Assembly (NCBI GenBank): GCA_045576655.1
Contig: JAZNGW010000028.1
Location: 35,885 to 99,884 of the forward strand
Direction: 5' to 3'
DNA from: Bacteroidaceae bacterium
GTDB taxonomy: Bacteria > Bacteroidota > Bacteroidia > Bacteroidales > Bacteroidaceae
Length of the DNA: 64,000 nucleotides
Both the position numbers and the translations under genes were made by a program. Positions 1-64,000 of this stretch are shown here, piece by piece. The notes below the pieces were generated by a model that ran no database searches, was not told the DNA's origin, and saw nothing but the letters and a program-made list of their open reading frames with translations. How positions within the stretch are numbered: position 1 is the stretch's first letter; each line of letters starts with the position of its first letter.

Positions 1-524
1 AAATATTCATCCGCCGCAACCACCGTCTGATGAAGGCGGCAAGTGAGGAGGTACGCGTGTCAAGCATCATCCGCAGGATAGACATGTCGACCCTGCTCTT
101 CTTCCTCGGCATCCTGCTCACCGTGAGCGCCCTGCAGGAAACAGGCACGCTCAACCTCTTCGGCACATGGCTCAACGACGAGTTTGGCAACGTCTACATA
201 GTCGACTCCCTCATCGGTATCATGTCGTCAATCGTCGACAACGTGCCACTTGTTGCCAGCGCCATGGGTATGTATGACATTCAGCCGGAAGGAACTATCG
301 GAGCTATGCAGGCCTACTGCCAAGACGGAGTCTTTTGGGAGCTCCTGGCCTACTGCGCCGGCATCGGAGGCAGTATCCTCATCATCGGTTCGGCAGCGGG
401 AGTGGTTGTCATGGGACTTGAGAACATCAGTTTCGGATGGTACCTCAAGCGGTTCAGCTGGTTGGCTCTCATAGGTTACTTCGCCGGAATCTTCGCTTAT
501 TGGTTGCAAAACCTCATCTTCTGA
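1..524 (+). CDS. ArsB/NhaD-superfamily (NhaD / CitMHS-like) permease, C-terminal part; gene starts left of the window
   Basis: The frame of ORF 30..524 stays open back to nt 3. The product is all hydrophobic helices with 'SSIVDNVPLVASAMG' and 'GGSILIIGSAAGVV' segments typical of this permease superfamily. Confidence 0.55.
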   Translation, partial: IFIRRNHRLMKAASEEVRVSSIIRRIDMSTLLFFLGILLTVSALQETGTLNLFGTWLNDEFGNVYIVDSLIGIMSSIVDNVPLVASAMGMYDIQPEGTIGAMQAYCQDGVFWELLAYCAGIGGSILIIGSAAGVVVMGLENISFGWYLKRFSWLALIGYFAGIFAYWLQNLIF

Positions 525-585
525 CAAAAGACCTCGCTACATCCGCTTGCATTTATCAGCAAAAATCGATAGATTTGCATCTGTT

Positions 586-1314
586 ATGCAAGAGAAAATC
601 AGAGGTATAGTATTACGCACAGTGAAATATGGCGACAACGGACTGATTGTCGACATGTTCACCGAGCAATACGGACGCCGTTCTTTCGCCACGAAAGTGA
701 CGAAGGGACGGCGGACTGCGTCTAACGCCTCCTTGTGGAACCCGCTGGCTATGATGGAATTTGATGCCGACATCCGCCCTAACGGCAAACTGCCTGCACC
801 CAAAGACGTCCGCCTTTACCACAACAACCTGCACACACTGCTCAGTCCTGTTAAGTCGACACTGACGCTCTTTCTCGCCGAATTTCTAACCCACGCACTA
901 AAGAGCGAAACGGAGAACGACGCGCTATATTCATACTTGGAGGTTTCGTTGCAATGGCTCAACAACGCTGAAAAGGACTACACCAATTTCCATTTGGTGT
1001 TTCTGATGCGACTGACCCGCTTCCTTGGCATATACCCCAACCTCGACAGCGCATCGCCGCTCGACTTCTTCGACATGGAATCGGGATGTTACTGCAAGGC
1101 AAGACCCTACCACCCCAACTATCTCAACAGCGCCGACGCCATACGCATACCCATGCTGTTCCGCATGAACTACGACACGATGCACCTGTTCCGCATGTCG
1201 CGCACTGAGCGGTGGAGCATACTGACGACCCTCAACACCTACTACCGTCTGCACATACCCGGATTTCCCGAGCTGAAGTCGCTGGACGTACTGCACGAGG
1301 TGTTTAGCAACTGA
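586..1314 (+). CDS. recO: DNA repair protein RecO
   Basis: From the internal Met the product 'MQEKIRGIVLRTVKYGDNGLIVDMFTEQYGRRSF...' (242 aa) matches the RecO N-terminal OB-fold pattern and length. The ORF-track start at 547 is probably too far upstream. Confidence 0.8.
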   Translation: MQEKIRGIVLRTVKYGDNGLIVDMFTEQYGRRSFATKVTKGRRTASNASLWNPLAMMEFDADIRPNGKLPAPKDVRLYHNNLHTLLSPVKSTLTLFLAEFLTHALKSETENDALYSYLEVSLQWLNNAEKDYTNFHLVFLMRLTRFLGIYPNLDSASPLDFFDMESGCYCKARPYHPNYLNSADAIRIPMLFRMNYDTMHLFRMSRTERWSILTTLNTYYRLHIPGFPELKSLDVLHEVFSN

Positions 1315-1342
1315 CTACAAGATAACAAATATACCGAATATT

Positions 1343-2638
1343 ATGAAAGCAATAAAACTCGCGCTCATAGCCGCTACGCTCACAGCAGGAAGTATGTCGG
1401 CACAGACCTACAACTTCATTTTCGACAAGAAGGCTAAGACTGACATTAGCAAGAAAACAGACGGAAGTACCGTCGTAATCACACCGGCAGACGTATATCA
1501 ACCTGAGAAAGACTACGGATTTGACTTTATGCCCTCAACTGCCGAAGCAGGCAAACCGTTCTTCTTCTCCGTTGATGTGCCCGACGGGAACTACAAAGTC
1601 ACCGTTGCGCTCGGTTCAAAGAAGGCCAAGGGAAACACCACTGTGCGTGCGGAATCTCGCCGACTGTTCCTCGAGAACATACCGACAAAGCGAGGCGAGT
1701 TCAAAACATACTCCTTCGTAGTGAACAAGCGCGACACAAAGATTGGCGACAAGGATCGAGTAAAGATTAAGAAGCGAGAGGAGAAAAAACTCAACTGGGA
1801 CGACAAACTGACCATCGAGATAAACGGCGACGCTCCCGCTTGTGCTGCTATCCGCATCGAACCGGCACCGCAGGATGTCCCTACCATTTGGCTATGCGGA
1901 AATTCCACCGTTGTGGACCAGGACTATGAGCCGTGGGCAAGTTGGGGACAGATGATTCCTCGTTGGTTTGACGACCGTGTGTGCTTCGCCAACTATGCCG
2001 AGAGCGGCGAGACTGCATCAACATTCATCGGCGCCAACCGCCTGAAGAAGATTCTTTCGCTGATGAAAGCCGGCGACTACATCTTTATCGAGTTCGGCCA
2101 CAATGACCAGAAACAGAAGTTTGCCGGAGCGGGGGCATACTACAACTTCGCAACCTGTCTGAAGACCTTTGTCGACGAAGCACGCAAGCGCGGTGCCACT
2201 CCTGTGTTTGTCACGCCTACACAGCGTCGCTCATTCGACGAAAACGGCAAAATCAAGGAGACCCACGCCGATTATCCCGACGCAATGCGATGGGTGGCAA
2301 AGCGCGAAGGGGTGCAACTCATCGAACTCCACGACATGACTCGCACTTTCTATGAGACACTCGGTGTGGAGCAGTCGAAGCGTGCCTTCGTACACTACCC
2401 TGCCGGCAGTTTCCCAGGCCAGGGAGGTCCGCTTGCCGACAACACCCACTTCAACCCTTACGGCGCTTACGAAATTTCCAAAATGATAGTGGAAGGCATG
2501 AAGTCGCTCAATCTGCCTCTCGTAGAATGTCTGCGTCCCGACTACAAGGCATACGACCCTGCACAGCCTGACGCTTTTGACTCATTCCACTGGAACGACT
2601 CGCCGTTCATAGAAGTGCAAAAGCCCGACGGAAACTAA
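1343..2638 (+). CDS. Secreted SGNH/GDSL hydrolase, rhamnogalacturonan acetylesterase-like (CE12-type)
   Basis: Signal peptide. N-terminal beta-sandwich, then SGNH blocks: 'IWLCGNSTV' (block I Ser), 'EFGHND' (block III) and 'ADNTHFNPYGA' (block V DxxH). Confidence 0.7.
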   Translation: MKAIKLALIAATLTAGSMSAQTYNFIFDKKAKTDISKKTDGSTVVITPADVYQPEKDYGFDFMPSTAEAGKPFFFSVDVPDGNYKVTVALGSKKAKGNTTVRAESRRLFLENIPTKRGEFKTYSFVVNKRDTKIGDKDRVKIKKREEKKLNWDDKLTIEINGDAPACAAIRIEPAPQDVPTIWLCGNSTVVDQDYEPWASWGQMIPRWFDDRVCFANYAESGETASTFIGANRLKKILSLMKAGDYIFIEFGHNDQKQKFAGAGAYYNFATCLKTFVDEARKRGATPVFVTPTQRRSFDENGKIKETHADYPDAMRWVAKREGVQLIELHDMTRTFYETLGVEQSKRAFVHYPAGSFPGQGGPLADNTHFNPYGAYEISKMIVEGMKSLNLPLVECLRPDYKAYDPAQPDAFDSFHWNDSPFIEVQKPDGN

Positions 2639-2677
2639 AAACCACAGAATCAGAAAATTCTGAATACTCTGAATATC

Positions 2678-2739
2678 CCGACTACTCTGATTACTCCGAC
2701 TACTCTGATTACTCCGATATTCCTATTATTCCGACTATT
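2678..2739. repeat. Tandem 18-bp repeat (CCGACTACTCTGATTACT x2 plus degenerate third unit) in an intergenic spacer
   Basis: Units at 2678..2695 and 2696..2713 are identical. 2714..2739 is a decayed copy. Related CTGAAT/CTGATT words start at 2641. Confidence 0.8.
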
Positions 2740-2751
2740 AACCCTTCCACA

Positions 2752-5532
2752 ATGAAGAAAGCATCTATCGCCATATTATCATTGCTGCTCACAAGCATAG
2801 GAGCAACAGCACAATCGTGGATCGAGACACGTCCCGAAGCAAAACCATACACACGGTGGTGGTGGCTCGGCAGCGCCGTCGACACGGCCAACCTCAGTTA
2901 CAACTTACAAGAATACGCCCGTGCCGGAATTGGCGGAGTGGAAATCACGCCCATCTACGGCGTGCAGGGCAACGATGCCAACGACATCCCCTATCTCTCG
3001 CCCAAATGGATGGAAGCGCTTGAGCACGTAGTCACCAAAGGCAGAGACGCAGGCATCGAAACGAACATGTCAACAGGCACAGGATGGCCTTTCGGCGGTC
3101 CGCTCGTATCAATCGACGATGCCGCAGCCAAAGCAATATTCCAGCAGTACGACGTAGAGGTAACCAAGAAAGGGCAGACTCTCAACGTGGCTTGCACTGA
3201 TGCCAAGCAGAAGAAGTTTGCACGCCTTGAGAAGGTAATGGCATACAAGGCTGTCAAAGAGGGAAAGGCTATCAACCGTGTAGTGGTCGACCTCACGCCA
3301 GACACCGACAAAGCGACTGGCGATGTCAGTCTTGGGAAGCTCAGCAAAGATAACTGGCACATCGTGGCGCTCTACATAGGCCGCACGCTGCAAAAGGTGA
3401 AGCGCGCCGCTCCAGGGGGCGAAGGATATGTCATAGACCACTTCAACCGAGGCGCCGTGGAGCGCTATCTCCACAGGTTTGACACGGCTTTCGTAAACCA
3501 ATACACGGAGGAATATCCGCACACGTTCTTCAACGACTCCTACGAGGTGTACGGCGCTGACTGGACTCCGCTCCTGCTCGACGAGTTCGCCAAGCGCCGC
3601 GGCTACCGTATTGAAGACCACTTCCCTGAGTTCCTGCTCGACAATGACAAACGCACCGACGCAAGCCGTCGCATAATTAGCGACTATCGTGAAACTTTAG
3701 GCGAACTACTACTCGAGAACTTCACTTCGCAATGGACCGAATGGGCTCACCGACAAGGGTCGATCACCCGCAACCAGGCTCACGGAAGTCCGGCAAACCT
3801 CATCGACATCTATGCCGAAGTCGACATACCTGAATGTGAGGGATTCGGACTCAGCGACTTCAACATCAAGGGGCTGCGTCGTGATCCAGGATTTACGAAG
3901 AAGAACGACTCCGACATCTCCATGCTCAAGTACGCATCGTCGGGAGCACACATCTCAGGCAAGCAGTTCACCTCGTCCGAGACATTCACCTGGCTCACCG
4001 AGCACTTCCGCACTTCGCTCTCGCAGTGCAAACCCGACCTCGACCTCCTGTTCGTTTCGGGAGTCAACCACGTGTTCTTCCACGGCTCATGCTATTCGCC
4101 ACGCGAAGCCGAATGGCCAGGATGGCGTTTCTACGCATCGGTCGACATGACCCCAGCCAACAGCCAATGGCGCGACATGCCGGCATTCACAAAGTACATC
4201 GAGCGCTGCCAGTCGTTCCTCCAATGGGGCGAGCCCGACAACGACCTGCTCGTCTACCTCCCCTACTACGATATGATCTACGAGCAGCCCGACCGCCTCG
4301 CACTCTTCGACATCCACTCCATGGAACGCCGCGCTCCGAAATTCATCCACACCATCCAAAACATCATCAACAACAGTTATGACGTCGACTACATATCCGA
4401 CAAGTACCTTGAGCGGACAACAATAAAGGATGGCACCCTCACCACCACAGGCAAGAACAAGTACGCCGGCATCATTGTTCCTGGCGTGCGCTTCATGCCG
4501 CTCAGCACTCTTGAGAAGCTGGCAGAACTCGCCGACAAGGGAGCAACCATTGTCTTTACCGAGGCACTGCCTCAGTCCGTGCCAGGCTACCTCAACGAAG
4601 CCGAACAGGAGCAGTTTGAGAAAATAATCGCAAGCATCAAGGACAAGAAGGGCATCTTCGTGGCAGAAAACACAGAAACAGGACTCACGCACTTCAACGC
4701 CCGTCCTGAGCCTATGCGCAAAGTTCACGGCCTAAGCTGCATACGCCGCTCCAACCCTGACGGACATCATTACTTCATATCCAACCTCCAAGGCAAAGAC
4801 GTCGACGCATGGGTAGAGCTCGGCACTGCGGCTACAAAAGCAGCCTTCTACAACCCGATGAACGGAGCAATAACCGAAGCCTCAATTCGCCGAAACGGTG
4901 CCAAGACCGAAGTGCTAATGCAACTCGCCTCTGGCGAATCAGTCATCCTGCGCACATTCACAGAGTCGATGCCTGCCGACCTCGCCGACCTGCAACCACA
5001 CAAGTATCTCGCAGCGCAACCGTCGGCAACCATCAACCTCGACAAGGGCTGGAACCTCTACTTCAAGGACAGCGCACCAGTCAACATCGACGAAGAATTC
5101 AATCTCGGCGCACCTCGTCCGTGGACAGCGCTCGGCAACAAGACGCTCAACACAACGATGGGCACAGGAGCATTCTACACCATCTTCAACCTTAAATACG
5201 ACGCCGACGCCACATATATCCTCGACCTCGGCGACGTGCGCGAATCGGCAGCCGTACGCGTCAACGGCAAGGAATGCGGCACACTCTTCGCCCTGCCTTA
5301 CCGCATAGACATTTCCGACTACGTGCACCAGGGTGAGAACACGCTCGAAGTCGACGTGACCAACCTGCCAGCCAACCGCATCGCCGAACTCGACCGCCAA
5401 GGTATAGCATGGCGCAAGTTCAAAGAAATCAATGTGGTCGACCTCAACTACAAGAAGACCACATACGCCCAGTGGCAGACCGTACCATCAGGACTCAACT
5501 CCGACGTGAACATCCTTATATACAAAAAATGA
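2752..5532 (+). CDS. Large secreted glycoside hydrolase, probably GH106-type (alpha-L-rhamnosidase family) with C-terminal galactose-binding-like domain
   Basis: Signal peptide. N-terminal 'RPEAKPYTRWWWLGSAV...YARAGIGGVEITPIYG' resembles the start of the GH106 barrel as I recall it. C-terminal 'GENTLEVDVTNLPANR' is a GH2-type sugar-binding-domain signature. The neighbour is a pectin esterase. Confidence 0.55.
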   Translation: MKKASIAILSLLLTSIGATAQSWIETRPEAKPYTRWWWLGSAVDTANLSYNLQEYARAGIGGVEITPIYGVQGNDANDIPYLSPKWMEALEHVVTKGRDAGIETNMSTGTGWPFGGPLVSIDDAAAKAIFQQYDVEVTKKGQTLNVACTDAKQKKFARLEKVMAYKAVKEGKAINRVVVDLTPDTDKATGDVSLGKLSKDNWHIVALYIGRTLQKVKRAAPGGEGYVIDHFNRGAVERYLHRFDTAFVNQYTEEYPHTFFNDSYEVYGADWTPLLLDEFAKRRGYRIEDHFPEFLLDNDKRTDASRRIISDYRETLGELLLENFTSQWTEWAHRQGSITRNQAHGSPANLIDIYAEVDIPECEGFGLSDFNIKGLRRDPGFTKKNDSDISMLKYASSGAHISGKQFTSSETFTWLTEHFRTSLSQCKPDLDLLFVSGVNHVFFHGSCYSPREAEWPGWRFYASVDMTPANSQWRDMPAFTKYIERCQSFLQWGEPDNDLLVYLPYYDMIYEQPDRLALFDIHSMERRAPKFIHTIQNIINNSYDVDYISDKYLERTTIKDGTLTTTGKNKYAGIIVPGVRFMPLSTLEKLAELADKGATIVFTEALPQSVPGYLNEAEQEQFEKIIASIKDKKGIFVAENTETGLTHFNARPEPMRKVHGLSCIRRSNPDGHHYFISNLQGKDVDAWVELGTAATKAAFYNPMNGAITEASIRRNGAKTEVLMQLASGESVILRTFTESMPADLADLQPHKYLAAQPSATINLDKGWNLYFKDSAPVNIDEEFNLGAPRPWTALGNKTLNTTMGTGAFYTIFNLKYDADATYILDLGDVRESAAVRVNGKECGTLFALPYRIDISDYVHQGENTLEVDVTNLPANRIAELDRQGIAWRKFKEINVVDLNYKKTTYAQWQTVPSGLNSDVNILIYKK

Positions 5533-5700
5533 CCCCTTTTTACAAGTTGACACCCGCAGTGCCTCCCCAGTACGGACAAAGACAGAAAACAATGACAAAA
5601 TGCAAGAAAAATCCTTAATAAAACCCATTTTTAGCATGTGTGTGCGACAACACATGTTATCAAACACACAAAACCATTACCACAAGTAAGAGGAAAGTTG

Positions 5701-5708
5701 TAACTTTG
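5701..5708 (+). promoter_or_regulatory. Candidate Bacteroides-type -7 box (TAACTTTG = TAnnTTTG)
   Basis: Exact match to the TAnnTTTG consensus in an ORF-free spacer. No clear -33 TTTG. Confidence 0.25.
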
Positions 5709-5713
5709 CGACA

Positions 5714-5797
5714 TCCTAAAAACAATCTTTTTACCTTAAAAAATTAATACTTATTGAGAACGAAAGGAGGCATTCGCGAGAATCCCTCCTTTTTTTG
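5714..5797 (+). ncRNA. Candidate small non-coding RNA (~85 nt) bounded by a -7 box and an intrinsic terminator
   Basis: There is no ATG-initiated ORF between the -7 box (5701..5708) and a strong hairpin plus T7 tract (5765..5797). It lies 180 bp past the stop of the upstream gene. Confidence 0.25.
5765..5797 (+). terminator. Rho-independent terminator
   Basis: AGGAGG-c-ATTC-GCGA-GAAT-c-CCTCCT stem with a GNRA-type loop, followed by TTTTTTT. Confidence 0.55.
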
Positions 5798-5812
5798 TGC
5801 CTAACCCTCGAA

Positions 5813-5832
5813 GGGGCGGTACTGCCCGCCCC
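5813..5832. repeat. GC-rich hairpin word (GGGGCGG-tactgc-CCGCCCC), member of a dispersed family
   Basis: 7-bp G/C stem. Similar GGGCGGG...CCCGCCC hairpins occur at 46749..46767, ~62301..62318 and 62372..62393. Confidence 0.6.
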
Positions 5833-5949
5833 ACTAACGGAAGCGGGAAGGATAACGGGAAACGTTTAGCGGACAGCTCCAAGACAAGCGCAAATAAAAA
5901 CAGCCAGCACCGTCGCTCCCCCGCCGCAGAGAGGTACAAACTACAAACT

Positions 5950-6033
5950 CAGACTAAGTATGTACAAACTCAGACTAAAAACATATAAACTCAGCCTAAG
6001 TTTATACAAACTCAGACTGAGTTTCAAATCCTG
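5950..6033 (+). repeat. Array of four exactly 21-bp-phased units (CAGACTAAGT...AAACT family), copy A
   Basis: Units start at 5950, 5971, 5992 and 6013. Each contains the quasi-palindrome AAACTCAGNCTAAGTTT. Confidence 0.85.
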
Positions 6034-6093
6034 AGCGAGACAACGCAACATTCAAGCCCTATATTCAAATGAAATTGAGCGCAGAAACAAGAA

Positions 6094-6130
6094 GGGCTGC
6101 ACGCGCCAGTAATTGAGCGCGGTGCAGCCC
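6094..6130 (-). terminator. Rho-independent terminator of the lipoprotein gene
   Basis: GGGCTGCACGCGC / GCGCGGTGCAGCCC stem. On the minus strand it is followed by TTCTTGTTTCT. Confidence 0.5.
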
Positions 6131-6163
6131 CTGCTTATGGTAAGCGGTCACACTCTGTGACTT

Positions 6164-7021
6164 TTAGTTCTCTACGACCCAACCGAGGTCTTCGTAGCGC
6201 TTCAGTTCAATCTTCTGGTCGTATCTCGAACCTTCGCGTGGAGCGCCAAGTGCATGGCCGAATGGAGTTTTGCCTGTGAACTCAATGATAACCTTGCATT
6301 CGCCCTTGCCTACCTTCCAGTACTCTTCTGGGCAGAACACTTCCTTAGCCTTCACGATTTCGAGTTCGCCAGTAACGACAGTGACAGTCTCGAAATTGAC
6401 TTTTGCCTGTGCCTTTTCGTATGCGCTCGGAGTCTCCGAAGCTGAAGCCGGTTTGTCGTTGTCGGCTGAGTAGTTTGAATCATCGCCATAAACTGGTTCG
6501 TCAGCAGGTTCATCGGCAGCGTCATCCGCCTTTTTAGGTTCTGGTTGCAATGTCGTAACCTTCAGTTCTGGATAATCGGTCATGTATTCAGGCAGTTTCT
6601 CGTCTTCAAGCATTTCGTCAAGTTTCAAGTCCTTGGCGATGTCGGCCCGCCCATGCTTCACTTCGTCGGTGAAAAGATACTTACGCCCCTTGTCCGTCAA
6701 CTCGACTTTGGCATAATAATGGTCTACATATTCATAATAATAGCCGCGCCAGCTGTATCTCTGCTTGGCTTCGACAGCCTTCTCGGCTGCAAAGGTGATC
6801 ATTCCTGCCGCCTGCAGTTGCTGATACTTTGCGTAGTCATCGTACGTCACTTCGAAATAGCCAGTAGTAAGCTCGGCTGTCTGCTTAGGGTTGCCCTCCC
6901 AGTAGAGGTCCTTCTTCACAGCGTCTTCAGCCAGACCAGCCGTAAGGATTGTGTCGTCGCCACAAGATGTGACCGCTGTCAGTCCGGCAACAGCCACTAA
7001 ACCAAAAATAATCTTCCTCAT
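6164..7021 (-). CDS. Hypothetical lipoprotein with acidic low-complexity linker
   Basis: Internal Met gives 'MRKIIFGLVAVAGLTAVTSCGDD' (lipobox). There is no recognisable catalytic motif. A D/E/P/A-rich linker separates the two halves. Confidence 0.6.
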   Translation of the reverse strand: MRKIIFGLVAVAGLTAVTSCGDDTILTAGLAEDAVKKDLYWEGNPKQTAELTTGYFEVTYDDYAKYQQLQAAGMITFAAEKAVEAKQRYSWRGYYYEYVDHYYAKVELTDKGRKYLFTDEVKHGRADIAKDLKLDEMLEDEKLPEYMTDYPELKVTTLQPEPKKADDAADEPADEPVYGDDSNYSADNDKPASASETPSAYEKAQAKVNFETVTVVTGELEIVKAKEVFCPEEYWKVGKGECKVIIEFTGKTPFGHALGAPREGSRYDQKIELKRYEDLGWVVEN

Positions 7022-7123
7022 AGTGCGTTTTTTTTGTTTTAAGGTTAGTAAACATGGCAAATGTATGAAATATATTCCGTTTCGCATGCACTTTTGCAGG
7101 AAAAGTTAGAGTCAGGCAAAACA

Positions 7124-7145
7124 AAAGGGCGCTTTCGCGCCCTTT
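7124..7145 (-). terminator. Rho-independent terminator of the 1661-aa gene
   Basis: Minus strand reads AAGGGCGC-GAAA-GCGCCCTT followed by TTGTTTTG. Confidence 0.55.
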
Positions 7146-7166
7146 CCCCCAATATGAAAATTTGTT

Positions 7167-10100
7167 TTATCGCACAACAACCTTAACCACGCTGTTAGCA
7201 GAGCGAACCATATATATGCCTGGCTGCTGCACTGCTGCGGATGAAAGTTTAGTGCCTCCGAGTGTGAATACTTCGAAATCGTCAGTGCCATGCACGATGA
7301 TGCGTCGGTCGACAACTGACACGCTCATGCCCGCGCCTTCGCCTTGTGACGCAACTCCGTCAATGCCGACAGCATCGGTGGAAATTCCGCCCTTGCTGAG
7401 CGCCACCCATCCGAACAAGTCGGCTGTGCTGCTGTTGTTCTTTATGCCAGTCTTGCTGGAGTCGACCAGTTTGCGCACTTTCATGTATTCAACATAAGTC
7501 TTGTCGTCAATCGTCTCATTATATACACTAGATTGACGAAGCACTGCGCCACCTGTGTAATTGAACGTTCTCATAGAAGCAAAGACAAGAGGATCTTCAA
7601 GGAGCAGCGTGTCATTGCGAGTCACATTGCCCTCTTCATCGTAATCACAATCCGTAAAGTACAAGTTACGGGCTCCGATGCCGTACACTTTCTCGTCGCT
7701 CAGTCCTGCAGTAAGAAGCAGACCTTCCTCCTCGTCGATGCACTCGGAGCCTGGTGTGAACGCTGCATAGAAGAGAGGCTGCGCTGTGGTCACCTGCACT
7801 CCTGCTGCTTCCTCATGGAAGGTGATGACCTTGAATCCTTCATTTGTGACATCCCACACTCTGACGAAATAAGGTTCGGCTGTGATTGTAGGGTTCAGTT
7901 CAGCCAATACGACAGGTGTGATGCCCTTAGGGAACGGTTTTGCAAACTTCACTTCAAGGGTGTCGCCCATTACGGCTGTAGTGGCCACCTCGATGTCCAT
8001 GTCGCCAAACGTGTGGTTGCCCAGAGGCAGAGACATAAACGGCACATTTTCAACCTTAGTGAAAGAAACAGGGTCGTCCTGATGCTGAAGAGCGAAATAC
8101 TTGTATGTGAACTTATCCTTTTCGACATCTGTCACGAGGCTTGTAGGAACTGCGTCAGCGTTCTTGCTTGTCACGAGACCTGTAAACACGGCAGGCGCCA
8201 CCTCATAAGGATAATTGAATTCAACAGTCACAGGGTCTGTATCCAAGATAGCAAGCGAGCCGTACTTGACGAAGTCGTTGCCCGTTGCGCTTGGTATGGA
8301 AATCATCACCTCGTTAGTTGTTCGAACCTTTCTGTCGGAGTCGTACTCCCTGATTCGGTAATACACAGCGCCCGATTTGCCAAGCAATGTGTCGTTTACC
8401 GTAAGCGTAGTGTTCTCCACGTCATACAGCGTCCTTACAGCGACATACAGATTGCTCTCCTCCTCAATCTTGCGCTCAAGAACTACAGAGTCAGCAAGTT
8501 CGCCGTTAGGATGGTTCCACTTAAGCGTCGCCACCTTCTTTGAAGCGGCAAAATCAACGGTCAGGTTTGAAGGTGATTTATACACCACGCGTGGCACGTA
8601 CTGATAGTTTTCGTTGTATCCGAGTCCGGAGTTCATCTCTGCATAGAACTCGCCAAGGATGGAAAGTCCTGTGCCATACTTATATATCTTAGAGCAGTCG
8701 GCCTCGCTGTTCCAATAGGCGTAACGCTCCACGTAAGGCCATCTGTTGAGGTTCTCAAGGATTGGACGCATGCCCTCATAGTTCGCCTGCTGTGCGGCTT
8801 CTGAGAACGAGCGGTCGCCTGCGAAGATTCCGTTGTTGTTCCATGAAGCACCCCACACAAACTCAGATATCCAGATTGGGCGCTTGTAGTCGTTGTACCA
8901 GTTCTGGAGGCCTGGGAACGAACCTGCAGGCCAGTAGCAGTGCATGTCGAGGATGTCGCAACGCCATCCGCGCGCGTCAATCTCGTTCATGAACTCGCGC
9001 AACCAGTTCAGGCTTCCGTCGTGCGACGAAGGCGAGCAGAGTCGCATACCTGTAGCCATTGCATCCTCCCAGTACGCCAACACCTCAGCCACTGTGCCAG
9101 GCTGGTCGTCGGCCGAGTTGCCTGGTTCGTTATCGGTCTTCATGTGAGGAGAATATGTCACACGTCCGCAGTCAGCCACAGCCGGCCATGATTTGTGAAT
9201 CTTGTGAGGCACTGTCTCGGTGTCCACGCCGCGATCCTGACCAGGTCCCCAGTCGTAGCACCATGCGGAATTCAGCACCTGGTTGCCCTCGGCGCCTGTG
9301 TCGCTGGCAAGTCCCTTCTTCTGCGCGTTGTTCCACTTGAACACACGGTAGGAAGTGATGTGCTTGTCGAGCACGGCAGGGAGAGTGGCAAACTCAAGGT
9401 CTTCATGGTCGGCAATGAAGCATCGGCTATAACCGCGTCCACGCGCACCGATAGAGAATGTGACCATATATCCTCGCTTGAGTTTAAAACTTCGTATTGC
9501 ATTGTTGAGTTTCGCATCTGTAAGAGTGTTCATGTAGCCGCCGCTATTCTCAAGTCCGAAGTCATTAACTGCCGTACCCTCGAAGTTCTGCTCCGAGTAG
9601 ACTGTAAGCGGCTTGAAGTCCTTGCCGTATGGATAAATGATAGTACCGGTGTTGTACATTCTCACCTGGCAGTTGACGTTATTCTGGGCAGCCTCGCCAT
9701 TGATGTAGATGTTCTGCATGTGGCGCGCCAAGACGAGCGACGGTTTTGTCTTGTCGATTATCACAACGGCGTCAGGGTTGACGATATTGACGCTTCCCGC
9801 TGTTGCAAACGGTGTGATGCCCGCAATGTGGAAGTCTACAGCCTCTGTGACGTTGATTGCCGATGTCACCTGGTAGGCAGTGTTAGGGTTGTTCTTTGCG
9901 TCCTTGAGGAATGCTGCCACGTTCTCCAGATCGGCATACGATGTTTCGCCGTCCTCATAGAGACCCTTAGCCATGTTTATCGCGCTCAGCAGCACCTCGT
10001 TCTGGCTGCTTGCGTATTCCTGTTCTGCCGCCTCGATTGCTGCAAGCAGGTTAGCATAAGCCGCACTTGACTCCTCAGCCTCATCCGTAGCCTTGCGCAA

Positions 10101-12152
10101 AGGAGTTGACACATTTACGTATCCGTCATATCCTTCTTTGAGTATTTCTGCCTCAGCCGCAGCCAACGCCTCGCCGAGCACCTCAGCCGCAGCAGTGTGC
10201 ATCTTCTTTCCGGAAAGCGCCTTGGCATTATCAATGTACTTCTGAAGTTCAGCCTTGAAGTCCGCTTCATTTCCTACATAGTAGAGGCGGAAGTTGTCAA
10301 CCGAAATCCAGTTACCGCTGGCGTTCTCCGCCATGAATCCTATCTCCGCCTCGCTTTCGATATTGACGAATGTGAGCACATACTCGCCAGTCTTGCCTAC
10401 CGACTCCTTGGTTCCGTTGGCAAAGATCCACGCACCTGTCTGCGTCACCGACGAGTTCTGCTGAATGTTCTGCGCACCAGCCTTCAACTGATACACGCCC
10501 ACTTCAAGACCTACAACATTCTGCAAGGCATAGCCGTTTCCGACACGGTTGCCCTGGCTGACCCACTTCTCCATGTAGACAGAGCCCTTCTTCTGGGTAA
10601 ATGACGTGTTAGTCTGGGTAACCAGTCCGCTCACGGTCCATCCCGTAGTCTGACTCTCGAAACTTGGGTTTGCTATGAGCGAAGTCTTATCTATAGGATT
10701 ATCAATCGAAGCATTGCCGTTGCGATAGTTTGTCACAGCCGAGACAAGCGAGTTGATGGCATCATTGACTTCCTTGCCAGTAGCGTCGGCGTTGCCATAC
10801 ACGGCGTTAGCCGCATCGATGGCAGACTTCAAGTCAGCAGCACCCTTGCCGCTGCCGTCGCCATAGAGCGCTGTCGCGTCACTGATGGCAGACTTCAAAC
10901 TGGCTGTAAGTTCCGACTTCTCCACTCCCTTAAAGATGAGTTCAAAACCCTGGAAGTTTGCCCACTGGTTGCTTGATGTCACCGCATACTTGATATTCAT
11001 TTCGCCCGTCGCGCTCACTGCTATGTTCTTTGCCCACGCCATAGCGTCGCCATGAGCCAAAGCCTGTCCGCACGACTGCATTCCGTTAGGCTGAATCTTA
11101 CCGTTCGAGCTCGACCAGTTATTGCCCGAAGTGTTTGTCACACCATAGTCAAGAGTTCCCATCAGCGGAGTCTTGCCCGTGTAAGTTCCCTTGCCAGTCT
11201 TCACCGTAAGAGTCGGAGCCGAACCCGAACCGTCCTCGCGATACAACGAATGGAAACCCACGTCATACGTGCCAAGAGGCACTATAGCATCCTGCACAAG
11301 CGTGAATGCAGAATGATAAATCTCCATTTCGCCCCATCCCGTAGCAGGCGAAGCACTTCCCCAGCCCTTAGCGCTCATTCCGCTGATAAAGTCGGCATTC
11401 TCGAGCAGGAACGACACGTTCAGTTCGCCGCTTATGTCGACAAACACCTTGCCGAACAACTTGCGCGAAGCCTCAGTGATACTCTCCACCGTGGCACGCC
11501 CGCTATTGTAAGCCGCCAAAGCCTCATCGAGAGCATCCTTATGCACCTCGGCCTTTCCAGCATCAGCAAGCGACTTGTATATGCCATACAGCCCCCTCTT
11601 CGCCTTGTACAGAGCATAGGCGCCATTAGTCAGGTTGCCCTCCTTGATGAACGCCCACTTTGTCTTGCCGGCACCATCCGTCAAAGTCAGATGACCGCCG
11701 TAAGTCCACGATACATCGAGAGCCTTGCCAAACTGGTCATTAGTCAGCGTGTAGACATTCTTGTCGCCAGTCTCCGCATAAGTGAAATAAGGGTTCGTAT
11801 TCTTGTTCATCACCACATCGTAGGCAGCGTCGCTTGCACAAGAAAAATAGTAACTGCCGCCCTTCTCCTTATTCCTCATACGGATTTTGCCGTCAGCCAC
11901 AAACACGTAGCTCTGCTGAGGAGTCGAAGCCTTCACATCGCCGTTCGACAGACGAGTGGCGCAAACCTGCGTATTGCTCGTCATACCATACATGGCAAAA
12001 GCGTCAGCCTCCACATTATATACATACACTATGTCCGACGAGCGCAAGCCGTCCAGACTTTCACCAGGCACCTGAGGCGCCGTCCATGTCTGAGCACCAG
12101 CCATAAGGAACGTCCCCGCCAAAAGGCACAAAATCAAAGTAAATCTTTTCAT
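7167..12152 (-). CDS. Giant T9SS cargo protein, paralog P1: shared N-terminal array + clan GH-A 'Glyco_hydro_cc' (PF11790/GH128-like) core + Fn3 + lectin-like repeats + T9SS CTD
   Basis: - Signal peptide 'MKRFTLILCLLAGTFLMAGAQTW'.
- Glycosidase motifs 'WCYDWGPG', 'KTDNEPG' (acid/base, nt 9123..9131), 'CDILDMHCYW' and 'KRPIWISEF' (nucleophile Glu, nt 8862..8864).
- C-terminal '...GIYMVRSANSVVKVVVR' sorting-domain-like tail. Confidence 0.75.
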   Translation of the reverse strand: MKRFTLILCLLAGTFLMAGAQTWTAPQVPGESLDGLRSSDIVYVYNVEADAFAMYGMTSNTQVCATRLSNGDVKASTPQQSYVFVADGKIRMRNKEKGGSYYFSCASDAAYDVVMNKNTNPYFTYAETGDKNVYTLTNDQFGKALDVSWTYGGHLTLTDGAGKTKWAFIKEGNLTNGAYALYKAKRGLYGIYKSLADAGKAEVHKDALDEALAAYNSGRATVESITEASRKLFGKVFVDISGELNVSFLLENADFISGMSAKGWGSASPATGWGEMEIYHSAFTLVQDAIVPLGTYDVGFHSLYREDGSGSAPTLTVKTGKGTYTGKTPLMGTLDYGVTNTSGNNWSSSNGKIQPNGMQSCGQALAHGDAMAWAKNIAVSATGEMNIKYAVTSSNQWANFQGFELIFKGVEKSELTASLKSAISDATALYGDGSGKGAADLKSAIDAANAVYGNADATGKEVNDAINSLVSAVTNYRNGNASIDNPIDKTSLIANPSFESQTTGWTVSGLVTQTNTSFTQKKGSVYMEKWVSQGNRVGNGYALQNVVGLEVGVYQLKAGAQNIQQNSSVTQTGAWIFANGTKESVGKTGEYVLTFVNIESEAEIGFMAENASGNWISVDNFRLYYVGNEADFKAELQKYIDNAKALSGKKMHTAAAEVLGEALAAAEAEILKEGYDGYVNVSTPLRKATDEAEESSAAYANLLAAIEAAEQEYASSQNEVLLSAINMAKGLYEDGETSYADLENVAAFLKDAKNNPNTAYQVTSAINVTEAVDFHIAGITPFATAGSVNIVNPDAVVIIDKTKPSLVLARHMQNIYINGEAAQNNVNCQVRMYNTGTIIYPYGKDFKPLTVYSEQNFEGTAVNDFGLENSGGYMNTLTDAKLNNAIRSFKLKRGYMVTFSIGARGRGYSRCFIADHEDLEFATLPAVLDKHITSYRVFKWNNAQKKGLASDTGAEGNQVLNSAWCYDWGPGQDRGVDTETVPHKIHKSWPAVADCGRVTYSPHMKTDNEPGNSADDQPGTVAEVLAYWEDAMATGMRLCSPSSHDGSLNWLREFMNEIDARGWRCDILDMHCYWPAGSFPGLQNWYNDYKRPIWISEFVWGASWNNNGIFAGDRSFSEAAQQANYEGMRPILENLNRWPYVERYAYWNSEADCSKIYKYGTGLSILGEFYAEMNSGLGYNENYQYVPRVVYKSPSNLTVDFAASKKVATLKWNHPNGELADSVVLERKIEEESNLYVAVRTLYDVENTTLTVNDTLLGKSGAVYYRIREYDSDRKVRTTNEVMISIPSATGNDFVKYGSLAILDTDPVTVEFNYPYEVAPAVFTGLVTSKNADAVPTSLVTDVEKDKFTYKYFALQHQDDPVSFTKVENVPFMSLPLGNHTFGDMDIEVATTAVMGDTLEVKFAKPFPKGITPVVLAELNPTITAEPYFVRVWDVTNEGFKVITFHEEAAGVQVTTAQPLFYAAFTPGSECIDEEEGLLLTAGLSDEKVYGIGARNLYFTDCDYDEEGNVTRNDTLLLEDPLVFASMRTFNYTGGAVLRQSSVYNETIDDKTYVEYMKVRKLVDSSKTGIKNNSSTADLFGWVALSKGGISTDAVGIDGVASQGEGAGMSVSVVDRRIIVHGTDDFEVFTLGGTKLSSAAVQQPGIYMVRSANSVVKVVVR

Positions 12153-12240
12153 ACAATATTATAATGGTTAAAACGTTTCCGCACATTTCTTCCATTATAA
12201 GACTGCATACCCGTCACAAAGTTTAAACAAGCCCCTAAAA

Positions 12241-12590
12241 TATATAGGAGTTAAGAAGGTAAGGAGGTTAGAAAGTAAGGAACTCAAGAACTCAAAAACT
12301 CAATCAACCACAGATTTCTCAGATTACAAGGATTTTAATCTGTGTCGATTTGTGTAATCTGTAGTAGTTAGGAAGCAAGGAGGTTAGTGACGTAGGGTGC
12401 ACCCCTTGCGGGTGCCCTCATAAGGAGTTAAATCACAGAAGTTATAATCGGAAGTTAAAGGGAACGAGGTAACGTTTATCGTTGAAGGTTTATAGTTTAT
12501 CGTAGGGGCTGGGGTTGCCCGCCCTAAGTATTTAGAGCCGCAGATTCCGCAGATTCACATTTGATGATGATAACGGGAACGCTGATGCCG
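12241..12590. repeat. Mosaic of short dispersed word repeats in a 465-bp spacer
   Basis: Contains GGAGTTAA/GAAGTTAA words, CAGATT words, AACGGGAACG words and GC hairpins (e.g. GCACCC-cttgc-GGGTGC at ~12398..12414). The same words recur at 18.7, 46.8 and 62.3-62.6 kb. Confidence 0.7.
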
Positions 12591-12617
12591 TTGCTCTTTG
12601 TTCATAAATGGTAGAAC

Positions 12618-13472
12618 TCACTTCAGTTCCAGCGGTTGGTGGACGTGTGCTTTCTGGAGGAATGGCAGACCGTTGGCGTATATGTAATTGTTGCCAATCA
12701 CTGTAATGTTGTTGATGTATTGGTTAATGGATGCCGTTCCGTTTCCGCCAATGTGATGGTACGGGTTCTTGGCATACTGCTTGCTGCCGAATATCTGGTT
12801 GCGGTATTTCAGCAGTTTGGAGTACTCCATGCGCTCGATGTCGACGCTTGGGGTGTAGGTGATTGGTGTTGCTTCGCGGCGCAGTTCGGCAAGGACGAAG
12901 CGGTGGGCGTCGCCTTCTGCCTTCACGATGATGCCAGGCAGTCCGCGCAAACGCCAGGGACCTGCAGACGATGGGATTTCTTCCGTGTACCATGCATCCC
13001 AACGTATTCCCCTGAAGGTCATCTCCGCGCGGTGGCACAGATAACCGCTAATGGTCAGCGTGTCGTCCGTAAGATTCCATTCCATTTGCGGTATTGGCTC
13101 GTGGCCTTCAAATGTGTGTGGAAATATGATTTCTTTCACCAGTGTCTCGCCCTCCGGATAGTTTATCCATACGGTTGGCATGTGTACGAGCGCCTCCTTG
13201 TGCTCCATTGCCATGGATTTTTTCCAGTCGTCGTCCTCGATGTCTTTGCCCTTTTCCTTTATGTATTGCATCAGGGGCTGAGACTTTGTTACGATTTGCC
13301 CCACTTGTACGACCAGCTGTATGGAGTCGCACACTGCCTCACCCTCATCATCGAGCGTGTTTACGGTATAGTCGTAGATTACGGCGAACTGCGCCGTATC
13401 TATACTGTCTTTTGTCTGTGCCTGCACTCCGATAGTCAGTGCGAAGGCGATGAATGATAGAATCTTTTTCAT
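12618..13472 (-). CDS. GLPGLI family protein
   Basis: Signal peptide. Family-defining motif 'LRGLPGIIVKAEGD' in a ~280-aa protein. Confidence 0.8.
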   Translation of the reverse strand: MKKILSFIAFALTIGVQAQTKDSIDTAQFAVIYDYTVNTLDDEGEAVCDSIQLVVQVGQIVTKSQPLMQYIKEKGKDIEDDDWKKSMAMEHKEALVHMPTVWINYPEGETLVKEIIFPHTFEGHEPIPQMEWNLTDDTLTISGYLCHRAEMTFRGIRWDAWYTEEIPSSAGPWRLRGLPGIIVKAEGDAHRFVLAELRREATPITYTPSVDIERMEYSKLLKYRNQIFGSKQYAKNPYHHIGGNGTASINQYINNITVIGNNYIYANGLPFLQKAHVHQPLELK

Positions 13473-13617
13473 TTTCGTTATTAGGGTTTGTTAACGAGCC
13501 CTCGTTTGTAAATAAATGAGCCCTCGTTTGCAAATAAATGAGCCCTCGTTCGTAAATAAACGCTACACCGTTTGCAAATAAATGCAGAAGCGTTGATATA
13601 AAAATGCTTCTCCGTTC

Positions 13618-14511
13618 TTATTCAATTTCGAGCGGTTGGTATACGTGACCCTCGGAGAGAACAATAACTCCTGCTACACTAATGATTTGCTGGTCGGAGA
13701 GGTTGCTGAGGTGATGTTCCCGGTAACCGAACGCTTCCATTGCACTTGGAGCGTAATATGTGGGATTCTGCACATAGCGCGGATTGCCGAGCACCTTCTT
13801 CTTGTGCTTCAGAAATTTCTTGGCGGTCATCTTCTGGTAGTCAATTCGTTGTCTTGCCATGCTCATTTTCCCTGAATTCATTTGAGGTACGAACCAATTG
13901 AGATACTCTGTAAATATCAGTGGTTGCTCTTCGTTGAGAAGTCCGCAAAGAGCGAATGAGTGTATTCCCTCCTCATCTTCCACCTTGGTTATCATACCTG
14001 GCAGCCCACCCAATTTCCAAGGGCCTATGCTTGCCGGAATCTCTTCCGTGTAGAATGCTTTCCATGTTTTGCCACGGAATTTTGTCTCTGCCGCATGACA
14101 CAGGTATCCGAATATGGAGTCCTCCTGTTCACTGAGATTCCACTTTTGCTTTTGCAGAGGTTCGTCCGTCTGGTAGAGGGAGGGGTAAAGTTCTTCCTGC
14201 ACAGTGATACGTCCTTCAGGATAGTTCAGAAAGACATCGCCCATGTGCATCTGCGCGGCTTTTTGGGTGTAGTAGCTGTCGGTCTTTTTCTTTGTCTGCT
14301 TGTTGTAAGAGTTGTAAGGGAAACTCTTGGTCACTCCGTTGGCTGTCTGCACAGCAATAAGGAGCGAGTCGGTGATAAGCTCGCCGGCAGCATTCGTTGT
14401 CTTGCAACAGTACTGGTATATGGCAGTAAACTTCGACACTCCGATAGTGTCGTTTTGCGCCTGCGCCGTCATTGCCAGCAACAGAGCGAGAGCGAAGATA
14501 GTCTTTTTCAT
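13618..14511 (-). CDS. GLPGLI family protein (second tandem copy)
   Basis: Internal Met gives 'MKKTIFALALLLAMTAQAQ'. Motif 'LGGLPGMITKVEDEE'. The ORF-track start at 14580 would overlap the upstream gene. Confidence 0.8.
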   Translation of the reverse strand: MKKTIFALALLLAMTAQAQNDTIGVSKFTAIYQYCCKTTNAAGELITDSLLIAVQTANGVTKSFPYNSYNKQTKKKTDSYYTQKAAQMHMGDVFLNYPEGRITVQEELYPSLYQTDEPLQKQKWNLSEQEDSIFGYLCHAAETKFRGKTWKAFYTEEIPASIGPWKLGGLPGMITKVEDEEGIHSFALCGLLNEEQPLIFTEYLNWFVPQMNSGKMSMARQRIDYQKMTAKKFLKHKKKVLGNPRYVQNPTYYAPSAMEAFGYREHHLSNLSDQQIISVAGVIVLSEGHVYQPLEIE

Positions 14512-14537
14512 ATCAATGCGTTTAATTACAAAGGTTA

Positions 14538-17108
14538 TTATAAAGAGAATGTCAATCGTAGCATGGCGGTGCGTCCGCACAGGCCATAGTCGTAGCTGTA
14601 GGTGTTGATGCCGTCGAAGACGGTGTAGGAGTACGAACGTTGGTTGAGCAGGTTGTTGAGTTCGAGTCTCAGCACGGCACGCTTGAACTTATATTGTGCC
14701 GAGGCATTGAAGAGCGACATGTGCTTGTAGCGGTTAGGAGCAATCTGTCGACGCACATAGTCGTAGTTGGCAGAGAGGTCGAGCTGCGGCACGGGGAATA
14801 TGTGCAGTCCGCCGTTGTGGCTGAGCGATGTCGTAGTGTTGCGTGTCATGCCATACGACGAACGCGTCCATCCGTAGTTGATATTGTAGTTGAGTTCAAG
14901 CCAATGGATTGGAGAGACAGCGACATTTCCTCGCAGAGTATAGCTCTCGTTGTCTGTAGCAATGACATTGTCGCCTACTGCCTGTTCGCTGTCGCCAAAG
15001 GAGTAACTGCCGTGAACGCCGAATTTGGCGAAAATAGCAGGAATGTTCTTCGTCGTTGAGATGCTGAACGAAGTAGTGCGCGTATAGGTGTCGCGGAAGA
15101 GCGACTGCGTACTGACGTCAGTTCCGCTGACTGTCTGCGAATAGAGGGTATTGCGCTTTCCCTCGTTGTGGGAAGCATTAACATCGAAAGTGAAGTAGCT
15201 GAGCGGTATCTGCAATTTCCAGCCAGCCGAAGTGCTCCAGTTGCGTGACTCGCCAATCACCCCCGACGCAGTTCGCGTGGTGCGGTAGTCAATCTGCATT
15301 GGTTCCGTCAGCAGGTCGAGCATGTCGCCAGTGCCGTAGTTGAGACTTGTCGATGCGGTCAGTTTGCTGTTGGCTGAGAACGTGTAACTGAGATTGAGAT
15401 TAGGGTTAAGGTAGAATTTCGTCAGTTGCGTGTCGCCATAATTCATCATGCGCAGCGTTAAAGGTACGCCAAGTGAGGAATAGAATCGGCGGTCACTGCT
15501 TCGCCATTCGAAGCCGGGCTGGAACGATGGTATGACGGTCCATCCGCTCAGGCGATTGACATCGTTTTCAGGTGTGCGCACCGTCTCGACAAAATCGTAA
15601 TTGGCCTGCAGATTCACTGGCAAATTCAAGGTAATTTTCTCGCTCAGACGTATGTCGAACGAAGTGCTGTGGCGAGTATCTAACGTTGTTGACTGGGCGG
15701 TCTGTCCGTAGGCCGCGCCTTTGTTGCCGAACGACAAGTGCAGAGTCGGCGTGCGCAAGAACTTAATATTGGAATAAAGCGAGTAGCGATGGTCGTTGAT
15801 CATACGCGACAAGTTGAACGAGTTGTCAGCCTCGATCGAGGTTGTTCGGCGCTGTTGCGAAGCACGCTCGCTGTTGTAGACCATATTTCCCTCGTTGCGC
15901 TCAAAGAGCGCCTTCAGCGTGAAGGTTTCGCTTGTATAGCGCCACCGCTCGTTTTCCCTGTAGTCAAGAGAGATTTTAGGCAAATGTTGTATGCCCAGAG
16001 GCGAGGTCTTCTCGCTCACGGTGATGTATTCGCCTCCTTCGCCCAGGTAAGTTGTTGCTGAAGCGATATCATGGGTTGCACGGCGATAGGTATAGTCGGC
16101 ATTGACACGCACCGTAGTGCTGCTGTCCAACTTCAGAATGCCGTTGAGCGACGTCATAGCGTTGCGTCGGTAGTCCGACTCACCCTGCGGCGGGTGTCCT
16201 CCGTCGAATCCGCCAAACAACGAAGTGGCTTTAGTGGAGAGTCCGCCTCCGCCGTAGTGATAGACCAAGTCGCCTGTTCCGTAATTCTTGTGATTGCCAA
16301 TCTTAGCGGAGCAGATGGTCTGGAAATTATCCGTAAACATCATGCCTGTCAGTCCCAACAGTCCTAACCATTCGTCTCTGCCGTCCTGCATATACCCGAG
16401 TCCTGCCTCTTCCTGTCCGAAAGGTTTGAATTTTGCTTTCTTTGCCAGTTTTATGTTCAGCGCGACAGCATCGCTTGGTTTGTCTTGGTCAATCTTACGC
16501 GCATGGTAGTTGCGCACGACCTCGACCTTAGTCACCATGTCGGCACCCATGTTGCGAGTGGCAAGGTTGTACTTGCCGCCGAGCATGTCGAGGCCTTCAA
16601 TATTGAACGCTGAAATACCCTTGCCCATGTAGGAGATGGCTCCGTTCTTCGAAACTTCCAGTCCAGGCAAACGCTTGAGTCCGTCCTCCAATGTGACATC
16701 TCCCTTGCCCAAAAACGAAGCCAAATTGTAACTCAGCGTGTCGCCGTTCACCCAGAGAGGTGTAGCACGCACCTTCACCTCTTTCAGTGTTATATTCTTT
16801 GGAGTTAGCACCATGTCAACCTTGTTCTCCTTTTCTTTCAGAGAAAGCGCCTCCACCTCCTTTTCGTAGCCGATATGGTTGAAATGGAGCGTGGTTTCGC
16901 CTGTCGGAGTGCTCTGCAGTTCCATGATGTACACGCCCTGTGAATTGCTACTGGTGAATGCCAATGTCTTATTGCCACCCATCAGCTTGACGATAACATC
17001 TCCCACAGGTTTGTTCTGCAGGTCTATCACCCGTCCAGTCACCTTGACTTGAGCACAAGCAGTCGTCGCTAATGCCGCAAACAATAGTATGTAAATAAAT
17101 CGCTTCAT
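14538..17108 (-). CDS. TonB-dependent-receptor-like outer-membrane beta-barrel with N-terminal carboxypeptidase-regulatory-like domain
   Basis: Start at 'MKRFIYILLFAALATTACAQ'. 'VKVTGRVIDLQNKPVGDVIVKL' is a CarbopepD_reg-like motif. It has a plug-like region and a C-terminal aromatic-rich barrel ending '...MLRLTFSL'. It sits directly upstream of the two GLPGLI genes. Confidence 0.7.
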   Translation of the reverse strand: MKRFIYILLFAALATTACAQVKVTGRVIDLQNKPVGDVIVKLMGGNKTLAFTSSNSQGVYIMELQSTPTGETTLHFNHIGYEKEVEALSLKEKENKVDMVLTPKNITLKEVKVRATPLWVNGDTLSYNLASFLGKGDVTLEDGLKRLPGLEVSKNGAISYMGKGISAFNIEGLDMLGGKYNLATRNMGADMVTKVEVVRNYHARKIDQDKPSDAVALNIKLAKKAKFKPFGQEEAGLGYMQDGRDEWLGLLGLTGMMFTDNFQTICSAKIGNHKNYGTGDLVYHYGGGGLSTKATSLFGGFDGGHPPQGESDYRRNAMTSLNGILKLDSSTTVRVNADYTYRRATHDIASATTYLGEGGEYITVSEKTSPLGIQHLPKISLDYRENERWRYTSETFTLKALFERNEGNMVYNSERASQQRRTTSIEADNSFNLSRMINDHRYSLYSNIKFLRTPTLHLSFGNKGAAYGQTAQSTTLDTRHSTSFDIRLSEKITLNLPVNLQANYDFVETVRTPENDVNRLSGWTVIPSFQPGFEWRSSDRRFYSSLGVPLTLRMMNYGDTQLTKFYLNPNLNLSYTFSANSKLTASTSLNYGTGDMLDLLTEPMQIDYRTTRTASGVIGESRNWSTSAGWKLQIPLSYFTFDVNASHNEGKRNTLYSQTVSGTDVSTQSLFRDTYTRTTSFSISTTKNIPAIFAKFGVHGSYSFGDSEQAVGDNVIATDNESYTLRGNVAVSPIHWLELNYNINYGWTRSSYGMTRNTTTSLSHNGGLHIFPVPQLDLSANYDYVRRQIAPNRYKHMSLFNASAQYKFKRAVLRLELNNLLNQRSYSYTVFDGINTYSYDYGLCGRTAMLRLTFSL

Positions 17109-17352
17109 GGATATTAATAATTCTAATTCGAGGGATTGACACACATGGGCTTTTCCGAAATGGCAGGCGCAAAGTAAAACCAAATCTTTAGAATACTAAA
17201 ATATTAGTAAAGGAAATAGCGCTCCTAACCAAAACATTTAACTTCCATTTTTAGTAATAGAATCGGAGTTATTAGTAGTTAACAAATGGGGCGCAAAAGC
17301 TCTTTACTGCTGTGCCGATTTTTCACAACGCTGAAGCGCTGATAAATAAAAC

Positions 17353-17380
17353 GGTGCAGCATTTTTGTTAACGCTGCACC
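17353..17380 (-). terminator. Rho-independent terminator of fucP
   Basis: GGTGCAGC / GCTGCACC stem. On the minus strand it is followed by GTTTTATTTAT. Confidence 0.55.
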
Positions 17381-17410
17381 ATTTTCATTCTGTTGTTTTC
17401 CCCTACTCTT

Positions 17411-18694
17411 TCACTTTCTGCGATAGGAGCGGAAGCCGTAGAGTGTGACGAAGAGGAAGCACACGAGCGGCAGGACGAACGAGACGTTGACGGCTGGATG
17501 GCCGCAAATAACGCCCATGTCGATGAGCAGTCCCTGGAGGGGAGGCATGACGGCTCCGCCTACGATGGCCATGACGAGGAAGGCTGCGCCGAGCGATGTG
17601 TCCCGAGTCTCAACCTTCTCAAGGGCTATGCCGTAGATTGTCGGGAACATGAGCGACATGAACGTGGAGATGCCTACAAGGCAATAGAGTCCGGCTATGC
17701 CGACGATGCTTATTGCGCCAAGGGTGCATGCCATTGCTCCTATGCCGAAGAGGGCAAGGAGCAAGCGGGCGTTGACGTAGCGCATGAGGAAGGTGCTGAC
17801 GAAGCGACTGCACAAGAACATGCTCATGGCAAGGATGTTGTAGTTCTGGGCTGTGGCTTTGTTGATGCCAAGGTTGTCGGCATACTGGATGATGAAGGTC
17901 CACACCATGATCTGGGCTGCTACGTAGAACACCTGGGCAAGAACGCCTTCGCGGTAGACTACGTCGCTCCACAGGCGGCGGAGTGTGTTCATTGCCGAAT
18001 CTTGCTTTACGTCGGCTGATGTCTGCGGCATCTTCTTCAGGGCTATGACGATGAAGACGACGAGCACCACGAGTCCGAGCATGACGTAGGGGTCGCGGAT
18101 GACGGCAAGGTCGTGAAGACGGATGTCGGCTTTTGTCGCCTCGTCGAAAGTATGGAAAATGGTTTCGCCTGCTTCATTGCGCTTGTCGGAAATCAGGTTT
18201 GGCAGGACGATGAGGGAGGCTACCGCCATGCCTGAGAGCGAGCCCATAGGGTTGAACGCTTGTGCCAGGTTGAGACGGCGGGTGGAGGACTCTTTCGCGC
18301 CCAGCGTGAGGATGAAGGGATTGGCGGTTGTCTCGAGGAACGCCAAACCGAATGTAAGGATGTAGAGCGACATGCAGAAGAACACGAAGCTTTGCATCGA
18401 GGCTGCTGGGATGAAGAGGAATGCTCCCACGGCATAGAGTCCGAGGCCGAGCAGGATGCCGCTCTTATAGCTGTACTTGCGTATGAAGAGGGCTGCTGGG
18501 ATAGCCATTGTGGCATATCCGCCGTAGAAGGCGAACTGCACCCATGAGGCTTGGAAGGCGGTGAGTTCCATAACTGTCTGGAACGCCGCAACCATTGGGT
18601 TGGTTATGTCGTTGGCAAATCCCCACAGGGCAAAAAGGGATGTGATGAGGATAAACGTAACGAGATACTTTTTCTCTACTAATTTTGTTTGCAT
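17411..18694 (-). CDS. fucP: L-fucose:H+ symporter-type MFS permease
   Basis: 427-aa 12-TM product. N-terminal 'FILITSLFALWGFANDITNPMVAAFQ' and overall pattern are typical of FucP. Confidence 0.75.
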   Translation of the reverse strand: MQTKLVEKKYLVTFILITSLFALWGFANDITNPMVAAFQTVMELTAFQASWVQFAFYGGYATMAIPAALFIRKYSYKSGILLGLGLYAVGAFLFIPAASMQSFVFFCMSLYILTFGLAFLETTANPFILTLGAKESSTRRLNLAQAFNPMGSLSGMAVASLIVLPNLISDKRNEAGETIFHTFDEATKADIRLHDLAVIRDPYVMLGLVVLVVFIVIALKKMPQTSADVKQDSAMNTLRRLWSDVVYREGVLAQVFYVAAQIMVWTFIIQYADNLGINKATAQNYNILAMSMFLCSRFVSTFLMRYVNARLLLALFGIGAMACTLGAISIVGIAGLYCLVGISTFMSLMFPTIYGIALEKVETRDTSLGAAFLVMAIVGGAVMPPLQGLLIDMGVICGHPAVNVSFVLPLVCFLFVTLYGFRSYRRK

Positions 18695-18710
18695 AGTTGT
18701 TTTATTATTA

Positions 18711-18873
18711 GGAGTTAAAAGGGGATGTTAAATCACGGGAGTTAAATCACAGAAGTTAAATCACGGAAGTTAAAATCGGGGAATATGCCAAAGGACGTGC
18801 CGCCTCGCATCATTCGTCCCCAACGTAACTTCTCTAACGTAACTTCTCAAAATTTAACTTCTCAGTGAAACAT
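18711..18873. repeat. Composite inverted arrangement of ~14-bp word arrays (GAGTTAAATCACNG x4 facing AACGTAACTTCTC x3)
   Basis: Left array 18711..18783 and right array 18831..18873 are reverse-complement word families (GAAGTTAA vs TTAACTTC). They flank a GGGGA...TCCCC spacer. Confidence 0.7.
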
Positions 18874-18885
18874 CCCGTGCCCATC

Positions 18886-21800
18886 TTATCTCACAAGAAC
18901 TTTCTTCTTATTGACGATGTAGATGCCTCGTGGAAGACCCTCGAGAGAGTCGCCTACCTTCTGCCCCTGGAGGTTGTAAACCACAACAGGGACGTTGTCG
19001 GTTTCAGTCTCAACCGCATCGATATCAGTGATGTGGTCCTTGGTCATATCTCCATAGTAGTAGAGGTGGAAGTTGTCGAAGATTGTCCAATAGCCGTCAC
19101 TGCTTGATGAGCAACGCAGACCAATCTTGAGACTATTCTTGCCCTCTGCCAACTCGGTCATGATTTCATTCTCATAGAGTCCCTTAGCGAAGTACTTGCT
19201 TGCTGCTTCCATGTTGTCAGGGATGTAGCGAACAGGGCTTCCCACTGATGCCTCTGAACCGCCGAGTTTTGAAGTGCGTGCTTCGGTGCCGATATGAGCC
19301 ACCTTAACCGATTCGGTGTTAGCGTAGAGGTATGTAGTCACCTTGTTAGTGCCGTTGACATAGTCAGAGTAAGCCGTAGCATACGCTCCTGGACGCTGGA
19401 ACGCCTGAACTGTTGTCTTGTAAGTTCCTGCAGGGAGTCCGGTAATTGTCTGGTTGAAGTCGAACGTAGCTTGATAGAACTCAAGGCATGAGAAGTTAAA
19501 TGTCGGAGCCACTGACCATCCTGTGTTGTCGCTGATTGAAGCATTCGTCACAAGGAAAGTAACGTCAAACGGTTCGTCAACGCTTGCAGGAGTAGCATTT
19601 GCAAGGAAGTCCATTCCTGCCTGGCTTGTGCTCTCAATTGTAGCGCGGAGCAGATCGAGACCGGAATTTGCATCATCGGCAACGGTCTGAGCGTAAGACA
19701 GAGCTGCGTCGATAGCAACGTCTGCACCTTCAGCATCTTCAGTGTGAGGAGTTGACTTCACCTTATTGAGGTTGGTAATAAGGGTCTTCAGTTCGTTGAG
19801 AGCTGAGAGACGTGCCGCTTCATCAAACTTGAGGGTCTCCTCAGCCGTGAGAATCACCCAGTGCTGCGATGCCGCGTCGGCTGAAAGGTCGAAGCCAGTT
19901 GCGCCCACATTGCCTGAAGCAGTAGCCACCATAGCACGTGGATTATTGTTTGTCACGTTCATAATCCAGTAGCCACGGACGTTAGTTGCCGACGTACCGC
20001 TACCTACCTTTATGTCTTTTCTGCCCTTCATGACGTGGAATTTCTCCGTAGCCGCAGGAGTAGTCTTCGTTGCAACCTTGAAGGTAGAGTTGCTGTAAGT
20101 GATGTACTGACCAGTGCCTACATTGCGGAACATGTAGTATTGCTTCACTGGGTCGAAGCTGAGGTACCATGCGAAGTTGTCGTCGTTAGCAACGTCAACC
20201 GATGTCGCTTCCTTCCACTTGAGCGAAGTGCCGCTCACCGTCAGATAGGAAGTAGTGAGTCCGAACGACGCACTTTCGTTCTTGATGTAGTACTTAACCT
20301 CATCGTCATGCTCAAACGTATATGCTGGCAGAGCAAAGCATCCGCTTGTAGGGGCTACTCCATCTTCATGCAATCCCTGAATGATGAGCGCCTGAGCCAT
20401 GTAGAGAGCGTCAGAACCGTTGTCTTCGTGAGCACCATTGATTCCATAAGGCCACATGTGCTGACTATCACCAGCCATTTTTGCCGTCGTGTTGTTATCC
20501 CAGAACTGGAGAACGCTGTTTGCGCGAGGACCTGTCCACGAACCGTCTACGAGCATTGTCCACCATCCGTTCTGAGTACCGACACCCACACCGTGGGCTG
20601 CCTCGTGGAGGATTGTACCTGTGCGCTGATATGAAACGTTAGGACCTACTCGCATCCATCCGCCGTAAGAGCAGTCGGCCGTAGGAGTGCCCGAACCGTA
20701 GTTGCCTGAAAGGTGGAATCCCTGCGTGCTCACAAGCTTGCCCCAAATGTCCTCGATGCCGTGGCGCATAGCTTCGCTAATACGTGCATTCTCCTCTGCG
20801 CTACCACCATTGTTCCAAGACCAGCTGATATTAGCCTTAGGGAGAGTGATAATCTTTATCTCATCGCCGTATGCCACCTGATAGCCCTCAGTCACGACAT
20901 AAGGGCGAGCGTAATAGACGGTTGAAGGCTTCATGTTCTCCATTATATAGATGCGTCCGCTATTGTCGATGTATCGTGTAGAACGCTGGTCGAGCACAGT
21001 AGGGTTCTTCTCAGTAGAGAAGCAGAATCCTGCCTCACGAAGTTTAGCTCCGTTGATATTGTATGTGAATCGGCCGAACGCCATCACCGAACCGCGTGCA
21101 TAGCGCTTGTCAGTCTTAGTTATTATCGGCATTGCCCCTGTAGGCGACTGAAGCATGAATGCAAATGCCGCCTCGTCGAGAAGCACGATGTGGTTAGCAA
21201 GGTCAGCATACGAAGTCGCTCCGTCGGCATAAGCAGCCTTTGCCGCATTGATTGCCGCGAGATATTCCTCTGCCCCCTCGCCAGCTCCGTCGCCATACTG
21301 AGTTTCAGCCTTTTCGATAGCGGCAAGCAGTTCAGCATAAGCGGCGATAGAGCGGTTTGCCTCGTCCGTAGCCTCGCGAAGCGGAGTTGAAACCTTGACA
21401 TAGCCCTCGGTTGCAGACTTGCCAAGTTCAGCAAGCACATCAGCCATCTTAGCGTCGAGAGCGTCCTTAGCGGCAGAGTGCATCTTCTTGTCTGCGATAG
21501 CAGCCGCCGCGTCATAGTAGCCCTGAAGAGCAACCTTGTAGTCGGCATCAGTACCTCCGATGTAGTAGAGTCGGAAGTTGTCGGCAGCGAGCCAGTTGCC
21601 CGTAGCGCCCTGAGCCATGAATCCTATTGTAGCGCTGCTTTCGATGTTTGTGAATACCAATGAATATTCAGCAGTCTTGTCAACAGCCGCCTTTGTGTTA
21701 TTAGCAAAAATCCACGCTCCGCTCTGCGATGCGTTAGGAGTGTCCTCCTGTATGTTCTGCGCACCGGCAACAAGTTTGTAAATACCGAGGTCGAGCCCCT

Positions 21801-23445
21801 CGATCTTTTGCACAACAGAAGCATCACCCACCTGTCCGCCTCTGCCAGTCCACTTCTCCACGTAAGTCGTCCCCTTCTTCTGCTTGAAAGACGAGTTTGT
21901 CTGAGTAGCCATGTGCTGAGCGGTCCATCCTTCAAACTGCTTCTCGAAACTTGGGTTGACAATAAGCGAAGTCATGTCGATAGGGTCCTCCTCCGAAGCA
22001 TTGCCATAGCGGTAGTTCTTCATGGCAAGCACGAGAGCGTCAATCTGCCTCTTCACGTCAGTGTTTGTAGCGCTCGCATCTGCACATACAGCCTGAGCCG
22101 CATCGATAGCCGCCTTCAGAGCCGCTGCCCCATTGCCTGTACCATCGCCATAGAGCGCAGCAGCCTCACTGATTGTTGCCTCAAGGTTCCCGACAAGCTC
22201 CTCCTTGCTCAGTCCCTTATAGATGAGTCGGAAGCCCTGCCAGTTCACCCACTGGTTGCTCGATGTCACCGCATATTTGATATTGACAGCGCCCTCAGCG
22301 TCGACAACGATATCCTTAGCCCAAGCCATAGCGTCGCCATGAGCCAAAGCCTGGCCGCACGACTGCATGCCGTTAGGCTGGATCTTGCCGTTGACGCTTG
22401 TCCAGTTGTTGTCCGTAGCATTTGTCACAGCATAATCGATTGTTCCCATCAGAGGAGTCTTTCCTGTGTAAGCGCCCTTGCCAGTTGTTACAGTAAGAGT
22501 TGGCGCCACACCCGAACCGTCCTCACGATAGAGCGAATGAAAACCGAGATCGTATGTTCCTAGCGGAAGCACATTGTCCTGTTCGAGAGTGAATGCCGAG
22601 TGGTAAATCTCAAACTCCTCCCAACCGAAAGCAGGGCTGCCGCTGTACCACTTGTCAGCACTTGCATTGCCCACCATGTCCGCATTGTCAAGCATGAACG
22701 ACACGTCGATAAGTTCAGTCAAGTCAACGCATACCGCCTTGAAGAGCTCGCGCGAAGCCCTCTCTATGCTCTCCACCGTAGCATTAGAAGCACTATAAGC
22801 CTCAAGGGCAGTTGCAATGGGCGCCTGATAAGCCCCTTCCTTGCCAGCATCCGCCACAGCCTTGTACACGTTGTACATAGCCTTCTTTGCCTTATACAGA
22901 GCGTAAGCACCATTAGTGATGTTAGACTCCTTGACAAATGCCCACTTCGTCATGCCCGCACCACCAGTAAGAGTCAAGTGACCGCCGTAAGTCCACGACA
23001 CGTCCAGCAACTTTCCAAACTTGTCATTGCTGAGCGTATACACACGGCTGCCTTCAGCAGTCTCCGAGTAAGTAAAATACTGGTTTGTCGACTTATTTAT
23101 AACTACATCATAAGCCGCCTCGCTTGGACAGGAAATGTAGTACGACCCGCCCTTCTCCTTGTTTCTCATCCTCACCTTACCGTCCGAAGCAATAACAGTG
23201 CTTTGATTAGGGATTGAGGCGGTATAGTCGCCGTTAGTCAGTCGAGCGGCACAAGCCTGCGTGTTGCTCGTCATGCCATACATCACGAAAGCGTCAGCCT
23301 CCACATTATAAATATACACTACGTCGGTCGACTTCAATCCGTCGAGACTTTCCCCAGGCACCTGCGGAGCCGTCCATGTCTGCGCCACAGCCGCCAACGA
23401 TGTACCTAAACATAGGCATAAGAAAGAAAGAAATCGGTTCTTCAT
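18886..23445 (-). CDS. Giant T9SS cargo protein, paralog P2: shared N-terminal array + Ig-like + HExxH zincin-like domain + ricin-like lectin + beta-sandwich + T9SS CTD
   Basis: 'GTILHEAAHGVGVG' (nt 20593..20607). QxW-type lectin repeats ('YYIKNE', 'YYMFRNVGTGQYIT', 'SQHWVIL'). Tail '...VVVYNLQGQKVGDSLEGLPRGIYIVNKKKVLVR'. Confidence 0.75.
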   Translation of the reverse strand: MKNRFLSFLCLCLGTSLAAVAQTWTAPQVPGESLDGLKSTDVVYIYNVEADAFVMYGMTSNTQACAARLTNGDYTASIPNQSTVIASDGKVRMRNKEKGGSYYISCPSEAAYDVVINKSTNQYFTYSETAEGSRVYTLSNDKFGKLLDVSWTYGGHLTLTGGAGMTKWAFVKESNITNGAYALYKAKKAMYNVYKAVADAGKEGAYQAPIATALEAYSASNATVESIERASRELFKAVCVDLTELIDVSFMLDNADMVGNASADKWYSGSPAFGWEEFEIYHSAFTLEQDNVLPLGTYDLGFHSLYREDGSGVAPTLTVTTGKGAYTGKTPLMGTIDYAVTNATDNNWTSVNGKIQPNGMQSCGQALAHGDAMAWAKDIVVDAEGAVNIKYAVTSSNQWVNWQGFRLIYKGLSKEELVGNLEATISEAAALYGDGTGNGAAALKAAIDAAQAVCADASATNTDVKRQIDALVLAMKNYRYGNASEEDPIDMTSLIVNPSFEKQFEGWTAQHMATQTNSSFKQKKGTTYVEKWTGRGGQVGDASVVQKIEGLDLGIYKLVAGAQNIQEDTPNASQSGAWIFANNTKAAVDKTAEYSLVFTNIESSATIGFMAQGATGNWLAADNFRLYYIGGTDADYKVALQGYYDAAAAIADKKMHSAAKDALDAKMADVLAELGKSATEGYVKVSTPLREATDEANRSIAAYAELLAAIEKAETQYGDGAGEGAEEYLAAINAAKAAYADGATSYADLANHIVLLDEAAFAFMLQSPTGAMPIITKTDKRYARGSVMAFGRFTYNINGAKLREAGFCFSTEKNPTVLDQRSTRYIDNSGRIYIMENMKPSTVYYARPYVVTEGYQVAYGDEIKIITLPKANISWSWNNGGSAEENARISEAMRHGIEDIWGKLVSTQGFHLSGNYGSGTPTADCSYGGWMRVGPNVSYQRTGTILHEAAHGVGVGTQNGWWTMLVDGSWTGPRANSVLQFWDNNTTAKMAGDSQHMWPYGINGAHEDNGSDALYMAQALIIQGLHEDGVAPTSGCFALPAYTFEHDDEVKYYIKNESASFGLTTSYLTVSGTSLKWKEATSVDVANDDNFAWYLSFDPVKQYYMFRNVGTGQYITYSNSTFKVATKTTPAATEKFHVMKGRKDIKVGSGTSATNVRGYWIMNVTNNNPRAMVATASGNVGATGFDLSADAASQHWVILTAEETLKFDEAARLSALNELKTLITNLNKVKSTPHTEDAEGADVAIDAALSYAQTVADDANSGLDLLRATIESTSQAGMDFLANATPASVDEPFDVTFLVTNASISDNTGWSVAPTFNFSCLEFYQATFDFNQTITGLPAGTYKTTVQAFQRPGAYATAYSDYVNGTNKVTTYLYANTESVKVAHIGTEARTSKLGGSEASVGSPVRYIPDNMEAASKYFAKGLYENEIMTELAEGKNSLKIGLRCSSSSDGYWTIFDNFHLYYYGDMTKDHITDIDAVETETDNVPVVVYNLQGQKVGDSLEGLPRGIYIVNKKKVLVR

Positions 23446-23492
23446 AATATTAAATTGATTAATAAATAATTATCAACAATATCTTTAATCTA

Positions 23493-23500
23493 CAAAAGTA
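23493..23500 (-). promoter_or_regulatory. Candidate -7 box (TACTTTTG on minus strand) upstream of P2
   Basis: Exact TAnnTTTG match 48 nt upstream of the ATG at 23445. A second match lies at 23520..23527. Confidence 0.3.
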
Positions 23501-23557
23501 GAAAAAATCCCACACCCTGCAAAATTACCTTCTGCAAGATTCCACAGGGGGAAACGA

Positions 23558-23701
23558 CCCGCTCCGCACTGCTAAATTCACAACCCCTCGGAGAAAAGTA
23601 TAAATAAAAGTAATATTTGTACAAATAATAGTTTTATTTATATAAATATTAGTTTTATTCTTACAAATATAAGTTTTATTTATACTTTTCAGCGAAGGGT
23701 C
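23558..23701. repeat. AT-rich quasi-palindromic element with 17-bp inverted repeats bracketing a 64-bp segment (copy 1); inverton-like
   Basis: IRs GAAAAGTATAAATAAAA (23593..23609) and TTTTATTTATACTTTTC (23674..23690). Second copy at 62126..62272, with flanks reversed but an identical inner segment. Confidence 0.8.
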
Positions 23702-23773
23702 AGAAAGTTTGCACCGAGGTGAAAACAGTTTTTCATCCCAATTGGATTGATTTTTCAAGTCGTTGAATCTGAT

Positions 23774-23813
23774 AAAAAAAAGGAGAACGCATCATTAGAG
23801 ACGCATCCTCCTT
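23774..23813 (-). terminator. Probable rho-independent terminator of P3
   Basis: Minus strand: AAGGAG ... CTCCTT stem (22-nt loop) followed by TTTTTTTAT. Confidence 0.4.
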
Positions 23814-23840
23814 GTTGTTTTCAAAGCGATAAAGAGCTGG

Positions 23841-26800
23841 CTACTGCACAAGCACCTTCTTCTTGTTTACGATGTAGACGCCTCGTGGAAGCCCCTCGAG
23901 CGTGTTGCCCACTTTCTGTCCGTGGAGGTTGTACACCTCGACCGGTTTGTCAGAGTCTTCGCCAACCGTTTCATCCGCCTCGACCTTGTCGATTGCCGTC
24001 ACTGTCTCCGGCGAGATTGTTCCGTAGTAGTAGAGGCGGAAGTTGTCGAACACGCTCCAGTAGTTTGTACCTGCAGAAGGGCACTTGATTCCTATCTTGA
24101 GCGACGCGCCTTCGTCGTCCAGACGTGTGGCCACTTCGTTCTCGTAGGTTGAGAGCTTGAGATATGCCTCAGCCGACGCCATAGTGTTAGGTATGTAGCG
24201 TGTAGATGTGCCCACCTCGACATCATCGGCGTGGAGACGGGTGCGCCTTGCGCCTGCGGCGATGTTCTTAACCTTCACGGTGCTGGCTCCGGCATAGAGA
24301 ACGGTGTTGACATTGTCTGTGCCGCCTGTGTAGGAGTCGTAGACTGCATCGTATGCTCCCGGACGCTGGAAGGCCTTGGCGCGGAGCTGGTATGTTCCGG
24401 CTGGAAGACCGGTGATTGTCTGGTTGAAGTCGAACGACGACTGGAAGTACTCAAGGCATGAATTGCCGAATGTCGGTTTGGTTGACCACCCGCTGTTGTC
24501 GTCGATGGCGGCGTTCTTGACAAGGAATGTGATATTGAACGGACGGTACATGCTGGTTGGTGTGGCCTTGCCGAGGAAGTTCATTCCGGCTGTGCGAACC
24601 TGCTCTATCAGGGCTGTCACTTCGTTGGCAGTGGCTGCATCTGCGGCAAGGGATTCGACCGTAGCGATATCGTCGTCGAGAGCTGCGTCTGCTCCTGGCA
24701 CGTCCTCTGTGTGGGAAGTGAGTTTGAGTCGGCGCACATTGCTGATCATCTCGTCGAGTTCGGCAAGTGCCTTGTCCTTGAGTCCTGTCTCAAACTGCTC
24801 TATCTCGTCGGCCTGAAGGAATATCCATCGCTGTGCTGTGGCTGAGTTGTAGAGGTCGAGCGTGTTGGCTGCCACTCCTCCGTTGGCTGTAGCGGTAAAT
24901 GTGGCAGGATTTGACTTGGCTTCCGGGTGGATAATCCAATATCCGCGAGTCTTGAAACTGCCGAGTGCGACGTCCTGACGTCCCTTCATGAGGTGGAAGT
25001 CTTCGTTGGCGGCAGGTGTTGACTTGACGGCTGTCCTGATGCCGTTGGCCCCGTTGGCGGTGAAGGTGAGGTAGCGTCCTGTGGCAGCGTTGCGGAACTG
25101 GTAGTACTGGTTGTCTGGAGTGAAGGAGACGTACCATGCGGCACTGTCGTTGAGAGTGACGTCGCTTCCTGCCATGTCCATCCACTTGACGATGCCGTTC
25201 TTCTGTTCCACGAGATAGGAAGTGGCAAGTCCGCGGTCGGCAGATTCGCTCTTGATGTAGTACTTGGCATTGTCGTCCTGCTCGAAGACGTATGCCGGCA
25301 AGCAGAATGCTCCGGAATAGAAGTTGACAGGAATGAGTCCGTCTTCGCAGAATCCCTGGTTGATGAGGGAGTTGCCGATGTAGAAAACCTCTGTGTCGTT
25401 CCAGTTCTGAGGACCTGCCCAAGCACCTGGTTCGAGGTGTGCACCGTTGTGAGGGTATTTGTTGTGGAAGATGTTGTCCTGCGAGTAAGTCTCGCCCTTG
25501 TTTATAACGCCCCAGTGACCGCCGTCGTAAGCGCCGGTGATGACGAGGTTATCGTTGTTTTCCCAGAAACGCACTGCCTCGTTGGCACGGTCGCCCGCCC
25601 AGTAGCCGTTCACGGTTTCACGAAGCGGAGAAACTACCCATCCGCCCCAAATCTCGAGCGTACCGCCACCGATGCCGTGGTTCATCTCGTGCATGCAGGT
25701 TCCTGCACGCTGTCCCATGTTCGTACCGATACGCATTCCGCCGCCATATCCGCAGTCGGCGGTAGGGGTGCCAGGCGAGAATGTGCACGACACGTTGAAT
25801 CCGCGTATGCTGGTGTAGTTTGACCAGTAAGTAGTGGCAACCGTAAGTGCCGTGTTGATACGGTCGTTGTGTGCGGCGTCGCCACCGTTGTTGTACCAGT
25901 ATGTCACTCGTCCCTGCGGCAGAGTGGACATCTTGATGACATCGCCATAGCCCACAGCATAGCCCTTGGTGATAGCATAGGCACGCATGTAGTAGACTGT
26001 GGCCGGTTGCATGTCCATCCAGTACATGCGTCCGTTGTTTTCCAGATATTTTGTTGTGCGGTTGTCGAGCACGGTAGGGTCAGGTTCTGTGCTCCAGCAG
26101 AATCCCTGTTCAAGGATTTCGGAAGAAGTGACACCGCTCACCGTCATACGTCCGAATGCGGCGATGGCACCACGCACATAGCGCTTGTCAGTCACCACCG
26201 TAGGAACGGCGCCTGTAGGGTTGGTGAGGTTGTACTCAAACTCTGCCTTCTCAAGTTTCACGATCTCGGCAGCCATCTCTTCGAAAGTGGCGTCGAGGTT
26301 GTCGTTGACAGCCTTAGCCCCGTTGATTACGGCGAGGAACTTCTCCGCACCCTTCATCACACCGTCGCCATAAGCCACCTCAGCCTTGGCGATTGCGGCA
26401 GTGAGGTCGGCGTAAGCCTTTATCGAAGCCTTTGCCTGCTCCACAGCCTCGCGAAGCGGAGTGGACACAGCAGTGTAGCCATCGGCATTGTCCTTCTGGA
26501 GTTCAGCCTCAGCGGCTGCAATGCACGCCTTGAGGTTGTCGAGCACAGCATTGTGCATCTTCTCCCCTATGTATGGTTTGGCAGTCTCGATATAGCCCTC
26601 AAGTTCCTTCTTGAAGTCAGCAAACTCGCCACCGGCATAGTAGAGGCGGAAGTTGTCGACCGAAATCCAGTTGCCCGTAGCGCCTTCGGCAAGGAATCCT
26701 ACCGTAGCCTCATTCTCGATGTTGACGAACGTCACAGAATACTCATCCTTGCCCACAACCTCAGTCTTGGAGTTGTTGGCAACGACCCACGCACCAGTCT

Positions 26801-28511
26801 GAGCAGCGGAAGAACCCTCCTGAATGTTTTGGGCGGCAGCCTTGAGCACATAGACACCGAGTCCGAGACCATTCACCTTCTGCATCACGCTGCCATCGCC
26901 TACCTTACCGCCAGCACTGGTCCACTTCTCTACGTATGTGTTGCCATGTTTCAGAGAGAAGGCAGTGTTAGACTGGGCAGCCATGCCCGTCTGCGTCCAT
27001 CCCTCAAAACTGTTCTCAAAACTGTTGTTCACAATCAGGTGGCTCATATCCACCGGATTGTCCACCGAAGCCGATGTCCAGCGGTACTTCTCGATAGCAG
27101 AGAGCAGGTCGCTGTTAGCCATGATGACATCCGACTGACTTGCCGACTCATCGGCATACACAGCCTTAGCCGCATCGAGAGCAACCTTAAGGTCGGCAGC
27201 ACCCTTGCCGCTACCGTCGCCATAGAGAGCCTCAGCCTCGTCGATGGCATTCTTCAGTCCGTCCTTCACCGAAGCATCGCCAATGCCCTTGTAGACTATC
27301 ACGAAGCGCTGCCAGTTCAACCACTGCTCAGTGCTTGTCATCTTAGCGCTCACCGTAAGTTTTCCGTCCGAACCGACCTTCACATCGTCAGTCCACACAA
27401 GACTTCCGTCATGAGCCAGCGCCTGGCCGCACGACTGCATGCCGTTAGGAAGGAACTTTCCGTTAGAGGCAATCCAGTTGTTGCCCTGGTCATTGCCCAC
27501 AGCATACTCCAACGCACCTATAGCCACAGCACTCGCGCTTGCCGAAGTCTCACCCGAAGCAGTAACCTTCGGAGCAGTGCCACTGCCGTCCTCACGATAG
27601 AGAGCCTGCCAGCCCACAGAGTAAGAACCCTGAGGCACAGTCTGAGTCTGGCTCAAAGTGAAAGCAGAATGATACACCTCAAACTCGCCCCATCCGAAAG
27701 TGGCGTTGCTCGTAGCCCAGTTAGCCAAGTCGCCCTTGCCCACCATGTCGGCATCGTCGAAAAGGAACGACACGTCGACAGGCTCAGCCACATCGGCATA
27801 CACTGCCCAGAAGAGCGTGCGTGCAGCATCGATCACCTGCGAGGCCGTAGCGTCAGCATTGTCATAGACCGCCTTGGCGTCAGCAATGTACTTGGCATAC
27901 ACATCAGCCTTTCCGGCATCAGCCACTGCTTTGTACACGCCATACATCTGGCGCTTCACCTTATATGCCATGTAGCGGCCGTTGGTCACGTTCTCCTCCT
28001 TGATGAAAGCCCACTTCGTATGGCCATCACCCCCAACGAGAGTCACATGCCCGCCGAAGTCCCAGGTCACGTCAAGGTCCTTCCCCCACTTGGTATTGTT
28101 GAGAGTATAGACATTGCTCCCCTCTGCCGTCTCCGTGTAAGCAAAATACGGGTTAGCATTCTGGTCGCAATACACATCGTCGGCATTCAGACTTGGGCAT
28201 GAAAGAAAGAGCGTGTTATACGTCTTCATTCTAACTCTCACGTTTCCGCCCGAAACAAAAGCATAGCAGCGCTGAGGGTCTGACGCCGTAGCGTCGCCGT
28301 TGGTTAGTCGGGTAGCACAAGCGTTTGTGCCCCATGTCATACCGTTGATAAGGAAGGCGTCAGCCTCCACATTATAGAAATACACCACGTCCGACGATTT
28401 CAGTCCGTCGAGGCTCTCGGCAGGAACCTGAGGTTCCGTCCATGCCTGAGCCACGGCCGTCATAACCAAAGTGCCCCATAGAGCCATGGCAAAATAGATA
28501 CGTTTCATCAT
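23841..28511 (-). CDS. Giant T9SS cargo protein, paralog P3 (tandem duplicate of P2 architecture): HExxH zincin-like + ricin-like lectin + T9SS CTD
   Basis: Start at 'MMKRIYFAMALWGTLVMTAVAQAW'. 'GTCMHEMNHGIGGG' (nt 25677..25691). 'AQRWIFL' QxW motif. Tail '...VEVYNLHGQKVGNTLEGLPRGVYIVNKKKVLVQ'. Confidence 0.75.
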   Translation of the reverse strand: MMKRIYFAMALWGTLVMTAVAQAWTEPQVPAESLDGLKSSDVVYFYNVEADAFLINGMTWGTNACATRLTNGDATASDPQRCYAFVSGGNVRVRMKTYNTLFLSCPSLNADDVYCDQNANPYFAYTETAEGSNVYTLNNTKWGKDLDVTWDFGGHVTLVGGDGHTKWAFIKEENVTNGRYMAYKVKRQMYGVYKAVADAGKADVYAKYIADAKAVYDNADATASQVIDAARTLFWAVYADVAEPVDVSFLFDDADMVGKGDLANWATSNATFGWGEFEVYHSAFTLSQTQTVPQGSYSVGWQALYREDGSGTAPKVTASGETSASASAVAIGALEYAVGNDQGNNWIASNGKFLPNGMQSCGQALAHDGSLVWTDDVKVGSDGKLTVSAKMTSTEQWLNWQRFVIVYKGIGDASVKDGLKNAIDEAEALYGDGSGKGAADLKVALDAAKAVYADESASQSDVIMANSDLLSAIEKYRWTSASVDNPVDMSHLIVNNSFENSFEGWTQTGMAAQSNTAFSLKHGNTYVEKWTSAGGKVGDGSVMQKVNGLGLGVYVLKAAAQNIQEGSSAAQTGAWVVANNSKTEVVGKDEYSVTFVNIENEATVGFLAEGATGNWISVDNFRLYYAGGEFADFKKELEGYIETAKPYIGEKMHNAVLDNLKACIAAAEAELQKDNADGYTAVSTPLREAVEQAKASIKAYADLTAAIAKAEVAYGDGVMKGAEKFLAVINGAKAVNDNLDATFEEMAAEIVKLEKAEFEYNLTNPTGAVPTVVTDKRYVRGAIAAFGRMTVSGVTSSEILEQGFCWSTEPDPTVLDNRTTKYLENNGRMYWMDMQPATVYYMRAYAITKGYAVGYGDVIKMSTLPQGRVTYWYNNGGDAAHNDRINTALTVATTYWSNYTSIRGFNVSCTFSPGTPTADCGYGGGMRIGTNMGQRAGTCMHEMNHGIGGGTLEIWGGWVVSPLRETVNGYWAGDRANEAVRFWENNDNLVITGAYDGGHWGVINKGETYSQDNIFHNKYPHNGAHLEPGAWAGPQNWNDTEVFYIGNSLINQGFCEDGLIPVNFYSGAFCLPAYVFEQDDNAKYYIKSESADRGLATSYLVEQKNGIVKWMDMAGSDVTLNDSAAWYVSFTPDNQYYQFRNAATGRYLTFTANGANGIRTAVKSTPAANEDFHLMKGRQDVALGSFKTRGYWIIHPEAKSNPATFTATANGGVAANTLDLYNSATAQRWIFLQADEIEQFETGLKDKALAELDEMISNVRRLKLTSHTEDVPGADAALDDDIATVESLAADAATANEVTALIEQVRTAGMNFLGKATPTSMYRPFNITFLVKNAAIDDNSGWSTKPTFGNSCLEYFQSSFDFNQTITGLPAGTYQLRAKAFQRPGAYDAVYDSYTGGTDNVNTVLYAGASTVKVKNIAAGARRTRLHADDVEVGTSTRYIPNTMASAEAYLKLSTYENEVATRLDDEGASLKIGIKCPSAGTNYWSVFDNFRLYYYGTISPETVTAIDKVEADETVGEDSDKPVEVYNLHGQKVGNTLEGLPRGVYIVNKKKVLVQ

Positions 28512-28553
28512 TTTTACTTTAAGGTGTTTATAATACAACTAGTTAACAAACAA

Positions 28554-28561
28554 CAAAAATA
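28554..28561 (-). promoter_or_regulatory. Candidate -7 box (TATTTTTG on minus strand) upstream of P3
   Basis: Exact TAnnTTTG match ~43 nt upstream of the ATG at 28511. Confidence 0.3.
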
Positions 28562-28636
28562 GGGAGTTTTTAGCAAAAAGGCAAACATTTATTCCCCAAA
28601 GCCCCATCAGCCTTTTCGTCTCTCCCCCAACCCTCC

Positions 28637-28736
28637 TCAAAACTCTAAACTTAGACTGAGTTTACACAAACTTAGGCTAAAAACAAGCAGACTCAGACTA
28701 AGTCCGTATAAACTTAGTCTGAGTCTGGAGTTTTCA
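28637..28736 (-). repeat. CAGACTAAGT-family element, copy B (reverse orientation, with internal inverted unit)
   Basis: The left half is the reverse complement of the 3' half of copies C and D (TCAAAACTCTAAACTTAGACTGAGTTTACACAAACTTAG). It contains CAGACTAAGT-n8-ACTTAGTCTG, a perfect 10-bp inverted repeat. Confidence 0.8.
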
Positions 28737-28756
28737 TGGAGGTATGCATGTGTGCT

Positions 28757-30565
28757 TTATGGGGTGATGACGAAGACGAAGCCGCCGCGTGGCTGGCACT
28801 TCACTTCGCTTGGCAATGATGTGACCGTCTGTATGTCCCATTTGTCGCCGTCGAGGAAGAGCTGCGCTTTGCTGTACTGCCCTATTATCTGGGTGAGGGG
28901 GACAGGGATGGTCTTTGTCTCGTCCGTGCCGTTGATGCCTGCCACGTACCATGTATTGCCTGAGCGGCGCGCCATGACGGCGCTTTCGCCTGGATAGCCG
29001 GACACGAAGCGTGTTTCGTCCCACACGGATGGCAAGTTGCCCAGAAAATCCTTCACCTCCTTAGGCTGCGCAAGGAAACTCTCCGGACGGTCGGCAAGAT
29101 GCTGGAGTCCGGATTCGTAGAGGACGGTGAGCGCCAGTTCGTGAGCATGAGTGGTGATGTGCGGATGCTGCGAGTCGGAAAAGGCGCACGGAGTGTAGTC
29201 CATCGGACCTATGACATTGCGAGTGAATGGCAGTGTGGCGTTGTGGCAAGCGGCCTTATTAGTAAAAGTAGGCACGTTGTTGTACCACTCGGCTCCGTAG
29301 ACTGCTTCAGTAGTCAGCATGTGAGGATAGGTGCGCTGCCAACCTCGCGGAGTGGTGGCACCGTGGAAGTTGATAAGAAGATGATGACGGGCGGCGCATT
29401 CCATCAGTTCGTGATAATACTCTATCTCACGCTGGGCATCGCCACCGAAGAAGTCGACCTTGACGCCTGCTACTCCTATCGACTGACACCATGCGAATTC
29501 GCGTTCGCGGTCCTCGGGCTTGTTCAGTCGGAACTTAGGTCCTGGAGCGCCATTGACCCAGCCAGTAGAGGAGTTGTACCATATCATCGGCTTCACGCCT
29601 TTCGACTTGGCGTAGCCGACAGCATCCTCAATGGTCTTGCCGTCCTTCATCTCGTCCCATTCGGCATCGATAAGGACATAAGGGAGACGGAGCTCGGCTG
29701 CCATATCGACATACTTACGGATGATATTGTAGTCGTTGCTGCCGTGGTTGTGCGCCCAATAAATCCAAGAAACCACTCCTGGCTCAATCCATTCGGTATC
29801 GGTGAGGCGGCAGGGGGCTGAGAGGTCGTTGACGAGTGTCGACTCGACGAGGTCGGCAAGTTCGCCGACGATGGCCACACGCCAAGGGGTATGCCAGTTG
29901 TCAATCGGCTTGACTTCATTAGGAGCCGGCACAACTCTGTATGTCTCCACATCGGTGTCGTTGCGCAGACTTGAAGCGCTCTGGTTGCGTTCGAGTCCTG
30001 CCTCCGAAATCAATGCGAACACTCCCTTCTGAGGTTCCAGCAAAGCGGGATAGCACCAATGGCGGTTCTTGCTCTCGCCCGTAGTCGCCTTTGGGAAGAA
30101 ATCCTCATAGCTCAAGTGCCACGGATGCATCCATCGCGTTGTGCCTTCTGGAATTCTGTAAGAGGTGACTTCCTGCGGAATGCTACCTCCGTTCAGTCCT
30201 TTAAGTTCGTATCTGAAAGCCACTCCGTCGTTATAGAGTCGCCAAACAAGAGCGGTTTTCTCGTCGAGAGCCACCCTGTATTCGTTAGCCTCGTTTGTGC
30301 AATGGAGGCGCTTGCCCGAAAGCATAGTGTAGTCTTCGTTGATATGGCGCGAGAAGGCGATGGTTTTCTTTGCGTCCGCTTTCACTCCCTCAAAGCCTTC
30401 GGCCTTGATGTTCAGCACGGGATTGCCCTGGTAGTTCACAACATAAGCCTCGCCATTGCGGACAAGGGAGAGGTTACCATTGGGCGACACCACCTTTTGC
30501 GATGAGCAAGACAGCAAAGCCATCAGTGCGCAGAGGCAAAAAAGCATGTAGTTGGTTCTTTTCAT
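28757..30565 (-). CDS. Glycoside hydrolase family 97 (alpha-glucosidase/alpha-galactosidase type) lipoprotein
   Basis: Lipobox 'LLSCSS'. 'YVLIDAEWDEM', 'GVAGVKVDFFGGD' and 'INFHGATTPRGWQRTYPHMLTTEAVYGAEW' are GH97 hallmark segments. Confidence 0.8.
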   Translation of the reverse strand: MKRTNYMLFCLCALMALLSCSSQKVVSPNGNLSLVRNGEAYVVNYQGNPVLNIKAEGFEGVKADAKKTIAFSRHINEDYTMLSGKRLHCTNEANEYRVALDEKTALVWRLYNDGVAFRYELKGLNGGSIPQEVTSYRIPEGTTRWMHPWHLSYEDFFPKATTGESKNRHWCYPALLEPQKGVFALISEAGLERNQSASSLRNDTDVETYRVVPAPNEVKPIDNWHTPWRVAIVGELADLVESTLVNDLSAPCRLTDTEWIEPGVVSWIYWAHNHGSNDYNIIRKYVDMAAELRLPYVLIDAEWDEMKDGKTIEDAVGYAKSKGVKPMIWYNSSTGWVNGAPGPKFRLNKPEDREREFAWCQSIGVAGVKVDFFGGDAQREIEYYHELMECAARHHLLINFHGATTPRGWQRTYPHMLTTEAVYGAEWYNNVPTFTNKAACHNATLPFTRNVIGPMDYTPCAFSDSQHPHITTHAHELALTVLYESGLQHLADRPESFLAQPKEVKDFLGNLPSVWDETRFVSGYPGESAVMARRSGNTWYVAGINGTDETKTIPVPLTQIIGQYSKAQLFLDGDKWDIQTVTSLPSEVKCQPRGGFVFVITP

Positions 30566-30621
30566 TAGTCGTTTATCGTTTTTAGGATTTATTCTACATT
30601 TTCACATTAACGCGCTCGCCG

Positions 30622-30858
30622 CTATAGTCGATAGTCTTCACGCTGCTTTCTTGTCACCTTAACCTCTTGGGGTTCGTAGATGCACACGCCTGTTCCGTTG
30701 CCCTTAGGGTCTGTTGCACCTTGCGGAGTCCATTGCACTCTAACTATCGACGGAGTAACAAAGGTTAGCCTGGGATGCTCGCTCGCCCTGCCACAAACCG
30801 ACATGGCAAGAACGAGCGCCACGAATGTAATCCTCTTTATCTGATTAAAGCAGAGCAT
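30622..30858 (-). pseudogene. 78-codon remnant resembling the signal peptide + N-terminal beta-sandwich of a glycosidase (GH31/DUF4968-like 'TPSIVRVQWTP')
   Basis: Far too short for such a domain family. The other frame also stops within 10 codons. Its ATG overlaps the upstream stop (TAATG). Confidence 0.35.
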
Positions 30859-33800
30859 TATTTTATCAGAATAACTTTTCCATTTATGATGTTAAATCCC
30901 TTTTCTTTCCTGTTCAATTTGCGACCCTGCAAATCATAGATAGCATTGTCACTCTCGGTGCTCTGTTCCTTGATAGTAACATTGTCTATACCAACTTCTT
31001 CATCGCAAGGACCAACGTAATGAAGGCGAATGTTATCGTACTTGAAATTGTTGCTCTTGTAGTTCTGCAAGCGTACGCCAATAGTGAGATTGCCATCCTC
31101 AGCCATAACTAAGTCAAGGGATGTGTCGGCATTGCCTTGGTGCTTCAAGTCGACGCTTTGGTTGTTTGCGAAAAGGTATGCGCCTTCTGCAGGGCATAGA
31201 CTGTAAAGGGTCAGACGATACTTACCCTTTGGCAAGCCTTTCACGGTCTGACTGATTGATCGGTTGCTCAAGTTGCCGCTGCTCTGCCAGTTGTTCATAT
31301 AGGCGTAGTACTCACATCCTGGGAGATAACCTTGATGCTCAACCATACCTTCACCTTCGACAATCCATCCTATAGGGTGGCGACTTTCGTCGTAACGGCC
31401 GAAACTTGGGTTAGTGATGAGCGGAGTTATGTCGAGCGGATTCTCCTCGGTTGCCTGCGCCCAGTTGCTGAACTGCTGGAGATATTTGACGCGCGGAATG
31501 GCATAAATGTCGAAATAGGACACATTGGCATCGCGCTTATCGGCAGCAAACTCTGCTCCGTCCTCGAACGCTCCGTGTACCCAAGGGCCGAGGTAAGCGC
31601 CTGTAGTTTTATTCTTCAGCGCCCAACCCTTTTCACTGTAAAGTTCAGGGTAGATCATGGCGATGCTGCGATTGCCGTCCATGCCGTATGAATCGCCCTG
31701 CTTATGCACGTCAGAATAGGTTTGCCACAAAGCATGGTTCCATCCCTCCGTACGGAAATGACGGTTGAGGTCGGCGAGCGGAGTGATGATTATTTTCAAG
31801 TCGTCGGTAGCATCAAAAGCGTCGAAGGCGAAAACGCCTGAGATATTTGTGTTAGGGTCGACGCCGCTGGCGTAATACATAGCATAGGTGTTGCCCCAGT
31901 TCTTGTCACCAACGGTATTGAGCGCAGCAACGGTCATTCCTGATTCGGCATCGAGGATGGCGAAGTAACTATTGGCGCAGTCTATTCCGCTGAAAGTATC
32001 GACTAATGTCCATCCTGCTTCGAGCAATTTCTCACCTACAGTTTTCTCCTCCTCTTCTTCCTCTTCCGTCAGTTCTTCTGTGATAACGAATGTCTGCTCG
32101 GCAGCGAAAGCCGAACCAGCATAGCCTGCATCGACAGCCTGCACGCTCCATGCGTAGTTGCCTCGAGGCAAGCGGCGGAGTGTCCACCCGAGATTGAGCC
32201 ATGCGTTACCCATAGAGGTGACGCGTCGCGCACCTGTTGCGATATCCGAATTAGGGAACATAAGGTACTGCCCAGTGTCAAGATTGCGCAGATAGTAATT
32301 GTAGGAAAGGCTCTTGACTGGTGTTTCCGCATCGGAACCGCTGTTCCACTTCAGCACCACACTGTTGCCAACAACCTCGGCAGAGAGATCTGTAGGAGGA
32401 AGCGGAGCGGTATTCGTGCGCTCAGTCTTATTCTTGCAGAGTACAGCCAATCGGCGGTCAACATTGTAGCCGTGGAATCCCATGGCTCCGTTAGCGTTAC
32501 CGCAGATAAGGATGTCGTTGCGTCCCTCACCAGTGAAGTCGGCCAGTTCGAGCGACGACTCACTGACGCCTGGCAAATCGACATCACTCTTTGTGAAGCG
32601 ACCTGTTCCGTCGTTAAGGAACACGTCCACTTGTGCTATGTTGCCTTGCGACATGTTCCAACCAGCTATAATCAGATCGGAATGTCCGTCGTTATTCCAA
32701 TCGCAGAAGCGTATAGGATGCGACACATTGTCTTGCATATATTCGCTAAACTCCTGAGCCAGAGAGAAAGTACCGTCTCCTTTGTTCAGGTAAAGCGACA
32801 CAGTCTTACCGCCCTCGGCAGCTGTAGTCGACCAAATTTCGCCGACAAGTTCACCGCCTATAGCCACATCAAGCCATCCGTCGCCGTTGACATCGGCATA
32901 GGCCATGCCGCCTCGAGTACCCTTTTCCTTAAAGCCCGCGCTCTTCTCTGTGAACACACCAGTTCCGTCGTTATAGTGGACACGGGTATATACGCCACCA
33001 CTCTTGTCTGAGAGCAGACAGAGATCCACGCTCTGGCTGTTGTCAAAGTCGGCATACATGATAGTAGGTTCATTGAATCCACCAGGCAAAGTAAGTTTGG
33101 ATTTCTTGTCATAGCCATCGCGTGCAGTTTTCTGAGTATAGAACGTATTGCGCGAACCATTGCCTATGAAGAAATAGTCAGGAAGCGCATCGTTGTTGAT
33201 GTCGGCAATACCACATGCTGGAGCTACGGACGATCCGTCCGACAAGTCCTCTGCCACAAGTTTGCCGCTTCCGTCGTTCATGAGCACTGCATTGTAAGCG
33301 TCCCAGAAGTCAAAACCCGACTGAACGAGGTCGATGTGTCCGTCGCCATTTAGATCACCAGCAGCAAGATTGCACAATGTGGCGTTAGTAATGGTCTGTG
33401 TAGCCACAAAACCATAGTTGCCTGTATTGATGCGCACACCACCCACTCGTGTCTGATTGCCCTCACCACCGCTGTATACAATATCGCGGAGGTTATCGTT
33501 GTTGAGGTCGACAGCCACAGCATCACCAAGTTTAAATCCGTCGTTCTGCGAAATGTAGTCTATCTGGTCGCGATCAGCATTAACCTTGTCGCCAATGGAG
33601 TCGACAGGCGCATAAGTCGGCACCGTAACCTTATTGACTATTTCCTTATACGCTTCTTCCAAACCAGCTTGCTCTCTAATAGCGTCACTTACGTTCGCGC
33701 CATTGTTTCCCCAATTATTGTGACCGCCGTTCTTGTTCTTCGAAATATTGCCCAGACACCAGTTGTCAGCCACAGTGTAATAGTCCGTACCCTCATCGGT

Positions 33801-35492
33801 ATAGATGTCAAACTGAGCAGTCTTCATGTCCCACATCAAAGGGCAGTGCTCAGGATCACCAGGTTTCTCAATGTAGTTGCCGATAATTGAGGAATTAGGT
33901 TGAGGAGAAAGTGTATAAATGGCTCCGCAGTCACGAAGCTGAACCGAGAATCCATTTATATGATTGTACTTGATGTGGTTGTCGTGCATGATGTTATGGG
34001 TGCTTATCCATCCCCATCCCATACTTATCGCAGTATAAGGAGTGCCGACTATCTCATTATGAAGGATGTTGACATTTGACGCAAAGCCTATTCCTACACC
34101 TATACAGCCCCAGTCCTCGTTAGCGACATTAGTTATATAGTTGTTGGTCACGTAGATGCTGTCGCAGACCACGCGCATATCTTCAGGGTTATATGCCTGA
34201 TGAACCTCGAAAGTCTCGTCGCCGAAAAATCCACCAGAAACACCTGAGCCGGCAATGTCAGAGAAAACACACCCGTTGACTTTCATGTTGCGAGTTCCAC
34301 TGACAAAATCGAGAGCTGTAGAACCCATGTGACGGAAATGGCATCCCTCAAACGACACGTTACGGGCATTCTGCACACTGACACCTGCTGCGGGACGACC
34401 TACCCACGCCACGTTGTTGGCTGTGGCAGTGTTCTCTGACCAAGCGTCAAAAAGGTACTGGCCTGCTTGCAACTCCACATGGCCGTCAGTAGACGGACGC
34501 ATCCAAGTAGTATGTTCAAAAGTGATGCCACGGAAGTGGATATTAGAAGCTAAATTATCCAAGCTACCGCTTATGCTTACAAGAGTTTCAAGACGAGGCA
34601 CTACAGTTTCGATATTCTCAGGGGTCTCACCGCTGCGTGGCCAATAATACATGGTGTTGCCATCTACGTCATTAAACCACTCCTGCGGACGGTTGAGCAG
34701 TTCGATAGCATTCGAAAAGAAAAAGCGATGGTTTGCATGACTACCGTAGTCAGCACGCAATATTGGCCAAGGGCGCTTGAACTCAATATCTGCCTCCTTC
34801 GACTCGAACGACAACACACTGCTGAAGGCGTTGTTATGCTTGATATTAGTGACACGCATAACGTTCACAACCCAGTCCTGCGGAATATTCAGTTCCAAAT
34901 GCTTAGCGTTGCTCAGATCCATAAGAGGGCGAGGAACTGTTAGCGTCTTCGCATTCTTGTCGACAGAGATTATCTGCGGCATAGACATATCGTCGAAGGT
35001 GCTAGCACGACGCATCTTGACGCCGTTGATCCACAACTGACGGAATTCCACAGGTTTGCCGTCTACAACAGGAGTTGACATCTGCCATATTTGTCCCTGT
35101 GCCACCTCTGGCAAACCTGCCACAGCACCCGCCTGTTCCCATCCGTCAGCAAGCACACCACCGCTAATAACGGGCGTTTCACCCTCAGCGGCCATAATGA
35201 TTGTAGGAGATTCAGGAGTACCACCGTCGGCAGCACTCAGTTCTATAGTACGGTCTATACGATATGTTCCACCGCGCATGACGATTTGCACTTCACCCAA
35301 CCCGTCTGGGGCATTATTCTTGCGCAACTCACGCACATGCTCCAATGCTTTGCCGAGAGTTGCGTAAGGAGCGTCTTCAGTACCAGCAGCGACATCCGAA
35401 CCTGTTGGTGCTACCCATACCTGAACTATTGTCTGAGCCATCAAGCCACATGCGATGGTCAAAGAAACAAATAATGAGATATATCTTTTCAT
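30858..35492 (-). CDS. 1544-aa T9SS cargo protein: right-handed beta-helix + FG-GAP/VCBS-type propeller + Fn3 + poly-Glu linker + unknown domain + beta-sandwich + CTD
   Basis: - N-terminal 'VWVAPTGSD..GTEDAPYATLGKALEHV...GGTYRI' beta-helix entry motif.
- About 7 repeats of the D-x-N-x-D-G type ('AGDLNGDGHIDLV', 'ADVNGDGWLDVAIGG', 'CDWNNDGHSDLIIAG').
- 'EELTEEEEEEEK' linker (nt ~32045..32075).
- Tail '...IYDLQGRKLNRKEKGFNIINGKVILIK'. Confidence 0.7.
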   Translation of the reverse strand: MKRYISLFVSLTIACGLMAQTIVQVWVAPTGSDVAAGTEDAPYATLGKALEHVRELRKNNAPDGLGEVQIVMRGGTYRIDRTIELSAADGGTPESPTIIMAAEGETPVISGGVLADGWEQAGAVAGLPEVAQGQIWQMSTPVVDGKPVEFRQLWINGVKMRRASTFDDMSMPQIISVDKNAKTLTVPRPLMDLSNAKHLELNIPQDWVVNVMRVTNIKHNNAFSSVLSFESKEADIEFKRPWPILRADYGSHANHRFFFSNAIELLNRPQEWFNDVDGNTMYYWPRSGETPENIETVVPRLETLVSISGSLDNLASNIHFRGITFEHTTWMRPSTDGHVELQAGQYLFDAWSENTATANNVAWVGRPAAGVSVQNARNVSFEGCHFRHMGSTALDFVSGTRNMKVNGCVFSDIAGSGVSGGFFGDETFEVHQAYNPEDMRVVCDSIYVTNNYITNVANEDWGCIGVGIGFASNVNILHNEIVGTPYTAISMGWGWISTHNIMHDNHIKYNHINGFSVQLRDCGAIYTLSPQPNSSIIGNYIEKPGDPEHCPLMWDMKTAQFDIYTDEGTDYYTVADNWCLGNISKNKNGGHNNWGNNGANVSDAIREQAGLEEAYKEIVNKVTVPTYAPVDSIGDKVNADRDQIDYISQNDGFKLGDAVAVDLNNDNLRDIVYSGGEGNQTRVGGVRINTGNYGFVATQTITNATLCNLAAGDLNGDGHIDLVQSGFDFWDAYNAVLMNDGSGKLVAEDLSDGSSVAPACGIADINNDALPDYFFIGNGSRNTFYTQKTARDGYDKKSKLTLPGGFNEPTIMYADFDNSQSVDLCLLSDKSGGVYTRVHYNDGTGVFTEKSAGFKEKGTRGGMAYADVNGDGWLDVAIGGELVGEIWSTTAAEGGKTVSLYLNKGDGTFSLAQEFSEYMQDNVSHPIRFCDWNNDGHSDLIIAGWNMSQGNIAQVDVFLNDGTGRFTKSDVDLPGVSESSLELADFTGEGRNDILICGNANGAMGFHGYNVDRRLAVLCKNKTERTNTAPLPPTDLSAEVVGNSVVLKWNSGSDAETPVKSLSYNYYLRNLDTGQYLMFPNSDIATGARRVTSMGNAWLNLGWTLRRLPRGNYAWSVQAVDAGYAGSAFAAEQTFVITEELTEEEEEEEKTVGEKLLEAGWTLVDTFSGIDCANSYFAILDAESGMTVAALNTVGDKNWGNTYAMYYASGVDPNTNISGVFAFDAFDATDDLKIIITPLADLNRHFRTEGWNHALWQTYSDVHKQGDSYGMDGNRSIAMIYPELYSEKGWALKNKTTGAYLGPWVHGAFEDGAEFAADKRDANVSYFDIYAIPRVKYLQQFSNWAQATEENPLDITPLITNPSFGRYDESRHPIGWIVEGEGMVEHQGYLPGCEYYAYMNNWQSSGNLSNRSISQTVKGLPKGKYRLTLYSLCPAEGAYLFANNQSVDLKHQGNADTSLDLVMAEDGNLTIGVRLQNYKSNNFKYDNIRLHYVGPCDEEVGIDNVTIKEQSTESDNAIYDLQGRKLNRKEKGFNIINGKVILIK

Positions 35493-35521
35493 AAAGTAAC
35501 TGACTTTGGGAATCTTTTAGT

Positions 35522-37909
35522 TTATTTTCTATAGTTAAGGAGTTTCACTTCATCGGCGCGAAACTCCTGAGTAGGGCTGCCTGCGGTCAAGTCTACCTGG
35601 AAACCGAGCACTACCTCCTGCTTTTTCTTCACGGTGAAGGTTATGCCGTAGAAACCTCCATTTGCAGTGGCTCTGCCGATAGGGGCAAAGGCCATCGACT
35701 CTGCAGGGATGTCAGATGTAGGGCACAAGCTTGCAGATGCAAAGACATAAGCCTGCTCTGGCATTCTTGTTATGGTGTTGAACTTAGCTCCGAAATAGTA
35801 TGTTCCTGGTTTGAGAGTCACCTTACGGTAGATGCGTGCATTGCTGAGGTCACCCTCGTTGTTACGCTCCCTGTCGTTCCACACGCCAAGCATGAGCGCC
35901 TCTTTGCCAGTGAACTTGTCAAGTCCGTTCTTCACTCCGTCAGCCCCGTTAGGTATGCTGAAGTTCTCCACGGTCCAGTGCTGCGGAGAAGCGAATCGTG
36001 TAGTCACCGCCTTATCCTTGCGGGTGAACTTGTCGGTCTCGACGAGGAGCGCTCTTGTGCAGTCTTCAGCCGCAGCACTCATCGGCAAACCTGCTCCCAC
36101 GGTGCCGTTCTCCTTGATGTCCTGATAAGTATCGTGAAGGCTCTTGATGTCGGCATCAGTCTTGCTCTCCTTAACAAGTGCTGCGAATGCGTCGAATTTA
36201 TCCTTGCTCACCTTACCCGTGTTGTTTCCCACAAGCGGACGCATCTCCTTAATCTTAGCCTCGTAAGCCGCCTTTATGTCCTTCAGATTGACGCTCTCGC
36301 CCTCCGTCTTGTCGAAGGTGATGGCAAACACCGCAACAATCTTGTTGACTGGCTCTTCTGGCATAGTTATGTTAAGTCCGTCAACTCCGTTGGCAAAGCT
36401 GACGTCACCGTGACCGAGCAGGGTGACGCTCTTCACCTTTCCGCTGTAGTGCTTTGACGCCAAACCGAGAGCCTCGATAGTCACGCTCTTAGCCGACGGA
36501 TAGCGGAGAGTTGTGGCGAAGACTGTGTCGTTGCGCTGCACGAAGCGTATGTCGTCCGCCGAGTAGTTGTTGCTCTCGTTGAATCCCTGCGCGTTGATAG
36601 GGATTACAGCCTCAGCAAGCGGCCCTTCGCCGAAGGTCTTCCACGGACGAGTGCCGTAGATGCTCTGTCCGTTCACATCCATCCATGCCTTTATGTCGTT
36701 GAGGATAGCAATCTCCTTGTCGTCGATAGTTCCGTCAGCGCGCACCGGCACACTGAGAAGCATATTGCCGTTCTTGCTGACTACGTCGACGAGCATGCTG
36801 ATGACCTGCTCCGCACTCTTGTAGCCGTTGCGCTCATACACGCTCCTCTCGTAGTGCCATGAACCCAGACAAGTGCAAGTCTGCCAGTACTTCTCCTGGG
36901 CACGATCGGGAGTTCCGCGCTCCACGTCCCAAAGCATGAAGTCCTTGTGACGCTCCTCAAGCACCTTACCCATCACGACCACCTGCTGTTCGCCTCCGTT
37001 CTGCTTAGCGCTCGTATTGTAGTAGTGCGAAAGGATGTTCTGACCCACGGCATCGTCGCAACCGTAGAACGGCAGCACCGTATCGTCAAAATATATCATA
37101 TCGGGACTGAACGTGTTGATGCACTCCAGCACACGGTTCTGGAACTTCATCTTATACTCTTCTGAAGGCAGGCTCGCACCCTTACCCCAGTTCCACTGGC
37201 TATGGATGTTGCCCTCACGCTCCCATCCCTCGCTGTGAGGATGGCGCTGAGCGTAGAGCTCCTGCGGGTCCAAGCCCTTCCACCACTTCTCCGTGCCGTC
37301 AGGATTGAGTTTATAGCCATCCTCCTTAGTAAGATTACCGTCATACTTCTGCGCACCCTCAAGCCAAGTCCACGCGTGGCTGGCATGCATGCTTATGCCG
37401 AGCGGCAGCCCGTACTTCTCGCAAGCCTCAGCCCATCCGCGGACGATGTCCTTCTTCGGACCCACATTCACCGAGTTCCACTCCTGGTAAGGGCTGTCCC
37501 ACAGGTCGAAGTTGTCATGATGATTGCCGAGAGTGAAGAAATACCTCGCCCCCACACTCTTGTAGAACTTCACAAGTGCGTCCGGATTCCAGTTCTCAGC
37601 CTTCCAGTCGCGGCAGAGTTCCTTCAGTCCGTAGTCGCTCTGCGAACCGAAGGTCTTGACATGGTGCTTCCCCTGCCAATGGTTGTCGTAGTACATGTGG
37701 CGGGCATACCAGTCGCCTGCCTCAGCCTCGCACTGTGGTCCCCAGTGCGCCCAGATACCGAACTTGGCATCCTTGAACCATTCAGGACACTCCCATTGAT
37801 TCAGACTCTCCCACTCGGGCTTATACTCCCCCTGAGCCACTTCCACGTTTTGGGCATTCAGCGCCAGCGCGGCAACCAATGCTGCACTGCAAAGCAAAGA
37901 TTTCTTCAT
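35522..37909 (-). CDS. GH29 alpha-L-fucosidase-family enzyme with one C-terminal copy of an unknown ~180-aa module
   Basis: 'WFKDAKFGIWAHWGPQC' and 'GNHHDNFDLWDSPY' GH29 motifs. C-terminal 'TTRFASPQHWTVENF...ARIYRKVTLKPGTYYFGAKFN...EFRADEVKLLNY'. No CTD. Confidence 0.8.
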   Translation of the reverse strand: MKKSLLCSAALVAALALNAQNVEVAQGEYKPEWESLNQWECPEWFKDAKFGIWAHWGPQCEAEAGDWYARHMYYDNHWQGKHHVKTFGSQSDYGLKELCRDWKAENWNPDALVKFYKSVGARYFFTLGNHHDNFDLWDSPYQEWNSVNVGPKKDIVRGWAEACEKYGLPLGISMHASHAWTWLEGAQKYDGNLTKEDGYKLNPDGTEKWWKGLDPQELYAQRHPHSEGWEREGNIHSQWNWGKGASLPSEEYKMKFQNRVLECINTFSPDMIYFDDTVLPFYGCDDAVGQNILSHYYNTSAKQNGGEQQVVVMGKVLEERHKDFMLWDVERGTPDRAQEKYWQTCTCLGSWHYERSVYERNGYKSAEQVISMLVDVVSKNGNMLLSVPVRADGTIDDKEIAILNDIKAWMDVNGQSIYGTRPWKTFGEGPLAEAVIPINAQGFNESNNYSADDIRFVQRNDTVFATTLRYPSAKSVTIEALGLASKHYSGKVKSVTLLGHGDVSFANGVDGLNITMPEEPVNKIVAVFAITFDKTEGESVNLKDIKAAYEAKIKEMRPLVGNNTGKVSKDKFDAFAALVKESKTDADIKSLHDTYQDIKENGTVGAGLPMSAAAEDCTRALLVETDKFTRKDKAVTTRFASPQHWTVENFSIPNGADGVKNGLDKFTGKEALMLGVWNDRERNNEGDLSNARIYRKVTLKPGTYYFGAKFNTITRMPEQAYVFASASLCPTSDIPAESMAFAPIGRATANGGFYGITFTVKKKQEVVLGFQVDLTAGSPTQEFRADEVKLLNYRK

Positions 37910-38068
37910 ATATAATTATTGTTTTAAAATTGCAAATATAACCCTTTTAGCCTAACCTTCCAATATTGAAAAACGGCACAACTATGGACAATATCGACAT
38001 TTACGCCCTCGCATCCAAAAGAGCAGTCTCCTCTCTTATCGAACAACAAACTGCGGAAAATCCAAACA

Positions 38069-38152
38069 TAGGCTAAGTTCGTATAAACTCAGACTAAGTT
38101 TATACAGATTCAGACTAAGTTTGTGTAAACTCAGTCTAAGTTTAGAGTTTTG
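38069..38152 (+). repeat. Array of four exactly 21-bp-phased units, copy C
   Basis: Units start at 38069, 38090, 38111 and 38132. Near-identical to copy D. Confidence 0.85.
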
Positions 38153-38349
38153 AGCGCAGAGCAGGGCGAAAGAAACGTATCTTAAGAACAAGGACGAGGG
38201 TTCTCTGTTTATGCAGCAAGGCAGCCCCGAAAGACTGCCCCGCATGAATGTATGCAATATTATGTGTTTCCGTTCATCGTTAAACGTTAAACCTTCATCG
38301 TTCAACCTAAAAATCTACCCCCCAACTTTTACTTTTTACTTCTTACTTT

Positions 38350-41300
38350 TTACTTCTTGTAAATCTTGAAAGTATTTCCTCCCTGACGCATGATGAACAT
38401 GCCTTGGCGAGGGGCTCCGCTGAGCTGTGCGCCTGTGACAGAGTAGTACTGAGCAGGAGCATTGAAGTCGGGACGAGCATCGCTGTCTTTCTCAACGGAC
38501 TCGATGCCAGTCTGCTGTGTGTAAGAATAGAACTCAATGCGCTTAACGCGGAACTCCTGTCGTGCTGGTCCGTTGGCGATGTCGGTTTGGAACACTACGA
38601 CAACTTCCTGCGGCTGGTCAAGGGTGAAGTAGAGTCCGTAAGCGTTGTCGCCGGCAGTTGCTTCGGCAATCTTGCAATGGGCTATTGACTGCTGCTCGAT
38701 GTCGGTTGTATTGAGCGTAGCGTCAGCCACATATAGATATCCAAGATTCATGTTAAAGATGGTTTCATAGGCAGCACCAAAGAAGTAGCGCCCTGCAGGA
38801 AGGCTGATTCGACGATAAAGGCGAGAGTTTGTCAGGTCTGAACCTTCAGGGCAGTTAGCCTTGTCGTCGTAGACTCCGAGGGTGAGGCAGTCGTAGCCGG
38901 GCCACTTGTCGAGTCCTCCGCGCGTACCTTCAGAGAACGACTCAACGCCGTAGTTTTCGGTAGTCCAGTAGAGAGGGTATGTGAATCGTGTTGTCACGCT
39001 CGCATCAAGACGTGTGAAACCGTTTGCCTCAACGAAATACTCTTCCGTAATGTCGGCTGCGCCAATCTCCTCAGGCATGCTGGTCTTGATTTTGCCCTCG
39101 GCAAGGAACTTATTGTATGCGTCGTTGAGTGCAGTGTAAGCAGTGCTGATATCGCTAAGAGGGGCATCTGGACTTACCTTCTTGGCCTCCTCTACTGCTA
39201 CAGCAAATTCTTCGTACGCTTCAGCTGAATACGAACCTGTGTTGTCGTTAATTTTCACGGTCTTGAGTTTCTCATCAAGGAGGGCGATGAGTTCTTCCAA
39301 CTTGGTGTAGGTCATCTCGCCGTAGTAGAGGAGCTTCACGCCTTTAGCGCGAAATTCCTTCGTAGAGCTGCCTTTTGCAAGATTGGACTGGAAACCTATA
39401 ACCACTTCTGCTTCCTCTTCAAGGGTGAAGAACAATCCATGCCATGAGCCGTCGTTGTTGTCTGGCGCCTTGTTGATGTGATAGTAGGCAATTGAGTTTT
39501 CCGGAATATCTGCGGTAGGCATTGTCTCTGATGCCACAAAGATGTATGATTCGTCAGCAATTGCGTAAGTCGTGTTGTAGGTTGCGCCGAAGTAGTAGCG
39601 TCCTGGCTGCAGAGTCACTCGCTGGTAAATGCGAGCGTTGGCAAGATTACCGTCGGTGTTAGATCCAGCATCGTTCCAAACACCGAGCGAAAGGCAATCG
39701 TAGCCTGGATAGCTGTCAATACCGTTACGGTTACCTTGTCCGCCAGCAGGGATGTTGTAGTTCTCTACTGTCCAATATAGCGGAGTGCCGTAGCGTACGC
39801 CCAGCGTTCCGTTCGAACTGCGCGAGAAGTTGTCCACCTCGGAGAGCACGTCAATAGTGACGTCTGCTATCTCGCCCTGCATTGGTGCACCTCCAGGGTT
39901 TGCGCCGTTCACCTTGAAATCCTCGTATGCAGTGCTCAAAGCATTGTATGCTGCGCTGATTTCCTCATAGGACGCATCTGGACCTGTCTGCATAGCCAAA
40001 TCTAAGGCTTCCTGAAGTTTCGCAAGGGCTTTCTTCGAATAGAATCCAGTATTGTCAGTAGGTTCAACACCGCCAACTATTGCATCCAGCTCGATAATCA
40101 GGTCCTCAAGAGCCATATAGTCCATTGCACCGTAATAGAGGAGTTTGACATCGTCGGCACGGAACTCCTGGGTTGCGCTGCCTTCAAGCAGATTCACCTG
40201 GAAACCGAGCACTACCTCCTGTTCCTCCTCCAAAGTGAAATATATGCCATAGAACGAGCCGTTTGTTTTTCCCTTGTTAAGACGTGCATGTGCTATAGAC
40301 TGCTCCTCCATGTCATAAGAGTCGACCAAGCCGTCCGCTGCAAAGATGTACGCCTGGTCAGAAAGCTGGTAAAGGGCGTTGAAAGTAGCGCCGAAGTAAT
40401 AACGTCCTGCTTCAAGACGGATCTTACGGTAGATACGTGCATTGCCGAGGTTGCCCTCTTCGTTTGCATCGCGATCGTTCCAAACGCCGAGCATAAGGGC
40501 GTCCTTGCCCTCGTACTTATCCAGTCCGGCCTTTACGCCATCGCCTCCGTTAGGTATAAGGAAGTTCTCTACTGTCCAATGCTGCGGAGCAGCGAAACGT
40601 GTTGTCACAGCAGGGTCAAGACGGCTGAAGTTGTTTGCCTCGACAAGCGCGTCTTCCGTATAGTCCCAACTGTTACTTTCATTAGGAGCGCCACCCTCGT
40701 TAGTTCCGTTGTCACGAAGTTCCTCGTAGGCTGTATAGAGAGTTTTCATAGCGAGCTGCTGAGCAACGTCGTCTGCTCCTACATACTGTTTCTGAGCTTC
40801 CACGAGGTCAGCGAAAGCGTTCACCTTTTCGCGGCTGAACTTTCCTGTATTATAGTTTGACTGCTTACGCATCTCGGCAACCTTCTCCTCATATATTTGG
40901 ATGAGACCTTCGAGAGTGATAGCCTCGGATGAATTTTCATCAAATTCAACTGCAAACACAGCAGCAAACTTGTTCACTGGAGCGTCAGGCATAGTGACTA
41001 CGAGTCCGTCTATATCCATTTCGAAGTCGACTTCACCGTGGCCGAGGAGTGTGACCTTCTTGACCTTCCCACTATAATACTTTGACGCCAGTCCGAAGGA
41101 TTCAATTACATATTTCCTGCTTGTAGGATAACGGAGAGTTGTGGCAAATACCGTATCGTTGCGCTCTACGAAACGTACGTCTGCTGCCGAATAGTTGTTG
41201 CCCTCATTGAATCCCTGCGAATTGAGAGGATTTGACGCCTCAGCAAGCGGCCCTTCGCCGAAGGTCTTCCACTGACGGGTGCCATAGATACTAATGCTGT

Positions 41301-42513
41301 TCACGTCCATCCATGCCTTTATGTCGTTGAGAATGGCAATTTCCTTCTCGTCGATAGTTCCGTCGCTCTTTACAGGAACGCTGAGCAAGAGGTTTCCGTT
41401 CTTGCTGACGATGTCGACGAGCATGCTGACCACCTGCTGCGCACTCTTGTATTCACTGCGTTCGTAAGTACCCTTGTCGTAGTGCCATGTTCCCAAACAG
41501 GTACATGTCTGCCAGTACTTCTCCTGCGGACGATCTGGTATACCGCGCTCCACGTCCCAAAGCATCAAATCCTTGTGCTCTTTTTCCAGAATCTTTCCTG
41601 TCACCACAACCTGCTGCTCGCCGCCGTTCTGCTTAGCGCTGGTGTTGTAGTAGTGCGACAGGATGTTCAAACCAACCGACTCGTCGCAACCATAGAACGG
41701 CAGCACCGTATCGTCGAAATAAATCATGTCAGGACTGAACGTGTTGATACACTCAATCACGCGGTTCTGGAATTTCATCTTATACTCTGCCGACGGCTGA
41801 GAAGCTCCGTTACCCCATGCCCATTGACTATGTATGGTTCCTACGTTCTCATAGCCCGTACTCGGTTCGTGGTCCTGAGCATAAAGCTCCTGCGGGTCAT
41901 ATCCCTCCCACCATTGTCCTGCGCCATCGGCCTTTGTGAGAAGTCCGTCGTAGTGGCGCGACATCTCAAGCCATGTCCATGCATGGCTTGCGTGCATACT
42001 CACGCCGAGAGGCAGTCCGTACTTATCGCATGCGTCAGCCCATCCCTTCACAATATCCTTCTTCGGTCCAATGTTCACGGAGTTCCATTCCTGGTAAGGG
42101 CTGTTCCACAAGTCAAAGTTGTCGTGATGGTTGCCTAAAGTCATGAAATAGCGCGCTCCCACGCTCTTGTAAAAGGCAATGAGCTCATCGGGATTCCAAT
42201 TCTCTCCCTTCCAATCGCGGCAGAGTTCCTTCAGTCCGTAGTCGCTCATCCACCCGAAAGTCTGGGCATGATATCTTGACTGCCACTCATTCTCGTAATA
42301 CATGTGGCGGCCATACCAATCGCCCGACTCAGCATGACACTGAGGTCCCCAGTGCGCCCAAATGCCGAACTTGGCATCCTTAAACCATTCGGGACACTCC
42401 CATTGCTTCAGACTTTCCCAATCTGGGCTATACTGTCCTGTCTCAACAGGCTCATTTTGCGCCATGACATTCATAAACGACATGAACGCCAAAACAGAAA
42501 CTAATAACTTCAT
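38350..42513 (-). CDS. GH29 alpha-L-fucosidase-family enzyme with three helical-spacer + unknown-module repeats and a T9SS CTD
   Basis: Start at 'MKLLVSVLAFMSFMNVMAQNE'. Same GH29 motifs as the neighbour. Three modules end '...EFRADDVKLLYYG', '...EFRAKGVKLLYYG' and '...EFRVKRIEFYSY'. Tail '...GMFIMRQGGNTFKIYKK'. Confidence 0.8.
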   Translation of the reverse strand: MKLLVSVLAFMSFMNVMAQNEPVETGQYSPDWESLKQWECPEWFKDAKFGIWAHWGPQCHAESGDWYGRHMYYENEWQSRYHAQTFGWMSDYGLKELCRDWKGENWNPDELIAFYKSVGARYFMTLGNHHDNFDLWNSPYQEWNSVNIGPKKDIVKGWADACDKYGLPLGVSMHASHAWTWLEMSRHYDGLLTKADGAGQWWEGYDPQELYAQDHEPSTGYENVGTIHSQWAWGNGASQPSAEYKMKFQNRVIECINTFSPDMIYFDDTVLPFYGCDESVGLNILSHYYNTSAKQNGGEQQVVVTGKILEKEHKDLMLWDVERGIPDRPQEKYWQTCTCLGTWHYDKGTYERSEYKSAQQVVSMLVDIVSKNGNLLLSVPVKSDGTIDEKEIAILNDIKAWMDVNSISIYGTRQWKTFGEGPLAEASNPLNSQGFNEGNNYSAADVRFVERNDTVFATTLRYPTSRKYVIESFGLASKYYSGKVKKVTLLGHGEVDFEMDIDGLVVTMPDAPVNKFAAVFAVEFDENSSEAITLEGLIQIYEEKVAEMRKQSNYNTGKFSREKVNAFADLVEAQKQYVGADDVAQQLAMKTLYTAYEELRDNGTNEGGAPNESNSWDYTEDALVEANNFSRLDPAVTTRFAAPQHWTVENFLIPNGGDGVKAGLDKYEGKDALMLGVWNDRDANEEGNLGNARIYRKIRLEAGRYYFGATFNALYQLSDQAYIFAADGLVDSYDMEEQSIAHARLNKGKTNGSFYGIYFTLEEEQEVVLGFQVNLLEGSATQEFRADDVKLLYYGAMDYMALEDLIIELDAIVGGVEPTDNTGFYSKKALAKLQEALDLAMQTGPDASYEEISAAYNALSTAYEDFKVNGANPGGAPMQGEIADVTIDVLSEVDNFSRSSNGTLGVRYGTPLYWTVENYNIPAGGQGNRNGIDSYPGYDCLSLGVWNDAGSNTDGNLANARIYQRVTLQPGRYYFGATYNTTYAIADESYIFVASETMPTADIPENSIAYYHINKAPDNNDGSWHGLFFTLEEEAEVVIGFQSNLAKGSSTKEFRAKGVKLLYYGEMTYTKLEELIALLDEKLKTVKINDNTGSYSAEAYEEFAVAVEEAKKVSPDAPLSDISTAYTALNDAYNKFLAEGKIKTSMPEEIGAADITEEYFVEANGFTRLDASVTTRFTYPLYWTTENYGVESFSEGTRGGLDKWPGYDCLTLGVYDDKANCPEGSDLTNSRLYRRISLPAGRYFFGAAYETIFNMNLGYLYVADATLNTTDIEQQSIAHCKIAEATAGDNAYGLYFTLDQPQEVVVVFQTDIANGPARQEFRVKRIEFYSYTQQTGIESVEKDSDARPDFNAPAQYYSVTGAQLSGAPRQGMFIMRQGGNTFKIYKK

Positions 42514-42586
42514 ACAATAACCATTAAATAGACTTTTATACATATATTTACTTTTATCATTAACAATCACCAGCGTATTGCTTTTG

Positions 42587-42594
42587 CAAAATTA
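42587..42594 (-). promoter_or_regulatory. Candidate -7 box (TAATTTTG on minus strand) for the large GH29 gene
   Basis: Exact TAnnTTTG match 74 nt upstream of the ATG at 42513. Confidence 0.3.
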
Positions 42595-42832
42595 GGAAGC
42601 AGACTGACTAAGGGCATACCACTACAGCGACTTTTTACTGCACTTTATCGACTTTCAGCCGCAAACACATCATTGACCGCGTTCTTCCAGCATATCAGTA
42701 TGGCTTAAATCACCCAGCTGTTTAACAGCTTACGCTAAGCGCTATATTGAAGAATACAGCCCCAAGATGATTTATTTCGGCATTGTTGTGGATAATATCG
42801 ACATTCACGACCGCTCTTTTGTGCAAAAAAAC

Positions 42833-42840
42833 TATTTTTG
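42833..42840 (+). promoter_or_regulatory. Candidate -7 box (TATTTTTG) for the AraC-family gene
   Basis: Exact TAnnTTTG match 28 nt upstream of the ATG at 42868. Confidence 0.3.
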
Positions 42841-42867
42841 CACTTAATAAGCCCAGTTCACGACAAT

Positions 42868-43746
42868 ATGAAACAAAACATCGACGACCTTCATATTTTG
42901 ACGCTCCACGCAGGATATGCCGAGCACTACGGCGACTGGAACTGGAAAAACGTCAGAAGTCCATTTGCCAGACTATATTACGTGACGGAAGGTACGGCGC
43001 AGGTTATTATACACAAAACGGAAACTAACGACTCGGAAACAGTTGTACTGAAGCCTAACCACATGTACCTGATTCCACCATTCACGCTCCACAGCAACGT
43101 ATGCGACGGAAACTTCAAGCACTACTACATTCACGTGATTGAAAACACATCCGACCGCTTCCACTATCTCTCCGAATTCGTCTTTCCGAGAGAAATACCG
43201 TCTGAAGATGTGTCCGACCTCACCCTGTTCCAAACACTGGCAAAAATCAACCGCATACTGACGCTATCGGAAAGCGACCCCGAATCGTACAATAACGACA
43301 AGTTGCTCAAGCAAAATGTCGTCCTGGGCAAGCAGCGTCCACTGTGCGACAAAGTAGAATCGAGAGGCATACTTTACATTCTTTTGTCCAGATTCCTCAA
43401 GTTAGCCAAGCCTGCGAAGACCGTAAAGGACGAGCGCATCATCCGAGTCATCGAATACATGAACGCCAACATCGCCAGAACTACCAACATCGAGGAGCTG
43501 GCACAATGCGCAAACCTGTCGAAAGACCATTTCATACGCAGATTCCGCAAAGAGACAGGCACCACACCGCTGACCTACTTCACTGCACGAAAAATCGAAG
43601 TTGCCGAATCCATGCTCATTGCCACAGACTTGCCGATAAAAAGCATTGCCGACAAACTGGGATTTGAAGACACTTCATACTTCTACCGGTTGTTCAAGAA
43701 GCACGTAGGCAAATCGCCTAAGAAGTATCGCGAAAGTTCCTACTAA
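42868..43746 (+). CDS. AraC-family transcriptional regulator (cupin-like sensor + dual HTH)
   Basis: N-terminal 'LTLHAGYAEHYGDWNWKN...RLYYVTEG' cupin-type domain. C-terminal 'IEELAQCANLSKDHFIRRFRKETGTTPLTYF...GFEDTSYFYRLFKK'. Confidence 0.85.
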   Translation: MKQNIDDLHILTLHAGYAEHYGDWNWKNVRSPFARLYYVTEGTAQVIIHKTETNDSETVVLKPNHMYLIPPFTLHSNVCDGNFKHYYIHVIENTSDRFHYLSEFVFPREIPSEDVSDLTLFQTLAKINRILTLSESDPESYNNDKLLKQNVVLGKQRPLCDKVESRGILYILLSRFLKLAKPAKTVKDERIIRVIEYMNANIARTTNIEELAQCANLSKDHFIRRFRKETGTTPLTYFTARKIEVAESMLIATDLPIKSIADKLGFEDTSYFYRLFKKHVGKSPKKYRESSY

Positions 43747-43809
43747 GCTCTGCACAACTTACCGTGGCTAAATCTCATACCAATCACACTAACAATTCAA
43801 ATAAACACT

Positions 43810-44745
43810 ATGATATACAACGAAATAGGAAAAACAGGAATGAAGGTGTCAAACCTATCGTTCGGAGCGTCCTCATTAGGAGGAGTATTCCATAGCATCA
43901 AGGAAAACGATGGCATCGACGCCGTTATTACCGCTGTGGAGAACGGCATCAACTTCATTGACGTGTCGCCCTACTATGGGCATCTCAAGGCGGAGACCGT
44001 GCTGGGCAAGGCGCTTAAGCTTATTCCTCGCGACAAATACTACCTATCGACAAAGGTGGGGCGCTACGGCAAGGACGGTGTGAACTACTGGGACTACTCG
44101 GCAAAGCGTGCGACCGAAAGCGTATACGAAAGCATGGAGCGCCTCAATGTGGACTACATCGACCTGATTAACGTTCACGACATCGAATTTACCGACCTCC
44201 AGAAAGTGGCTGAAGAGACGTTGCCTGCACTTGTCGAACTCAAGAAGAAAGGCATTGTCGGTCATGTAGGCATAACTGACCTTCAGCCCGAAAATCTGAA
44301 ATGGGTGATTGAGCATTCTGAAGAAGGTACGGTGGAGAGCGTTCTCAACTTCTGCCACTATTGCCTTAACGATGAGCTCCTGGTTGACTTCCTCGACTTC
44401 TTTGAAGAGCGTGGCATCGGAGTTATCAACGCCTCGCCACTCTCTATGGGACTCTTGTCCGAACGCGGTGCGCCAGATTGGCACCCTGCTCCTGAAGCGT
44501 TGAAAGGGGCTTGCACTCGTGCCGCCCAATACTGCAAGGAGAAGGGCTACCCTATCGAGAAACTTGCCGTGCAGTACTCCACAAACCTCAACCCTCGCAT
44601 CGCTACGACTCTATTTAGCAGTGCAAATCCTCAAAACGTACTGAAGAACATACAGTTCGTGAACGAGCCTATGGATGAGCAACTCGTGAAAGAGGTTAAG
44701 GCTATCATCGGCGACCAGATGGGAGCAAGATGGAAAAACAGTTAA
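43810..44745 (+). CDS. Aldo/keto reductase, candidate L-galactose (or L-fucose) 1-dehydrogenase
   Basis: AKR pattern 'GFGASSLGGVF...INFIDVSPYYG...LSTKVGR...'. Function assigned from operon context with a cog3618-type lactonase and a Zn-ADH. Confidence 0.65.
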   Translation: MIYNEIGKTGMKVSNLSFGASSLGGVFHSIKENDGIDAVITAVENGINFIDVSPYYGHLKAETVLGKALKLIPRDKYYLSTKVGRYGKDGVNYWDYSAKRATESVYESMERLNVDYIDLINVHDIEFTDLQKVAEETLPALVELKKKGIVGHVGITDLQPENLKWVIEHSEEGTVESVLNFCHYCLNDELLVDFLDFFEERGIGVINASPLSMGLLSERGAPDWHPAPEALKGACTRAAQYCKEKGYPIEKLAVQYSTNLNPRIATTLFSSANPQNVLKNIQFVNEPMDEQLVKEVKAIIGDQMGARWKNS

Positions 44746-44777
44746 TTCACCACCAACCACATCAACTTTCCCCAAAT

Positions 44778-45692
44778 ATGATTATAGACGCTCATGCCCA
44801 CCTGTGGCTCAAACAGGACACCGTGGTGGACGGCATGCCCATCCGCACTCTCGAAAACGGCCGCTCGCTCTTCATGGGCGAGGTGCGCCAGATGGTGCCT
44901 CCGTTCATGATTGACGGAGTGAACAGCGCCGAGGTTTTCCTTTCCAACATGGACTACGCCCAAGTGTCGGCGGCTGTCATCACCCAGGAATTCATCGACG
45001 GCATTCAGAACGACTATCTCATGGAGGTGCAGGAGAAATACCCCAATCGCTTCCTCGTATGCGGCATGTGCGAATTTCGCCAGCCCAACTTCCTCAACCA
45101 CGCTAAGCAATTGCTCGACAGCGGACTGCGCGCAATCAAGATTCCGGCGCAACGCCTGCTGCTCAAGGAAGGCAGGGTTAGCCTCGTCAGCGATGAGATG
45201 ATGCAGATGTTCCACCTCATGGAAGAGCGTGGAGCTATCCTCTCCATCGACCTTGCCGACGGCGATCTGCAAGTGGGCGAAATGGAGGAAATCATCAAGG
45301 AATGCCCGCGTCTGAAGATTGCCATAGGCCACTTCGGCATGGTAACTCGCGAGGGTTGGCAGGAGCAAATCAAATTGGCTCGCCACGAGAACGTAATGAT
45401 TGAGTCGGGCGGAATAACATGGCTCTTCAACGACGAGTTCTACCCGTTCCACGGTGCAGTGCGCGCCATCAAAGAAGCCGCCGACATAGCCGGTATGGAC
45501 AAACTGATGTGGGGGTCGGACTACCCGCGCACCATAACCGCCATAACCTACCGTATGTCGTACGACTTCGTGAGCAAGAGCAAGGAACTCACTCAGGAGG
45601 AAAAGGCCTTGTTCCTCGGCAAGAACGCAGAGCGTTTCTACGGATTCACCGACCTCGTCGAACTGCCTTACATAAAGAACATGTCAGAATAA
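44778..45692 (+). CDS. Amidohydrolase-2 (cog3618-type) sugar-lactonase candidate
   Basis: 'MIIDAHAHLW' metal-binding HxH at the N-terminus and 'MWGSDYPR' near the C-terminus. An alternative start at 44730 would overlap the AKR gene by 16 nt. Confidence 0.7.
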   Translation: MIIDAHAHLWLKQDTVVDGMPIRTLENGRSLFMGEVRQMVPPFMIDGVNSAEVFLSNMDYAQVSAAVITQEFIDGIQNDYLMEVQEKYPNRFLVCGMCEFRQPNFLNHAKQLLDSGLRAIKIPAQRLLLKEGRVSLVSDEMMQMFHLMEERGAILSIDLADGDLQVGEMEEIIKECPRLKIAIGHFGMVTREGWQEQIKLARHENVMIESGGITWLFNDEFYPFHGAVRAIKEAADIAGMDKLMWGSDYPRTITAITYRMSYDFVSKSKELTQEEKALFLGKNAERFYGFTDLVELPYIKNMSE

Positions 45693-45710
45693 ACGACAAA
45701 ATCAAGCATC

Positions 45711-46730
45711 ATGAAAGCTATACAGATAAACGAACCTGCCAGCATGCAGGTCATCGAAATGGAGAAACCGCAAGCGCCAGCAGCAGGTGAAGTGCTTCTA
45801 CGAATGGAATACGTAGGATTCTGCGGTTCCGACCTCAACACCTACCTCGGCAAGAACCCTATGGTGAAGATGCCCGTAATACCAGGCCACGAAGTTGGTG
45901 CAGTAATCGAGGCTGTAGGAGCCGACGTGCCCGAGACTCTCAAGCCAGGCATGGTAGTGACCGTAAACCCTTACACAAACTGCGGCAAATGCGCATCTTG
46001 CCGCAACGGACGCGTCAACGCTTGCGAGCATAACGAAACCCTCGGAGTGCAGCGCAACGGTTCTATGCGCGAGTTCCTCACTCTCCCGTGGCAGAAAATC
46101 ATCCCTGCCGACGGACTCGATTCGCGCACTTGCGCCCTCATCGAACCTATGAGCGTAGGCTTCCACGCAGTTGACAGAGGAGAGGTGACCGACATCGACA
46201 CCGTCCTGGTCATCGGTTGCGGAATGGTAGGACTCGGTGCAGTAGTGCGTGCAGCTCTCCGCGGAGCCACCGTCATCGCTGCCGACATTGACGACGAGAA
46301 ACTCGCCCTGGCAAAAGAACTCGGCGCTACGCACACCATCAACTCCATGACTGAAGACATCCACGCACGTCTCAGCGAAATAACCTCAGGCTTCGGTCCC
46401 GACGTCATTGTCGAAGCTGTAGGCAGCGCAAGAACTTACCAGACCGCCATCGAGGAAGTAGCCTTCACGGGGCGCGTAATCTTCATCGGATATGCCAAAA
46501 CGGCTGTAGAATTCCAGACCAAACTCTTCGTACAGAAAGAACTCGACATACGCGGTTCACGCAACGCCACTCCGTCCGACTTCCGTGCTGTCATCAATTA
46601 CCTGAAGAGAGGCTACTGCCCTACCGACCGCCTCATCAGCCGAGTTGCCAATGCAGAAGACGCCCACACAGCCATGAAAGAATGGGCTGACGCACCGGGC
46701 AAGGTGTTCCGCATTCTCATCAAGATGTAA
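45711..46730 (+). CDS. Zinc-dependent medium-chain dehydrogenase, candidate L-galactonate 5-dehydrogenase
   Basis: 'GFCGSDL', 'GHEVGAVIEAVG', a 'CGKCASCRNG' structural-Zn loop and a 'VIGCGMVGLG' Rossmann motif. Confidence 0.7.
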   Translation: MKAIQINEPASMQVIEMEKPQAPAAGEVLLRMEYVGFCGSDLNTYLGKNPMVKMPVIPGHEVGAVIEAVGADVPETLKPGMVVTVNPYTNCGKCASCRNGRVNACEHNETLGVQRNGSMREFLTLPWQKIIPADGLDSRTCALIEPMSVGFHAVDRGEVTDIDTVLVIGCGMVGLGAVVRAALRGATVIAADIDDEKLALAKELGATHTINSMTEDIHARLSEITSGFGPDVIVEAVGSARTYQTAIEEVAFTGRVIFIGYAKTAVEFQTKLFVQKELDIRGSRNATPSDFRAVINYLKRGYCPTDRLISRVANAEDAHTAMKEWADAPGKVFRILIKM

Positions 46731-46748
46731 TGTTCTGCAACCTCTACA

Positions 46749-46767
46749 GGGCGGGCAGCCCCCGCCC
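46749..46767. repeat. GC-rich hairpin word GGGCGGG-cagcc-CCCGCCC
   Basis: Perfect 7-bp G/C stem between the ADH stop and the mutarotase start, followed by TTAACTCC word repeats (46775..46800). Confidence 0.6.
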
Positions 46768-46806
46768 CTACAACTTAACTCCCTAACTCCTTAACTCCTT
46801 TACCCC

Positions 46807-47184
46807 ATGTCCTGCTATCCAAGAAAAGAATACGACCAGCCCGTAAAGCGCTATTGCCAAACCCTTGAACTAAAGAACGACAAGGCTCTTATCGAAAAAT
46901 ACATCAAGGCACACGACCAATACCACCATTGGCCTGAGGTCCGCCAAGGCATAAAGGCAGTAGGAATACTCGAAATGGAGATTTACATCTACGAAAACAA
47001 ACTCTTCATGATTGTCGAGACTCCTGAAGACTTCGAGTGGGACAAGGCGTTTGCCCAACTCGCCACTATGCCGCGCCAAGCTGAATGGGAAGACTTCGTA
47101 TCCGTGTTCCAGCAGTGTGAAGAGGGTAGCACATCCAACGAGAAGTGGCACCTCATGGACCGCATTTTCCACCTCTACGAATAA
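46807..47184 (+). CDS. L-rhamnose-mutarotase-family (RhaM-like) sugar mutarotase
   Basis: 125 aa. 'KRYCQTLELKNDKALIEKYIKAHDQ..WPEV...GILEMEIY...LFMIVETPEDF' fits the RhaM/ferredoxin-like mutarotase fold family. Confidence 0.7.
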   Translation: MSCYPRKEYDQPVKRYCQTLELKNDKALIEKYIKAHDQYHHWPEVRQGIKAVGILEMEIYIYENKLFMIVETPEDFEWDKAFAQLATMPRQAEWEDFVSVFQQCEEGSTSNEKWHLMDRIFHLYE

Positions 47185-47219
47185 GAAAAATCTTCTTATC
47201 TGCCTGCAAACTCCGAATT

Positions 47220-47303
47220 CAGTCTAAGTCCGTATAAACTCAGTCTAAGTTTATACAGATTCAGACTAAGTTTGTGTAAACTCAGTCTAAGTTTAGAGTT
47301 TTG
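47220..47303 (+). repeat. Array of four exactly 21-bp-phased units, copy D
   Basis: Units start at 47220, 47241, 47262 and 47283: CAGTCTAAGTCCGTATAAACT / CAGTCTAAGTTTATACAGATT / CAGACTAAGTTTGTGTAAACT / CAGTCTAAGTTTAGAGTTTTG. Confidence 0.9.
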
Positions 47304-47400
47304 ACCGACCTATTACCAAGATTTTCTCGGACAAAACACATATTTTATGCTAAAAACTGCTATTTTTGCTACAAACACACTTTAAAACCAACCTTAAACG

Positions 47401-48213
47401 ATGAAAGTGAAGCATTTACTATTAGCAGTACTGTGCCTCATCACAGCAAGTGTCAGCGCACAGGAGAGCAGAACAGAAGAATTGTGGATCAAGAACGGCA
47501 GCCGCAACATCTACGGAGTGCTGAACCGTCCGCAGACAAGCGAGAAGAAACAGCCCGTAGCCATCATTGCCCACGGATTTAACGGCACACACCATTTCGG
47601 GAAGAACTATTTCAAACTGTTCAACGAACTCGGCTACCAATGCTACACGTTCGACTTCCCTTGCGGATCGGTCAACAGCCGCAGCGACAGCAACACCATG
47701 GAGATGTCAATCCTCGACGAGCAGAGCGCTCTCGAAGCCATCATTGACCATTTCAAGAAACAGCCCGATGTTGACCCTTCAGGCATAGTGCTCATCGGCG
47801 AGAGCCAAGGCGGACTCGTCTCGGCCCTTACGGCTGCAGGACGCTGCAGGGACGTCAGCAAACTGGTGCTGGTCTACCCTGCCTTGTGCATACCCGACAA
47901 CTGGAACTCCCGCTATCCGCGGGTGGAGGACATCCCCGACACTACGCGCCTGTGGAACGTGCCTATGGGGCGCCGCTTCTTCACCGAAGTGCGCGAACTG
48001 GAGGTGTTCAGTAAAATCAAGAAATTCAAGAATCCCGTCCTTATCGTCCAGGGCGACAAGGACAACATCGTATCGATGGATGACTCCCGCCGTGCCGTCA
48101 GCATCTACAAGGATGCCCGCCTGCATGTCATCCCTGGAGCTGGACACGGTTTCCGTCCTGACGAGTTCGGCCAGTCGATAGAGCAAATCCGAAAATTCCT
48201 TACAGGGGAATAA
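47401..48213 (+). CDS. Secreted alpha/beta-fold serine hydrolase (esterase)
   Basis: Signal peptide. Nucleophile elbow 'GESQGG', 'VQGDKDNIV' Asp and 'GAGHGF' His. Confidence 0.7.
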   Translation: MKVKHLLLAVLCLITASVSAQESRTEELWIKNGSRNIYGVLNRPQTSEKKQPVAIIAHGFNGTHHFGKNYFKLFNELGYQCYTFDFPCGSVNSRSDSNTMEMSILDEQSALEAIIDHFKKQPDVDPSGIVLIGESQGGLVSALTAAGRCRDVSKLVLVYPALCIPDNWNSRYPRVEDIPDTTRLWNVPMGRRFFTEVRELEVFSKIKKFKNPVLIVQGDKDNIVSMDDSRRAVSIYKDARLHVIPGAGHGFRPDEFGQSIEQIRKFLTGE

Positions 48214-48416
48214 TCACACGAATTGCGGAGAAATCCGCAATGAAGGTTCTGACGAAGAAAAAAAAGGGTACGTCCCTGACAAGCCGTGGCTTGCTGGGGA
48301 CGCTTATATATGCCCGAAGGGGAAGGAGGAGGATGGCGAGGCTACCTTCTTCTGCAATGCGGAGCGGTTGTGACGCTTGTTTGCTTCAGCAGGTGGGCGC
48401 AAGGACAACAATCTGC

Positions 48417-49304
48417 CTATTTGCCTGAAAGAAATCGGATTATCTGATTAGGCTGCACATTTTTCATCACTACCGTATGTTTGCTGTCAAGCAAATAAAT
48501 CACTGGCAGTCCTTTTATTTCGTATAGCTGCTTGTTATAAATTGCCGTCTTTTCATCACAGGCATCTATCCACCCTTTTGGGGCAGTCGATTTTTCCCAT
48601 CCCTTAGTTTTTCCCTCCACGCAAACCGACAGAACGGCAAGCTTGCCTTTATCAACCATATTCTTTATTACCAGTGAATTGGCAAGTTCCTCCTTCGCAT
48701 CCACGCAGACGCTACAATCTGGATCGCCAAGCAGGAGCAACACATATTCTCCTCCGCGGACATCCCATAATTTGCCTGCAACTCCGTCGCGGCGCAAATA
48801 TGCAAAGTTGGCAGCCTTAGTGCCTAAACGGTTTTTCTTCGCCATCTTAAGGTCGAACTTATATTCCTCTTTGTCCAATGCAGGCAGTTCCTTGCACGCT
48901 ACGATTTTCTCAAGCAGCAGCAAATACAATGCCTCATCATAGACTGGAGAAAGCGGTTCGGAAAGGTACTTCTCTGCCAATGCCATGAAATAGGCCGTCA
49001 TCTTCTGGTTTGACGCTATACGGGAAACGAAAATCTCAAAGGCCTCCTCACGCTGTGTGACATAAGGCATGATACTTATAAAGTTGGAGAATCCCTGTTC
49101 CGATATGTCCTTATTACCAATGAGGTCATTGTTAGAAAAATCATACAAGTCCCAATAATGCTGGGCCAGATAGTTAGCCCTTGCCTCCGGAGTATTGAGG
49201 GCCGAAGGAACCTGCGGAAGAGGGAACGAGGCTTTTTGCGCCTGAAGCATAACAGACGCTGACATCACAAGAAGAAGCGTGATTGCGAAACGGGAAAATC
49301 TCAT
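48417..49304 (-). CDS. DUF5106-type N-terminal domain fused to a thioredoxin-like (TlpA/AhpC-like) domain
   Basis: Signal peptide. C-terminal half has 'LLLLGDPDCSVCVDAKEEL' with a CxxC motif in the thioredoxin-fold position. Confidence 0.5.
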   Translation of the reverse strand: MRFSRFAITLLLVMSASVMLQAQKASFPLPQVPSALNTPEARANYLAQHYWDLYDFSNNDLIGNKDISEQGFSNFISIMPYVTQREEAFEIFVSRIASNQKMTAYFMALAEKYLSEPLSPVYDEALYLLLLEKIVACKELPALDKEEYKFDLKMAKKNRLGTKAANFAYLRRDGVAGKLWDVRGGEYVLLLLGDPDCSVCVDAKEELANSLVIKNMVDKGKLAVLSVCVEGKTKGWEKSTAPKGWIDACDEKTAIYNKQLYEIKGLPVIYLLDSKHTVVMKNVQPNQIIRFLSGK

Positions 49305-49362
49305 ATACTAATATTTTGCTTTGCAATATTACAAAAAAAGCGCAACATTCAGTTCCTCTGGC

Positions 49363-49399
49363 AGAAAAAACATCCGGCCCGCCTCAGAGGCAAAGCCGG
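49363..49399 (-). terminator. Probable terminator at the end of the pilus operon
   Basis: Minus strand: TCCGGC ... GCCGGA stem followed by TGTTTTTTCTG. Confidence 0.45.
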
Positions 49400-49430
49400 A
49401 CGTTAAAGGTATCATGTACTCACAGGAGTA

Positions 49431-52400
49431 TCAAATCGCCACATTCAGAACCACGTTAGGCGAATTGAAAAGTTCGTCCAGACTACCGATCTTGCAATCG
49501 TAGTCGACGTCACCAATGTTAAAGTTAAACTCGATCTCGTCCATAGTCCAATTGAACTCATATTCAGAGCGGAGGTTAAGGCTGTATTTGCCTCCTTCAG
49601 CAATTTCTATAGAACCGATGCGCACACCGTCCTTAGTGCGGGCAAATGCTACAAACGCATCCTCTGGCACATCACGAAGCGAGCCTCCATCGTTGTACTG
49701 AATCGTGCCTGTGATTTTTTTGTTACGCAATCTGAACACCTTATCGTAGAATATGACCTTCTCTTTATTTGAACTAATCTTAATATCGCCAGCAGTAGTT
49801 ACCCTATTCGTCTTAAAAGGAAGCGTCTTGCGCTCACCTGCTTGGCTTGAGGCTGAATTGTCCTTTAGCAGCGCCTCACCTGTGCCGAAATTGCGCTCCG
49901 CATCACGCGTAGGCTCCACTTTATAGACAAAACGGCCCTTGACAGAAGGATGAGCAAACAGTTTGTCGCCCGTAAGGTTGAAAGCAGCGAGGCGGCTCTC
50001 GTCAATAGTGAGCATAGGCGCATCAATATAGATTTCAAACGACTCGCCAAACGGATCCACGCAAGCGCCATCAGAACCCTCAAAGCTTGTGACGTCGAAA
50101 GAAATGTCCACATTCTGGTTTGGTAGATAAGTTAGTTCGATGTTACTAACGGTCTCCTCATTCTGCCCCGTTGTATTCTCTCCCAGACCATTCACACGTG
50201 CTGCAAAACGGAACGGACGGTAAGTTGCCAGTTCAAAAATCATTGAGCGATAGGAGTTGCCTGTGTAGTTCGCCCCAGAATTAGATGGAAGAATCGAAGG
50301 GTTCATTGAAGCATTAGAAGCAATACGCACGACATCATCACTTATCGGGCGATTAGTCTTAAGGTGCAGAGCATAATGGCCTGTATTGGCAGGAGTTGGA
50401 TTCTTAGGCATAAACATTACCATTCGTCCATTGCTGGAAGTCTTCCAATAGCTTTCATCCACCTCGTAATAGTCGCATTCGTGCGAAAGTCCACCAGGTA
50501 TAGGTTCATGGTCTTCGTAATGATCCAGTGATTTAGAGAAAAGCAGGAATTCATCATTTACACCTACATTTATCGGAGTTGCGGGATCTGTAGAGTTGTC
50601 CATCATCACCATATTAAAATCAACATGAGCATAGCGCTTTTTAGGCACAAGTTTGTAATAAACCACTTCATCATCAGCATAAGTATCTCCGACGGTTCCG
50701 CCATAATACTTATTAAGTCCAGAAACGGTTATTGCCTTTTGGTAACCCGAAAACTCAAACTCTTTTTCCAATGTTTCAAAATGGTTTGCCTCAAGCCATA
50801 CGCTTTCCTTATCACCATCTTCATGAGTCAGGATGTTTTCGAAATAGATTCTATGGACACCTGGACCCTCCACAATATATTCATATTTGTAGTCATGGTT
50901 TGCATAATCTGCACCAAACCACTCGTCATCGCCCTTGCGTATTACAGGCAGTTGCATGCCTGAAGCAGAACGCACATCAAGACTATTCACCGTAACCAAG
51001 ACTGGGAATGGATAAAGTACGTCCGGACACTCCTCCGGTACAGTAAATTTCACTGTAACAAACTGGCCGGTTGCACCACCATAGACTTGAGTACCCACCC
51101 ATGCAGGAGTAAAGACCTGCGTCTTAATTACATTAACCTCAACGGTCCTCTGAAGACGCCCCTTCTTGATCAGCAGCGTACCTGTCTGGATGTCCTTCGC
51201 CATTGGATTCAGCTTAATAGTTACGCATCCCTCTCCAACATTCCCGTTAATTGCGAACTCATGATTTACGAAATTATGCTGCGCCACATCGTTTTCTCCA
51301 AGCCATACCACGCTGGCCATATCCGCAGAAGTCAAAGAGCCGTTCTTACGAGTTATTGTATAATATACCTTATAGTCGGAACCGGCTTCATTTGCATCAA
51401 GAACAATACCAGTCTCTTTAACCTCCAACTTGTAAGTTGCATCCTCTACCGCCTTAACCCAGCTATCAATGCTGATCCATACGTTGTTGGTAAACGGAGC
51501 TTCCATTGCATCCTGGAAAGTATCACTGCCATGAGTGAGTTTACCTGAAATATTGAGGACATATGAATGGTTACGCTTTATCATCAATTGCTCTCCGTCT
51601 GCATCAACGATAGCCACACGGAAATACTTTTCCTGAGTCTCACCCTGAGGAACACCGCGTATAATAACACTTACAGGATTATCAACCGTATTTTCATGCT
51701 CAAATATATAATCCTCCTCCTTAGTGTTGACATCTTCAATATCACTCATCATAACAGTGTTATTAGGAAGAGTTATGTAAGGATTTGTTCCTGGCCATTC
51801 GAAACCTTCCTCATTGGAGTACGGCGCCACAGTTCCAAAGGCGTGGATGTTTGTCGTCACGAAACCTGTAACCTCTATATAAGGTGTGTTCCAGTCTGCA
51901 ATTGAAACTTTCGCCTGATTACGTACCAGAACAATGCCATTAGGCAAATCGGCCAACTCCTCTTTTAATTTAGCCCCATTATCACTTGCCTCAAAACGCG
52001 CCCAATACACCATCATGCCCGAAGCGCCCTCCATGTCGGCAATAACCGAAGCCTCTGACTTGTTGATGAAATCTTTGTTGTCATAAAGAGCTGAGTTCTG
52101 GTTAGCCACAAAGTGTACGATTTTCGTTTCTTCCGGCACCACAGCCTCAAATGTACCCGTCGTTGCCGTAGTCTTAGTCAGTGTAGCCTCCACTGTCGTA
52201 ACAAACAGCCCGTACGGATTGAAGCAGAACAAAGTCATATTGTGGACGTCATAACCGTCGGGGTCAACGCCGCGCACCTTAACCACTTCCATCTCTTGGA
52301 TGTCAGTTTCGAAACTCAATTTCACAAAACCCTCCGGAGCGTCGCCCTGCTCAGGTGACATGTACAAGTCGTCATCCGCACACGACGCAAGTCCCATAAT

Positions 52401-52445
52401 GCAGCTAAGCATTATCGCCAATATTTTGAAATAATTACTTTTCAT
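49431..52445 (-). CDS. 1004-aa lipoprotein, candidate type V pilus tip/accessory subunit
   Basis: Lipobox 'GLASCADDD'. FimA/Mfa-like N-terminal pattern with an Arg ('VVKVRG') at the expected prodomain-cleavage region. Last gene of the pilus operon. Confidence 0.5.
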   Translation of the reverse strand: MKSNYFKILAIMLSCIMGLASCADDDLYMSPEQGDAPEGFVKLSFETDIQEMEVVKVRGVDPDGYDVHNMTLFCFNPYGLFVTTVEATLTKTTATTGTFEAVVPEETKIVHFVANQNSALYDNKDFINKSEASVIADMEGASGMMVYWARFEASDNGAKLKEELADLPNGIVLVRNQAKVSIADWNTPYIEVTGFVTTNIHAFGTVAPYSNEEGFEWPGTNPYITLPNNTVMMSDIEDVNTKEEDYIFEHENTVDNPVSVIIRGVPQGETQEKYFRVAIVDADGEQLMIKRNHSYVLNISGKLTHGSDTFQDAMEAPFTNNVWISIDSWVKAVEDATYKLEVKETGIVLDANEAGSDYKVYYTITRKNGSLTSADMASVVWLGENDVAQHNFVNHEFAINGNVGEGCVTIKLNPMAKDIQTGTLLIKKGRLQRTVEVNVIKTQVFTPAWVGTQVYGGATGQFVTVKFTVPEECPDVLYPFPVLVTVNSLDVRSASGMQLPVIRKGDDEWFGADYANHDYKYEYIVEGPGVHRIYFENILTHEDGDKESVWLEANHFETLEKEFEFSGYQKAITVSGLNKYYGGTVGDTYADDEVVYYKLVPKKRYAHVDFNMVMMDNSTDPATPINVGVNDEFLLFSKSLDHYEDHEPIPGGLSHECDYYEVDESYWKTSSNGRMVMFMPKNPTPANTGHYALHLKTNRPISDDVVRIASNASMNPSILPSNSGANYTGNSYRSMIFELATYRPFRFAARVNGLGENTTGQNEETVSNIELTYLPNQNVDISFDVTSFEGSDGACVDPFGESFEIYIDAPMLTIDESRLAAFNLTGDKLFAHPSVKGRFVYKVEPTRDAERNFGTGEALLKDNSASSQAGERKTLPFKTNRVTTAGDIKISSNKEKVIFYDKVFRLRNKKITGTIQYNDGGSLRDVPEDAFVAFARTKDGVRIGSIEIAEGGKYSLNLRSEYEFNWTMDEIEFNFNIGDVDYDCKIGSLDELFNSPNVVLNVAI

Positions 52446-52479
52446 AATTTTGCATTTATCTTGTTTTGACTAATACCCA

Positions 52480-54714
52480 TCATTTCACGTAAGCGTCACG
52501 TACACAACGAATCGCAGAAGTGTTAGTGTTATCATTATTACCCTGCCTGTTATACGAAGGGCCATTTGCAGACATATAGTAATATCCATTAAGCAGATAA
52601 TCTATTGCATCAGCGTCAGTATCCGGCCCTCCCTGCAAGTCAATAATTATGTCCAATTCTGCTCGTGTAGGGACTCTCCAATCATCAAGAACGACCTTGT
52701 TGCCATTTTCATCCTTGTAAACCTCCACATAATTGAGACAGTGCTCACGGAAAATTTCAAGACGGTCGGAAACGCCATTGTTATTATCGTCCCTCACATA
52801 AGGAGCCCCCCAATTCGGCTTAATAGAGTCTGTCACAGAGGAAAGGTTTCCGTAAGACGAATAGATAGCGCCCAAGCGTGAAGCTATCATGAAAGACGGA
52901 GAAACAAGTTCCGCATTGTCATCACCGGCATCAGTATATCCGTCGGCATCAATACGAGGATGTCCCACCTTATATTTCTCAGAAGTAGCGGTAACCCTGA
53001 TATGATACATACGAGCATTAGTGTTGTCTTCACACTGACCGGCATTTCTTGCAGCGCTTCCATTATTGTCCCATTCATAAAAAGAGGTTGTGGACTTGCC
53101 CGTTCTCTCATCATAATAAGACACAAACTTTGAATGCCAGAAGTAGCCATCATTAACACGCCCATAAGCATAGCTATTGTCACTATATGAATACCTGTTA
53201 TCCCACTCATCACCAGGAAGTCCAACCGCCACGTATCGTCCTGCACCTCTACTCTCATAAGTAGTCACTTGACCTGTCGATGTTTTAAAGTCATCTCTAT
53301 AAGAATACCATCCCTGCTGATTTGTTACATATATCAGAGGATACTGCTCAACGACAACCGTGTCTTTCAAGCCTTCCTCATTTACAATCGCAAGCTTGAA
53401 ATAACGGATGGTATTGTTCGTTGGTATAGGACTGCTCACTGTTATATTCCCTGACATTCCGCCCTCTGTAGTACCAAAGATTCCACCTTCGGTATAGTTA
53501 GTCCTTTGGCCGAACTTATCAATAAAGTAAGGTTCTATGGCAGTTACAGTTATCTTGGAAGAAGAAGAGAACTGAAGTTCCAAAGAGTCAACCTCTACAT
53601 TATACATTTTTATGGTATCACGGTTCACAGTCAAATATTTAGGATAATCTTCGCCATTAACATCCACATTCACTACATCCCATTCACGAACAGAGTACTT
53701 CAGATCCTGAATTTCCACTGGCACCGATTCTTCCTCAGCTCCAGGAGCATTGATAGTACCTATCACCGTATAATAATGATTACGCTCAAATTTTGAGTCC
53801 TTACTCATTGCTATCTGGTAATAACTATTCTCATAGTCTACTCCTTCATAAGTCACAGGAATATTTATCACCAACGACGTGCCTTCCTCGTAAAAGCTCT
53901 TGCCTTCCCAGCTATGCGCATATACATAGGCAACAACTTCAACCACATTATCTGACCAGTTGAAATATTCGCCAGTAGTCTTATCTGGAGTACGCAATTC
54001 CGTAAAAGGCACAAGCGGCGTCAGTACGTTTGTCACATAAGGCAAATTACGCACATAATATCCCTCATGGCCATTACGATTAAAGGTGACTTTATCTCCT
54101 TTAGAGAGACGCATCACGACCTTTGCCGCCGCACGACGCAAATTAACCTTTAACTCAGTATTAACCTTGTCATTACCGTCATAAAGGACAACCGGTTCTA
54201 CCGATGCAGGTTCGGCGCCTGCTTTTGGAAAAGCAGCACCGTCCATAAGGAAATGTGACGGAACATCATCAATGTTAGCAACGCCAGTTAAGTGCAAACG
54301 TTCATCGGCCTGTGTCATCTTCACAAGATCTGTCATCGACGAAAGCCCTGAGAAGTCTGTAGCAGGATGAGTGCTGTTCGCTATGACATATACGAAATAC
54401 TTGTCATTCTCGACAAATATGTTTTTACGCTTAGCCTTTAGCCTAACAGTCCCTGCAGGAGTGTCCACGCTGATTCTTTCACTATACTTAAACGCACCGT
54501 CCTCAGCGAAAATCACCACATCAAGATGTTTTACCGATTCCTCCACAGAGTTATCATTTATAGTAGCACGCGTAACCAATCTGTTAGACGACACATCTAT
54601 CGTTATACAGTCAGAACCTAACGGAGCGGTTTCAAAATCCAAATCATCGTTGCTGCACGACTGCAGAATCGCAGCGAACAGAGCAAATATTAGGAAATAC
54701 AATAGACGTTTCAT
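52480..54714 (-). CDS. 744-aa lipoprotein, candidate type V pilus accessory subunit
   Basis: Lipobox 'LQSCSNDD'. 'SSNRLVTRAT' Arg site. Tight spacing with its neighbours. Confidence 0.5.
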   Translation of the reverse strand: MKRLLYFLIFALFAAILQSCSNDDLDFETAPLGSDCITIDVSSNRLVTRATINDNSVEESVKHLDVVIFAEDGAFKYSERISVDTPAGTVRLKAKRKNIFVENDKYFVYVIANSTHPATDFSGLSSMTDLVKMTQADERLHLTGVANIDDVPSHFLMDGAAFPKAGAEPASVEPVVLYDGNDKVNTELKVNLRRAAAKVVMRLSKGDKVTFNRNGHEGYYVRNLPYVTNVLTPLVPFTELRTPDKTTGEYFNWSDNVVEVVAYVYAHSWEGKSFYEEGTSLVINIPVTYEGVDYENSYYQIAMSKDSKFERNHYYTVIGTINAPGAEEESVPVEIQDLKYSVREWDVVNVDVNGEDYPKYLTVNRDTIKMYNVEVDSLELQFSSSSKITVTAIEPYFIDKFGQRTNYTEGGIFGTTEGGMSGNITVSSPIPTNNTIRYFKLAIVNEEGLKDTVVVEQYPLIYVTNQQGWYSYRDDFKTSTGQVTTYESRGAGRYVAVGLPGDEWDNRYSYSDNSYAYGRVNDGYFWHSKFVSYYDERTGKSTTSFYEWDNNGSAARNAGQCEDNTNARMYHIRVTATSEKYKVGHPRIDADGYTDAGDDNAELVSPSFMIASRLGAIYSSYGNLSSVTDSIKPNWGAPYVRDDNNNGVSDRLEIFREHCLNYVEVYKDENGNKVVLDDWRVPTRAELDIIIDLQGGPDTDADAIDYLLNGYYYMSANGPSYNRQGNNDNTNTSAIRCVRDAYVK

Positions 54715-54725
54715 ATTGATTATTT

Positions 54726-56219
54726 TTAATTCTGCTTTATTTCTATTATTTTAGGATCACTGCCACTATTTGGCCATGCTATTTCATCAGTCTTTCCATT
54801 GATGAACAAATACATCGACATTCCCGAAGGCATCCAGTTCTGCCTGTATGTAATGCCAAATTTCACGACATCACCTGCATTGGTTGGGTCGAGAGGCACG
54901 ACTTTTATGTTGTACCATGTATCAGCTGCCACCCATTGATTCGGGTCAGTTATCTCCACACCAGATATGTTGTAAACCTTGATAGAATAATCTGTATCAG
55001 CCTTATCCACAACCGGAGTCCAGAGCTGTCCCAGAGGTTCGCTCATTCTAAACCACACGGAGAATGCGCCTGCCATAGGATCCAAATTATTATATGTCAT
55101 AACAGGTTCTGTCGTAATCAACTCTGTCGGGTTCAAATAATCAGGAACTACAGGATTGTGGTAAGTAGGATATTCAAAAACGCCTCTATCCCAAACGCCG
55201 CCGTCTTCCCAATCAAGAACCTCATAGTCTATTTCAATGAATGCGCCTATACCTACAATATTGAAGCGGTAGATATGGTTACGTACTATATTGCCTTCAG
55301 AACCTTCGATAGGGTATCCGTCAGCATCATACTTTCCAAACTGTATTGCATCTGCAAACACTAACGGAGAAGACGTTCCGTCGCTAAGTGTAACACTCAA
55401 CTTTGGTCGGTTTGTAGCCGTATGAAGTACATTAAATTCAGGAATATAGAGCCAATGAGTTTTGCCACTCACAACCTCTGTGAATTCAAGATTACCAGAT
55501 TTGTGACTATGATATGCATTCAAGCACTCCTCCTGGTCAAGTTCCATAGTGTTCGCCACTTTGTTCCATCCAGACGGCAAGCAATAGCCCATATCATTAT
55601 AATGGTTAATGCTTACATTCTCAAGCGTAAAACCTTTTGCCAACATCTCGTCGCTCAATACCACTTCTACTTTTGAAACTGCACGTAGCATCATGATGTC
55701 GCCCAAATCCTGCAATTCTCCGCCGCCCATAGTCATTTGCTTAATTCCCCACATCGGTACATATCCTTCAGGGTAAACAATGTCATCAAGAGAATAATAC
55801 AGAGATCCCAAATTCGTCACGGCATCTGCACAATTGGCAAGAACCACAACCTTATAAGCTGTTCCATCTGTCAGGTGCAAATCAGTAACATCTCCAGCAA
55901 AGCGGTATTCTGTCGCACTTGTTGGCCAATGCATCAGGTTGCTCACCTTCCCCACAAAATTATTATTGGCAGTAAAGAAAAGCACCTGCAAACCTTCCAT
56001 AGCTATACGGCTGTCATAAGACGTACCGATATCGGTAACGTAGGAGTCGCTCCATGCCGCTCTTGTCTTGCGCTGAGCGTCATCGATAGTCAACGTAAAG
56101 GACACCTTGCGCACTGCGCTTCCGCCAGTGTTGCAAGAGGCATCATCGTTGATCGAGTCGCACGACGTAAAGACCCAAGCCGACAAAACAACTATTATAT
56201 ATGATAATTTCTTTAGCAT
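54726..56219 (-). CDS. 497-aa lipoprotein, candidate type V pilus accessory subunit
   Basis: Lipobox 'FTSCDS'. 'AQRKTRAAW' Arg site. 4-nt gap to the Mfa2-like gene. Confidence 0.5.
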   Translation of the reverse strand: MLKKLSYIIVVLSAWVFTSCDSINDDASCNTGGSAVRKVSFTLTIDDAQRKTRAAWSDSYVTDIGTSYDSRIAMEGLQVLFFTANNNFVGKVSNLMHWPTSATEYRFAGDVTDLHLTDGTAYKVVVLANCADAVTNLGSLYYSLDDIVYPEGYVPMWGIKQMTMGGGELQDLGDIMMLRAVSKVEVVLSDEMLAKGFTLENVSINHYNDMGYCLPSGWNKVANTMELDQEECLNAYHSHKSGNLEFTEVVSGKTHWLYIPEFNVLHTATNRPKLSVTLSDGTSSPLVFADAIQFGKYDADGYPIEGSEGNIVRNHIYRFNIVGIGAFIEIDYEVLDWEDGGVWDRGVFEYPTYHNPVVPDYLNPTELITTEPVMTYNNLDPMAGAFSVWFRMSEPLGQLWTPVVDKADTDYSIKVYNISGVEITDPNQWVAADTWYNIKVVPLDPTNAGDVVKFGITYRQNWMPSGMSMYLFINGKTDEIAWPNSGSDPKIIEIKQN

Positions 56220-56223
56220 AGCA

Positions 56224-57258
56224 TTACTTTATTACTTGGTTATTCAAAACTACTCTCCAAGAATTTACGATAATCGTAGAGGATGCCCAATCGCCTGATT
56301 CATCAAGGAAGAATGTCATGTTGTACTCATCCTGACGGTCAAGGTATTCCTGGTCATCCATAGCCCTATTGTAATTACCCTTAACAAGCAACGCATAGTC
56401 TACAACCGGTACAGAAAGAACCACCTTATTCTCCGCCAGATTCCTTACGACAAGAATCGGACGAGCGTCGGCCATCAAACGACCTGTTGTCATTTCCGCC
56501 ACTGCCACTCCAACAGAAGATGCGCGAGTCTTGCCATTGTAGACGTCGGCATCGATGTCGGCGCTGCCTGATTCCAGACTCCAAGGTTTATAAACCATGA
56601 GTTCGTCTTCCAGTAAAGAATTGTCATAAGCCATAAACCCATTATAGTCCTGTATTTCAAAAGAGAACTGTTCTGGGTCAACATCCTCACCAGAAAGTTG
56701 CTGCAAAACAACACGTACCACATTAGTGTTCTTCGTCAAAGATATTGTTTCATAGTGAGTTCCGATGGCATCCGAGAACTTCACCTTAAGTTGCCCGTGA
56801 TACAACGGAGCAAGATCCTTATCCACAACACCTATGCCATTGGCGCTGATTCTATTCATCCGACAAGTCAAGTCATCCTTCTTAGTAACCCCTATTACAG
56901 CTTCCGGAACAGTAAAAGACTCGCCATTCCCCACTCCGCACCAAGCAAGCATCTCATAGTCGCCTGGTTGCAGTTCTACAGGCATTGCGTAATTCTCGTT
57001 TGCAAGAGCTTCACCGCTTTCAACACCCTTGAACACCAAAGTTCCAGCCTCATCAAACACATAAAGTGCAACAGAAGTTACTTCATTACTGAATGCATCA
57101 GCAAACTTCATGTTCTTGTCGTACTTAAACTTGATTCTGTAGTTCACAGAGCAATCACCTTCATCATCATAGATCACGCTGTCATCGCATGAACAGAATG
57201 GAAGGGCCACTAAAGCCGCCAGAACTCCTAACCTGCTTAATAAAAATAATTTGTTCAT
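56224..57258 (-). CDS. FimB/Mfa2-family pilus anchor subunit
   Basis: Lipobox 'PFCSCDD', then 'DDEGDCSVNYRIKFKYDKNM.FADAFSNEVTSVALYVFDEAGTLV', a pattern typical of Mfa2/FimB anchors. ~340 aa. Confidence 0.7.
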   Translation of the reverse strand: MNKLFLLSRLGVLAALVALPFCSCDDSVIYDDEGDCSVNYRIKFKYDKNMKFADAFSNEVTSVALYVFDEAGTLVFKGVESGEALANENYAMPVELQPGDYEMLAWCGVGNGESFTVPEAVIGVTKKDDLTCRMNRISANGIGVVDKDLAPLYHGQLKVKFSDAIGTHYETISLTKNTNVVRVVLQQLSGEDVDPEQFSFEIQDYNGFMAYDNSLLEDELMVYKPWSLESGSADIDADVYNGKTRASSVGVAVAEMTTGRLMADARPILVVRNLAENKVVLSVPVVDYALLVKGNYNRAMDDQEYLDRQDEYNMTFFLDESGDWASSTIIVNSWRVVLNNQVIK

Positions 57259-57446
57259 AGTCGTATGTTTTTATATATTATTCCGTACGTTAATCTGCAC
57301 AGTCGAAAAATTCCAATTCGGTGGAAACCCGTTGGGTTTCAGATGCGTGTCTCTCTTTGCACCGGCACGCTAAGTGCTTTCATAAACTTGAGTTCTTCAA
57401 ACCGCGTTTATTGCTAAACTCTCCTTTGCAATTCTTTAAGTTGGGG

Positions 57447-57481
57447 AGATTGTAGTGTGGGGAGCCCCCACACTACAATCT
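57447..57481 (-). terminator. Perfect 16-bp stem / 3-nt loop hairpin 15 nt downstream of the major pilin stop (attenuator or RNA-stabilising hairpin)
   Basis: AGATTGTAGTGTGGGG-agc-CCCCACACTACAATCT. No long U tract after it on the minus strand. Confidence 0.5.
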
Positions 57482-57495
57482 TTAATTATGTGCAA

Positions 57496-59085
57496 TTACT
57501 GCAGTGTCACATTCTGATTTACAAGTTTCCAAGAGAGAACCTTAATCTGAGCAGCGATGAATGCCTCAGAATCTTCTGGCTTAACTGGTTCTTCAACATC
57601 ATTGTCGCCATCATAGACAGGAGTACCAAGACCTTTGATGTCGTCAACATTAATAGCATAAGTATGGTTACGAACAACACCATTGATATTCTTTGTACCG
57701 AGGTGCTCGATGTCTACGATGTAGTATCCCATACCGTCCCATACCTGTGCTTTTTCGAATGTAGCGAGCTTTGACTCGATCACGTCTGTGGTAGTGGCAC
57801 TGTAAGTAGAGCCTTCCTTAACGAACCATGTGAGAGCCTTGGCTGCGTCAGTGAGTTTGTAAGTCACCTTGTAGCTGTCATCGCCAGAGGTGCCTGCTGC
57901 AACGAGGAGGATGTGTTCAGGAGCGATGGATGTGTAAGAACCTGTGCTGCCATAATAATAAGTTGTTGCCAAAGAATTGGCGATGCTGTTCTTCAAACCT
58001 TCGATTGTCATCATCTCGCCGAACAACTTAACCACGTCAACCTTGTTGTCGTTCTCGTCAACAAACTTTACTGCAACGAGCGCCTTTGTGTTGTCACCTG
58101 TAACATCAGTTGTATTCTCCAGACAATAGTCAGCACTGCCTACTGTATTAGAAAGTGCGTTCCATGAGAAGTTCTTTATCAAAGTCACAGTTGCATCTGT
58201 AGCCACTGACTGTGCCCAGTATGAACGGAAGTAAGGTTCGTCGTTCCATGTGAATCCGAGAGTTCCGTTATCCCAAGCTGTATCAATAGTCTTCACCATG
58301 TTAGAGTGACTCATAGTAGTGTTGAGGTCCCAACCCTGAACCACCGCATACACGTTGCCACCTGATGCGCCTGGATTTGCAACGCCTGTGTCATATTTCT
58401 CGCCGCTCTGAGTCAAAGCCACCTTTGCAGCCACGCGCTCAACATATACTTCAACTGGTTTGCCAAGCGCCACAGCATCTGCTGCAGAAGAAGCGATGTT
58501 TGCAGCAGTGATCGGAGTTGCATCAACTACGTTTGAACCGCTTGCATACACAGAGTTGCTCATGATGAAGCCTTTTGTTCCTTGGAGCTTAGCCTCCTCC
58601 ACGAGTGTGGTCTTAAGACCAGCAAGACCGAGAGACGCTCCGTCATAGTCCCAGTTGAGAACTGCTACGAGATATGCAGGAATCTCGCCTTTGCTGTTCT
58701 TGATAGTCAATACAGCATCTGTCAAGGTCTCAACATTAGGATCCTCCGAACCACCGTTGTCTGCAACGTCTCTAACCAGATAGTTCACATTAGGCGCGTC
58801 CGCAGGATCCAGAGACTCTGCATTAACGTTAAAAGCCCCACCACTACTGTTGAAGAAGAAGAAGTGTGCAGTTGTCACCTTCTGCTCCTCGGCTGTACCT
58901 TCTGCATAACCGCCGTCCGCTGCCTTAGTTCCTGGTTCATAGACAGAGTTTACATGCACATTCAGATAGGATGTTTCAAACTTTCCGCTCTGCGGTGTAG
59001 TCAAAGTCTCTTCATTTTCGTCGTTTGTACAACTCACAAACAAACCTGCCACCAAAAGGCCCAATAAAATCTTGTTCGCTTTCAT
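57496..59085 (-). CDS. Mfa1-family major pilus subunit (type V pilin)
   Basis: Lipobox 'LFVSCTNDE'. 529 aa, rich in T/S/A/V/N beta-strand sequence. It is positioned between the DUF3868 and Mfa2-like genes, as in Mfa-type operons. Confidence 0.6.
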   Translation of the reverse strand: MKANKILLGLLVAGLFVSCTNDENEETLTTPQSGKFETSYLNVHVNSVYEPGTKAADGGYAEGTAEEQKVTTAHFFFFNSSGGAFNVNAESLDPADAPNVNYLVRDVADNGGSEDPNVETLTDAVLTIKNSKGEIPAYLVAVLNWDYDGASLGLAGLKTTLVEEAKLQGTKGFIMSNSVYASGSNVVDATPITAANIASSAADAVALGKPVEVYVERVAAKVALTQSGEKYDTGVANPGASGGNVYAVVQGWDLNTTMSHSNMVKTIDTAWDNGTLGFTWNDEPYFRSYWAQSVATDATVTLIKNFSWNALSNTVGSADYCLENTTDVTGDNTKALVAVKFVDENDNKVDVVKLFGEMMTIEGLKNSIANSLATTYYYGSTGSYTSIAPEHILLVAAGTSGDDSYKVTYKLTDAAKALTWFVKEGSTYSATTTDVIESKLATFEKAQVWDGMGYYIVDIEHLGTKNINGVVRNHTYAINVDDIKGLGTPVYDGDNDVEEPVKPEDSEAFIAAQIKVLSWKLVNQNVTLQ

Positions 59086-59122
59086 AATTGTAATTTTAAA
59101 GAGTTAATCGTATTAGTCTTAT

Positions 59123-60529
59123 CTATTTCATTTCATTCACCTGGTCTATTGCACTCTGAGCCTCAGCCACGCCCAGAGCCTTTGCCTTCTCCAGCAATTC
59201 GAGAGCCTTGTCATAGTCCTTCACGAGCGCCGCATACAGTCCGCGAGCATACACCGCCTCAGGCGAGTCACCAACCTTTTTCAGATGAGGTTCAGCACTT
59301 ACGTAGTCGCCATTCTGCATCTCCGAGATAGCAGCATTCACATTAGCAGTAGGGTCGTTAGGGTACATTCTGACTGCTGTTTCATAAATGTCATTGAGCT
59401 TGCGTGAATCGCCTTTGTATTCATTTGCCAAAATATGGAATTCCTCAAGGCTGAGTTTCTGAGGCGACTCCTCAAACACCTTGCTGATTTCACCCACGTC
59501 CTTGTAGTTGCGGATAGTATACTCAACCTTGTAGTCTGAATGACGAAGAGCAGGATAGCAATTCACTAACAGATGCATATAATCGCTTGCATAAGAAGTT
59601 CTGATAGCATACTCCTTTTTGTCCGGATCAAGATCACCGTCAATAATCTTGATGATTTCATCCTTGTTTGCAAGATCTGAAGCCGCTACATAAGCCCTAA
59701 GCCCAGCCCAATCTTCTGGTTCATATGAGGTCTTGATAAAATCAGGAGCGAAGTCATACAATTTCTGCACATGCTTCTTGAGAGCTTCAGTACGTCCCTT
59801 AGCAAGTCGCTCGTTGTTCTTGTAAGAACCCTCCGGAGAGGCGAATCCCTTGATTGAAACCGAAGTGAGAGTGATGTCTTCGTCAGCCTTTACAGAATCG
59901 ATGGTTGCCTGAATCTTAGCAATCTCCGACTTATTATTGCGATAGTTAGGATTTATATTTGTCCGGTTCACCACGAAGTCGATAAAAGCGCTGCCGCTCA
60001 GCGAACGAGTCTTAACCATTTCTGTCACAGGGCGGGCGTAGACAAACTTAGGCGAGAAGACCATTTCCTTGAAGTTTGCCATCTGCGAAAACTGCTCGTC
60101 CACAATCTTGTTGCAGCAACCGTAATCACTACGGTGAAGCATAAGGTAAGAACCGTTCATCCACTGAGCATAAGGAACCATCACATTATATTCCATATTT
60201 TCAGGACGCTCCGAAGCGCGATAACTTTTGCCACTTTCAGCAATGATGCTCTTGTCGTTACGCACATAGTAATAGTAGCGGCGACGGCCATAGATTCCCA
60301 CTGAAGACAGTTCCAGACTGTCCTTTCCATTCACAATCATAGGAGTGAAGAGTACGGCTCTGTTTGACGGCATGTCAAGTGAAGTGAAATCCATATTCAT
60401 CTTAACAGCCATATATTCGCCTTGACGCTTCATCTGCAGATTTTCCACCTTTACTCCATCAACGCTTTGTGCTTTAGCACCTGTAGTAGCGATGAGCAAA
60501 GTGATTAAAATTGATAATATACGTTTCAT
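59123..60529 (-). CDS. DUF3868-type protein with C-terminal TPR-like helices
   Basis: 'VKVENLQMKRQGEYMAVKMNMDFTSLDMPSNRAVLFTPMIVNG...GRRRYYYYVRN' resembles DUF3868, which commonly accompanies DUF3575 upstream of Bacteroidales pilus genes. Confidence 0.6.
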   Translation of the reverse strand: MKRILSILITLLIATTGAKAQSVDGVKVENLQMKRQGEYMAVKMNMDFTSLDMPSNRAVLFTPMIVNGKDSLELSSVGIYGRRRYYYYVRNDKSIIAESGKSYRASERPENMEYNVMVPYAQWMNGSYLMLHRSDYGCCNKIVDEQFSQMANFKEMVFSPKFVYARPVTEMVKTRSLSGSAFIDFVVNRTNINPNYRNNKSEIAKIQATIDSVKADEDITLTSVSIKGFASPEGSYKNNERLAKGRTEALKKHVQKLYDFAPDFIKTSYEPEDWAGLRAYVAASDLANKDEIIKIIDGDLDPDKKEYAIRTSYASDYMHLLVNCYPALRHSDYKVEYTIRNYKDVGEISKVFEESPQKLSLEEFHILANEYKGDSRKLNDIYETAVRMYPNDPTANVNAAISEMQNGDYVSAEPHLKKVGDSPEAVYARGLYAALVKDYDKALELLEKAKALGVAEAQSAIDQVNEMK

Positions 60530-60544
60530 CGTTATCTGTTTTTA

Positions 60545-61141
60545 TTAAAATACATAAACTAAATTAATCGCAGCCTTTGTAGGTCCCACATAGTGATGGT
60601 CCTTGTCCTCCTCGACCTTTCTGCCACATCCGGCACACTCAAATCTATCATATTTGGTGTAGCTATAACCAAATCCGATTTCAGCCTCAAGGTTCCAGTG
60701 CTTGCCAAGAACCCATGTGTAGCCATAGGCCAAACCTGCTCCAGCAAACCATCCCTGGAAGCGGCTGTCGCCCAAGCGGGAGAAGTCAGTGCCGAGGAAA
60801 GAGATGCTGTTCTTCAAACCGCCCACATTATACTGTCCGCCGTGAAGATGCATGCCGAGGAAATGGCCTGCAAAGCGGTCGCAAAACCAATATCTCAATT
60901 CTGGTTGCACAAACCAATGCTTCCATTTGCGGTCGTGCGACATGTTCCAACCGTTGAAATTTCCCGACAAATCAATTGTCCACTTTGGCGCCAAACCGAT
61001 CTCTACGCCGGCATTGACATTGGCCGTTGCATCATACACAAGATTCGTTTTGACAGCAACGTCTTGCGCTTTCATCTCCTGGGCAAAAAAGAATCCCAAG
61101 GCCAGAAGCAACAAACAGCTTAGTTTTTTACATTCACTCAT
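60545..61141 (-). CDS. DUF3575-type outer-membrane beta-barrel protein
   Basis: 'VKTNLVYDATANVNAGVEIGLAPKWTIDLSGNFNGW...WFVQPELRYWF' is the DUF3575 pattern. The start could be 61207 or the internal Met at 61141, which precedes the signal peptide. Confidence 0.7.
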   Translation of the reverse strand: MSECKKLSCLLLLALGFFFAQEMKAQDVAVKTNLVYDATANVNAGVEIGLAPKWTIDLSGNFNGWNMSHDRKWKHWFVQPELRYWFCDRFAGHFLGMHLHGGQYNVGGLKNSISFLGTDFSRLGDSRFQGWFAGAGLAYGYTWVLGKHWNLEAEIGFGYSYTKYDRFECAGCGRKVEEDKDHHYVGPTKAAINLVYVF

Positions 61142-61241
61142 ATTACTTAGTTTTTTAGTTTTGTTATTTCTCGTGTTACCTTTCTCCATATAATAATGCT
61201 TCTTCATTTCTTAGAGAGACCACGTCTCACATTGTCTGATG

Positions 61242-61249
61242 CAAAATTA
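61242..61249 (-). promoter_or_regulatory. Candidate -7 box (TAATTTTG on minus strand) for the pilus operon
   Basis: Exact TAnnTTTG match 35-100 nt upstream of the two candidate starts of the DUF3575 gene. Confidence 0.3.
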
Positions 61250-61413
61250 GTTTCGTTCCAAATAGAAGTATTTTCTCTTAAATGAAAAAATGTTCTGATT
61301 CGTTGAAAACGCTTTTCCAATGATTTACAAATTTTTCTTTTCGATAAAAAAACTTTACTTTAGATGTATACACCCATGAGAAAACCCCGATATATACTGG
61401 CTTTCCGCCCCAT

Positions 61414-61797
61414 TTACCGATTATTGTACATTGCGACAGTCATTAATTGGGCTGCCAAAAATTTTCCGCTATCACAACCCGATTCCGCATTTTCCGCAAA
61501 CGCCTGCCATCCGCCTTGGATCAGACACATGTATGTATTTCTGAGAGTTCCGCACAAACACTCCAATTCTGCCATGTCTACCATCTCTTTGCCAACCATC
61601 TCCTTGAGAGCATCTGCCTGCTCCTGGAAACGAAGAAAAGCCTCACGATCTAATTGTAAATGATAAGGCGAGAACGCAAACAGATTTGAACAGGTCGCCT
61701 CACAGAAGTCCGAAAAATCCCTCGCATCCTTGGCGCATGCAAGTTTGCTCGAAACTGGCATAAGATCTTTTTCCGCAATTTTGTAATTCACATCCAT
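61414..61797 (-). CDS. Hypothetical 127-aa acidic, Cys-rich cytoplasmic protein
   Basis: Only sizeable ORF in a 1.5-kb stretch. No signal peptide, 8 Cys, no family recognised by eye. Confidence 0.45.
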   Translation of the reverse strand: MDVNYKIAEKDLMPVSSKLACAKDARDFSDFCEATCSNLFAFSPYHLQLDREAFLRFQEQADALKEMVGKEMVDMAELECLCGTLRNTYMCLIQGGWQAFAENAESGCDSGKFLAAQLMTVAMYNNR

Positions 61798-62125
61798 AAT
61801 CTATGCATGAATTTTTATTAATCTGATATGCAAAGAAAGCGAACAAAGAAAACTATTCGTTATCAATAAATTGATTTTATTTTCCCGTGCTTTTATTTCC
61901 ATTTCCTCTAAGTGTATATATGTAAGGAATTGCAAAAATCGTGTGGGACAGATCGAAGAAACACAGGCAAATCTGCGCCATTCTCATATGCATACATTAT
62001 AACCAGAGAGTGGCTATGAGGATACTCCCTATTCCGCTTATTACACTAAAAGCCAGCACTATCGCCCTAAAAGAAATCCGCTTAGCCTCGATGCAAAACC
62101 GCCAGCACTGCGCTCCTTACTTCCC

Positions 62126-62272
62126 GACCCTTCGCTGAAAACTATAAATAAAAGTAATATTTGTACAAATAATAGTTTTATTTATATAAATATTAGTTTT
62201 ATTCTTACAAATATAAGTTTTATTTATACTTTTCTCCGAGGAGGTATAAAATATTTAGCGGGGTGGAGGTGA
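62126..62272. repeat. AT-rich quasi-palindromic IR-bracketed element, copy 2 (flanks reversed relative to copy 1, inner 64 bp in same absolute orientation)
   Basis: IRs at 62137..62153 (one mismatch) and 62218..62234. Inner segment 62154..62217 is identical to 23610..23673. Confidence 0.8.
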
Positions 62273-62280
62273 GTTTCTAC

Positions 62281-62575
62281 CGAGGTGGCTGTTGTTTTCG
62301 GGCGGGCGAATCCCGTCCCTACGTTAACAACGGGAACGATAACGATAACGTTAACAACAATGCACGTGTAGGGGCAGACCAGTGTGTCTGCCCGAATGTA
62401 GTTGGAACCACAGATTTCGCAGATTCACGCAGATTATTTTTGAGACGGGAACGGGAATTGCTTTCGGGCGGACACGTAGGTCCGCACCCTACGACAATAA
62501 CGGGAACGATGCCGGTAACGGGAACAATGGTGACATCGTTGCGGGCGAGCAGACGTCGCTCTTACCTTCAGAACT
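62281..62575. repeat. Mosaic of dispersed word repeats (AACGGGAACG/ATAACG words, CAGATT words, GC hairpins)
   Basis: Examples: GGGCAGAC-cagtgt-GTCTGCCC (62372..62393), 'CCACAGATTTCGCAGATTCACGCAGATT' (62409..62436), and repeated 'AACGGGAACGAT'. Confidence 0.7.
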
Positions 62576-62795
62576 AAGCAATAGGCCGAAATGGAGAAGC
62601 TGCCATATCGAACTCATAATAATATTAAGCACTGACTCCGATTCCATTTCGGCATCCGTAATGTTAAAATATGACAAATTACAGCGAGGTGAAAGGGCAA
62701 ATCATCTGAATTTGTGAAAAAATATTTAATTTTGGAGTGTTAAAGAGGGGACACCGCATATTACGATGCCCGTATATATAATTTTCTCTCTATAT

Positions 62796-63908
62796 ATGGA
62801 ACAATATCACAAACTATTTTTCGCCGCAACCCTATCCCTCATTGCAGTAAGTCTATTCGCCTGGATTATCAAATGGTTTTATCGTCCGCGGGCTTACAAG
62901 GAACATTTCAGTCAGCTTTTCCCAGGACAATTCTACGTGGGACTATTGTTTTTGATGCAGGTTCTGGAATTGCCTTATCTATTGGACATGATAGACGTCA
63001 AGTCATTACGTTATGCCAATGCGTTCTCCATACTTCTTGCACCTCCGTTGATGCTGATAATCTGCCGCAAGTTCTTTTTCCCACGCGACAAATTCCGTTT
63101 TAAAGGGGTACACATGTTCGTGCCGGCATTCATATTCTTCATCATATTTCTGCTAAGGTCGATAGGCATATTGTCTTTTAATGAAACAGGAAGAAACATC
63201 GTGATATATTCAGCAGTGGCAATGTTTGCATGGTTCTTCTTCCATACCATACGGATGGCATTAAGAATCGGCAGGGTAATAAAAAGAATAGAACTATTGG
63301 AATATTCCGATGAAAGCGACTACGCAAAAACTTTTGCCAACTATGTGCAATGGATTCCGACATGCCTCTGCGTCATATCGCTTGTAAACTATTTATGCAA
63401 CAACCAATGGGTCAAATTTTCGTACGACATCATTTGCACCATCGCCACTGTGGGATTTGTAATGCTCACGCTCGACCCTTGGCGCGAAGTTGACTACGTT
63501 GAGGAAAAGCAGGTGCTTGATGACATTTCATCGTCTGAATCGTCAAAGCCTAAATGGAGAATGTCTGAATCAAGATACATCGCTCTCAGGGACAACCTGA
63601 TGACTCTTTTTGACGAGAAGAGAATATACCTCACACCTCATCTTTCGCTCGACATGCTGCTCAAGGAACTGTCAACCAACAGAAACTACCTGTGCGAGAC
63701 CATAGCGCGTAGCGGGTATAAATCGTTCTACGACATGGTCAACAGCTACAGGGTGAAGTACGCCATAGAGCTCATCAAGAACGAGCCGCAAGCCAAGATG
63801 GCCGACATAGCCGACAGGAGCGGTTTCGCATCAGCGGCATCAATGAACAAGGCATTCACCCAGCAGGGTCTGCCTACTCCGTCGAAGCACAGAAGCGAAA
63901 ATGATTAG
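62796..63908 (+). CDS. Membrane-anchored AraC-type HTH protein (multi-TM N-terminus + C-terminal HTH_18-like domain)
   Basis: About 6 hydrophobic helices, then 'LSLDMLLKELSTNRNYLCETIA...YRVKYAIELIKNEP.AKMADIADRSGFASAASMNKAF'. The start is 62766 or 62796. Confidence 0.7.
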   Translation: MEQYHKLFFAATLSLIAVSLFAWIIKWFYRPRAYKEHFSQLFPGQFYVGLLFLMQVLELPYLLDMIDVKSLRYANAFSILLAPPLMLIICRKFFFPRDKFRFKGVHMFVPAFIFFIIFLLRSIGILSFNETGRNIVIYSAVAMFAWFFFHTIRMALRIGRVIKRIELLEYSDESDYAKTFANYVQWIPTCLCVISLVNYLCNNQWVKFSYDIICTIATVGFVMLTLDPWREVDYVEEKQVLDDISSSESSKPKWRMSESRYIALRDNLMTLFDEKRIYLTPHLSLDMLLKELSTNRNYLCETIARSGYKSFYDMVNSYRVKYAIELIKNEPQAKMADIADRSGFASAASMNKAFTQQGLPTPSKHRSEND

Positions 63909-63946
63909 AAACCGGAAAGAGACATCATATATATGCATAAACAAAA

Positions 63947-63984
63947 ATAGCAGGAACCCTGACAGATTCCTGCTATTTTTGTTT
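63947..63984 (+). terminator. Rho-independent terminator
   Basis: ATAGCAGG ... CCTGCTAT stem followed by TTTTGTTT. Confidence 0.55.
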
Positions 63985-64000
63985 ATTCCCTGGCTTTTGA

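Follow-up and report, generated by a model that had tools for sequence, protein, structure and literature searches.

How can a cluster of glycan-degrading enzymes work when no SusC/SusD pair is encoded with it? The question is raised by a gene cluster of about 40 kb inside a 64-kb stretch of DNA (the window, which was searched in full) from an uncultured herbivore-gut Prevotella-like bacterium (Prevotellaceae; Bacteroidaceae in GTDB). The relatives of the locus are likewise Prevotella/Prevotellaceae MAGs. Twelve genes on one strand (6.2-42.6 kb) stand opposite a divergent operon headed by an AraC gene (42.8-47.2 kb), and the genes at the two ends of the window are unrelated, with RecO and a transporter at one end and pilus genes at the other. 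The initial annotation had seen neither a SusC/SusD pair nor a hybrid two-component or ECF sensor here, and model searches of all ORFs of the 64 kb agreed: SusC/RagA (TIGR04056), Plug/TonB_dep_Rec and SusD (PF07980, PF14322) gave no match, nor did histidine-kinase/response-regulator, hybrid two-component and ECF sigma models. As a control, the same SusC and SusD models picked up the true pair in the relative L001. Within the window the cluster is thus SusC/SusD-less, and the earlier description, including its FucP, single AraC gene and oxidative L-galactose-type operon, all recovered by model matches, largely holds.

The five very large ORFs reported before were confirmed in position, all on the minus strand. 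They encode multi-modular products of 1400-1660 aa, each with a Sec signal and a C-terminal element, named BIG1 to BIG5 here:

7167..12152, minus strand: BIG1, 1661 aa; Sec signal (MAGAQ/TW), N-terminal module, GH128-like domain, full-length CTD
18886..23445, minus strand: BIG2, 1519 aa; multi-domain, HExxH, beta-trefoil lectin, compact CTD-like tail (nt 18889-19032)
23841..28511, minus strand: BIG3, ~1556 aa from ATG; HEMNH (nt 25677-25691), compact CTD-like tail (nt 23844-23987)
30858..35492, minus strand: BIG4, 1544 aa; GH141 domain (beta-helix and GH141_M), FG-GAP/VCBS-type repeats, short compact tail (nt 30861-30998)
38350..42513, minus strand: BIG5, ~1387 aa from ATG; GH29 domain, three DUF5013, divergent tail (nt 38353-38496)

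BIG3 and BIG5 are given as the ATG-trimmed forms of ORFs 23841..28538 and 38350..42570, respectively. The catalytic module is GH128-like in BIG1, GH141 in BIG4 and GH29 in BIG5; its counterpart in BIG2 and BIG3 is a zincin-like domain with HExxH, linked to a beta-trefoil lectin.

We consider it fairly probable that the locus is a loosely organised, mosaic, T9SS-linked enzyme cluster of non-PUL type that acts on a glycoconjugate bearing L-fucose/L-galactose. BIG1 to BIG5 would leave the cell through the T9SS and act on its surface or close to it. They may be aimed at a glycoconjugate decorated with L-fucose/L-galactose, in all likelihood pectin of plant cell walls or material of arabinogalactan-protein type, a substrate that we infer only from the family composition. 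BIG2 and BIG3 would cut its protein or proteoglycan component. Fragments, and not monosaccharides alone, would then enter the periplasm by some route other than a SusC/SusD pair of this locus; candidates are porins, SusCD pairs from another part of the genome and, conceivably, a resident barrel/GLPGLI module. Breakdown would be finished in the periplasm by a tail-less GH29, a GH97 lipoprotein and the neighbouring GH106 and esterase, after which FucP would import L-fucose and/or L-galactose.

The families of the three glycosidases were assigned by models and structures. In BIG1, the GH128-like (Glyco_hydro_cc) catalytic domain occupies aa 960-1155 (nt 8688-9275); PF11790 scored 59.1 bits against a cut-off of 21, and comparison with the GH128 structure 6uaq (E 8e-12) aligned the NEP and SEF glutamate motifs ((T/S)E(Y/F)). 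With Pfam above cut-off and both catalytic glutamates aligned, BIG1 is assigned to GH128 as a predicted member. It is a fusion, because its C-terminal 902 aa match a widespread stand-alone family of ~925 aa; its N-terminal module of ~760 aa is common to BIG2 and BIG3. BIG4 matched PF21231 (GH141_M, 117 bits, above cut-off) and FG-GAP_3 (96.9 bits), and BIG5 matched PF01120 (Alpha_L_fucos, 287 bits, above cut-off), with DUF5013 found three times.

Almost every gene had been called glycan-related. This goes too far, as BIG2 and BIG3 lack a GH domain and three further genes form a barrel/GLPGLI module (12618..17108):

14538-17108, minus strand: outer-membrane barrel, TonB-dependent-receptor-like, 856 aa
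13618-14580, minus strand: GLPGLI protein
12618-13472, minus strand: GLPGLI protein

The barrel carries a CarboxypepD_reg domain (CarbopepD_reg_2 match) and had been overlooked when uptake was ascribed to FucP only. NCBI names of its homologues include 'TonB-dependent receptor', and these homologues match Plug weakly (20.1 bits, cut-off 23.9). We rejected the barrel as a SusC/RagA protein, given that TIGR04056 gave no match at E up to 10, that Plug is weak even in the homologues, and that its partners are GLPGLI proteins (TIGR01200, 128 and 123 bits) and not SusD. Barrel and GLPGLI are kept together in almost every one of 39 loci, none of which has other genes of the present locus nearby; the pair is an independent module inside the locus.

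When relatives were compared, the gene order turned out to be mosaic. It is not conserved in L004, L006, L047, L050 and L051, and it differs even among relatives whose BIG2 proteins are 93-97% identical. The BIG2-type gene recurs in L002 and L052 with a BIG5-type GH29, a BIG4-type GH141, AraC/rhaM and the oxidation operon. A search for a shared operator motif found none, so co-regulation of the locus is unproven. In L001, SusC (TIGR04056, 322 bits), SusD, a PKD-like protein and an M16 peptidase are encoded one after the other, with the BIG2 homologue immediately behind them; absence of SusC/SusD as a property of the system is therefore not supported. This arrangement, the widely varying contexts of the homologues and the predicted periplasmic enzymes, which imply an outer-membrane importer, would all suit a cluster that is accessory to a regular SusC/SusD system elsewhere in the genome and appears SusC/SusD-less through the window cut and the mosaic order. 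We regard that as possible, although clearly less probable than the non-PUL explanation: no SusC/SusD lies in the 64 kb or within 10 kb of the BIG2 homologue in L004, L006, L047, L050, L051 or L052, and the genes on both window flanks are unrelated.

The view of the array as purely glycan-active had to be given up for BIG2 and BIG3, in which family models found no glycosidase domain. BIG2 consists of a Sec signal, the N-terminal module, CBM-like beta-sandwiches with FIVAR-like helices, an FN3-like domain, the zincin-like domain (aa 864-1046, nt 20308-20856, with HEAAH at nt 20593-20607), the beta-trefoil lectin (structural match in Foldseek, E ~1e-5) and the tail; BIG3 is its paralogue (~46% identity). 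Searches of Pfam, NCBIfam and PDB sequences, peptidase models included, gave no match to the BIG2 zincin-like domain. Across 60 homologues, down to 42-46% identity, H, E and H of the HExxH motif are invariant and sit in a predicted helix, and the candidate zinc-ligand positions D130, H133, E164 and D165 are invariant as well. AF2 models of BIG2 reached pLDDT 88.5 and 82.6. Foldseek ranked metzincins from the PDB at the top for the HExxH domain, with probability up to 0.97 and TM of just 0.28-0.35, and two giant-virus models, one annotated as putative metallopeptidase, at TM 0.54-0.55. About 700 clusters (50% identity) belong to the domain family in a library of cluster representatives, and at least one member carries a dockerin. 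Judged from these models, BIG2 and BIG3 look like metallopeptidases. The M16 peptidase that, together with SusCD, adjoins the BIG2 homologue in L001 agrees with this. Their putative zincin-like domain, covered by no Pfam or NCBIfam model, is an undescribed family and the main point of novelty.

Known metzincins and zincins (astacin/BMP1, snapalysin, fragilysin) and lectin- or CBM-fused glycoproteases (M60-like) likewise have HExxH in an active-site helix that follows a beta-sheet and a backing helix, and they share with BIG2 and BIG3 the (here predicted) secretion and the fusion to a carbohydrate-binding module. Fusions of a lectin with a metallopeptidase are the rule for glycoproteases. Unlike metzincins, the BIG2-type domain has glycine in place of the third histidine of HExxHxxGxxH, neither a Met-turn nor a glutamate helix can be assigned in it, and no sequence model matches. 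The HExxH domain might instead act on a non-peptide glycan bond, for example as an esterase, as a deacetylase or by cleaving glycans in a new way, or it might be a binding module without catalysis. The neighbours, nearly all plant-glycan glycosidases (GH29, GH141, GH43, GH97, GH127, GH115, GH28, GH31), the dockerin on one family member, as on cellulosomal CAZymes, and the weak fold similarity to peptidases speak in this direction. We nevertheless think it rather unlikely, since the helix with HExxH is part of a beta-sheet/helix arrangement, metallopeptidases make up nearly all of the better fold matches from two libraries, and a motif that stays unchanged in 60 sequences argues for catalysis.

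A bolder proposal, which we put forward only tentatively and consider unlikely as a whole, is that BIG2 and BIG3 represent a new family of zinc enzymes, secreted by herbivore-gut Bacteroidota by means of a shortened T9SS signal, which would cut the protein cores of proteoglycans in plant cell walls (arabinogalactan-proteins, extensins) or pectin-linked glycoproteins, and that import would run through the barrel/GLPGLI module, independently of SusCD. If true, proteolysis and the release of fucose and L-galactose would go hand in hand at this locus.

Extracellular depolymerisation as far as monosaccharides, suggested in the initial annotation, was not supported in view of a second set of enzymes, the last two of which lie outside the range it had covered:

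35522..37909, minus strand: GH29 with DUF5013, 795 aa; Sec signal (LNAQ/NV), tail-less
28757..30565, minus strand: GH97 lipoprotein, 602 aa; lipobox LLSC followed by SSQK; GH97_N, GH97, GH97_C
1343-2638, plus strand: SGNH/GDSL esterase; Sec signal, no tail
2752-5532, plus strand: GH106 alpha-L-rhamnosidase; Sec signal, no tail

The tail-less GH29 (PF01120, 295 bits, above cut-off) is predicted to be periplasmic because it has a Sec signal and no C-terminal tail, neither compact-tail nor long-CTD profiles matching it. DNA repeats (D3/D5/D7/D8) between this gene and BIG5 are 73-85% identical, which marks it as a recent paralogue of the N-terminal part of BIG5. Its nearest PDB entries are the fucosidase 7snk (246 bits) and 7ljj and 7lnp, named 'exo-alpha-L-galactosidase' (245 and 243 bits). 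The GH97 lipoprotein scored 246 bits for GH97, above cut-off, and 225 bits for the retaining alpha-galactosidase model, under its cut-off; as it has no acidic surface-export motif, it is predicted to face the periplasm. Both enzymes are thus probably periplasmic, and the same is predicted for the esterase and GH106. The latter matched Glyco_hydro_106 (219 bits) and NF049897 (BT4145-type rhamnosidase, 1348 bits, cut-off 1300), and its position is unchanged in L047. With GH29, GH97, GH106 and SGNH esterase predicted in the periplasm, oligosaccharides must cross the outer membrane. A strict scheme in which T9SS cargo degrades the glycan completely outside, and only L-fucose/L-galactose enters with no import of oligosaccharides, would agree with the lack of SusC/SusD in the window, with exported exo-type GH29 and GH141 enzymes and with FucP as the sole recognisable sugar transporter. 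We hold it to be improbable, since it would leave the four predicted periplasmic enzymes with no substrate.

The sugar end of the putative pathway is formed by the permease, the regulator and the operon (43810..47184, Pfam and NCBIfam matches):

17411..18694, minus strand: FucP, L-fucose:H+ symporter, MFS, inner membrane
42838..43746, plus strand: AraC-family regulator
43810-44745, plus strand: aldo/keto reductase (AKR), PF00248
44730-45692, plus strand: amidohydrolase_2 lactonase, PF04909
45711-46730, plus strand: Zn-dependent dehydrogenase (Zn-ADH), ADH_N/ADH_zinc_N
46807-47184, plus strand: rhaM-like mutarotase, NCBIfam

FucP scored 548.6 bits on the TIGR00885 equivalog (cut-off 280). The AraC gene (HTH_18 85.6 bits, HTH_AraC 80 bits) is divergent from BIG5 and the first of the catabolic operon; an AraC and rhaM pair also adjoins the BIG2 homologue in L052, and the same four operon genes adjoin that in L002. 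Encoded together, AKR, lactonase and Zn-ADH have the composition of the L-galactose oxidative pathway, at family level, and would convert L-galactose to D-tagaturonate via a dehydrogenase, a lactonase and an L-galactonate dehydrogenase. NCBIfam equivalogs for fuconolactonase and related dehydrogenases left the operon proteins far under the cut-offs, and the dehydratase of the non-phosphorylative L-fucose route is absent from operon and window. Identification of the sugar as fucose/L-galactose found support, FucP equivalog, operon composition and nearest solved GH29 relatives, exo-alpha-L-galactosidases among them, being in agreement; the predicted functions fit L-fucose/L-galactose.

The same protein families make up the L-galactose route of Phocaeicola (Bacteroides) vulgatus, BVU_0219-0222 (Hobbs 2014, as cited in PMC12632266): D-tagaturonate is reached by way of an L-galactose dehydrogenase of AKR type, a lactonase and another dehydrogenase, and a mutarotase and a FucP-type permease are encoded close by. 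In contrast to that pathway, the downstream genes uxaB/uxaA/kdgK/kdgA are not in the 64-kb window, and the close relative L047, where FucP adjoins fucI, ties the same permease to the isomerase route for L-fucose.

Export of the five large proteins was judged from both ends. By inspection, each of the five proteins starts with a hydrophobic signal and has A-Q as its cleavage motif. Both C-terminal tails quoted earlier as T9SS type-A were read correctly, but no tail reached the cut-off of a curated model: TIGR04183 (cut-off 23 bits) gave 16.6 bits for BIG2, the best value, 15.1 for BIG3 and no match for BIG1, BIG4 and BIG5, and PF18962 matched BIG2 alone, at 13.4 bits, below its cut-off. The resemblance becomes visible with family profiles. 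A long-CTD profile (A5, BIG1 family, including the BIG1 tail) matched solved CTDs of HBP35 (E 7e-8) and RgpB (4e-7 to 3e-5), and aligned with a compact-tail profile (A3) at 98.2% probability in hhalign (E 5e-14); A3 alone retrieves F. johnsoniae and RgpB CTDs from the PDB. On profiles built without the protein concerned, the BIG1 tail scored 77.5 bits (E 6e-23, aligned across 71 positions) and the BIG4 tail 41.9 bits on the compact-tail profile (E 4e-12), as against merely 7.1 on the long-CTD profile. Leave-out scores on the long-CTD profile were 20.5 bits for BIG2 (E 3.5e-5) and 25.8 for BIG3 (E 8e-7). The BIG5 tail is marginal (E 1.3 on the compact-tail and 0.04 on the long-CTD profile); its L002 counterpart (52% identity) ends in a canonical compact tail (57.5 bits). 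The claim of type-A tails thus stood for BIG1 to BIG4 by significant homology and for BIG5 marginally, as far as primary sequence can tell.

In form, the BIG1 tail is a full-length, type-A-like CTD of ~70 aa (nt 7170-7379), those of BIG2 to BIG4 are compact, with 35-48 aa that correspond to the final ~40 residues of a CTD, and that of BIG5 is degenerate; 35-48 residues are left after the preceding domain in BIG2 to BIG5. The BIG1-type domain aligns over its full length with the CTDs of RgpB (5hfs/7pq4), HBP35 (5y1a) and F. johnsoniae (8glk/8glj), including the G-x-Y and K-V-x-V-K end motifs, and the compact tails align with their last ~40 residues. Differing from these solved domains, the compact tails, known here from sequence, have no first beta-sandwich strands and are too short for a seven-stranded CTD. 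In 694 kb every full tail match ended 0-4 residues from a stop codon, unrelated ORFs included, and in one orthologous family long CTD, compact tail and dockerin replace one another at the C-terminus. That the tails are small surface-anchoring or carbohydrate-binding elements, with export by another route such as outer-membrane vesicles, seems very improbable in view of their significant profile homology to experimentally verified CTDs, their strictly C-terminal position and their exchange for full-length CTDs and, in a single homologue, for the cellulosome-anchoring module dockerin, even if curated HMMs are not passed, compact tails have just 35-48 aa and the same tail occurs on the crystallised gut-metagenome CAZymes 7jvi, 4kca and 8bbl, whose depositor names make no mention of T9SS. 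T9SS core genes were not recognised among the ORFs of the 64-kb window; the system is functional in Prevotella (PMC11205867).

PUL-less rumen Bacteroidota with T9SS-linked CAZyme clusters are already described, namely 'Candidatus Paraporphyromonas polyenzymogenes' (Naas 2018, PMC5831590, where Cytophaga hutchinsonii cellulases and Flavobacterium johnsoniae ChiA are also cited). Both are gut or rumen Bacteroidota with large multi-modular enzymes that combine hypothetical regions and a C-terminal sorting domain, encoded in operon-like clusters without SusC/SusD, and in neither is the route of product uptake identified. The cargo of 'Ca. P. polyenzymogenes' passes TIGR04183 and targets cellulose and hemicellulose. 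The tails of the present cluster stay below that threshold and are for the most part compact, and its families point to side chains with fucose/L-galactose; moreover, the present lineage also has SusC/SusD pairs (L001), and two of its predicted cargo proteins carry a zincin-like domain, not a GH domain. The cluster type is thus known, and new is the zincin-like domain in two of five predicted cargo proteins. With a canonical Bacteroidota PUL the locus shares clustered glycosidases, sugar permease, regulator and catabolic genes, as well as the (predicted) division of enzymes between outside and periplasm. It differs in having neither a SusC/SusD pair nor an HTCS or ECF/anti-sigma sensor, in its AraC-type regulator, and in outer enzymes that bear CTD-type tails instead of lipoprotein surface-export signals.

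One further gene of the cluster encodes a lipoprotein:

6164..7087, minus strand: lipoprotein without assigned function, 307 aa (VTSC/GDDT)

Its acidic motif suggests surface export, and in L047 it is 80% identical and syntenic, still downstream of BIG1.

The gene map of the window was derived from an ORF listing and from Pfam and NCBIfam scans of the whole stretch. The five large minus-strand ORFs of the initial annotation, here called BIG1 to BIG5, and the two tail sequences quoted for them matched exactly on re-reading.

Genes of the window (coordinates, strand, product)
30-1314, plus: CitMHS transporter fragment and RecO
1343-2638, plus: SGNH esterase
2752-5532, plus: GH106 rhamnosidase of the BT4145 type (1348 bits)
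6164-7087, minus: lipoprotein of 307 aa, no family match
7167-12152, minus: BIG1
12618-13472 and 13618-14580, minus: two GLPGLI proteins
14538-17108, minus: outer-membrane barrel of 856 aa
17411-18694, minus: FucP
18886-23445, minus: BIG2
23841-28511, minus: BIG3
28757-30565, minus: GH97
30858-35492, minus: BIG4
35522-37909, minus: GH29 of 795 aa
38350-42513, minus: BIG5
42838-47184, plus: AraC, aldo/keto reductase, amidohydrolase_2, Zn-dependent dehydrogenase and rhaM-like mutarotase

Past 48 kb the G+C content fell and a type V pilus cluster followed (49431-61207; Mfa2, FimA-like, Fimbrillin_C, DUF3868-TPR and DUF3575), with a G+C of about 0.43-0.46 versus 0.50-0.55 in the glycan locus. Two proteins of this cluster, of 1004 and 497 aa, were without any Pfam match; the former (49431-52445) was considered as a SusC and dropped, being a lipoprotein without Pfam match inside the pilus cluster. 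BIG2 and the barrel had their closest relatives in MAGs assigned to Prevotella, Prevotellaceae or 'Bacteroidaceae bacterium' and obtained from the guts of goat, sheep, deer, cattle and horse, and protein identity to related metagenome contigs reached 93-97%.

The claim that the 64 kb contain neither SusC/SusD nor a sensor was borne out by model scans: the window ORFs gave no match to TIGR04056, Plug, TonB_dep_Rec or the SusD families, and no two-component domains or ECF sigma factors were found among them. The SusC and SusD models were validated on locus L001 (Prevotella sp. RGIG2070, 3-14560), where both were detected, SusC with 322 bits in a truncated gene. In this locus SusC/RagA, a SusD-like protein, a PKD-like lipoprotein and an M16 peptidase directly precede a BIG2 homologue on a single strand, an order suggestive of a utilisation locus directed at proteins or glycoproteins. 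Because a BIG2 homologue adjoins SusC/SusD there, their absence is true of the window, not of the gene family. As illustrated by the gene orders of further loci, the surroundings of BIG2-family genes varied from genome to genome (seven loci compared).

Gene order around BIG2-family genes in related loci
L002: GH97-GH29 (large)-BIG2-AKR-lactonase-ZnADH-GH29-mutarotase-GH28
L052: rhaM-AraC-GH31-BIG2-GH29 (large)-GH141/FG-GAP-GH43
L004: GH43-GH127-GH97-BIG2
L051: BIG2-like-GH115 ... GH28
L050: BIG2-GH43
L006: BIG2 homologue among housekeeping genes

GH29, GH141, GH43, GH97, GH127, GH115, GH28 and GH106 were recurrent partners; the association of BIG2 with glycosidases is real but loose, and gene order is mosaic. 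A SusC/SusD-less locus of T9SS cargo is not new as a type, since examples from the gut were described by Naas et al. (PMC5831590) in rumen Bacteroidota without PULs, where the genes of multi-modular CAZymes that are T9SS cargo form operon-like clusters; these clusters contained hypothetical regions and their product uptake was unexplained. Beyond that work, the window adds a compact variant of the T9SS type-A C-terminal sorting domain (CTD) that escapes curated HMMs, a large unannotated HExxH domain family in the cargo, and a predicted exported/periplasmic GH29 pair linked to an L-galactose operon.

Among the giants, Pfam scans assigned GH141 and FG-GAP repeats to BIG4 and GH29 with three DUF5013 domains to BIG5. 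BIG1 matched PF11790 and, at E 8e-12, PDB 6uaq, and it retains both catalytic glutamate motifs. Its C-terminal 900 residues belong to a widespread stand-alone protein family of ~925 aa, and its N-terminal ~760 residues are 58-64% identical to BIG2-family proteins; as judged from these alignments, BIG1 is a fusion of a BIG2-type N-terminus and a GH128-like protein. BIG1, BIG2 and BIG3 have in common a conserved module that follows the signal peptide, spans ~420 residues (QTWTAPQVPGESLDGL...) and gave no Pfam match, and CBM-like beta-sandwiches with a DNFRLYY end, two per protein. The 307-aa lipoprotein, with an acidic motif after its cysteine (CGDD), is kept directly downstream of BIG1 in the closely related locus L047 (80% identity); it is a possible surface partner of that protein.

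Curated CTD models formally failed to detect the T9SS sorting domains proposed for the five proteins, all tails being sub-threshold or without match. TIGR04183 (cut-off 23) gave 16.6 bits for BIG2, 15.1 bits for BIG3 and no match for BIG1, BIG4 and BIG5, and PF18962 gave 13.4 bits for BIG2 only among the five. A single-sequence PDB search with the BIG1 tail, or with the lactonase, yielded nothing useful. The long-CTD profile, made from the last ~72 residues of the ~925-aa BIG1-related family, matched the solved CTDs of HBP35 (E 7e-8) and RgpB (4e-7 to 3e-5) and, more weakly, a CTD from F. johnsoniae (E 0.015). Rebuilt without BIG1, it scored BIG1 with 77.5 bits, BIG3 with 25.8, BIG2 with 20.5, BIG5 with 10.7 (E 0.04) and BIG4 with 7.1. 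The profile of the compact tail aligned with the last 41 columns of the long-CTD profile (hhalign probability 98.2%, E 5e-14) and found the same PDB CTDs, as well as the C-termini of the crystallised proteins 7jvi (capybara-gut), 4kca (arabinanase) and 8bbl (hexosaminidase). When made without BIG1, BIG4 and BIG5, it gave 41.9 bits for BIG4 and nothing significant for BIG1 and BIG5; the L002 counterpart of BIG5 (52% identical) ends in a canonical compact tail (57.5 bits).

Judged by these profiles, the tail of BIG1 is a true type-A CTD homologue, those of BIG2, BIG3 and BIG4 are a shortened CTD derivative and that of BIG5 a degenerate one. The proposed tails thus stood as regards homology to solved CTDs, marginally for BIG5, but not at the curated thresholds. 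Throughout the 694 kb of the window and related loci, all full tail matches ended 0-4 residues from a stop codon, unrelated ORFs included. Members of the GH128-like family end variously in a long CTD, a compact tail or a dockerin, so the C-terminal position is that of an exchangeable targeting module. Strictly terminal tails and interchangeable C-termini fit a sorting signal, and we infer from sequence that BIG1 to BIG5 are exported by T9SS, a system that is functional in Prevotella (PMC11205867). Since the five cargo proteins all escape the curated T9SS HMMs, counts of the T9SS secretome in Prevotellaceae are probably too low; the compact tail of 35-48 residues is a testable candidate for a minimal signal.

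BIG2 and BIG3 both contain an HExxH motif (HEAAH in BIG2, with E948 as its glutamate) and had no match in Pfam, NCBIfam or PDB by sequence; the sole PDB match of the full-family profile was FIVAR-like and helical. Among 60 homologues, down to 42-46% identity, the H, E and H of the motif were invariant, as were a GTPTADCxYGG motif and several D/H/E positions. In the AlphaFold model of BIG2 residues 730-1260 (pLDDT 88.5), helical linkers and an FN3-like domain are accompanied by an alpha/beta domain, one helix of which carries HExxH, and by a beta-trefoil with fold-search matches to ricin/HA33-type lectins (E ~1e-5). As matches to the trefoil and FN3 domains swamped the multi-domain fold search, the catalytic domain was modelled separately (pLDDT 82.6). 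Nearly all of its better PDB matches were metallopeptidases (BMP1, hatching enzymes, astacin, meprin, snapalysin, myroilysin, MMPs and fragilysin), with probabilities up to 0.97 but low TM-scores of 0.28-0.35. In a viral library the best two matches were giant-virus proteins (TM 0.54-0.55), one annotated as putative metallopeptidase and one unannotated.

Searched against 1.84 billion representatives, the HExxH-domain profile recovered 717 clusters at E <=1e-3 and 195 at E <=1e-30, in proteins of 155-2495 aa with a highly variable location of the domain. Ten representatives were scanned and contained no peptidase Pfam; one carried a dockerin, and DUF5013 or ricin domains were present in others. 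The family co-occurs with plant-glycan glycosidases and bears T9SS tails or dockerins. Taken together, these results are read as showing a new zincin-like extracellular family that is coupled to carbohydrate-binding modules, is probably proteolytic and would confer peptidase activity on BIG2 and BIG3. If these proteins are proteoglycan-directed peptidases, protein cores would be added to the plant cell-wall targets of gut bacteria. In two retrieved proteins, a homologue of the GH128-like part of BIG1 (P0278) and a small HExxH protein (P0246), a type I dockerin replaces the CTD at the end, which implies that cellulosomes, too, make use of these catalytic modules.

The 795-aa GH29, a recent paralogue of BIG5 (73-85% DNA identity), starts with a plain Sec signal and ends without a tail. 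The GH97 lipoprotein (mature N-terminus CSSQK) lacks the acidic motif that marks Bacteroidota lipoproteins for surface export, and plain signals were also found on GH106 and the esterase. By established Bacteroidota protein-sorting rules all four enzymes are predicted to be periplasmic, so oligosaccharides must enter. Of the overall interpretation in the initial annotation, the window-level absence of SusC/SusD and the CTD-homologous tails stood, but complete extracellular breakdown to monosaccharides was contradicted by these four enzymes.

For passage of the outer membrane the locus offers a single candidate, the 856-aa barrel with its CarboxypepD_reg domain, whose homologues show weak Plug matches, in some cases PF14905, and the NCBI name 'TonB-dependent receptor'. 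In MAGs of Prevotellaceae, Muribaculaceae and Porphyromonadaceae (L008-L049) it is nearly always flanked by 1-6 same-strand GLPGLI paralogues, and the two make up a conserved two-component outer-membrane module. A role as glycan importer was rejected on neighbourhoods: 39 loci found with the barrel query had no other genes of the locus nearby, save a distant GH97 match in L033, and the L049 barrel lies in a housekeeping context adjoining BlaI/BlaR(M56)-TonB_C genes. The exception is L047, found separately, the only locus repeating the FucP-barrel/GLPGLI-BIG1 arrangement of the window. Barrel and GLPGLI genes were treated as an independent module.

As to the sugar, FucP is a firm NCBIfam equivalog. 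In family composition the plus-strand operon corresponds to the P. vulgatus route from L-galactose to D-tagaturonate (Hobbs 2014, as cited in PMC12632266), and the dehydratase step of non-phosphorylative L-fucose breakdown is not encoded in it. The nearest solved relatives of GH29 were a fucosidase (246 bits) and two 'exo-alpha-L-galactosidase' entries (245 and 243 bits). L047 carries a bona fide fucI (1127 bits) between BIG2 and FucP, where the window has just 191 bp of spacer containing a 14-nt tandem repeat; fucI appears to have been lost from this interval, or never gained. L-fucose and L-galactose are therefore both plausible products. Both GH29s of the exported/periplasmic pair are close to known exo-alpha-L-galactosidases, and together with the L-galactose oxidation operon they form a candidate route of L-galactose harvest in herbivore guts. 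The recurrent partner GH families trim side chains of pectin (rhamnogalacturonans) and of arabinogalactan-protein-type plant glycans. Plant cell-wall proteoglycan or pectic material is favoured as target polymer, host mucin being a possible one.

The 14-nt repeat CCGTGATTTAACTT is present in 4 copies upstream of FucP (~18725-18780). It gave no evidence of a regulon (7 matches versus 3.8 expected; 7 were reached in 11 of 100 shuffles), and no shared operator was found. Four copies of a 22-nt tandem repeat lie between the two GLPGLI genes (13493-13602). An intergenic element of ~100 nt, composed of ~21-nt sub-repeats (CAGACTAAGTTT...), occurs in three copies that are 72-91% identical, two between genes of the locus (28640-28739 and 38057-38156) and one right behind the mutarotase gene (47208-47307); it may act as a terminator or regulatory site, or be a small mobile repeat.

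Follow-up and report, generated by a model that had tools for sequence, protein, structure and literature searches.

A common N-terminal array precedes a GH128-like glycosidase unit and metzincin-like units in three large proteins of a Bacteroidaceae fucose locus

Three large genes in a fucose-harvesting cluster

We analysed a 64,000-nucleotide window of a ruminant-gut Bacteroidaceae genome (assembly GCA_045576655.1, contig JAZNGW010000028.1, positions 35,885 to 99,884), whose minus strand carries three large open reading frames, P1, P2 and P3 (Table 1). Each is intact, with the coordinates first assigned to it. The ATG at 28511 taken as the start of P3 agrees with the N-termini of P1 and P2, and an upstream TTG at 28538 is the alternative given by the ORF tool.

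The cluster around P1-P3, with two GH29 genes, GH141, GH97 and the FucP permease, is one for fucose harvesting. Its further genes encode AraC, an aldo-keto reductase, Amidohydro_2 and a Zn-ADH, and Q4, from the upstream glycosidase set, has a B2-type module in common with the N-terminal arm of P1-P3 described below. P2-like genes are syntenic with GH29b/GH97 in related MAGs (L001-L003, L023 and L024). A strictly conserved fucosidase neighbourhood was rejected, since this synteny is confined to the closest relatives. More distant genes joining the arm to the zincin unit of P2 adjoin GH115, GH28, esterase or unrelated genes, and no obvious glycan-utilisation loci were found around the stand-alone homologs of the P1 glycosidase unit. 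Both the fucose cluster and the plant-wall GH neighbours of the homologs are consistent with a fucosylated glycoconjugate of plant or host origin, which may be linked to protein.

Table 1. Features of P1-P3 and of the surrounding cluster (window coordinates)
Feature	Coordinates	Strand	Basis
P1 CDS, 1661 aa: common N-terminal array and GH128-like glycosidase unit	7167..12152	-	
P1 C-terminal tail, similar to a T9SS sorting domain	7170-7382	-	
P1 post-catalytic accessory region, H-type-lectin-like (sub-threshold), and C-terminal tail	7170..8582	-	
P1 clan GH-A (beta/alpha)8 catalytic core, PF11790/GH128-like	8583..9302	-	Pfam
P1 WISEF, aa 1094-1098, putative nucleophile Glu	8859-8873	-	
P1 DNEPG, aa 1007-1011, putative acid/base Glu	9120-9134	-	
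P1 array, aa 21-755	9888..12092	-	
P1 helical spacer	9888-10271	-	
P1 jelly roll B2	10272-10712	-	
P1 FIVAR-like helices	10713-10919	-	
P1 jelly roll B1	10920-11432	-	
P1 helices after trefoil	11433-11636	-	
P1 N-terminal trefoil	11637-12092	-	
FucP, L-fucose:H+ symporter, directly downstream of P2	17411..18694	-	TIGR00885 equivalog, 548.6 bits vs cut-off 280
P2 CDS, 1519 aa: common array and Fn3/zincin/trefoil/jelly-roll unit	18886..23445	-	
P2 C-terminal modules, trefoil through putative T9SS CTD	18889..20295	-	
P2 putative T9SS CTD	18889-19059	-	TIGR04183 sub-threshold
P2 jelly roll B3	19060-19593	-	Related to B1/B2
P2 helices after internal trefoil	19594-19842	-	
P2 internal beta-trefoil	19843-20295	-	Foldseek trefoil matches, probability 1.0
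P2 HExxHxxG zincin (metzincin-like) domain	20296..20841	-	AF2 and conserved motif
P2 HMWPYG, conserved	20443-20460	-	
P2 HEAAH	20593-20607	-	
P2 array, aa 22-762	21160..23382	-	BLASTP and three-way alignment
P3 CDS, 1556 aa: P2-like architecture	23841..28511	-	
P3 zincin domain, divergent, with ~30-aa insertion	25263-25913	-	
P3 HEMNH	25677-25691	-	
P3 array, aa 22-758	26238..28448	-	BLASTP and three-way alignment
Glycosidase genes upstream, co-directional with P1-P3	28757..42570	-	Pfam
GH97 gene	28757-30565	-	Pfam
GH141 + FG-GAP + B-type jelly roll gene	30858-35492	-	Pfam
GH29 + DUF5013 gene	35522-37909	-	Pfam
GH29 + 3x DUF5013 gene	38350-42570	-	Pfam

The common N-terminal arm

P1, P2 and P3 are colinear over about 755 residues, after which they diverge abruptly. 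By BLASTP, P1 is 64% identical to P2 (aa 3-752) and 50% identical to P3 (aa 1-742), and P2 and P3 are 49% identical over their full length (E = 0 in all three comparisons). A three-way alignment placed the breakpoints at aa ~755 in P1 (nt ~9888), aa ~762 in P2 (nt ~21160) and aa ~758 in P3 (nt ~26238). An earlier reading made from the sequence only had proposed colinearity over some 750 residues, and its breakpoints lie within a few codons of these; the motifs that it quoted (AQ(T/A)WT..., a FIVAR-like helix sequence and GNW..DNFRLYY) are all present. That the similarity might be merely an artefact of low complexity was rejected on the BLASTP results, the three-way alignment and about 60 columns that are invariant across distant homologs in an alignment spanning the trefoil, helices and first jelly roll. 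Pfam and NCBIfam leave the region uncovered.

The AF2 model of the P1 arm (pLDDT 88) gives the order signal peptide, beta-trefoil (~150 aa), helices, jelly roll B1, FIVAR-like helices, jelly roll B2 and helical spacer. The FIVAR-like spacers and two sandwiches of the sequence-only reading are thereby recovered, and its order of head, FIVAR and then both sandwiches is not, as the model places helices ahead of B1 and the FIVAR-like helices between B1 and B2. The N-terminal trefoil gave a Foldseek match to a beta-trefoil (TM 0.78). Its fold and that of the internal trefoil of P2 match HA33, Symfoil and actinohivin (probability 1.0, target TM 0.73-0.79). The jelly rolls of the arm resemble CBM61, CBM16, CBM22 and CBM35, with TmCBM61 matched at E 7.6e-7 and TM 0.65; the matches also include Xyn30D (GH30-CBM35) and a porphyran CBM, single-module CBMs giving TM 0.5-0.6. 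B1, B2, the B3 module of P2 and the module of the GH141 protein are mutually related.

At the sequence level none of the arm domains belongs to a CBM or lectin family, the similarity being one of fold only, at TM 0.6-0.8 on single domains. The ricin-type, CBM13-like lectin model PF14200 reached 19 bits in P3, below its cut-off of 25.6, and did not match P1 or P2. FIVAR (PF07554) scored 18.4 bits on P1 aa 419-474, below its cut-off of 29.2, in a region that is helical in the model. DUF5013 gave no Pfam match in P1-P3 and only faint, sub-threshold ones in relatives. The best whole-chain Foldseek match of the arm was the C-terminal region of the Cry1Ac protoxin (4W8J, E 7e-15), in which helical bundles likewise alternate with CBM-like beta-rolls; with a global TM of 0.17 this is a likeness of architecture only, with no kinship in sequence, and the biology of Cry1Ac (crystal packaging) is unrelated.

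As modelled, the arm is a non-catalytic array of a trefoil and CBM-like modules, and these folds suggest that it would bind glycans. Alternatively, it could be a stalk or spacer, or an adhesin for protein-protein or cell-cell contacts, and hence a generic chassis for surface display that does not recognise the substrate of the enzymes it carries. We consider this possible, at well under even odds. Helical spacers make up about half of the arm. Most of 66 strong representatives bearing the head of the arm are adhesin-like proteins of jelly-roll and helix arrays with a CTD or dockerin tail and no recognisable catalytic domain, and the head is sporadically fused to unrelated domains. However, trefoil and jelly roll are classic carbohydrate-binding folds, and across homologs of only 33-40% identity the trefoil and B1 keep many polar and aromatic residues unchanged, as would be expected of a ligand site more than of a spacer. 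The head is also paired repeatedly, in varying order, with exactly the two enzyme units described next.

Two catalytic units and the C-terminal tails

In P1, Pfam PF11790 (cut-off 21) matches aa 960-1155 with 59.1 bits (E 6.4e-16), confirming the clan GH-A core that had been read from the sequence. From what is known of clan GH-A, in which the acid/base belongs to an NEP motif and the nucleophile to an (S/T)E that follows strand 7, we take the glutamates of DNEPG and WISEF to be the catalytic acid/base and nucleophile. In an alignment with the GH128 structure 6UAQ, DNEPG pairs with NEP and WISEF with WLTEY. Over about 190 residues P1 aligns with the GH128 beta-1,3-glucanases (PF11790; 6UAQ, 6UFL and 6UAT) with NEP and (S/T)E in register, and GH128 PDB chains match it at E 6e-13. 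P1 is nonetheless distant from the GH128 structures (E ~1e-12). Its core sits inside a conserved unit of ~900 aa with an additional N-domain and H-lectin-like modules, and the surrounding fucose and plant-wall genes do not point to beta-1,3-glucan, the substrate of GH128. For the lectin-like repeats proposed earlier for P1, the H_lectin match is sub-threshold in P1 itself (E 0.0065) and above threshold in its homologs.

Residues 752-1660 of P1 align end to end with stand-alone proteins of ~925 aa, starting just past their signal peptide, and a search with this unit gave more than 2,200 matches. We conclude that the variable part of P1 is a complete PF11790 glycosidase unit of ~900 aa, and gut and rumen Bacteroidales widely carry this unit by itself. 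Motifs and alignments make P1, on balance, a retaining clan GH-A glycosidase of PF11790/GH128-like type with lectin-like accessory domains.

The variable unit of P2 and P3 (~760 aa) consists of an Fn3 domain, an HExxHxxG zincin, a beta-trefoil and a jelly roll, bearing out the order of Ig/Fn3, HExxH, trefoil and sandwich read from the sequence. The model of P2 aa 760-1290 has a pLDDT of 91.8. The family of P2 aa 760-1290 gave more than 1,000 matches (clusters at 90% identity), mostly to proteins of ~780 aa; this unit, too, is an enzyme complete in itself and occurs widely alone in gut and rumen Bacteroidales. Among 30 members of the zincin family, H188, E189, H192 and G195 are invariant, and the AF2 model places the motif in helix 183-193. 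Where the canonical HExxHxxGxxH/D motif has His or Asp as third ligand, the family has Thr, as in HEAAHGVGVGT, or a different residue that is no ligand. Some 45 residues further on, HMWPYG contains an invariant His that is a candidate zinc ligand, and the conserved H-M-W-P-Y segment is a candidate Met-turn.

Matches to known peptidase families were weak. All 22 weak matches among PDB sequences were metzincins and none was significant, the best being the astacin-family proteins BMP1/TLL1 (E 0.08-0.17) and MMP-12 (E 0.2). Most weak Pfam matches were likewise metzincins, with Astacin, M10, M66 and Reprolysin_3 below threshold, M66 through one weak match (E 0.029) in 1 of 17 catalytic-domain sequences. 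The M60-like model PF13402 had no match at E <= 10 in the same 17 sequences, nor in the full proteins. The zincin fold is absent from the best 50 Foldseek matches of the P2 aa 760-1290 model, where trefoil and Fn3 dominate. At cut-off, no Pfam or NCBIfam model matched the P2/P3 unit, and NCBIfam gave no match on P1, P2 or P3. As far as Pfam, NCBIfam and PDB sequences go, the earlier judgement stands that the architecture is not a characterised family, and we found no description of these proteins in the literature on PF11790/GH128 and on rumen Prevotella metzincins.

The motif and predicted topology make it somewhat more probable than the contrary that the HExxH domain of P2 and P3 is a metzincin-like zinc peptidase. 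It is unlikely, in our estimate, that the domain is not directed at glycoproteins and is instead a peptidase of general nutrition or maturation, or a zinc hydrolase that is no peptidase. In that case the enzymes would act on separate substrates, and the arm would target a polysaccharide matrix that contains them. The lack of a significant peptidase-family match, the non-canonical third ligand and the varied gene contexts of the stand-alone and 1250-aa zincin relatives (including GH115/GH28 and housekeeping genes) are in keeping with this alternative. A zincin is nevertheless indicated by the invariance of HExxHxxG, by a strand-helix alignment of metzincin type (CxSYxG...G.N...G.xxHExxH) and by the AF2 model, with its beta-alpha-beta-beta-alpha topology. 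Flanking domains of lectin type, here a QxW-bearing trefoil and a jelly roll, usually mark enzymes that are guided by glycans, and one homolog (P0304) is a natural fusion of GH unit, head and zincin.

A T9SS sorting domain had been proposed at the C-terminus of all three proteins. For P2 and P3 we found it below threshold only, with 18.9 and 17.0 bits for TIGR04183 (cut-off 23) and 15.7 and 14.9 bits for PF18962 (cut-off 27), and no sorting-domain HMM matched the tail of P1. In homologs a dockerin stands in place of the tail, which fits the tail as a localisation tag. P1-P3 may be exported through the T9SS.

Relatives, origin and proposed role

A survey of homologs for other swapped heads yielded new combinations of the same modules. 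A full-length relative of P1 lies on another contig (P0295, 1660 aa, 72% identity), and P3-type relatives were found in L012, L018 and P0297. In P0049, P0051 and L017 the GH unit is followed by trefoil and B1, and in P0307 by the head and B2. P0304, a single ORF of 2569 aa, joins the GH unit, the first half of the arm (trefoil, helices and first jelly roll) and Fn3 plus zincin. A further combination is the head with non-catalytic arrays. Pfam recognised only sporadic domains, such as Y_phosphatase3 and PI-PLC-X, in 28 other head-bearing proteins, and none in the five longest of these; other swapped heads are therefore mostly unannotated. The best relatives in the collections searched are 65-97% identical.

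Identity at third codon positions between the paralogs is 0.3-0.65, near saturation, and no exact nucleotide match between them exceeds 29 nt. These values make the similarity an old one, upheld by selection, and recent gene conversion or a very recent duplication was rejected. We think it very improbable that the likeness of the arms is an evolutionary by-product, with a conserved 5' region serving as recombination substrate for the exchange of 3' catalytic cassettes at one locus and no selection for joint function: such exchange would agree with the contig L018, where a P1-type gene directly follows a 92%-identical P3 relative, in the place P2 has in the window, with P2 resembling the P1 arm (~75% in its initial 400 aa) more closely than it resembles P3, its paralog over the full length, and with the mosaic identity of P1 and P0295 (90% in the GH core, 47-61% in the other modules), yet the lack of long identical tracts and the near-saturated third codons speak against recent exchange, all three copies are intact with conserved motifs, and recombination accounts for the origin of the fusions, not for their maintenance; the by-product reading and our main explanation do not exclude each other.

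The recurrence of the modules in other orders and the persistence of old paralogs under selection are evidence for functional pairing. The view of one N-terminal non-catalytic scaffold in front of different catalytic units has held up, with a trefoil and CBM-like array as the scaffold and both units standing alone elsewhere. We favour, with a probability of about 0.55, the explanation that P1-P3 are old paralogous fusions in which two unlike secreted enzymes each received an arm of ~735 residues at the mature N-terminus. The glycosidase and the predicted zinc protease probably have the arm in common so that both attack one fucose-bearing glycoconjugate, and a glycoprotein is a plausible target.

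Under this fusion model, a Sec signal peptide would export P1-P3 and leave an N-terminal Gln exposed, and the C-terminal sorting tail would direct outer-membrane crossing and tether the proteins at their C-terminus. The catalytic unit would then lie near the cell, with the rigid, helix-spaced lectin/CBM array pointing outwards, where it could capture a fucose-decorated plant-wall or host glycoconjugate. The backbone glycosidase and the peptidases would thereby be brought to one substrate, the neighbouring GH29, GH141 and GH97 enzymes would trim its side chains, and FucP would import the released fucose.

Glycan-guided metallopeptidases of the mucinase type, such as the M60-like/enhancin enzymes (PF13402), StcE (M66) and Clostridium perfringens Zmp, carry lectin or CBM and FIVAR modules. 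Their HExxH peptidase has carbohydrate-binding-type domains and helical FIVAR-like spacers at its flanks, an arrangement by which they recognise the glycan and cut the protein. P2 and P3 are similar in that HExxH is flanked by binding-type domains and FIVAR-like spacers and glycosidase genes adjoin. They differ in that their predicted peptidase has a metzincin-like HExxHxxG motif, not that of a gluzincin as in M60, and in that their binding modules are trefoils and unclassified jelly rolls, whereas those of mucinase-type enzymes are CBM32 and CBM51.

P1-P3 belong among the modular secreted glycan-degrading enzymes, which are already known as a kind. The multi-modular T9SS-linked GHs of rumen Bacteroidetes, for example of 'Candidatus Paraporphyromonas polyenzymogenes' (PMC5831590), are likewise secreted enzymes of very large size from uncultured rumen Bacteroidetes, with catalytic domains, binding modules and a type IX sorting tail that is present or, as in P1-P3, proposed. 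They are cellulases of known GH and CBM families, whereas the arm and the zincin of P1-P3 match no curated family. P1-P3 also differ from them in having one arm common to a glycosidase and peptidases, and in a T9SS tail that is sub-threshold in P2 and P3 and undetected in P1.

More tentatively, the Fn3-HExxHxxG-trefoil unit may represent a new, large family of glycan-guided metallopeptidases attacking plant hydroxyproline-rich glycoproteins and arabinogalactan-proteins or fucosylated host mucins. The arm would then be an undescribed substrate-capture module that has recombined repeatedly with the peptidase and the GH128-like glycosidase, once with all three in one polypeptide, to dismantle both the glycan and the protein of one substrate, and its 5' region might serve as a handle for cassette swaps.

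Herbivore-gut Bacteroidales have a large stock of unannotated secreted protein. The locus links an unannotated arm of ~750 residues, a zincin family with more than 1,000 matches (90%-identity clusters) and a GH128-like unit of ~900 residues with more than 2,000 matches to one another and to a fucose cluster. Should the arm prove to bind a defined glycan and the zincin to be a protease directed at glycoproteins, P1-P3 would provide a peptidase family and binding modules, both new, for the breakdown of plant-wall glycoproteins or mucins, and a natural case of one targeting module common to glycosidase and protease partners. Otherwise, P1-P3 would remain a clean and well-delimited case of domain shuffling among modular surface enzymes.

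Three colinear paralogs and their common arm

The giant proteins P1, P2 and P3 are encoded by intact ORFs, and the common N-terminal part of about 750 aa that the sequence-only reading had described was borne out by BLASTP and a three-way alignment. P1 shares 64% identity with P2 over aa 3-752 and 50% with P3 over aa 1-742, and P2 and P3 are 49% identical over their full length. Colinearity ends at about aa 755 of P1, aa 762 of P2 and aa 758 of P3, and past this breakpoint P1 bears no resemblance to P2 or P3. Every motif cited in that reading was found in P1-P3. Low complexity was rejected as the source of the similarity: in the trefoil-helix-B1 alignment, about 60 columns do not vary, and this extends to homologs of 33-40% identity. 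A recent origin was also rejected, based on a third-codon identity of just 0.3-0.65 and identical nucleotide tracts of 29 nt at longest. The putative mature N-termini start at Gln (A-x-A | Q-T/A-W-T), which fits a rule stated for Bacteroidetes whereby cleavage by signal peptidase I leaves Gln at the N-terminus (PMC5837995).

Coordinates of genes and modules (window nucleotides, or residues of P1 where indicated)
Feature	Position	Strand	Remarks
P1	7167-12152	minus	intact ORF, 1661 aa
P2	18886-23445	minus	intact ORF, 1519 aa
P3	23841-28511	minus	intact ORF, 1556 aa
12-stranded beta-trefoil	P1 residues ~40-170		AF2 model
Helical linker	P1 residues 171-239		AF2 model
Jelly roll B1	P1 residues ~270-409		AF2 model
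Three FIVAR-like helices	P1 residues 412-479		AF2 model
Jelly roll B2	P1 residues ~506-625		AF2 model; DNFRLYY at its end
Helical spacer after B2	to P1 residue ~755		
GH106 rhamnosidase	2752-5532		
Terminator-like hairpin directly after P1	7123-7146	minus	10-bp stem
Two GLPGLI-family genes (TIGR01200) and 881-aa CarboxypepD_reg protein	12618-17183	minus	between FucP and P1
FucP, L-fucose:H+ symporter	17411-18694	minus	TIGR00885, 549 bits
Terminator-like hairpin directly after P3	23780-23813	minus	14-bp stem, then T run
GH97			co-directional; between GH141 gene and P3
GH141 with FG-GAP and B-type module	30858-35492	minus	
GH29 with one DUF5013	35522-37909	minus	
GH29 with three DUF5013	38350-42570	minus	
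AraC-family regulator, aldo-keto reductase, Amidohydro_2 protein, Zn-dependent dehydrogenase	42838-46730	plus	
Three large ORFs	49431-52445, 52480-54714, 54726-56219	minus	no Pfam match
Fimbrillin_C protein	57496-59085		

The arm was modeled with AlphaFold2 (AF2; P1 aa 1-640, pLDDT 88). In a Foldseek search against the PDB, the model matched designed and natural beta-trefoils (TM 0.78) as well as CBM61, CBM16, CBM22, a porphyran-binding CBM and the CBM35-containing xylanase Xyn30D, with TM 0.5-0.65 for the single-module CBMs. The whole-chain match was the Cry1Ac protoxin, in which, as in the arm, helical bundles alternate with CBM-like rolls. B1, B2, the additional C-terminal sandwich of P2 and P3 (B3) and one module of the adjoining GH141 protein are distantly related to each other, and the arm jelly rolls of homologs show a weak relationship to DUF5013 modules. 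Neither Pfam nor NCBIfam has a model that attains its threshold on the arm, in line with the sequence-only reading, which did not recognise the architecture as a characterised family; FIVAR and DUF5013 alone appear, both below the cut-off.

Two predicted enzyme units behind the breakpoint

Over its full length, the variable part of P1 (aa 752-1660) can be aligned at 47-60% identity with free-standing Bacteroidales proteins of about 925 aa from gut and rumen, beginning directly behind their signal peptide and running to their end; the search yielded >2200 matches. These relatives bear PF11790, and some add an H-type lectin or a dockerin. The proposed glycosidase core of P1 is confirmed by PF11790 (59 bits, cut-off 21) and by its alignment to structures of GH128 (6UAQ, E 6e-13), in which DNEPG and WISEF fall on the NEP and TE motifs.

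The Ig-like domain, HExxH domain and ricin-like lectin predicted for P2 and P3 have counterparts in the AF2 prediction for P2 aa 760-1290 (pLDDT 91.8), which consists of an Fn3/Ig domain, a compact alpha/beta domain with HEAAH on helix 183-193, a beta-trefoil and helices. The family of this unit (>1000 matches) comprises mostly "hypothetical proteins" of about 780 aa from Prevotella, Bacteroidaceae and Bacteroidales MAGs, and its catalytic part is covered by no Pfam domain. HExxHxxG, the TADCSYGG Cys, a His further downstream (HMWPYG) and the Asp of EDG are invariant across the family, of which P3 represents a divergent yet conserved subtype carrying an insertion of about 30 aa. A profile of the isolated domain gave weak matches only, and metzincins made up every PDB match and the majority of the Pfam matches: BMP1/TLL1 (E 0.08-0.17, spanning the edge strand and active-site helix), MMP-12 (E 0.2) and, below threshold, Astacin, M10, M66 and Reprolysin_3. 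Neither His nor Asp occupies the canonical third ligand position, and we therefore call the domain a metzincin-like zincin outside known families. Both variable parts are predicted complete, widespread enzymes.

A T9SS C-terminal domain (CTD) had been claimed for all three proteins. The P2 and P3 tails give sub-threshold matches to the T9SS sorting domain; for the P1 tail there is no match at all. In homologs, dockerin repeats take the place of the tail (L017 7799-11356, P0049, P0051, P0304, P0307, P0309, P0317, P0323), which supports a putative role of the CTD-like tail as a localisation tag. One dockerin-ended relative with the arm's first half, the trefoil-helix-B1 head, comes from a MAG labelled Bacteroidaceae. 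Other relatives with the head, P0047 and P0048 among them, have in common a conserved C-terminal segment (LPF...AN.PY...RAYL) right before the CTD-like tail.

Distribution and shuffling of the modules

The arm was found at just 17 loci among 185,579 species representatives, every one of them in a MAG with the label Bacteroidaceae, Prevotella, Prevotellaceae, Paraprevotella or Bacteroidales; sample names point to the ruminant gut in most cases. It is fused to the zincin unit at 16 of these loci, while L017 encodes a GH unit followed by trefoil and B1. At E <= 1e-3, an exhaustive profile search with the head yielded 1196 representatives, of which 66 reached E <= 1e-30.

Mapping of modules on the best 63 head-bearing representatives revealed further orders of head, GH unit and zincin, in line with the swapping suspected before. 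Among these 63, P0295 (1660 aa) is a complete protein of the P1 type, others combine head and zincin in several arrangements, and many head-bearing proteins of up to 2544 aa show jelly rolls and helices only. P0307 carries a GH unit, head and B2, and in P0304 one 2569-aa ORF, predicted as one gene on a contig of 13 kb, unites GH unit, head, Fn3 and zincin. When 28 head-bearing proteins were scanned with Pfam, sporadic domains alone came up, and the five longest (P0296, P0298, P0299, P0301 and P0313; 1553-2544 aa), in a scan of their own, had no Pfam match at E <= 1e-3.

On another metagenome contig (L018 1-8793), the gene directly after a P3 relative (92% aa, 90% nt identity) is of the P1 type (72% aa identity) and takes the slot of P2 in the window; HIT and GreA genes come next. 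The order P2, FucP, GLPGLI and P1 of the window is missing there, which suggests rearrangement or cassette exchange.

Genomic neighbourhood and proposed function

Co-directional genes span 42570 down to 17411, led by two paralogous GH29 alpha-L-fucosidases (67% identity over about 800 aa). P3, P2 and the symporter follow below GH97, and the minus-strand run goes on with the CarboxypepD_reg protein, two GLPGLI genes and P1. In the 1544-aa GH141 protein, the GH141 insertion domain is joined by a beta-helix, by FG-GAP repeats and by a jelly roll of the B2 type (aa ~1344-1494) that also occurs in P1-P3. The end of this protein aligns weakly (23% identity) with the C-terminal region of P2, including the tail. 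Hairpins after P3 and P1 suggest that each gene may close its own transcription unit. Upstream of the GH29 genes and divergent from them lies the AraC-led set, which we assume could encode an oxidative fucose pathway; together with FucP, it may represent a non-phosphorylative L-fucose catabolic set. GC falls from ~0.52 to ~0.43 across ~48000-64000, a region that may represent an island of different origin, for a type V pilus or an adhesin.

GH29 and/or GH97 also precede P2-like genes in the closest relatives. One relative has GH43, GH127 and GH97 upstream, and more distant scaffold-zincin genes adjoin GH115, GH28 and esterase genes. Therefore, we consider decorated plant-wall, or possibly host, glycans to be the theme of the locus, with no single fixed operon. 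On two independent contigs (L023 3566-5411, L024 480-2307), gene calling breaks the GH97 gene upstream of the P2-like gene into two pieces that overlap, GH97_N first and GH97 catalytic plus C second, which may reflect a frameshift or programmed split.

In the main rival explanation, the arm would serve as a generic chassis, as stalk or adhesin. The best-supported reading is that of a putative lectin/CBM-type capture arm that has been grafted onto two unrelated secreted enzymes. A functional link between arm, GH128-like unit and zincin unit is likewise best supported, because they recur jointly in independent arrangements and once in one chain. If the proteins are C-terminally tethered, the arm would be distal, with the trefoil at its tip. 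We infer a glycoprotein or proteoglycan target, a protease function of the zincin and export via T9SS. Modular secreted enzymes that degrade glycans and carry binding modules are already known, and glycan-guided metallopeptidases are too; the novel elements are the arm and the zincin family, both uncurated, and their joint use with a GH128-like glycosidase.

Follow-up and report, generated by a model that had tools for sequence, protein, structure and literature searches.

BOX of Streptococcus pneumoniae and the BIMEs of E. coli, the latter being mosaics of REP units, are modular dispersed intergenic repeats, and it is with these that we group the element described here. Like them, it is present in some 100 or more copies, is non-coding and intergenic, varies in the number of its modules, forms hairpins, encodes no protein and is found in all gene contexts. 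The likeness is one of architecture, and none of sequence is expected: neither boxA-(boxB)n-boxC nor alternating Y/Z REPs are found here, and the most conserved part is an AT-rich central array of direct 21-bp units, to either side of which 22-bp units are arrayed in inverted orientation.

Closer in its host is the BrickBuilt MITE of Porphyromonas gingivalis, which also resides in a member of the Bacteroidales, is always intergenic, and contains AT-rich, promoter-like motifs as well as an imperfect minisatellite of locus-variable copy number with 23-nt units instead of the 21- and 22-nt units seen here (PMC4596501). However, BrickBuilt, which is present about 19 times, has unique segments as leader and tail, and these end in terminal repeats of the IS5 type (GAGACCTTTGCA; PMC4596501), whereas the present element is palindromic, lacks such a terminal repeat, has fuzzy outer ends and occurs in at least 89 copies. 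REPINs are likewise high-copy, extragenic and hairpin-forming, with two short invariant inverted sequences about 70 to 80 bp apart (PMC3116915). They are GC-rich and combine conserved ends with a variable spacer, whereas here the core is AT-rich and as conserved (96%) as the inverted repeats (IRs). In an all-versus-all clustering of flanking ORFs, no RAYT partner emerged and no transposase-like ORF recurred.

The invertible promoters of Bacteroides, for example those of capsule and fimbrial genes, share with the element the short IRs and the polar, AT-rich segment of less than 300 bp (PMC11892184, PMC11602134), and one of the copies described below lies upstream of a pilus-type operon. In contrast to these invertons, the element kept one orientation at each orthologous locus compared and contains no match to the full promoter motif, no invertase was found among the 26 Pfam-scanned ORFs of the window, and the roughly 100 near-identical copies of the element are dispersed over arbitrary gene contexts. 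A last comparison concerns a process and not an element. In PMC8604942, both "homogenization of IR arms" and "IR spacer inversion" are named as outcomes of template switching between short IRs. The process is also described as correcting IRs in bacteria (PMC5941160), and a general model is available (PMC5453318). Clustered IR-perfecting changes and an inverted spacer are common to that process and to our case, but as a mutational process, it accounts for the footprint and not for the existence or the spread of the repeat.

Results

Two copies of a nested quasi-palindrome

The window (the whole stretch of 64 kb that was analyzed) contains two copies of a nested quasi-palindrome in which an AT-rich, polar center lies inside weakly polar inverted arms, the two polarities being usually coupled. 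The junctions between arms and center are of two types, read outward: type a is TCCG or ACCG, and type b is AGCG. The features of both copies and of the neighboring gene P2 are as follows.

23547..23592, unstranded: P2-side arm of copy 1, two degenerate 22-24-nt units with the a-type junction ...CCTCGGA at the end (unit parsing)
23593..23609, plus strand: left 17-bp IR of copy 1, GAAAAGTATAAATAAAA (direct comparison)
23610..23673, plus strand: polar, AT-rich 64-bp core of copy 1, made of 21-bp units and identical to 62154-62217
23674..23690, minus strand: right 17-bp IR of copy 1 (direct comparison)
23691..23757, unstranded: P1-side arm of copy 1, three units, the inner one being AGCGAAGGGTCAGAAAGTTTGC, with a b-type junction (unit parsing)
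62026..62136, unstranded: b-type arm of copy 2, 22-nt units and a conserved outer tail ...GGGCGATAGTGCTGGCTTTTAGTGTAATAAG (unit parsing)
62137..62234, plus strand: 98-bp center of copy 2, IR (one mismatch), 64-bp core and IR, in the majority (ba) arrangement
62235..62297, unstranded: a-type arm of copy 2, TCCGAGGAGG..., AGCGGGGTG..., ACCGAGGTG..., followed by unrelated repeat modules (unit parsing)
23493..23523, minus strand: promoter-like site of P2 itself, TTTG-N19-TACTTTTG, between the element and the ATG, outside the repeat
23780..23813, minus strand: terminator-like hairpin with T-run after the upstream paralogue, outside the repeat and kept in the orthologous loci L130 and L133

The earlier note had described an inverton-like footprint between the two copies, and much of what it described holds. 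The cores (23610..23673 and 62154..62217) are indeed identical in the same absolute orientation, with 64/64 positions matching on the same strand by direct reading and by script comparison. The 17-bp IRs that bracket both cores (GAAAAGTATAAATAAAA / TTTTATTTATACTTTTC; 23593..23609 and 23674..23690, 62137..62153 and 62218..62234) lie where it had placed them, but they are not exactly shared: those of copy 1 are perfect, whereas in copy 2, the left one deviates at a single position (GAAAACT... instead of GAAAAGT..., 16/17). The claim that the flanks of copy 2 are the reverse complement of those of copy 1 is borne out for one pair: the right flank of copy 1 (AGCGAAGGGTC...) and the reverse-complemented left flank of copy 2 agree at 11/11 positions and, on extension, at 16/18. 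For the other pair, the resemblance is weak. The left flank of copy 1 and the reverse-complemented right flank of copy 2 have only CCTCGGA and GCTAAAT in common, and their alignment score of 18 equals that of the direct alignment of the two left flanks. The core had also been called clearly asymmetric. It is polar, but less asymmetric than that wording implies: 48/64 of its positions (75%) agree with those of its reverse complement, and the entire copy region forms a quasi-palindrome with 72-nt arms (72 + 72) that are 76% complementary. The perfect -7 box TATATTTG is present as the complement of 23664..23671 in copy 1, with the ATG of P2 at 23445, as had been reported, and the perfect box of both cores is directed at a minus-strand gene.

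When folded as DNA, both copies form long hairpins (z-scores, -6.7 and -4.2). With at most 3 mismatches allowed, a 23-nt junction pattern matched eight times in the window and never in 100 shuffles, which excludes chance. Homology of copy 2 to other family members, as detected by BLAST, starts at 62026.

Anatomy of the element

The center comprises 98 bp, is about 86% AT and contains 3-5 direct 21-bp units with the 17-bp IRs at its edges; TRF reports the core as a 21-bp tandem array of 4.0 copies with 80% matches. The 21-bp unit consists of the palindromic box TATTTRTAYAAATA, also written TATTTGTACAAATA, and a 7-nt spacer nnAGTnn. The core owes its polarity to the four spacers, all of which have their G on one and the same strand; 7 of the 9 asymmetric position pairs are of the kind "same base on same strand." The 17-bp IRs are the outer half-boxes plus GAAAAG. 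In 98 instances, the two IRs start 81 bp apart. Variant centers with one unit fewer or with additional sequence also exist, with IR spacings of 56, 60 and 80 bp and a longer form in L100.

On either side of the center, homology extends over about 45-110 nt into arms that consist of 1-7 degenerate units of 22 bp, with the arrays of the two sides inverted relative to each other. Each unit reads [AT][CG]CGAGGTG followed by 13 nt with a T-run at the end, and TRF found periods of both 21 and 22. The numbers of 21-bp and 22-bp units differ among copies, and the two parts of the element differ strongly in conservation, with a pairwise identity of 95.7% for the centers and 52-55% for the arms.

The 17-bp IRs are internal to the element, which ends on both sides in arrays that differ in their number of units and have no common termini. 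No IS5/BrickBuilt-type terminal repeat was found in the copies, and none of the captured loci has a pair of IRs with DNA of IS length between them. In 83 copies examined, no direct repeat of 2-9 nt adjoins the IRs. When the fetched loci and the window were searched with arm profiles (nhmmer), 177 matches were obtained, 154 of which adjoin a center. The remaining matches that were inspected adjoin variant or truncated centers or contig ends, and none is an "empty" site that consists of arms only. One candidate for such a site, 39779-39843, lies inside a fucosidase gene and was discarded as a chance match. All orthologous pairs are filled and give no filled-versus-empty contrast for boundaries or target-site duplications, and in the P2 orthologues without the element (L128, L129 and L132), the upstream gene is a different one and the intergenic region is unalignable.

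A dispersed repeat family in gut Bacteroidaceae

The two sequences in the window are copies of a dispersed, non-coding repeat of about 250 bp with at least 89 copies in an uncultured lineage of gut-type Bacteroidaceae. When metagenome contigs were scanned with the 23-nt junction pattern, at least 120 loci matched, and fuzzy matching of the 98-bp center in the fetched metagenome loci gave 101 instances, corresponding to at least 89 distinct copies. Among the matches listed, 67 of the 89 distinct centers have at most 4 mismatches in 98 nt; most matches listed come from four sister samples (Ga0233373, 374, 376 and 378), the others from JAEIGA01, ERZ808026 and RHMF01. An exact scan of the GTDB representatives (one genome per species) with the 23-nt junction pattern revealed no genome with the repeat family, only 3 single chance matches in Clostridia and Oscillospiraceae. 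Exact look-ups of six window proteins gave no match. The look-up of a 127-aa window protein returned Logan contigs only, each of which ends 4 nt into the IR, and P2 homologues are annotated solely as "MAG: hypothetical protein [Bacteroidaceae bacterium]." Over positions 59807-62237, contig L011 matches the window with 97.45% identity, and the window therefore belongs to the same lineage as the carriers of the repeat. A published description of this repeat family was not found, and Rfam assigned no family at gathering score anywhere in the window.

The 64-kb window is ordinary chromosome, with glycoside hydrolases, fucose utilization genes and a DUF3575/DUF3868 pilus-type operon (type V pilus), upstream of which copy 2 is located. 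Apart from a few, the family copies are intergenic, and they were found in all four gene-orientation contexts (convergent 12, divergent 9, tandem 28). Core polarity is not biased relative to the direction of the flanking genes (left 34 versus 33, right 33 versus 38). A replichore-style co-orientation of the cores was considered and rejected: cores on the same contig agree in the window and in L036 but are opposed in L006/L009, L055, L062 and L090. Neither did a protein family recur beside the copies in an all-versus-all clustering of 1128 flanking ORFs.

Core polarity relative to the arms

The earlier note had proposed to tabulate core-versus-flank orientation in further copies, and we did so on metagenome contigs. 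Copies were oriented by their core and described by their inner junctions (left, right), which could be classified in 78 cases. The arrangement b,a was found in 54 copies, including copy 2 of the window, and a,b in 14, including copy 1; another 6 copies were a,a and 4 were b,b. The types of the left and right junctions are thus associated (Fisher p = 8e-8), yet not exclusive.

In at least 5 of the 14 ab copies (L041, L075, L103, L036 at 10233 and L007), whole multi-unit arms are swapped, which means that a true relative inversion of the center occurred in the history of the family. Copy 1 of the window is not among them, as both of its arms are b-like beyond the junction (log-likelihood ratios of -5.3 and -5.5); the P2-side arm has its value of -5.3 beyond the junction trinucleotide despite an a-type junction. 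In the family as a whole, the a/b signal beyond this trinucleotide is a weak gradient (nt 4-22, log-likelihood ratio of -7.1±6.4 versus +6.6±6.3). Discrete classes of a and b arms were rejected, with single-linkage clustering merging all arms and the junction trinucleotide alone being sharply bimodal.

The bases at the edge of the IRs go with the arms. The outermost IR variant A1/T98 (position 1/98) was found beside b arms in 12/60 left-hand and 12/22 right-hand cases, but beside a arms in 0/20 and 0/63, respectively. IR position 6/93 is not consistent in this respect, going with the arm in some copies but with the core in others, and the outermost asymmetric core pairs are flipped or symmetrized piecemeal in several copies, e.g., L109, L087 and L047. 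The crossover point is not fixed, and the apparent break points vary inside the IR.

The same loci in other strains

Orthologues of the copy 1 locus were fetched via P2 homologues, from assemblies that report the majority orientation only. The orientation of the core relative to P2 was as in the window in 5/5 of them (L130, L133, L134, L135 and L136), with P2 being 92% identical to that of the window in L130 (ERZ28436081), 93% in L133 (Ga0233373) and 88% in L135 and L136. At the copy 2 locus, L011 keeps the orientation of the window, and in the other divergent orthologous pair, L018 and L031, the orientation is also the same. Ten further orthologous pairs add little because they are 100% identical and represent the same strain in sister samples. 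Among loci with both flanks in common, the number of flipped pairs was zero. Hence, in the assemblies compared, each locus has a single fixed orientation, taken as majority orientation.

What does change between strains is the junction. On the P1 side of copy 1, it reads CGCT in the window and in L130 but CGGA in L133, with the core unchanged: ...CTGCGCT followed by AAAAAG in L130 is ...CTGCGGA followed by GAAAAG in L133, and the latter form is the perfect complement of ...CTTTTC followed by TCCG. Likewise, L018 has CTTTTT followed by AGCGAGGAGGC where L031 has CTTTTC followed by TCCGAGGAGGC (T and AGCG versus C and TCCG), again with an unchanged core. At two loci, therefore, the junction differs between strains by a clustered change of 3-4 nt by which the palindrome is made perfect. 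Whole units are affected as well. The 20-nt inner unit of the window strain, AAACTTTCTGACCCTTCGCT, is strain specific within an intergenic region that is otherwise about 95-100% identical, and the inner units of L130 and L133 have sequences that differ from it. It is this very unit that underlies the 16/18 match to copy 2. The flank identity by which the flip is defined is itself unstable.

Promoters and recombinases

The full consensus TTTG-N19-21-TAnnTTTG has only 2 matches in the 64-kb window, and both are the paralogues' own promoters (P2, 23493-23523; P1, 28554-28585). A scan for this motif gave no match in copy 1 or copy 2, which contain an isolated -7 box only. The site of P2 itself is kept in its orthologues, whereas the perfect -7 box of the element is lost in L133 (CTTATATTTG to CTATTATTTG). 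A sigma-70-type promoter scan gave 2 matches versus 1.4 expected and is uninformative for Bacteroidetes. Neither a recombinase nor a transposase was found among the 26 Pfam-scanned ORFs of the window, all of which lie outside 49431-59085.

Measured against known classes of elements, the copies share with invertons the IRs, but not an orientation polymorphism at the same locus or, at the level of motifs, a promoter inside the segment. Of the marks of a MITE, terminal inverted repeats at the outer ends are missing, as is a target-site duplication next to the IRs in the 83 copies examined. In contrast, the copies agree with REP/BIME/BOX-type repeats in being high copy, intergenic, non-coding, hairpin-forming and modular with a variable number of subunits, and the clustered substitutions that perfect the IR at orthologous loci (L130/L133 and L018/L031) match the footprint of quasi-palindrome template switching.

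Discussion

Our data point toward a flip that is the fixed historical product of IR-templated rearrangement within a repeat family and not the mark of a reversible, recombinase-driven promoter switch; we regard this as the probable explanation. The pattern to be accounted for comprises homogenization of the arms, occasional inversion of the spacer, variable end points in the IR and replacement of units of about 20 nt. The element's own inverted repeats, or other copies of the family, would template recombination-like events of two kinds. Polymerase template switching would homogenize the IR arms and could invert the spacer between them, and short-tract ectopic conversion between copies could proceed from an alignment in either orientation because the IRs read identically both ways. 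A template switch or ectopic conversion is what we infer from these footprints, and for the inversion of a 64-nt spacer by template switching, the argument would have to be extended from other systems. Quasi-palindrome template switching, which the earlier note had mentioned as a caveat, is the better-supported mechanism. Not every change is of this kind. A change that does not raise complementarity excludes the opposite arm as its source and indicates another copy; hence, the inner unit of the window strain and any a-to-b change point to conversion-type events with another copy as the template. The near-identity of the centers would reflect sequence constraint or concerted evolution. As for the role of the family, it is imaginable that it provides a phased protein-binding or structural DNA array.

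Could the 98-bp center instead be a mobile cassette that inserts into, or overwrites, the dyad center of older arm arrays in either orientation, such that opposite polarities reflect independent insertions? The centers are about 96% identical and the arms only about 52-55%, as if the center had spread much later; both polarities occur, and the size and the 81-bp IR spacing resemble those of REPIN-type units, whose invariant ends are 71 bp apart (PMC3116915). However, there was no arms-only site among those of the 177 matches to arms that were inspected, no target-site duplication at the IRs in 83 copies, and neither a longer element with the same IRs nor a recurrent transposase in the captured loci. 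Furthermore, the outermost IR bases cosegregate with the arm type and not with the core, and the flipping unit is therefore smaller than the IR-bounded cassette. We consider this explanation unlikely.

The suggestion of the earlier note, an inversion of the core across the IRs, has to be divided. The historical flip is real (14/78 copies are ab), but the switching inverton finds little room. Such an inverton would require an unlinked, site-specific recombinase that flips the IR-bounded segment and thereby moves the TATATTTG promoter toward or away from its neighbors, P2 and the type V pilus operon. Several features would suit it: a polar segment lies between 17-bp IRs that are perfect or nearly so, the family includes copies of either relative polarity, the apparent break points fall inside the IRs, and both window cores direct the perfect -7 box at a minus-strand gene. 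Moreover, pilus-type operons, such as the DUF3575/DUF3868 operon downstream of copy 2, belong to a gene class that is often phase variable in Bacteroidales. The strong bias of ba over ab, together with the near-identical centers, could also be the work of an enzyme dedicated to the IRs. Most known invertons are shorter than 300 nt (PMC11602134). Yet all other assemblies compared, five for locus 1 and one for locus 2, have the orientation of the window. Neither copy contains a full promoter, P2 has its own, and the perfect -7 box is lost in L133. Core polarity is unrelated to gene direction, with 12 copies even lying between convergent genes, and the aa and bb mosaics as well as the variable break points misfit a fixed crossover. 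The 26 scanned ORFs of the window (with 49431-59085 outside the scan) include no recombinase, and no neighboring gene family recurs. In addition, a distance of 81 bp from one IR center to the other is at the lower limit for the synapsis of a recombinase. An active inverton is thus very unlikely.

A broader version, in which the 98-bp center is a functional cassette that an unlinked, IR-acting enzyme actively flips or exchanges among some 100 or more loci, strikes us as highly improbable. Such a cassette may be, for example, a phased binding array for nucleoid or regulatory proteins or a weak outward promoter. If this were true, the genome would harbor a genome-wide set of miniature invertons or a self-homogenizing cassette system, and the orientation would be so strongly biased at most loci as to be invisible in consensus assemblies.

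Least probable of all is an ancient divergence into two fixed subfamilies, ba and ab, each amplified separately without inversion after the split: every locus keeps its orientation and some ab copies (L075, L083, L103 and L014) have the diagnostic IR variants G at 93 and T at 98 in common, but the ab and ba centers are indistinguishable (0-3 mismatches, with internal variants common to both classes), ab copies occur in several groups with different IR states, which suggests that they are polyphyletic, and there are aa and bb mosaics as well as changes of junction type between strains at one locus.

In sum, an inverton-like footprint between two copies can arise without a switch in a quasi-palindromic repeat family. 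In such families, templated events overwrite junction bases and whole inner units, and read-free inverton calls in repeat-rich Bacteroidales need a comparison across the family and across orthologous loci. The repeat also breaks short-read assemblies, as seen from the Logan contigs that end at the IR, and it may mark rearrangement break points between strains. Its combination of an ultraconserved, AT-rich 21-bp direct array with fast-diverging, inverted 22-bp minisatellite arms is unusual and makes the family natural material for the study of template switching and of the concerted evolution of bacterial palindromes.

Genes and promoters next to copy 1

The glycan-utilisation region of the window encodes two tandem ~1500-aa proteins (18886-23445, here P2, and 23841-28538, its upstream paralogue), and a Pfam scan of both returned no match. 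Some homologues of P2 have PF14200 or PF16405, and a third gene in the window (30858-35492) encodes GH141 and FG-GAP domains. The Bacteroidetes promoter consensus TTTG-N19-21-TAnnTTTG is matched in full only twice in the window, once upstream of each paralogue:

23493-23523, minus strand: full match directly upstream of P2
28554-28585, minus strand: full match directly upstream of the paralogue 23841-28538

Orthologues found in other samples keep the P2 promoter match. Two of the orthologous copy-1 loci, L135 (100-300) and L136 (90-290), have ~150 extra bases between the repeat element and the P2 promoter, and this insertion has a duplicated GGTAATTTTG motif on its flanks. In the related strains L128, L129, and L132, the upstream paralogue is absent and GH97 lies immediately upstream of P2.

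Gene setting of copy 2

Copy 2 is located in a 969-bp divergent region that separates a pilus-type operon, a gene class that is often phase-variable in Bacteroidales, from the gene of an AraC-type regulator:

57496-61797, minus strand: pilus-type operon (127-aa ORF, DUF3575, DUF3868/TPR, 529-aa ORF)
62766-63908, plus strand: 380-aa HTH_18 (AraC-type) regulator

Comparison of the window with the L011 assembly revealed no orientation variation at copy 2.

Possible rearrangement or mis-assembly at element copies

Pairs of contigs from the sister metagenome samples have unique DNA in common along one flank of an element copy and differ along the other flank (L036/L097/L081; L025/L108; L079/L098/L106; L103/L122), and one pair is in an inverted configuration. 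This pattern implies either that strains have rearranged their genomes at copies of the repeat, or that the 98-bp centre, being identical between copies, led to mis-joined assemblies. K-mer assemblies are systematically broken by the element: all four short-read Logan contigs with the 127-aa gene adjoining copy 2 (L124-L127, at contig position 1) end exactly 4 nt into the 17-bp inverted repeat. This breakage may be the reason why the family was not found in GTDB representative genomes.

In four loci among the matches listed, the left side of the element is broken or truncated by a common sequence, ...CAAGTCAACCTAAGATATAAATAAGACGGAAAAGGTCAACCAAATTCGTTAAACCAC (L053:60-130; L055:~90-127; L062:~105-143; L086:~50-110), whose reverse complement follows the arms in L033 and L057. 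This common sequence resembles one end of an insertion sequence that lands in or beside element copies.

Adjoining repeat modules

Further repeat modules adjoin the a-type arm of copy 2 (62295-62500):

within 62295-62500: GC hairpin GGGCGGGCGAATCCCGTCCCTAC
within 62295-62500: run of AACGGG/AACGAT/AACGTT hexamers
within 62295-62500: two additional hairpins, GTAGGGGCAGACCAGTGTGTCTGCCC and GGGCGGACACGTAGGTCCGCACCCTAC

Among the matches listed, these modules were also found after the a-arms in L017, L020, L047, L053, L068, and L097. Several repeat families appear to be building blocks of intergenic DNA in the host lineage of the element.
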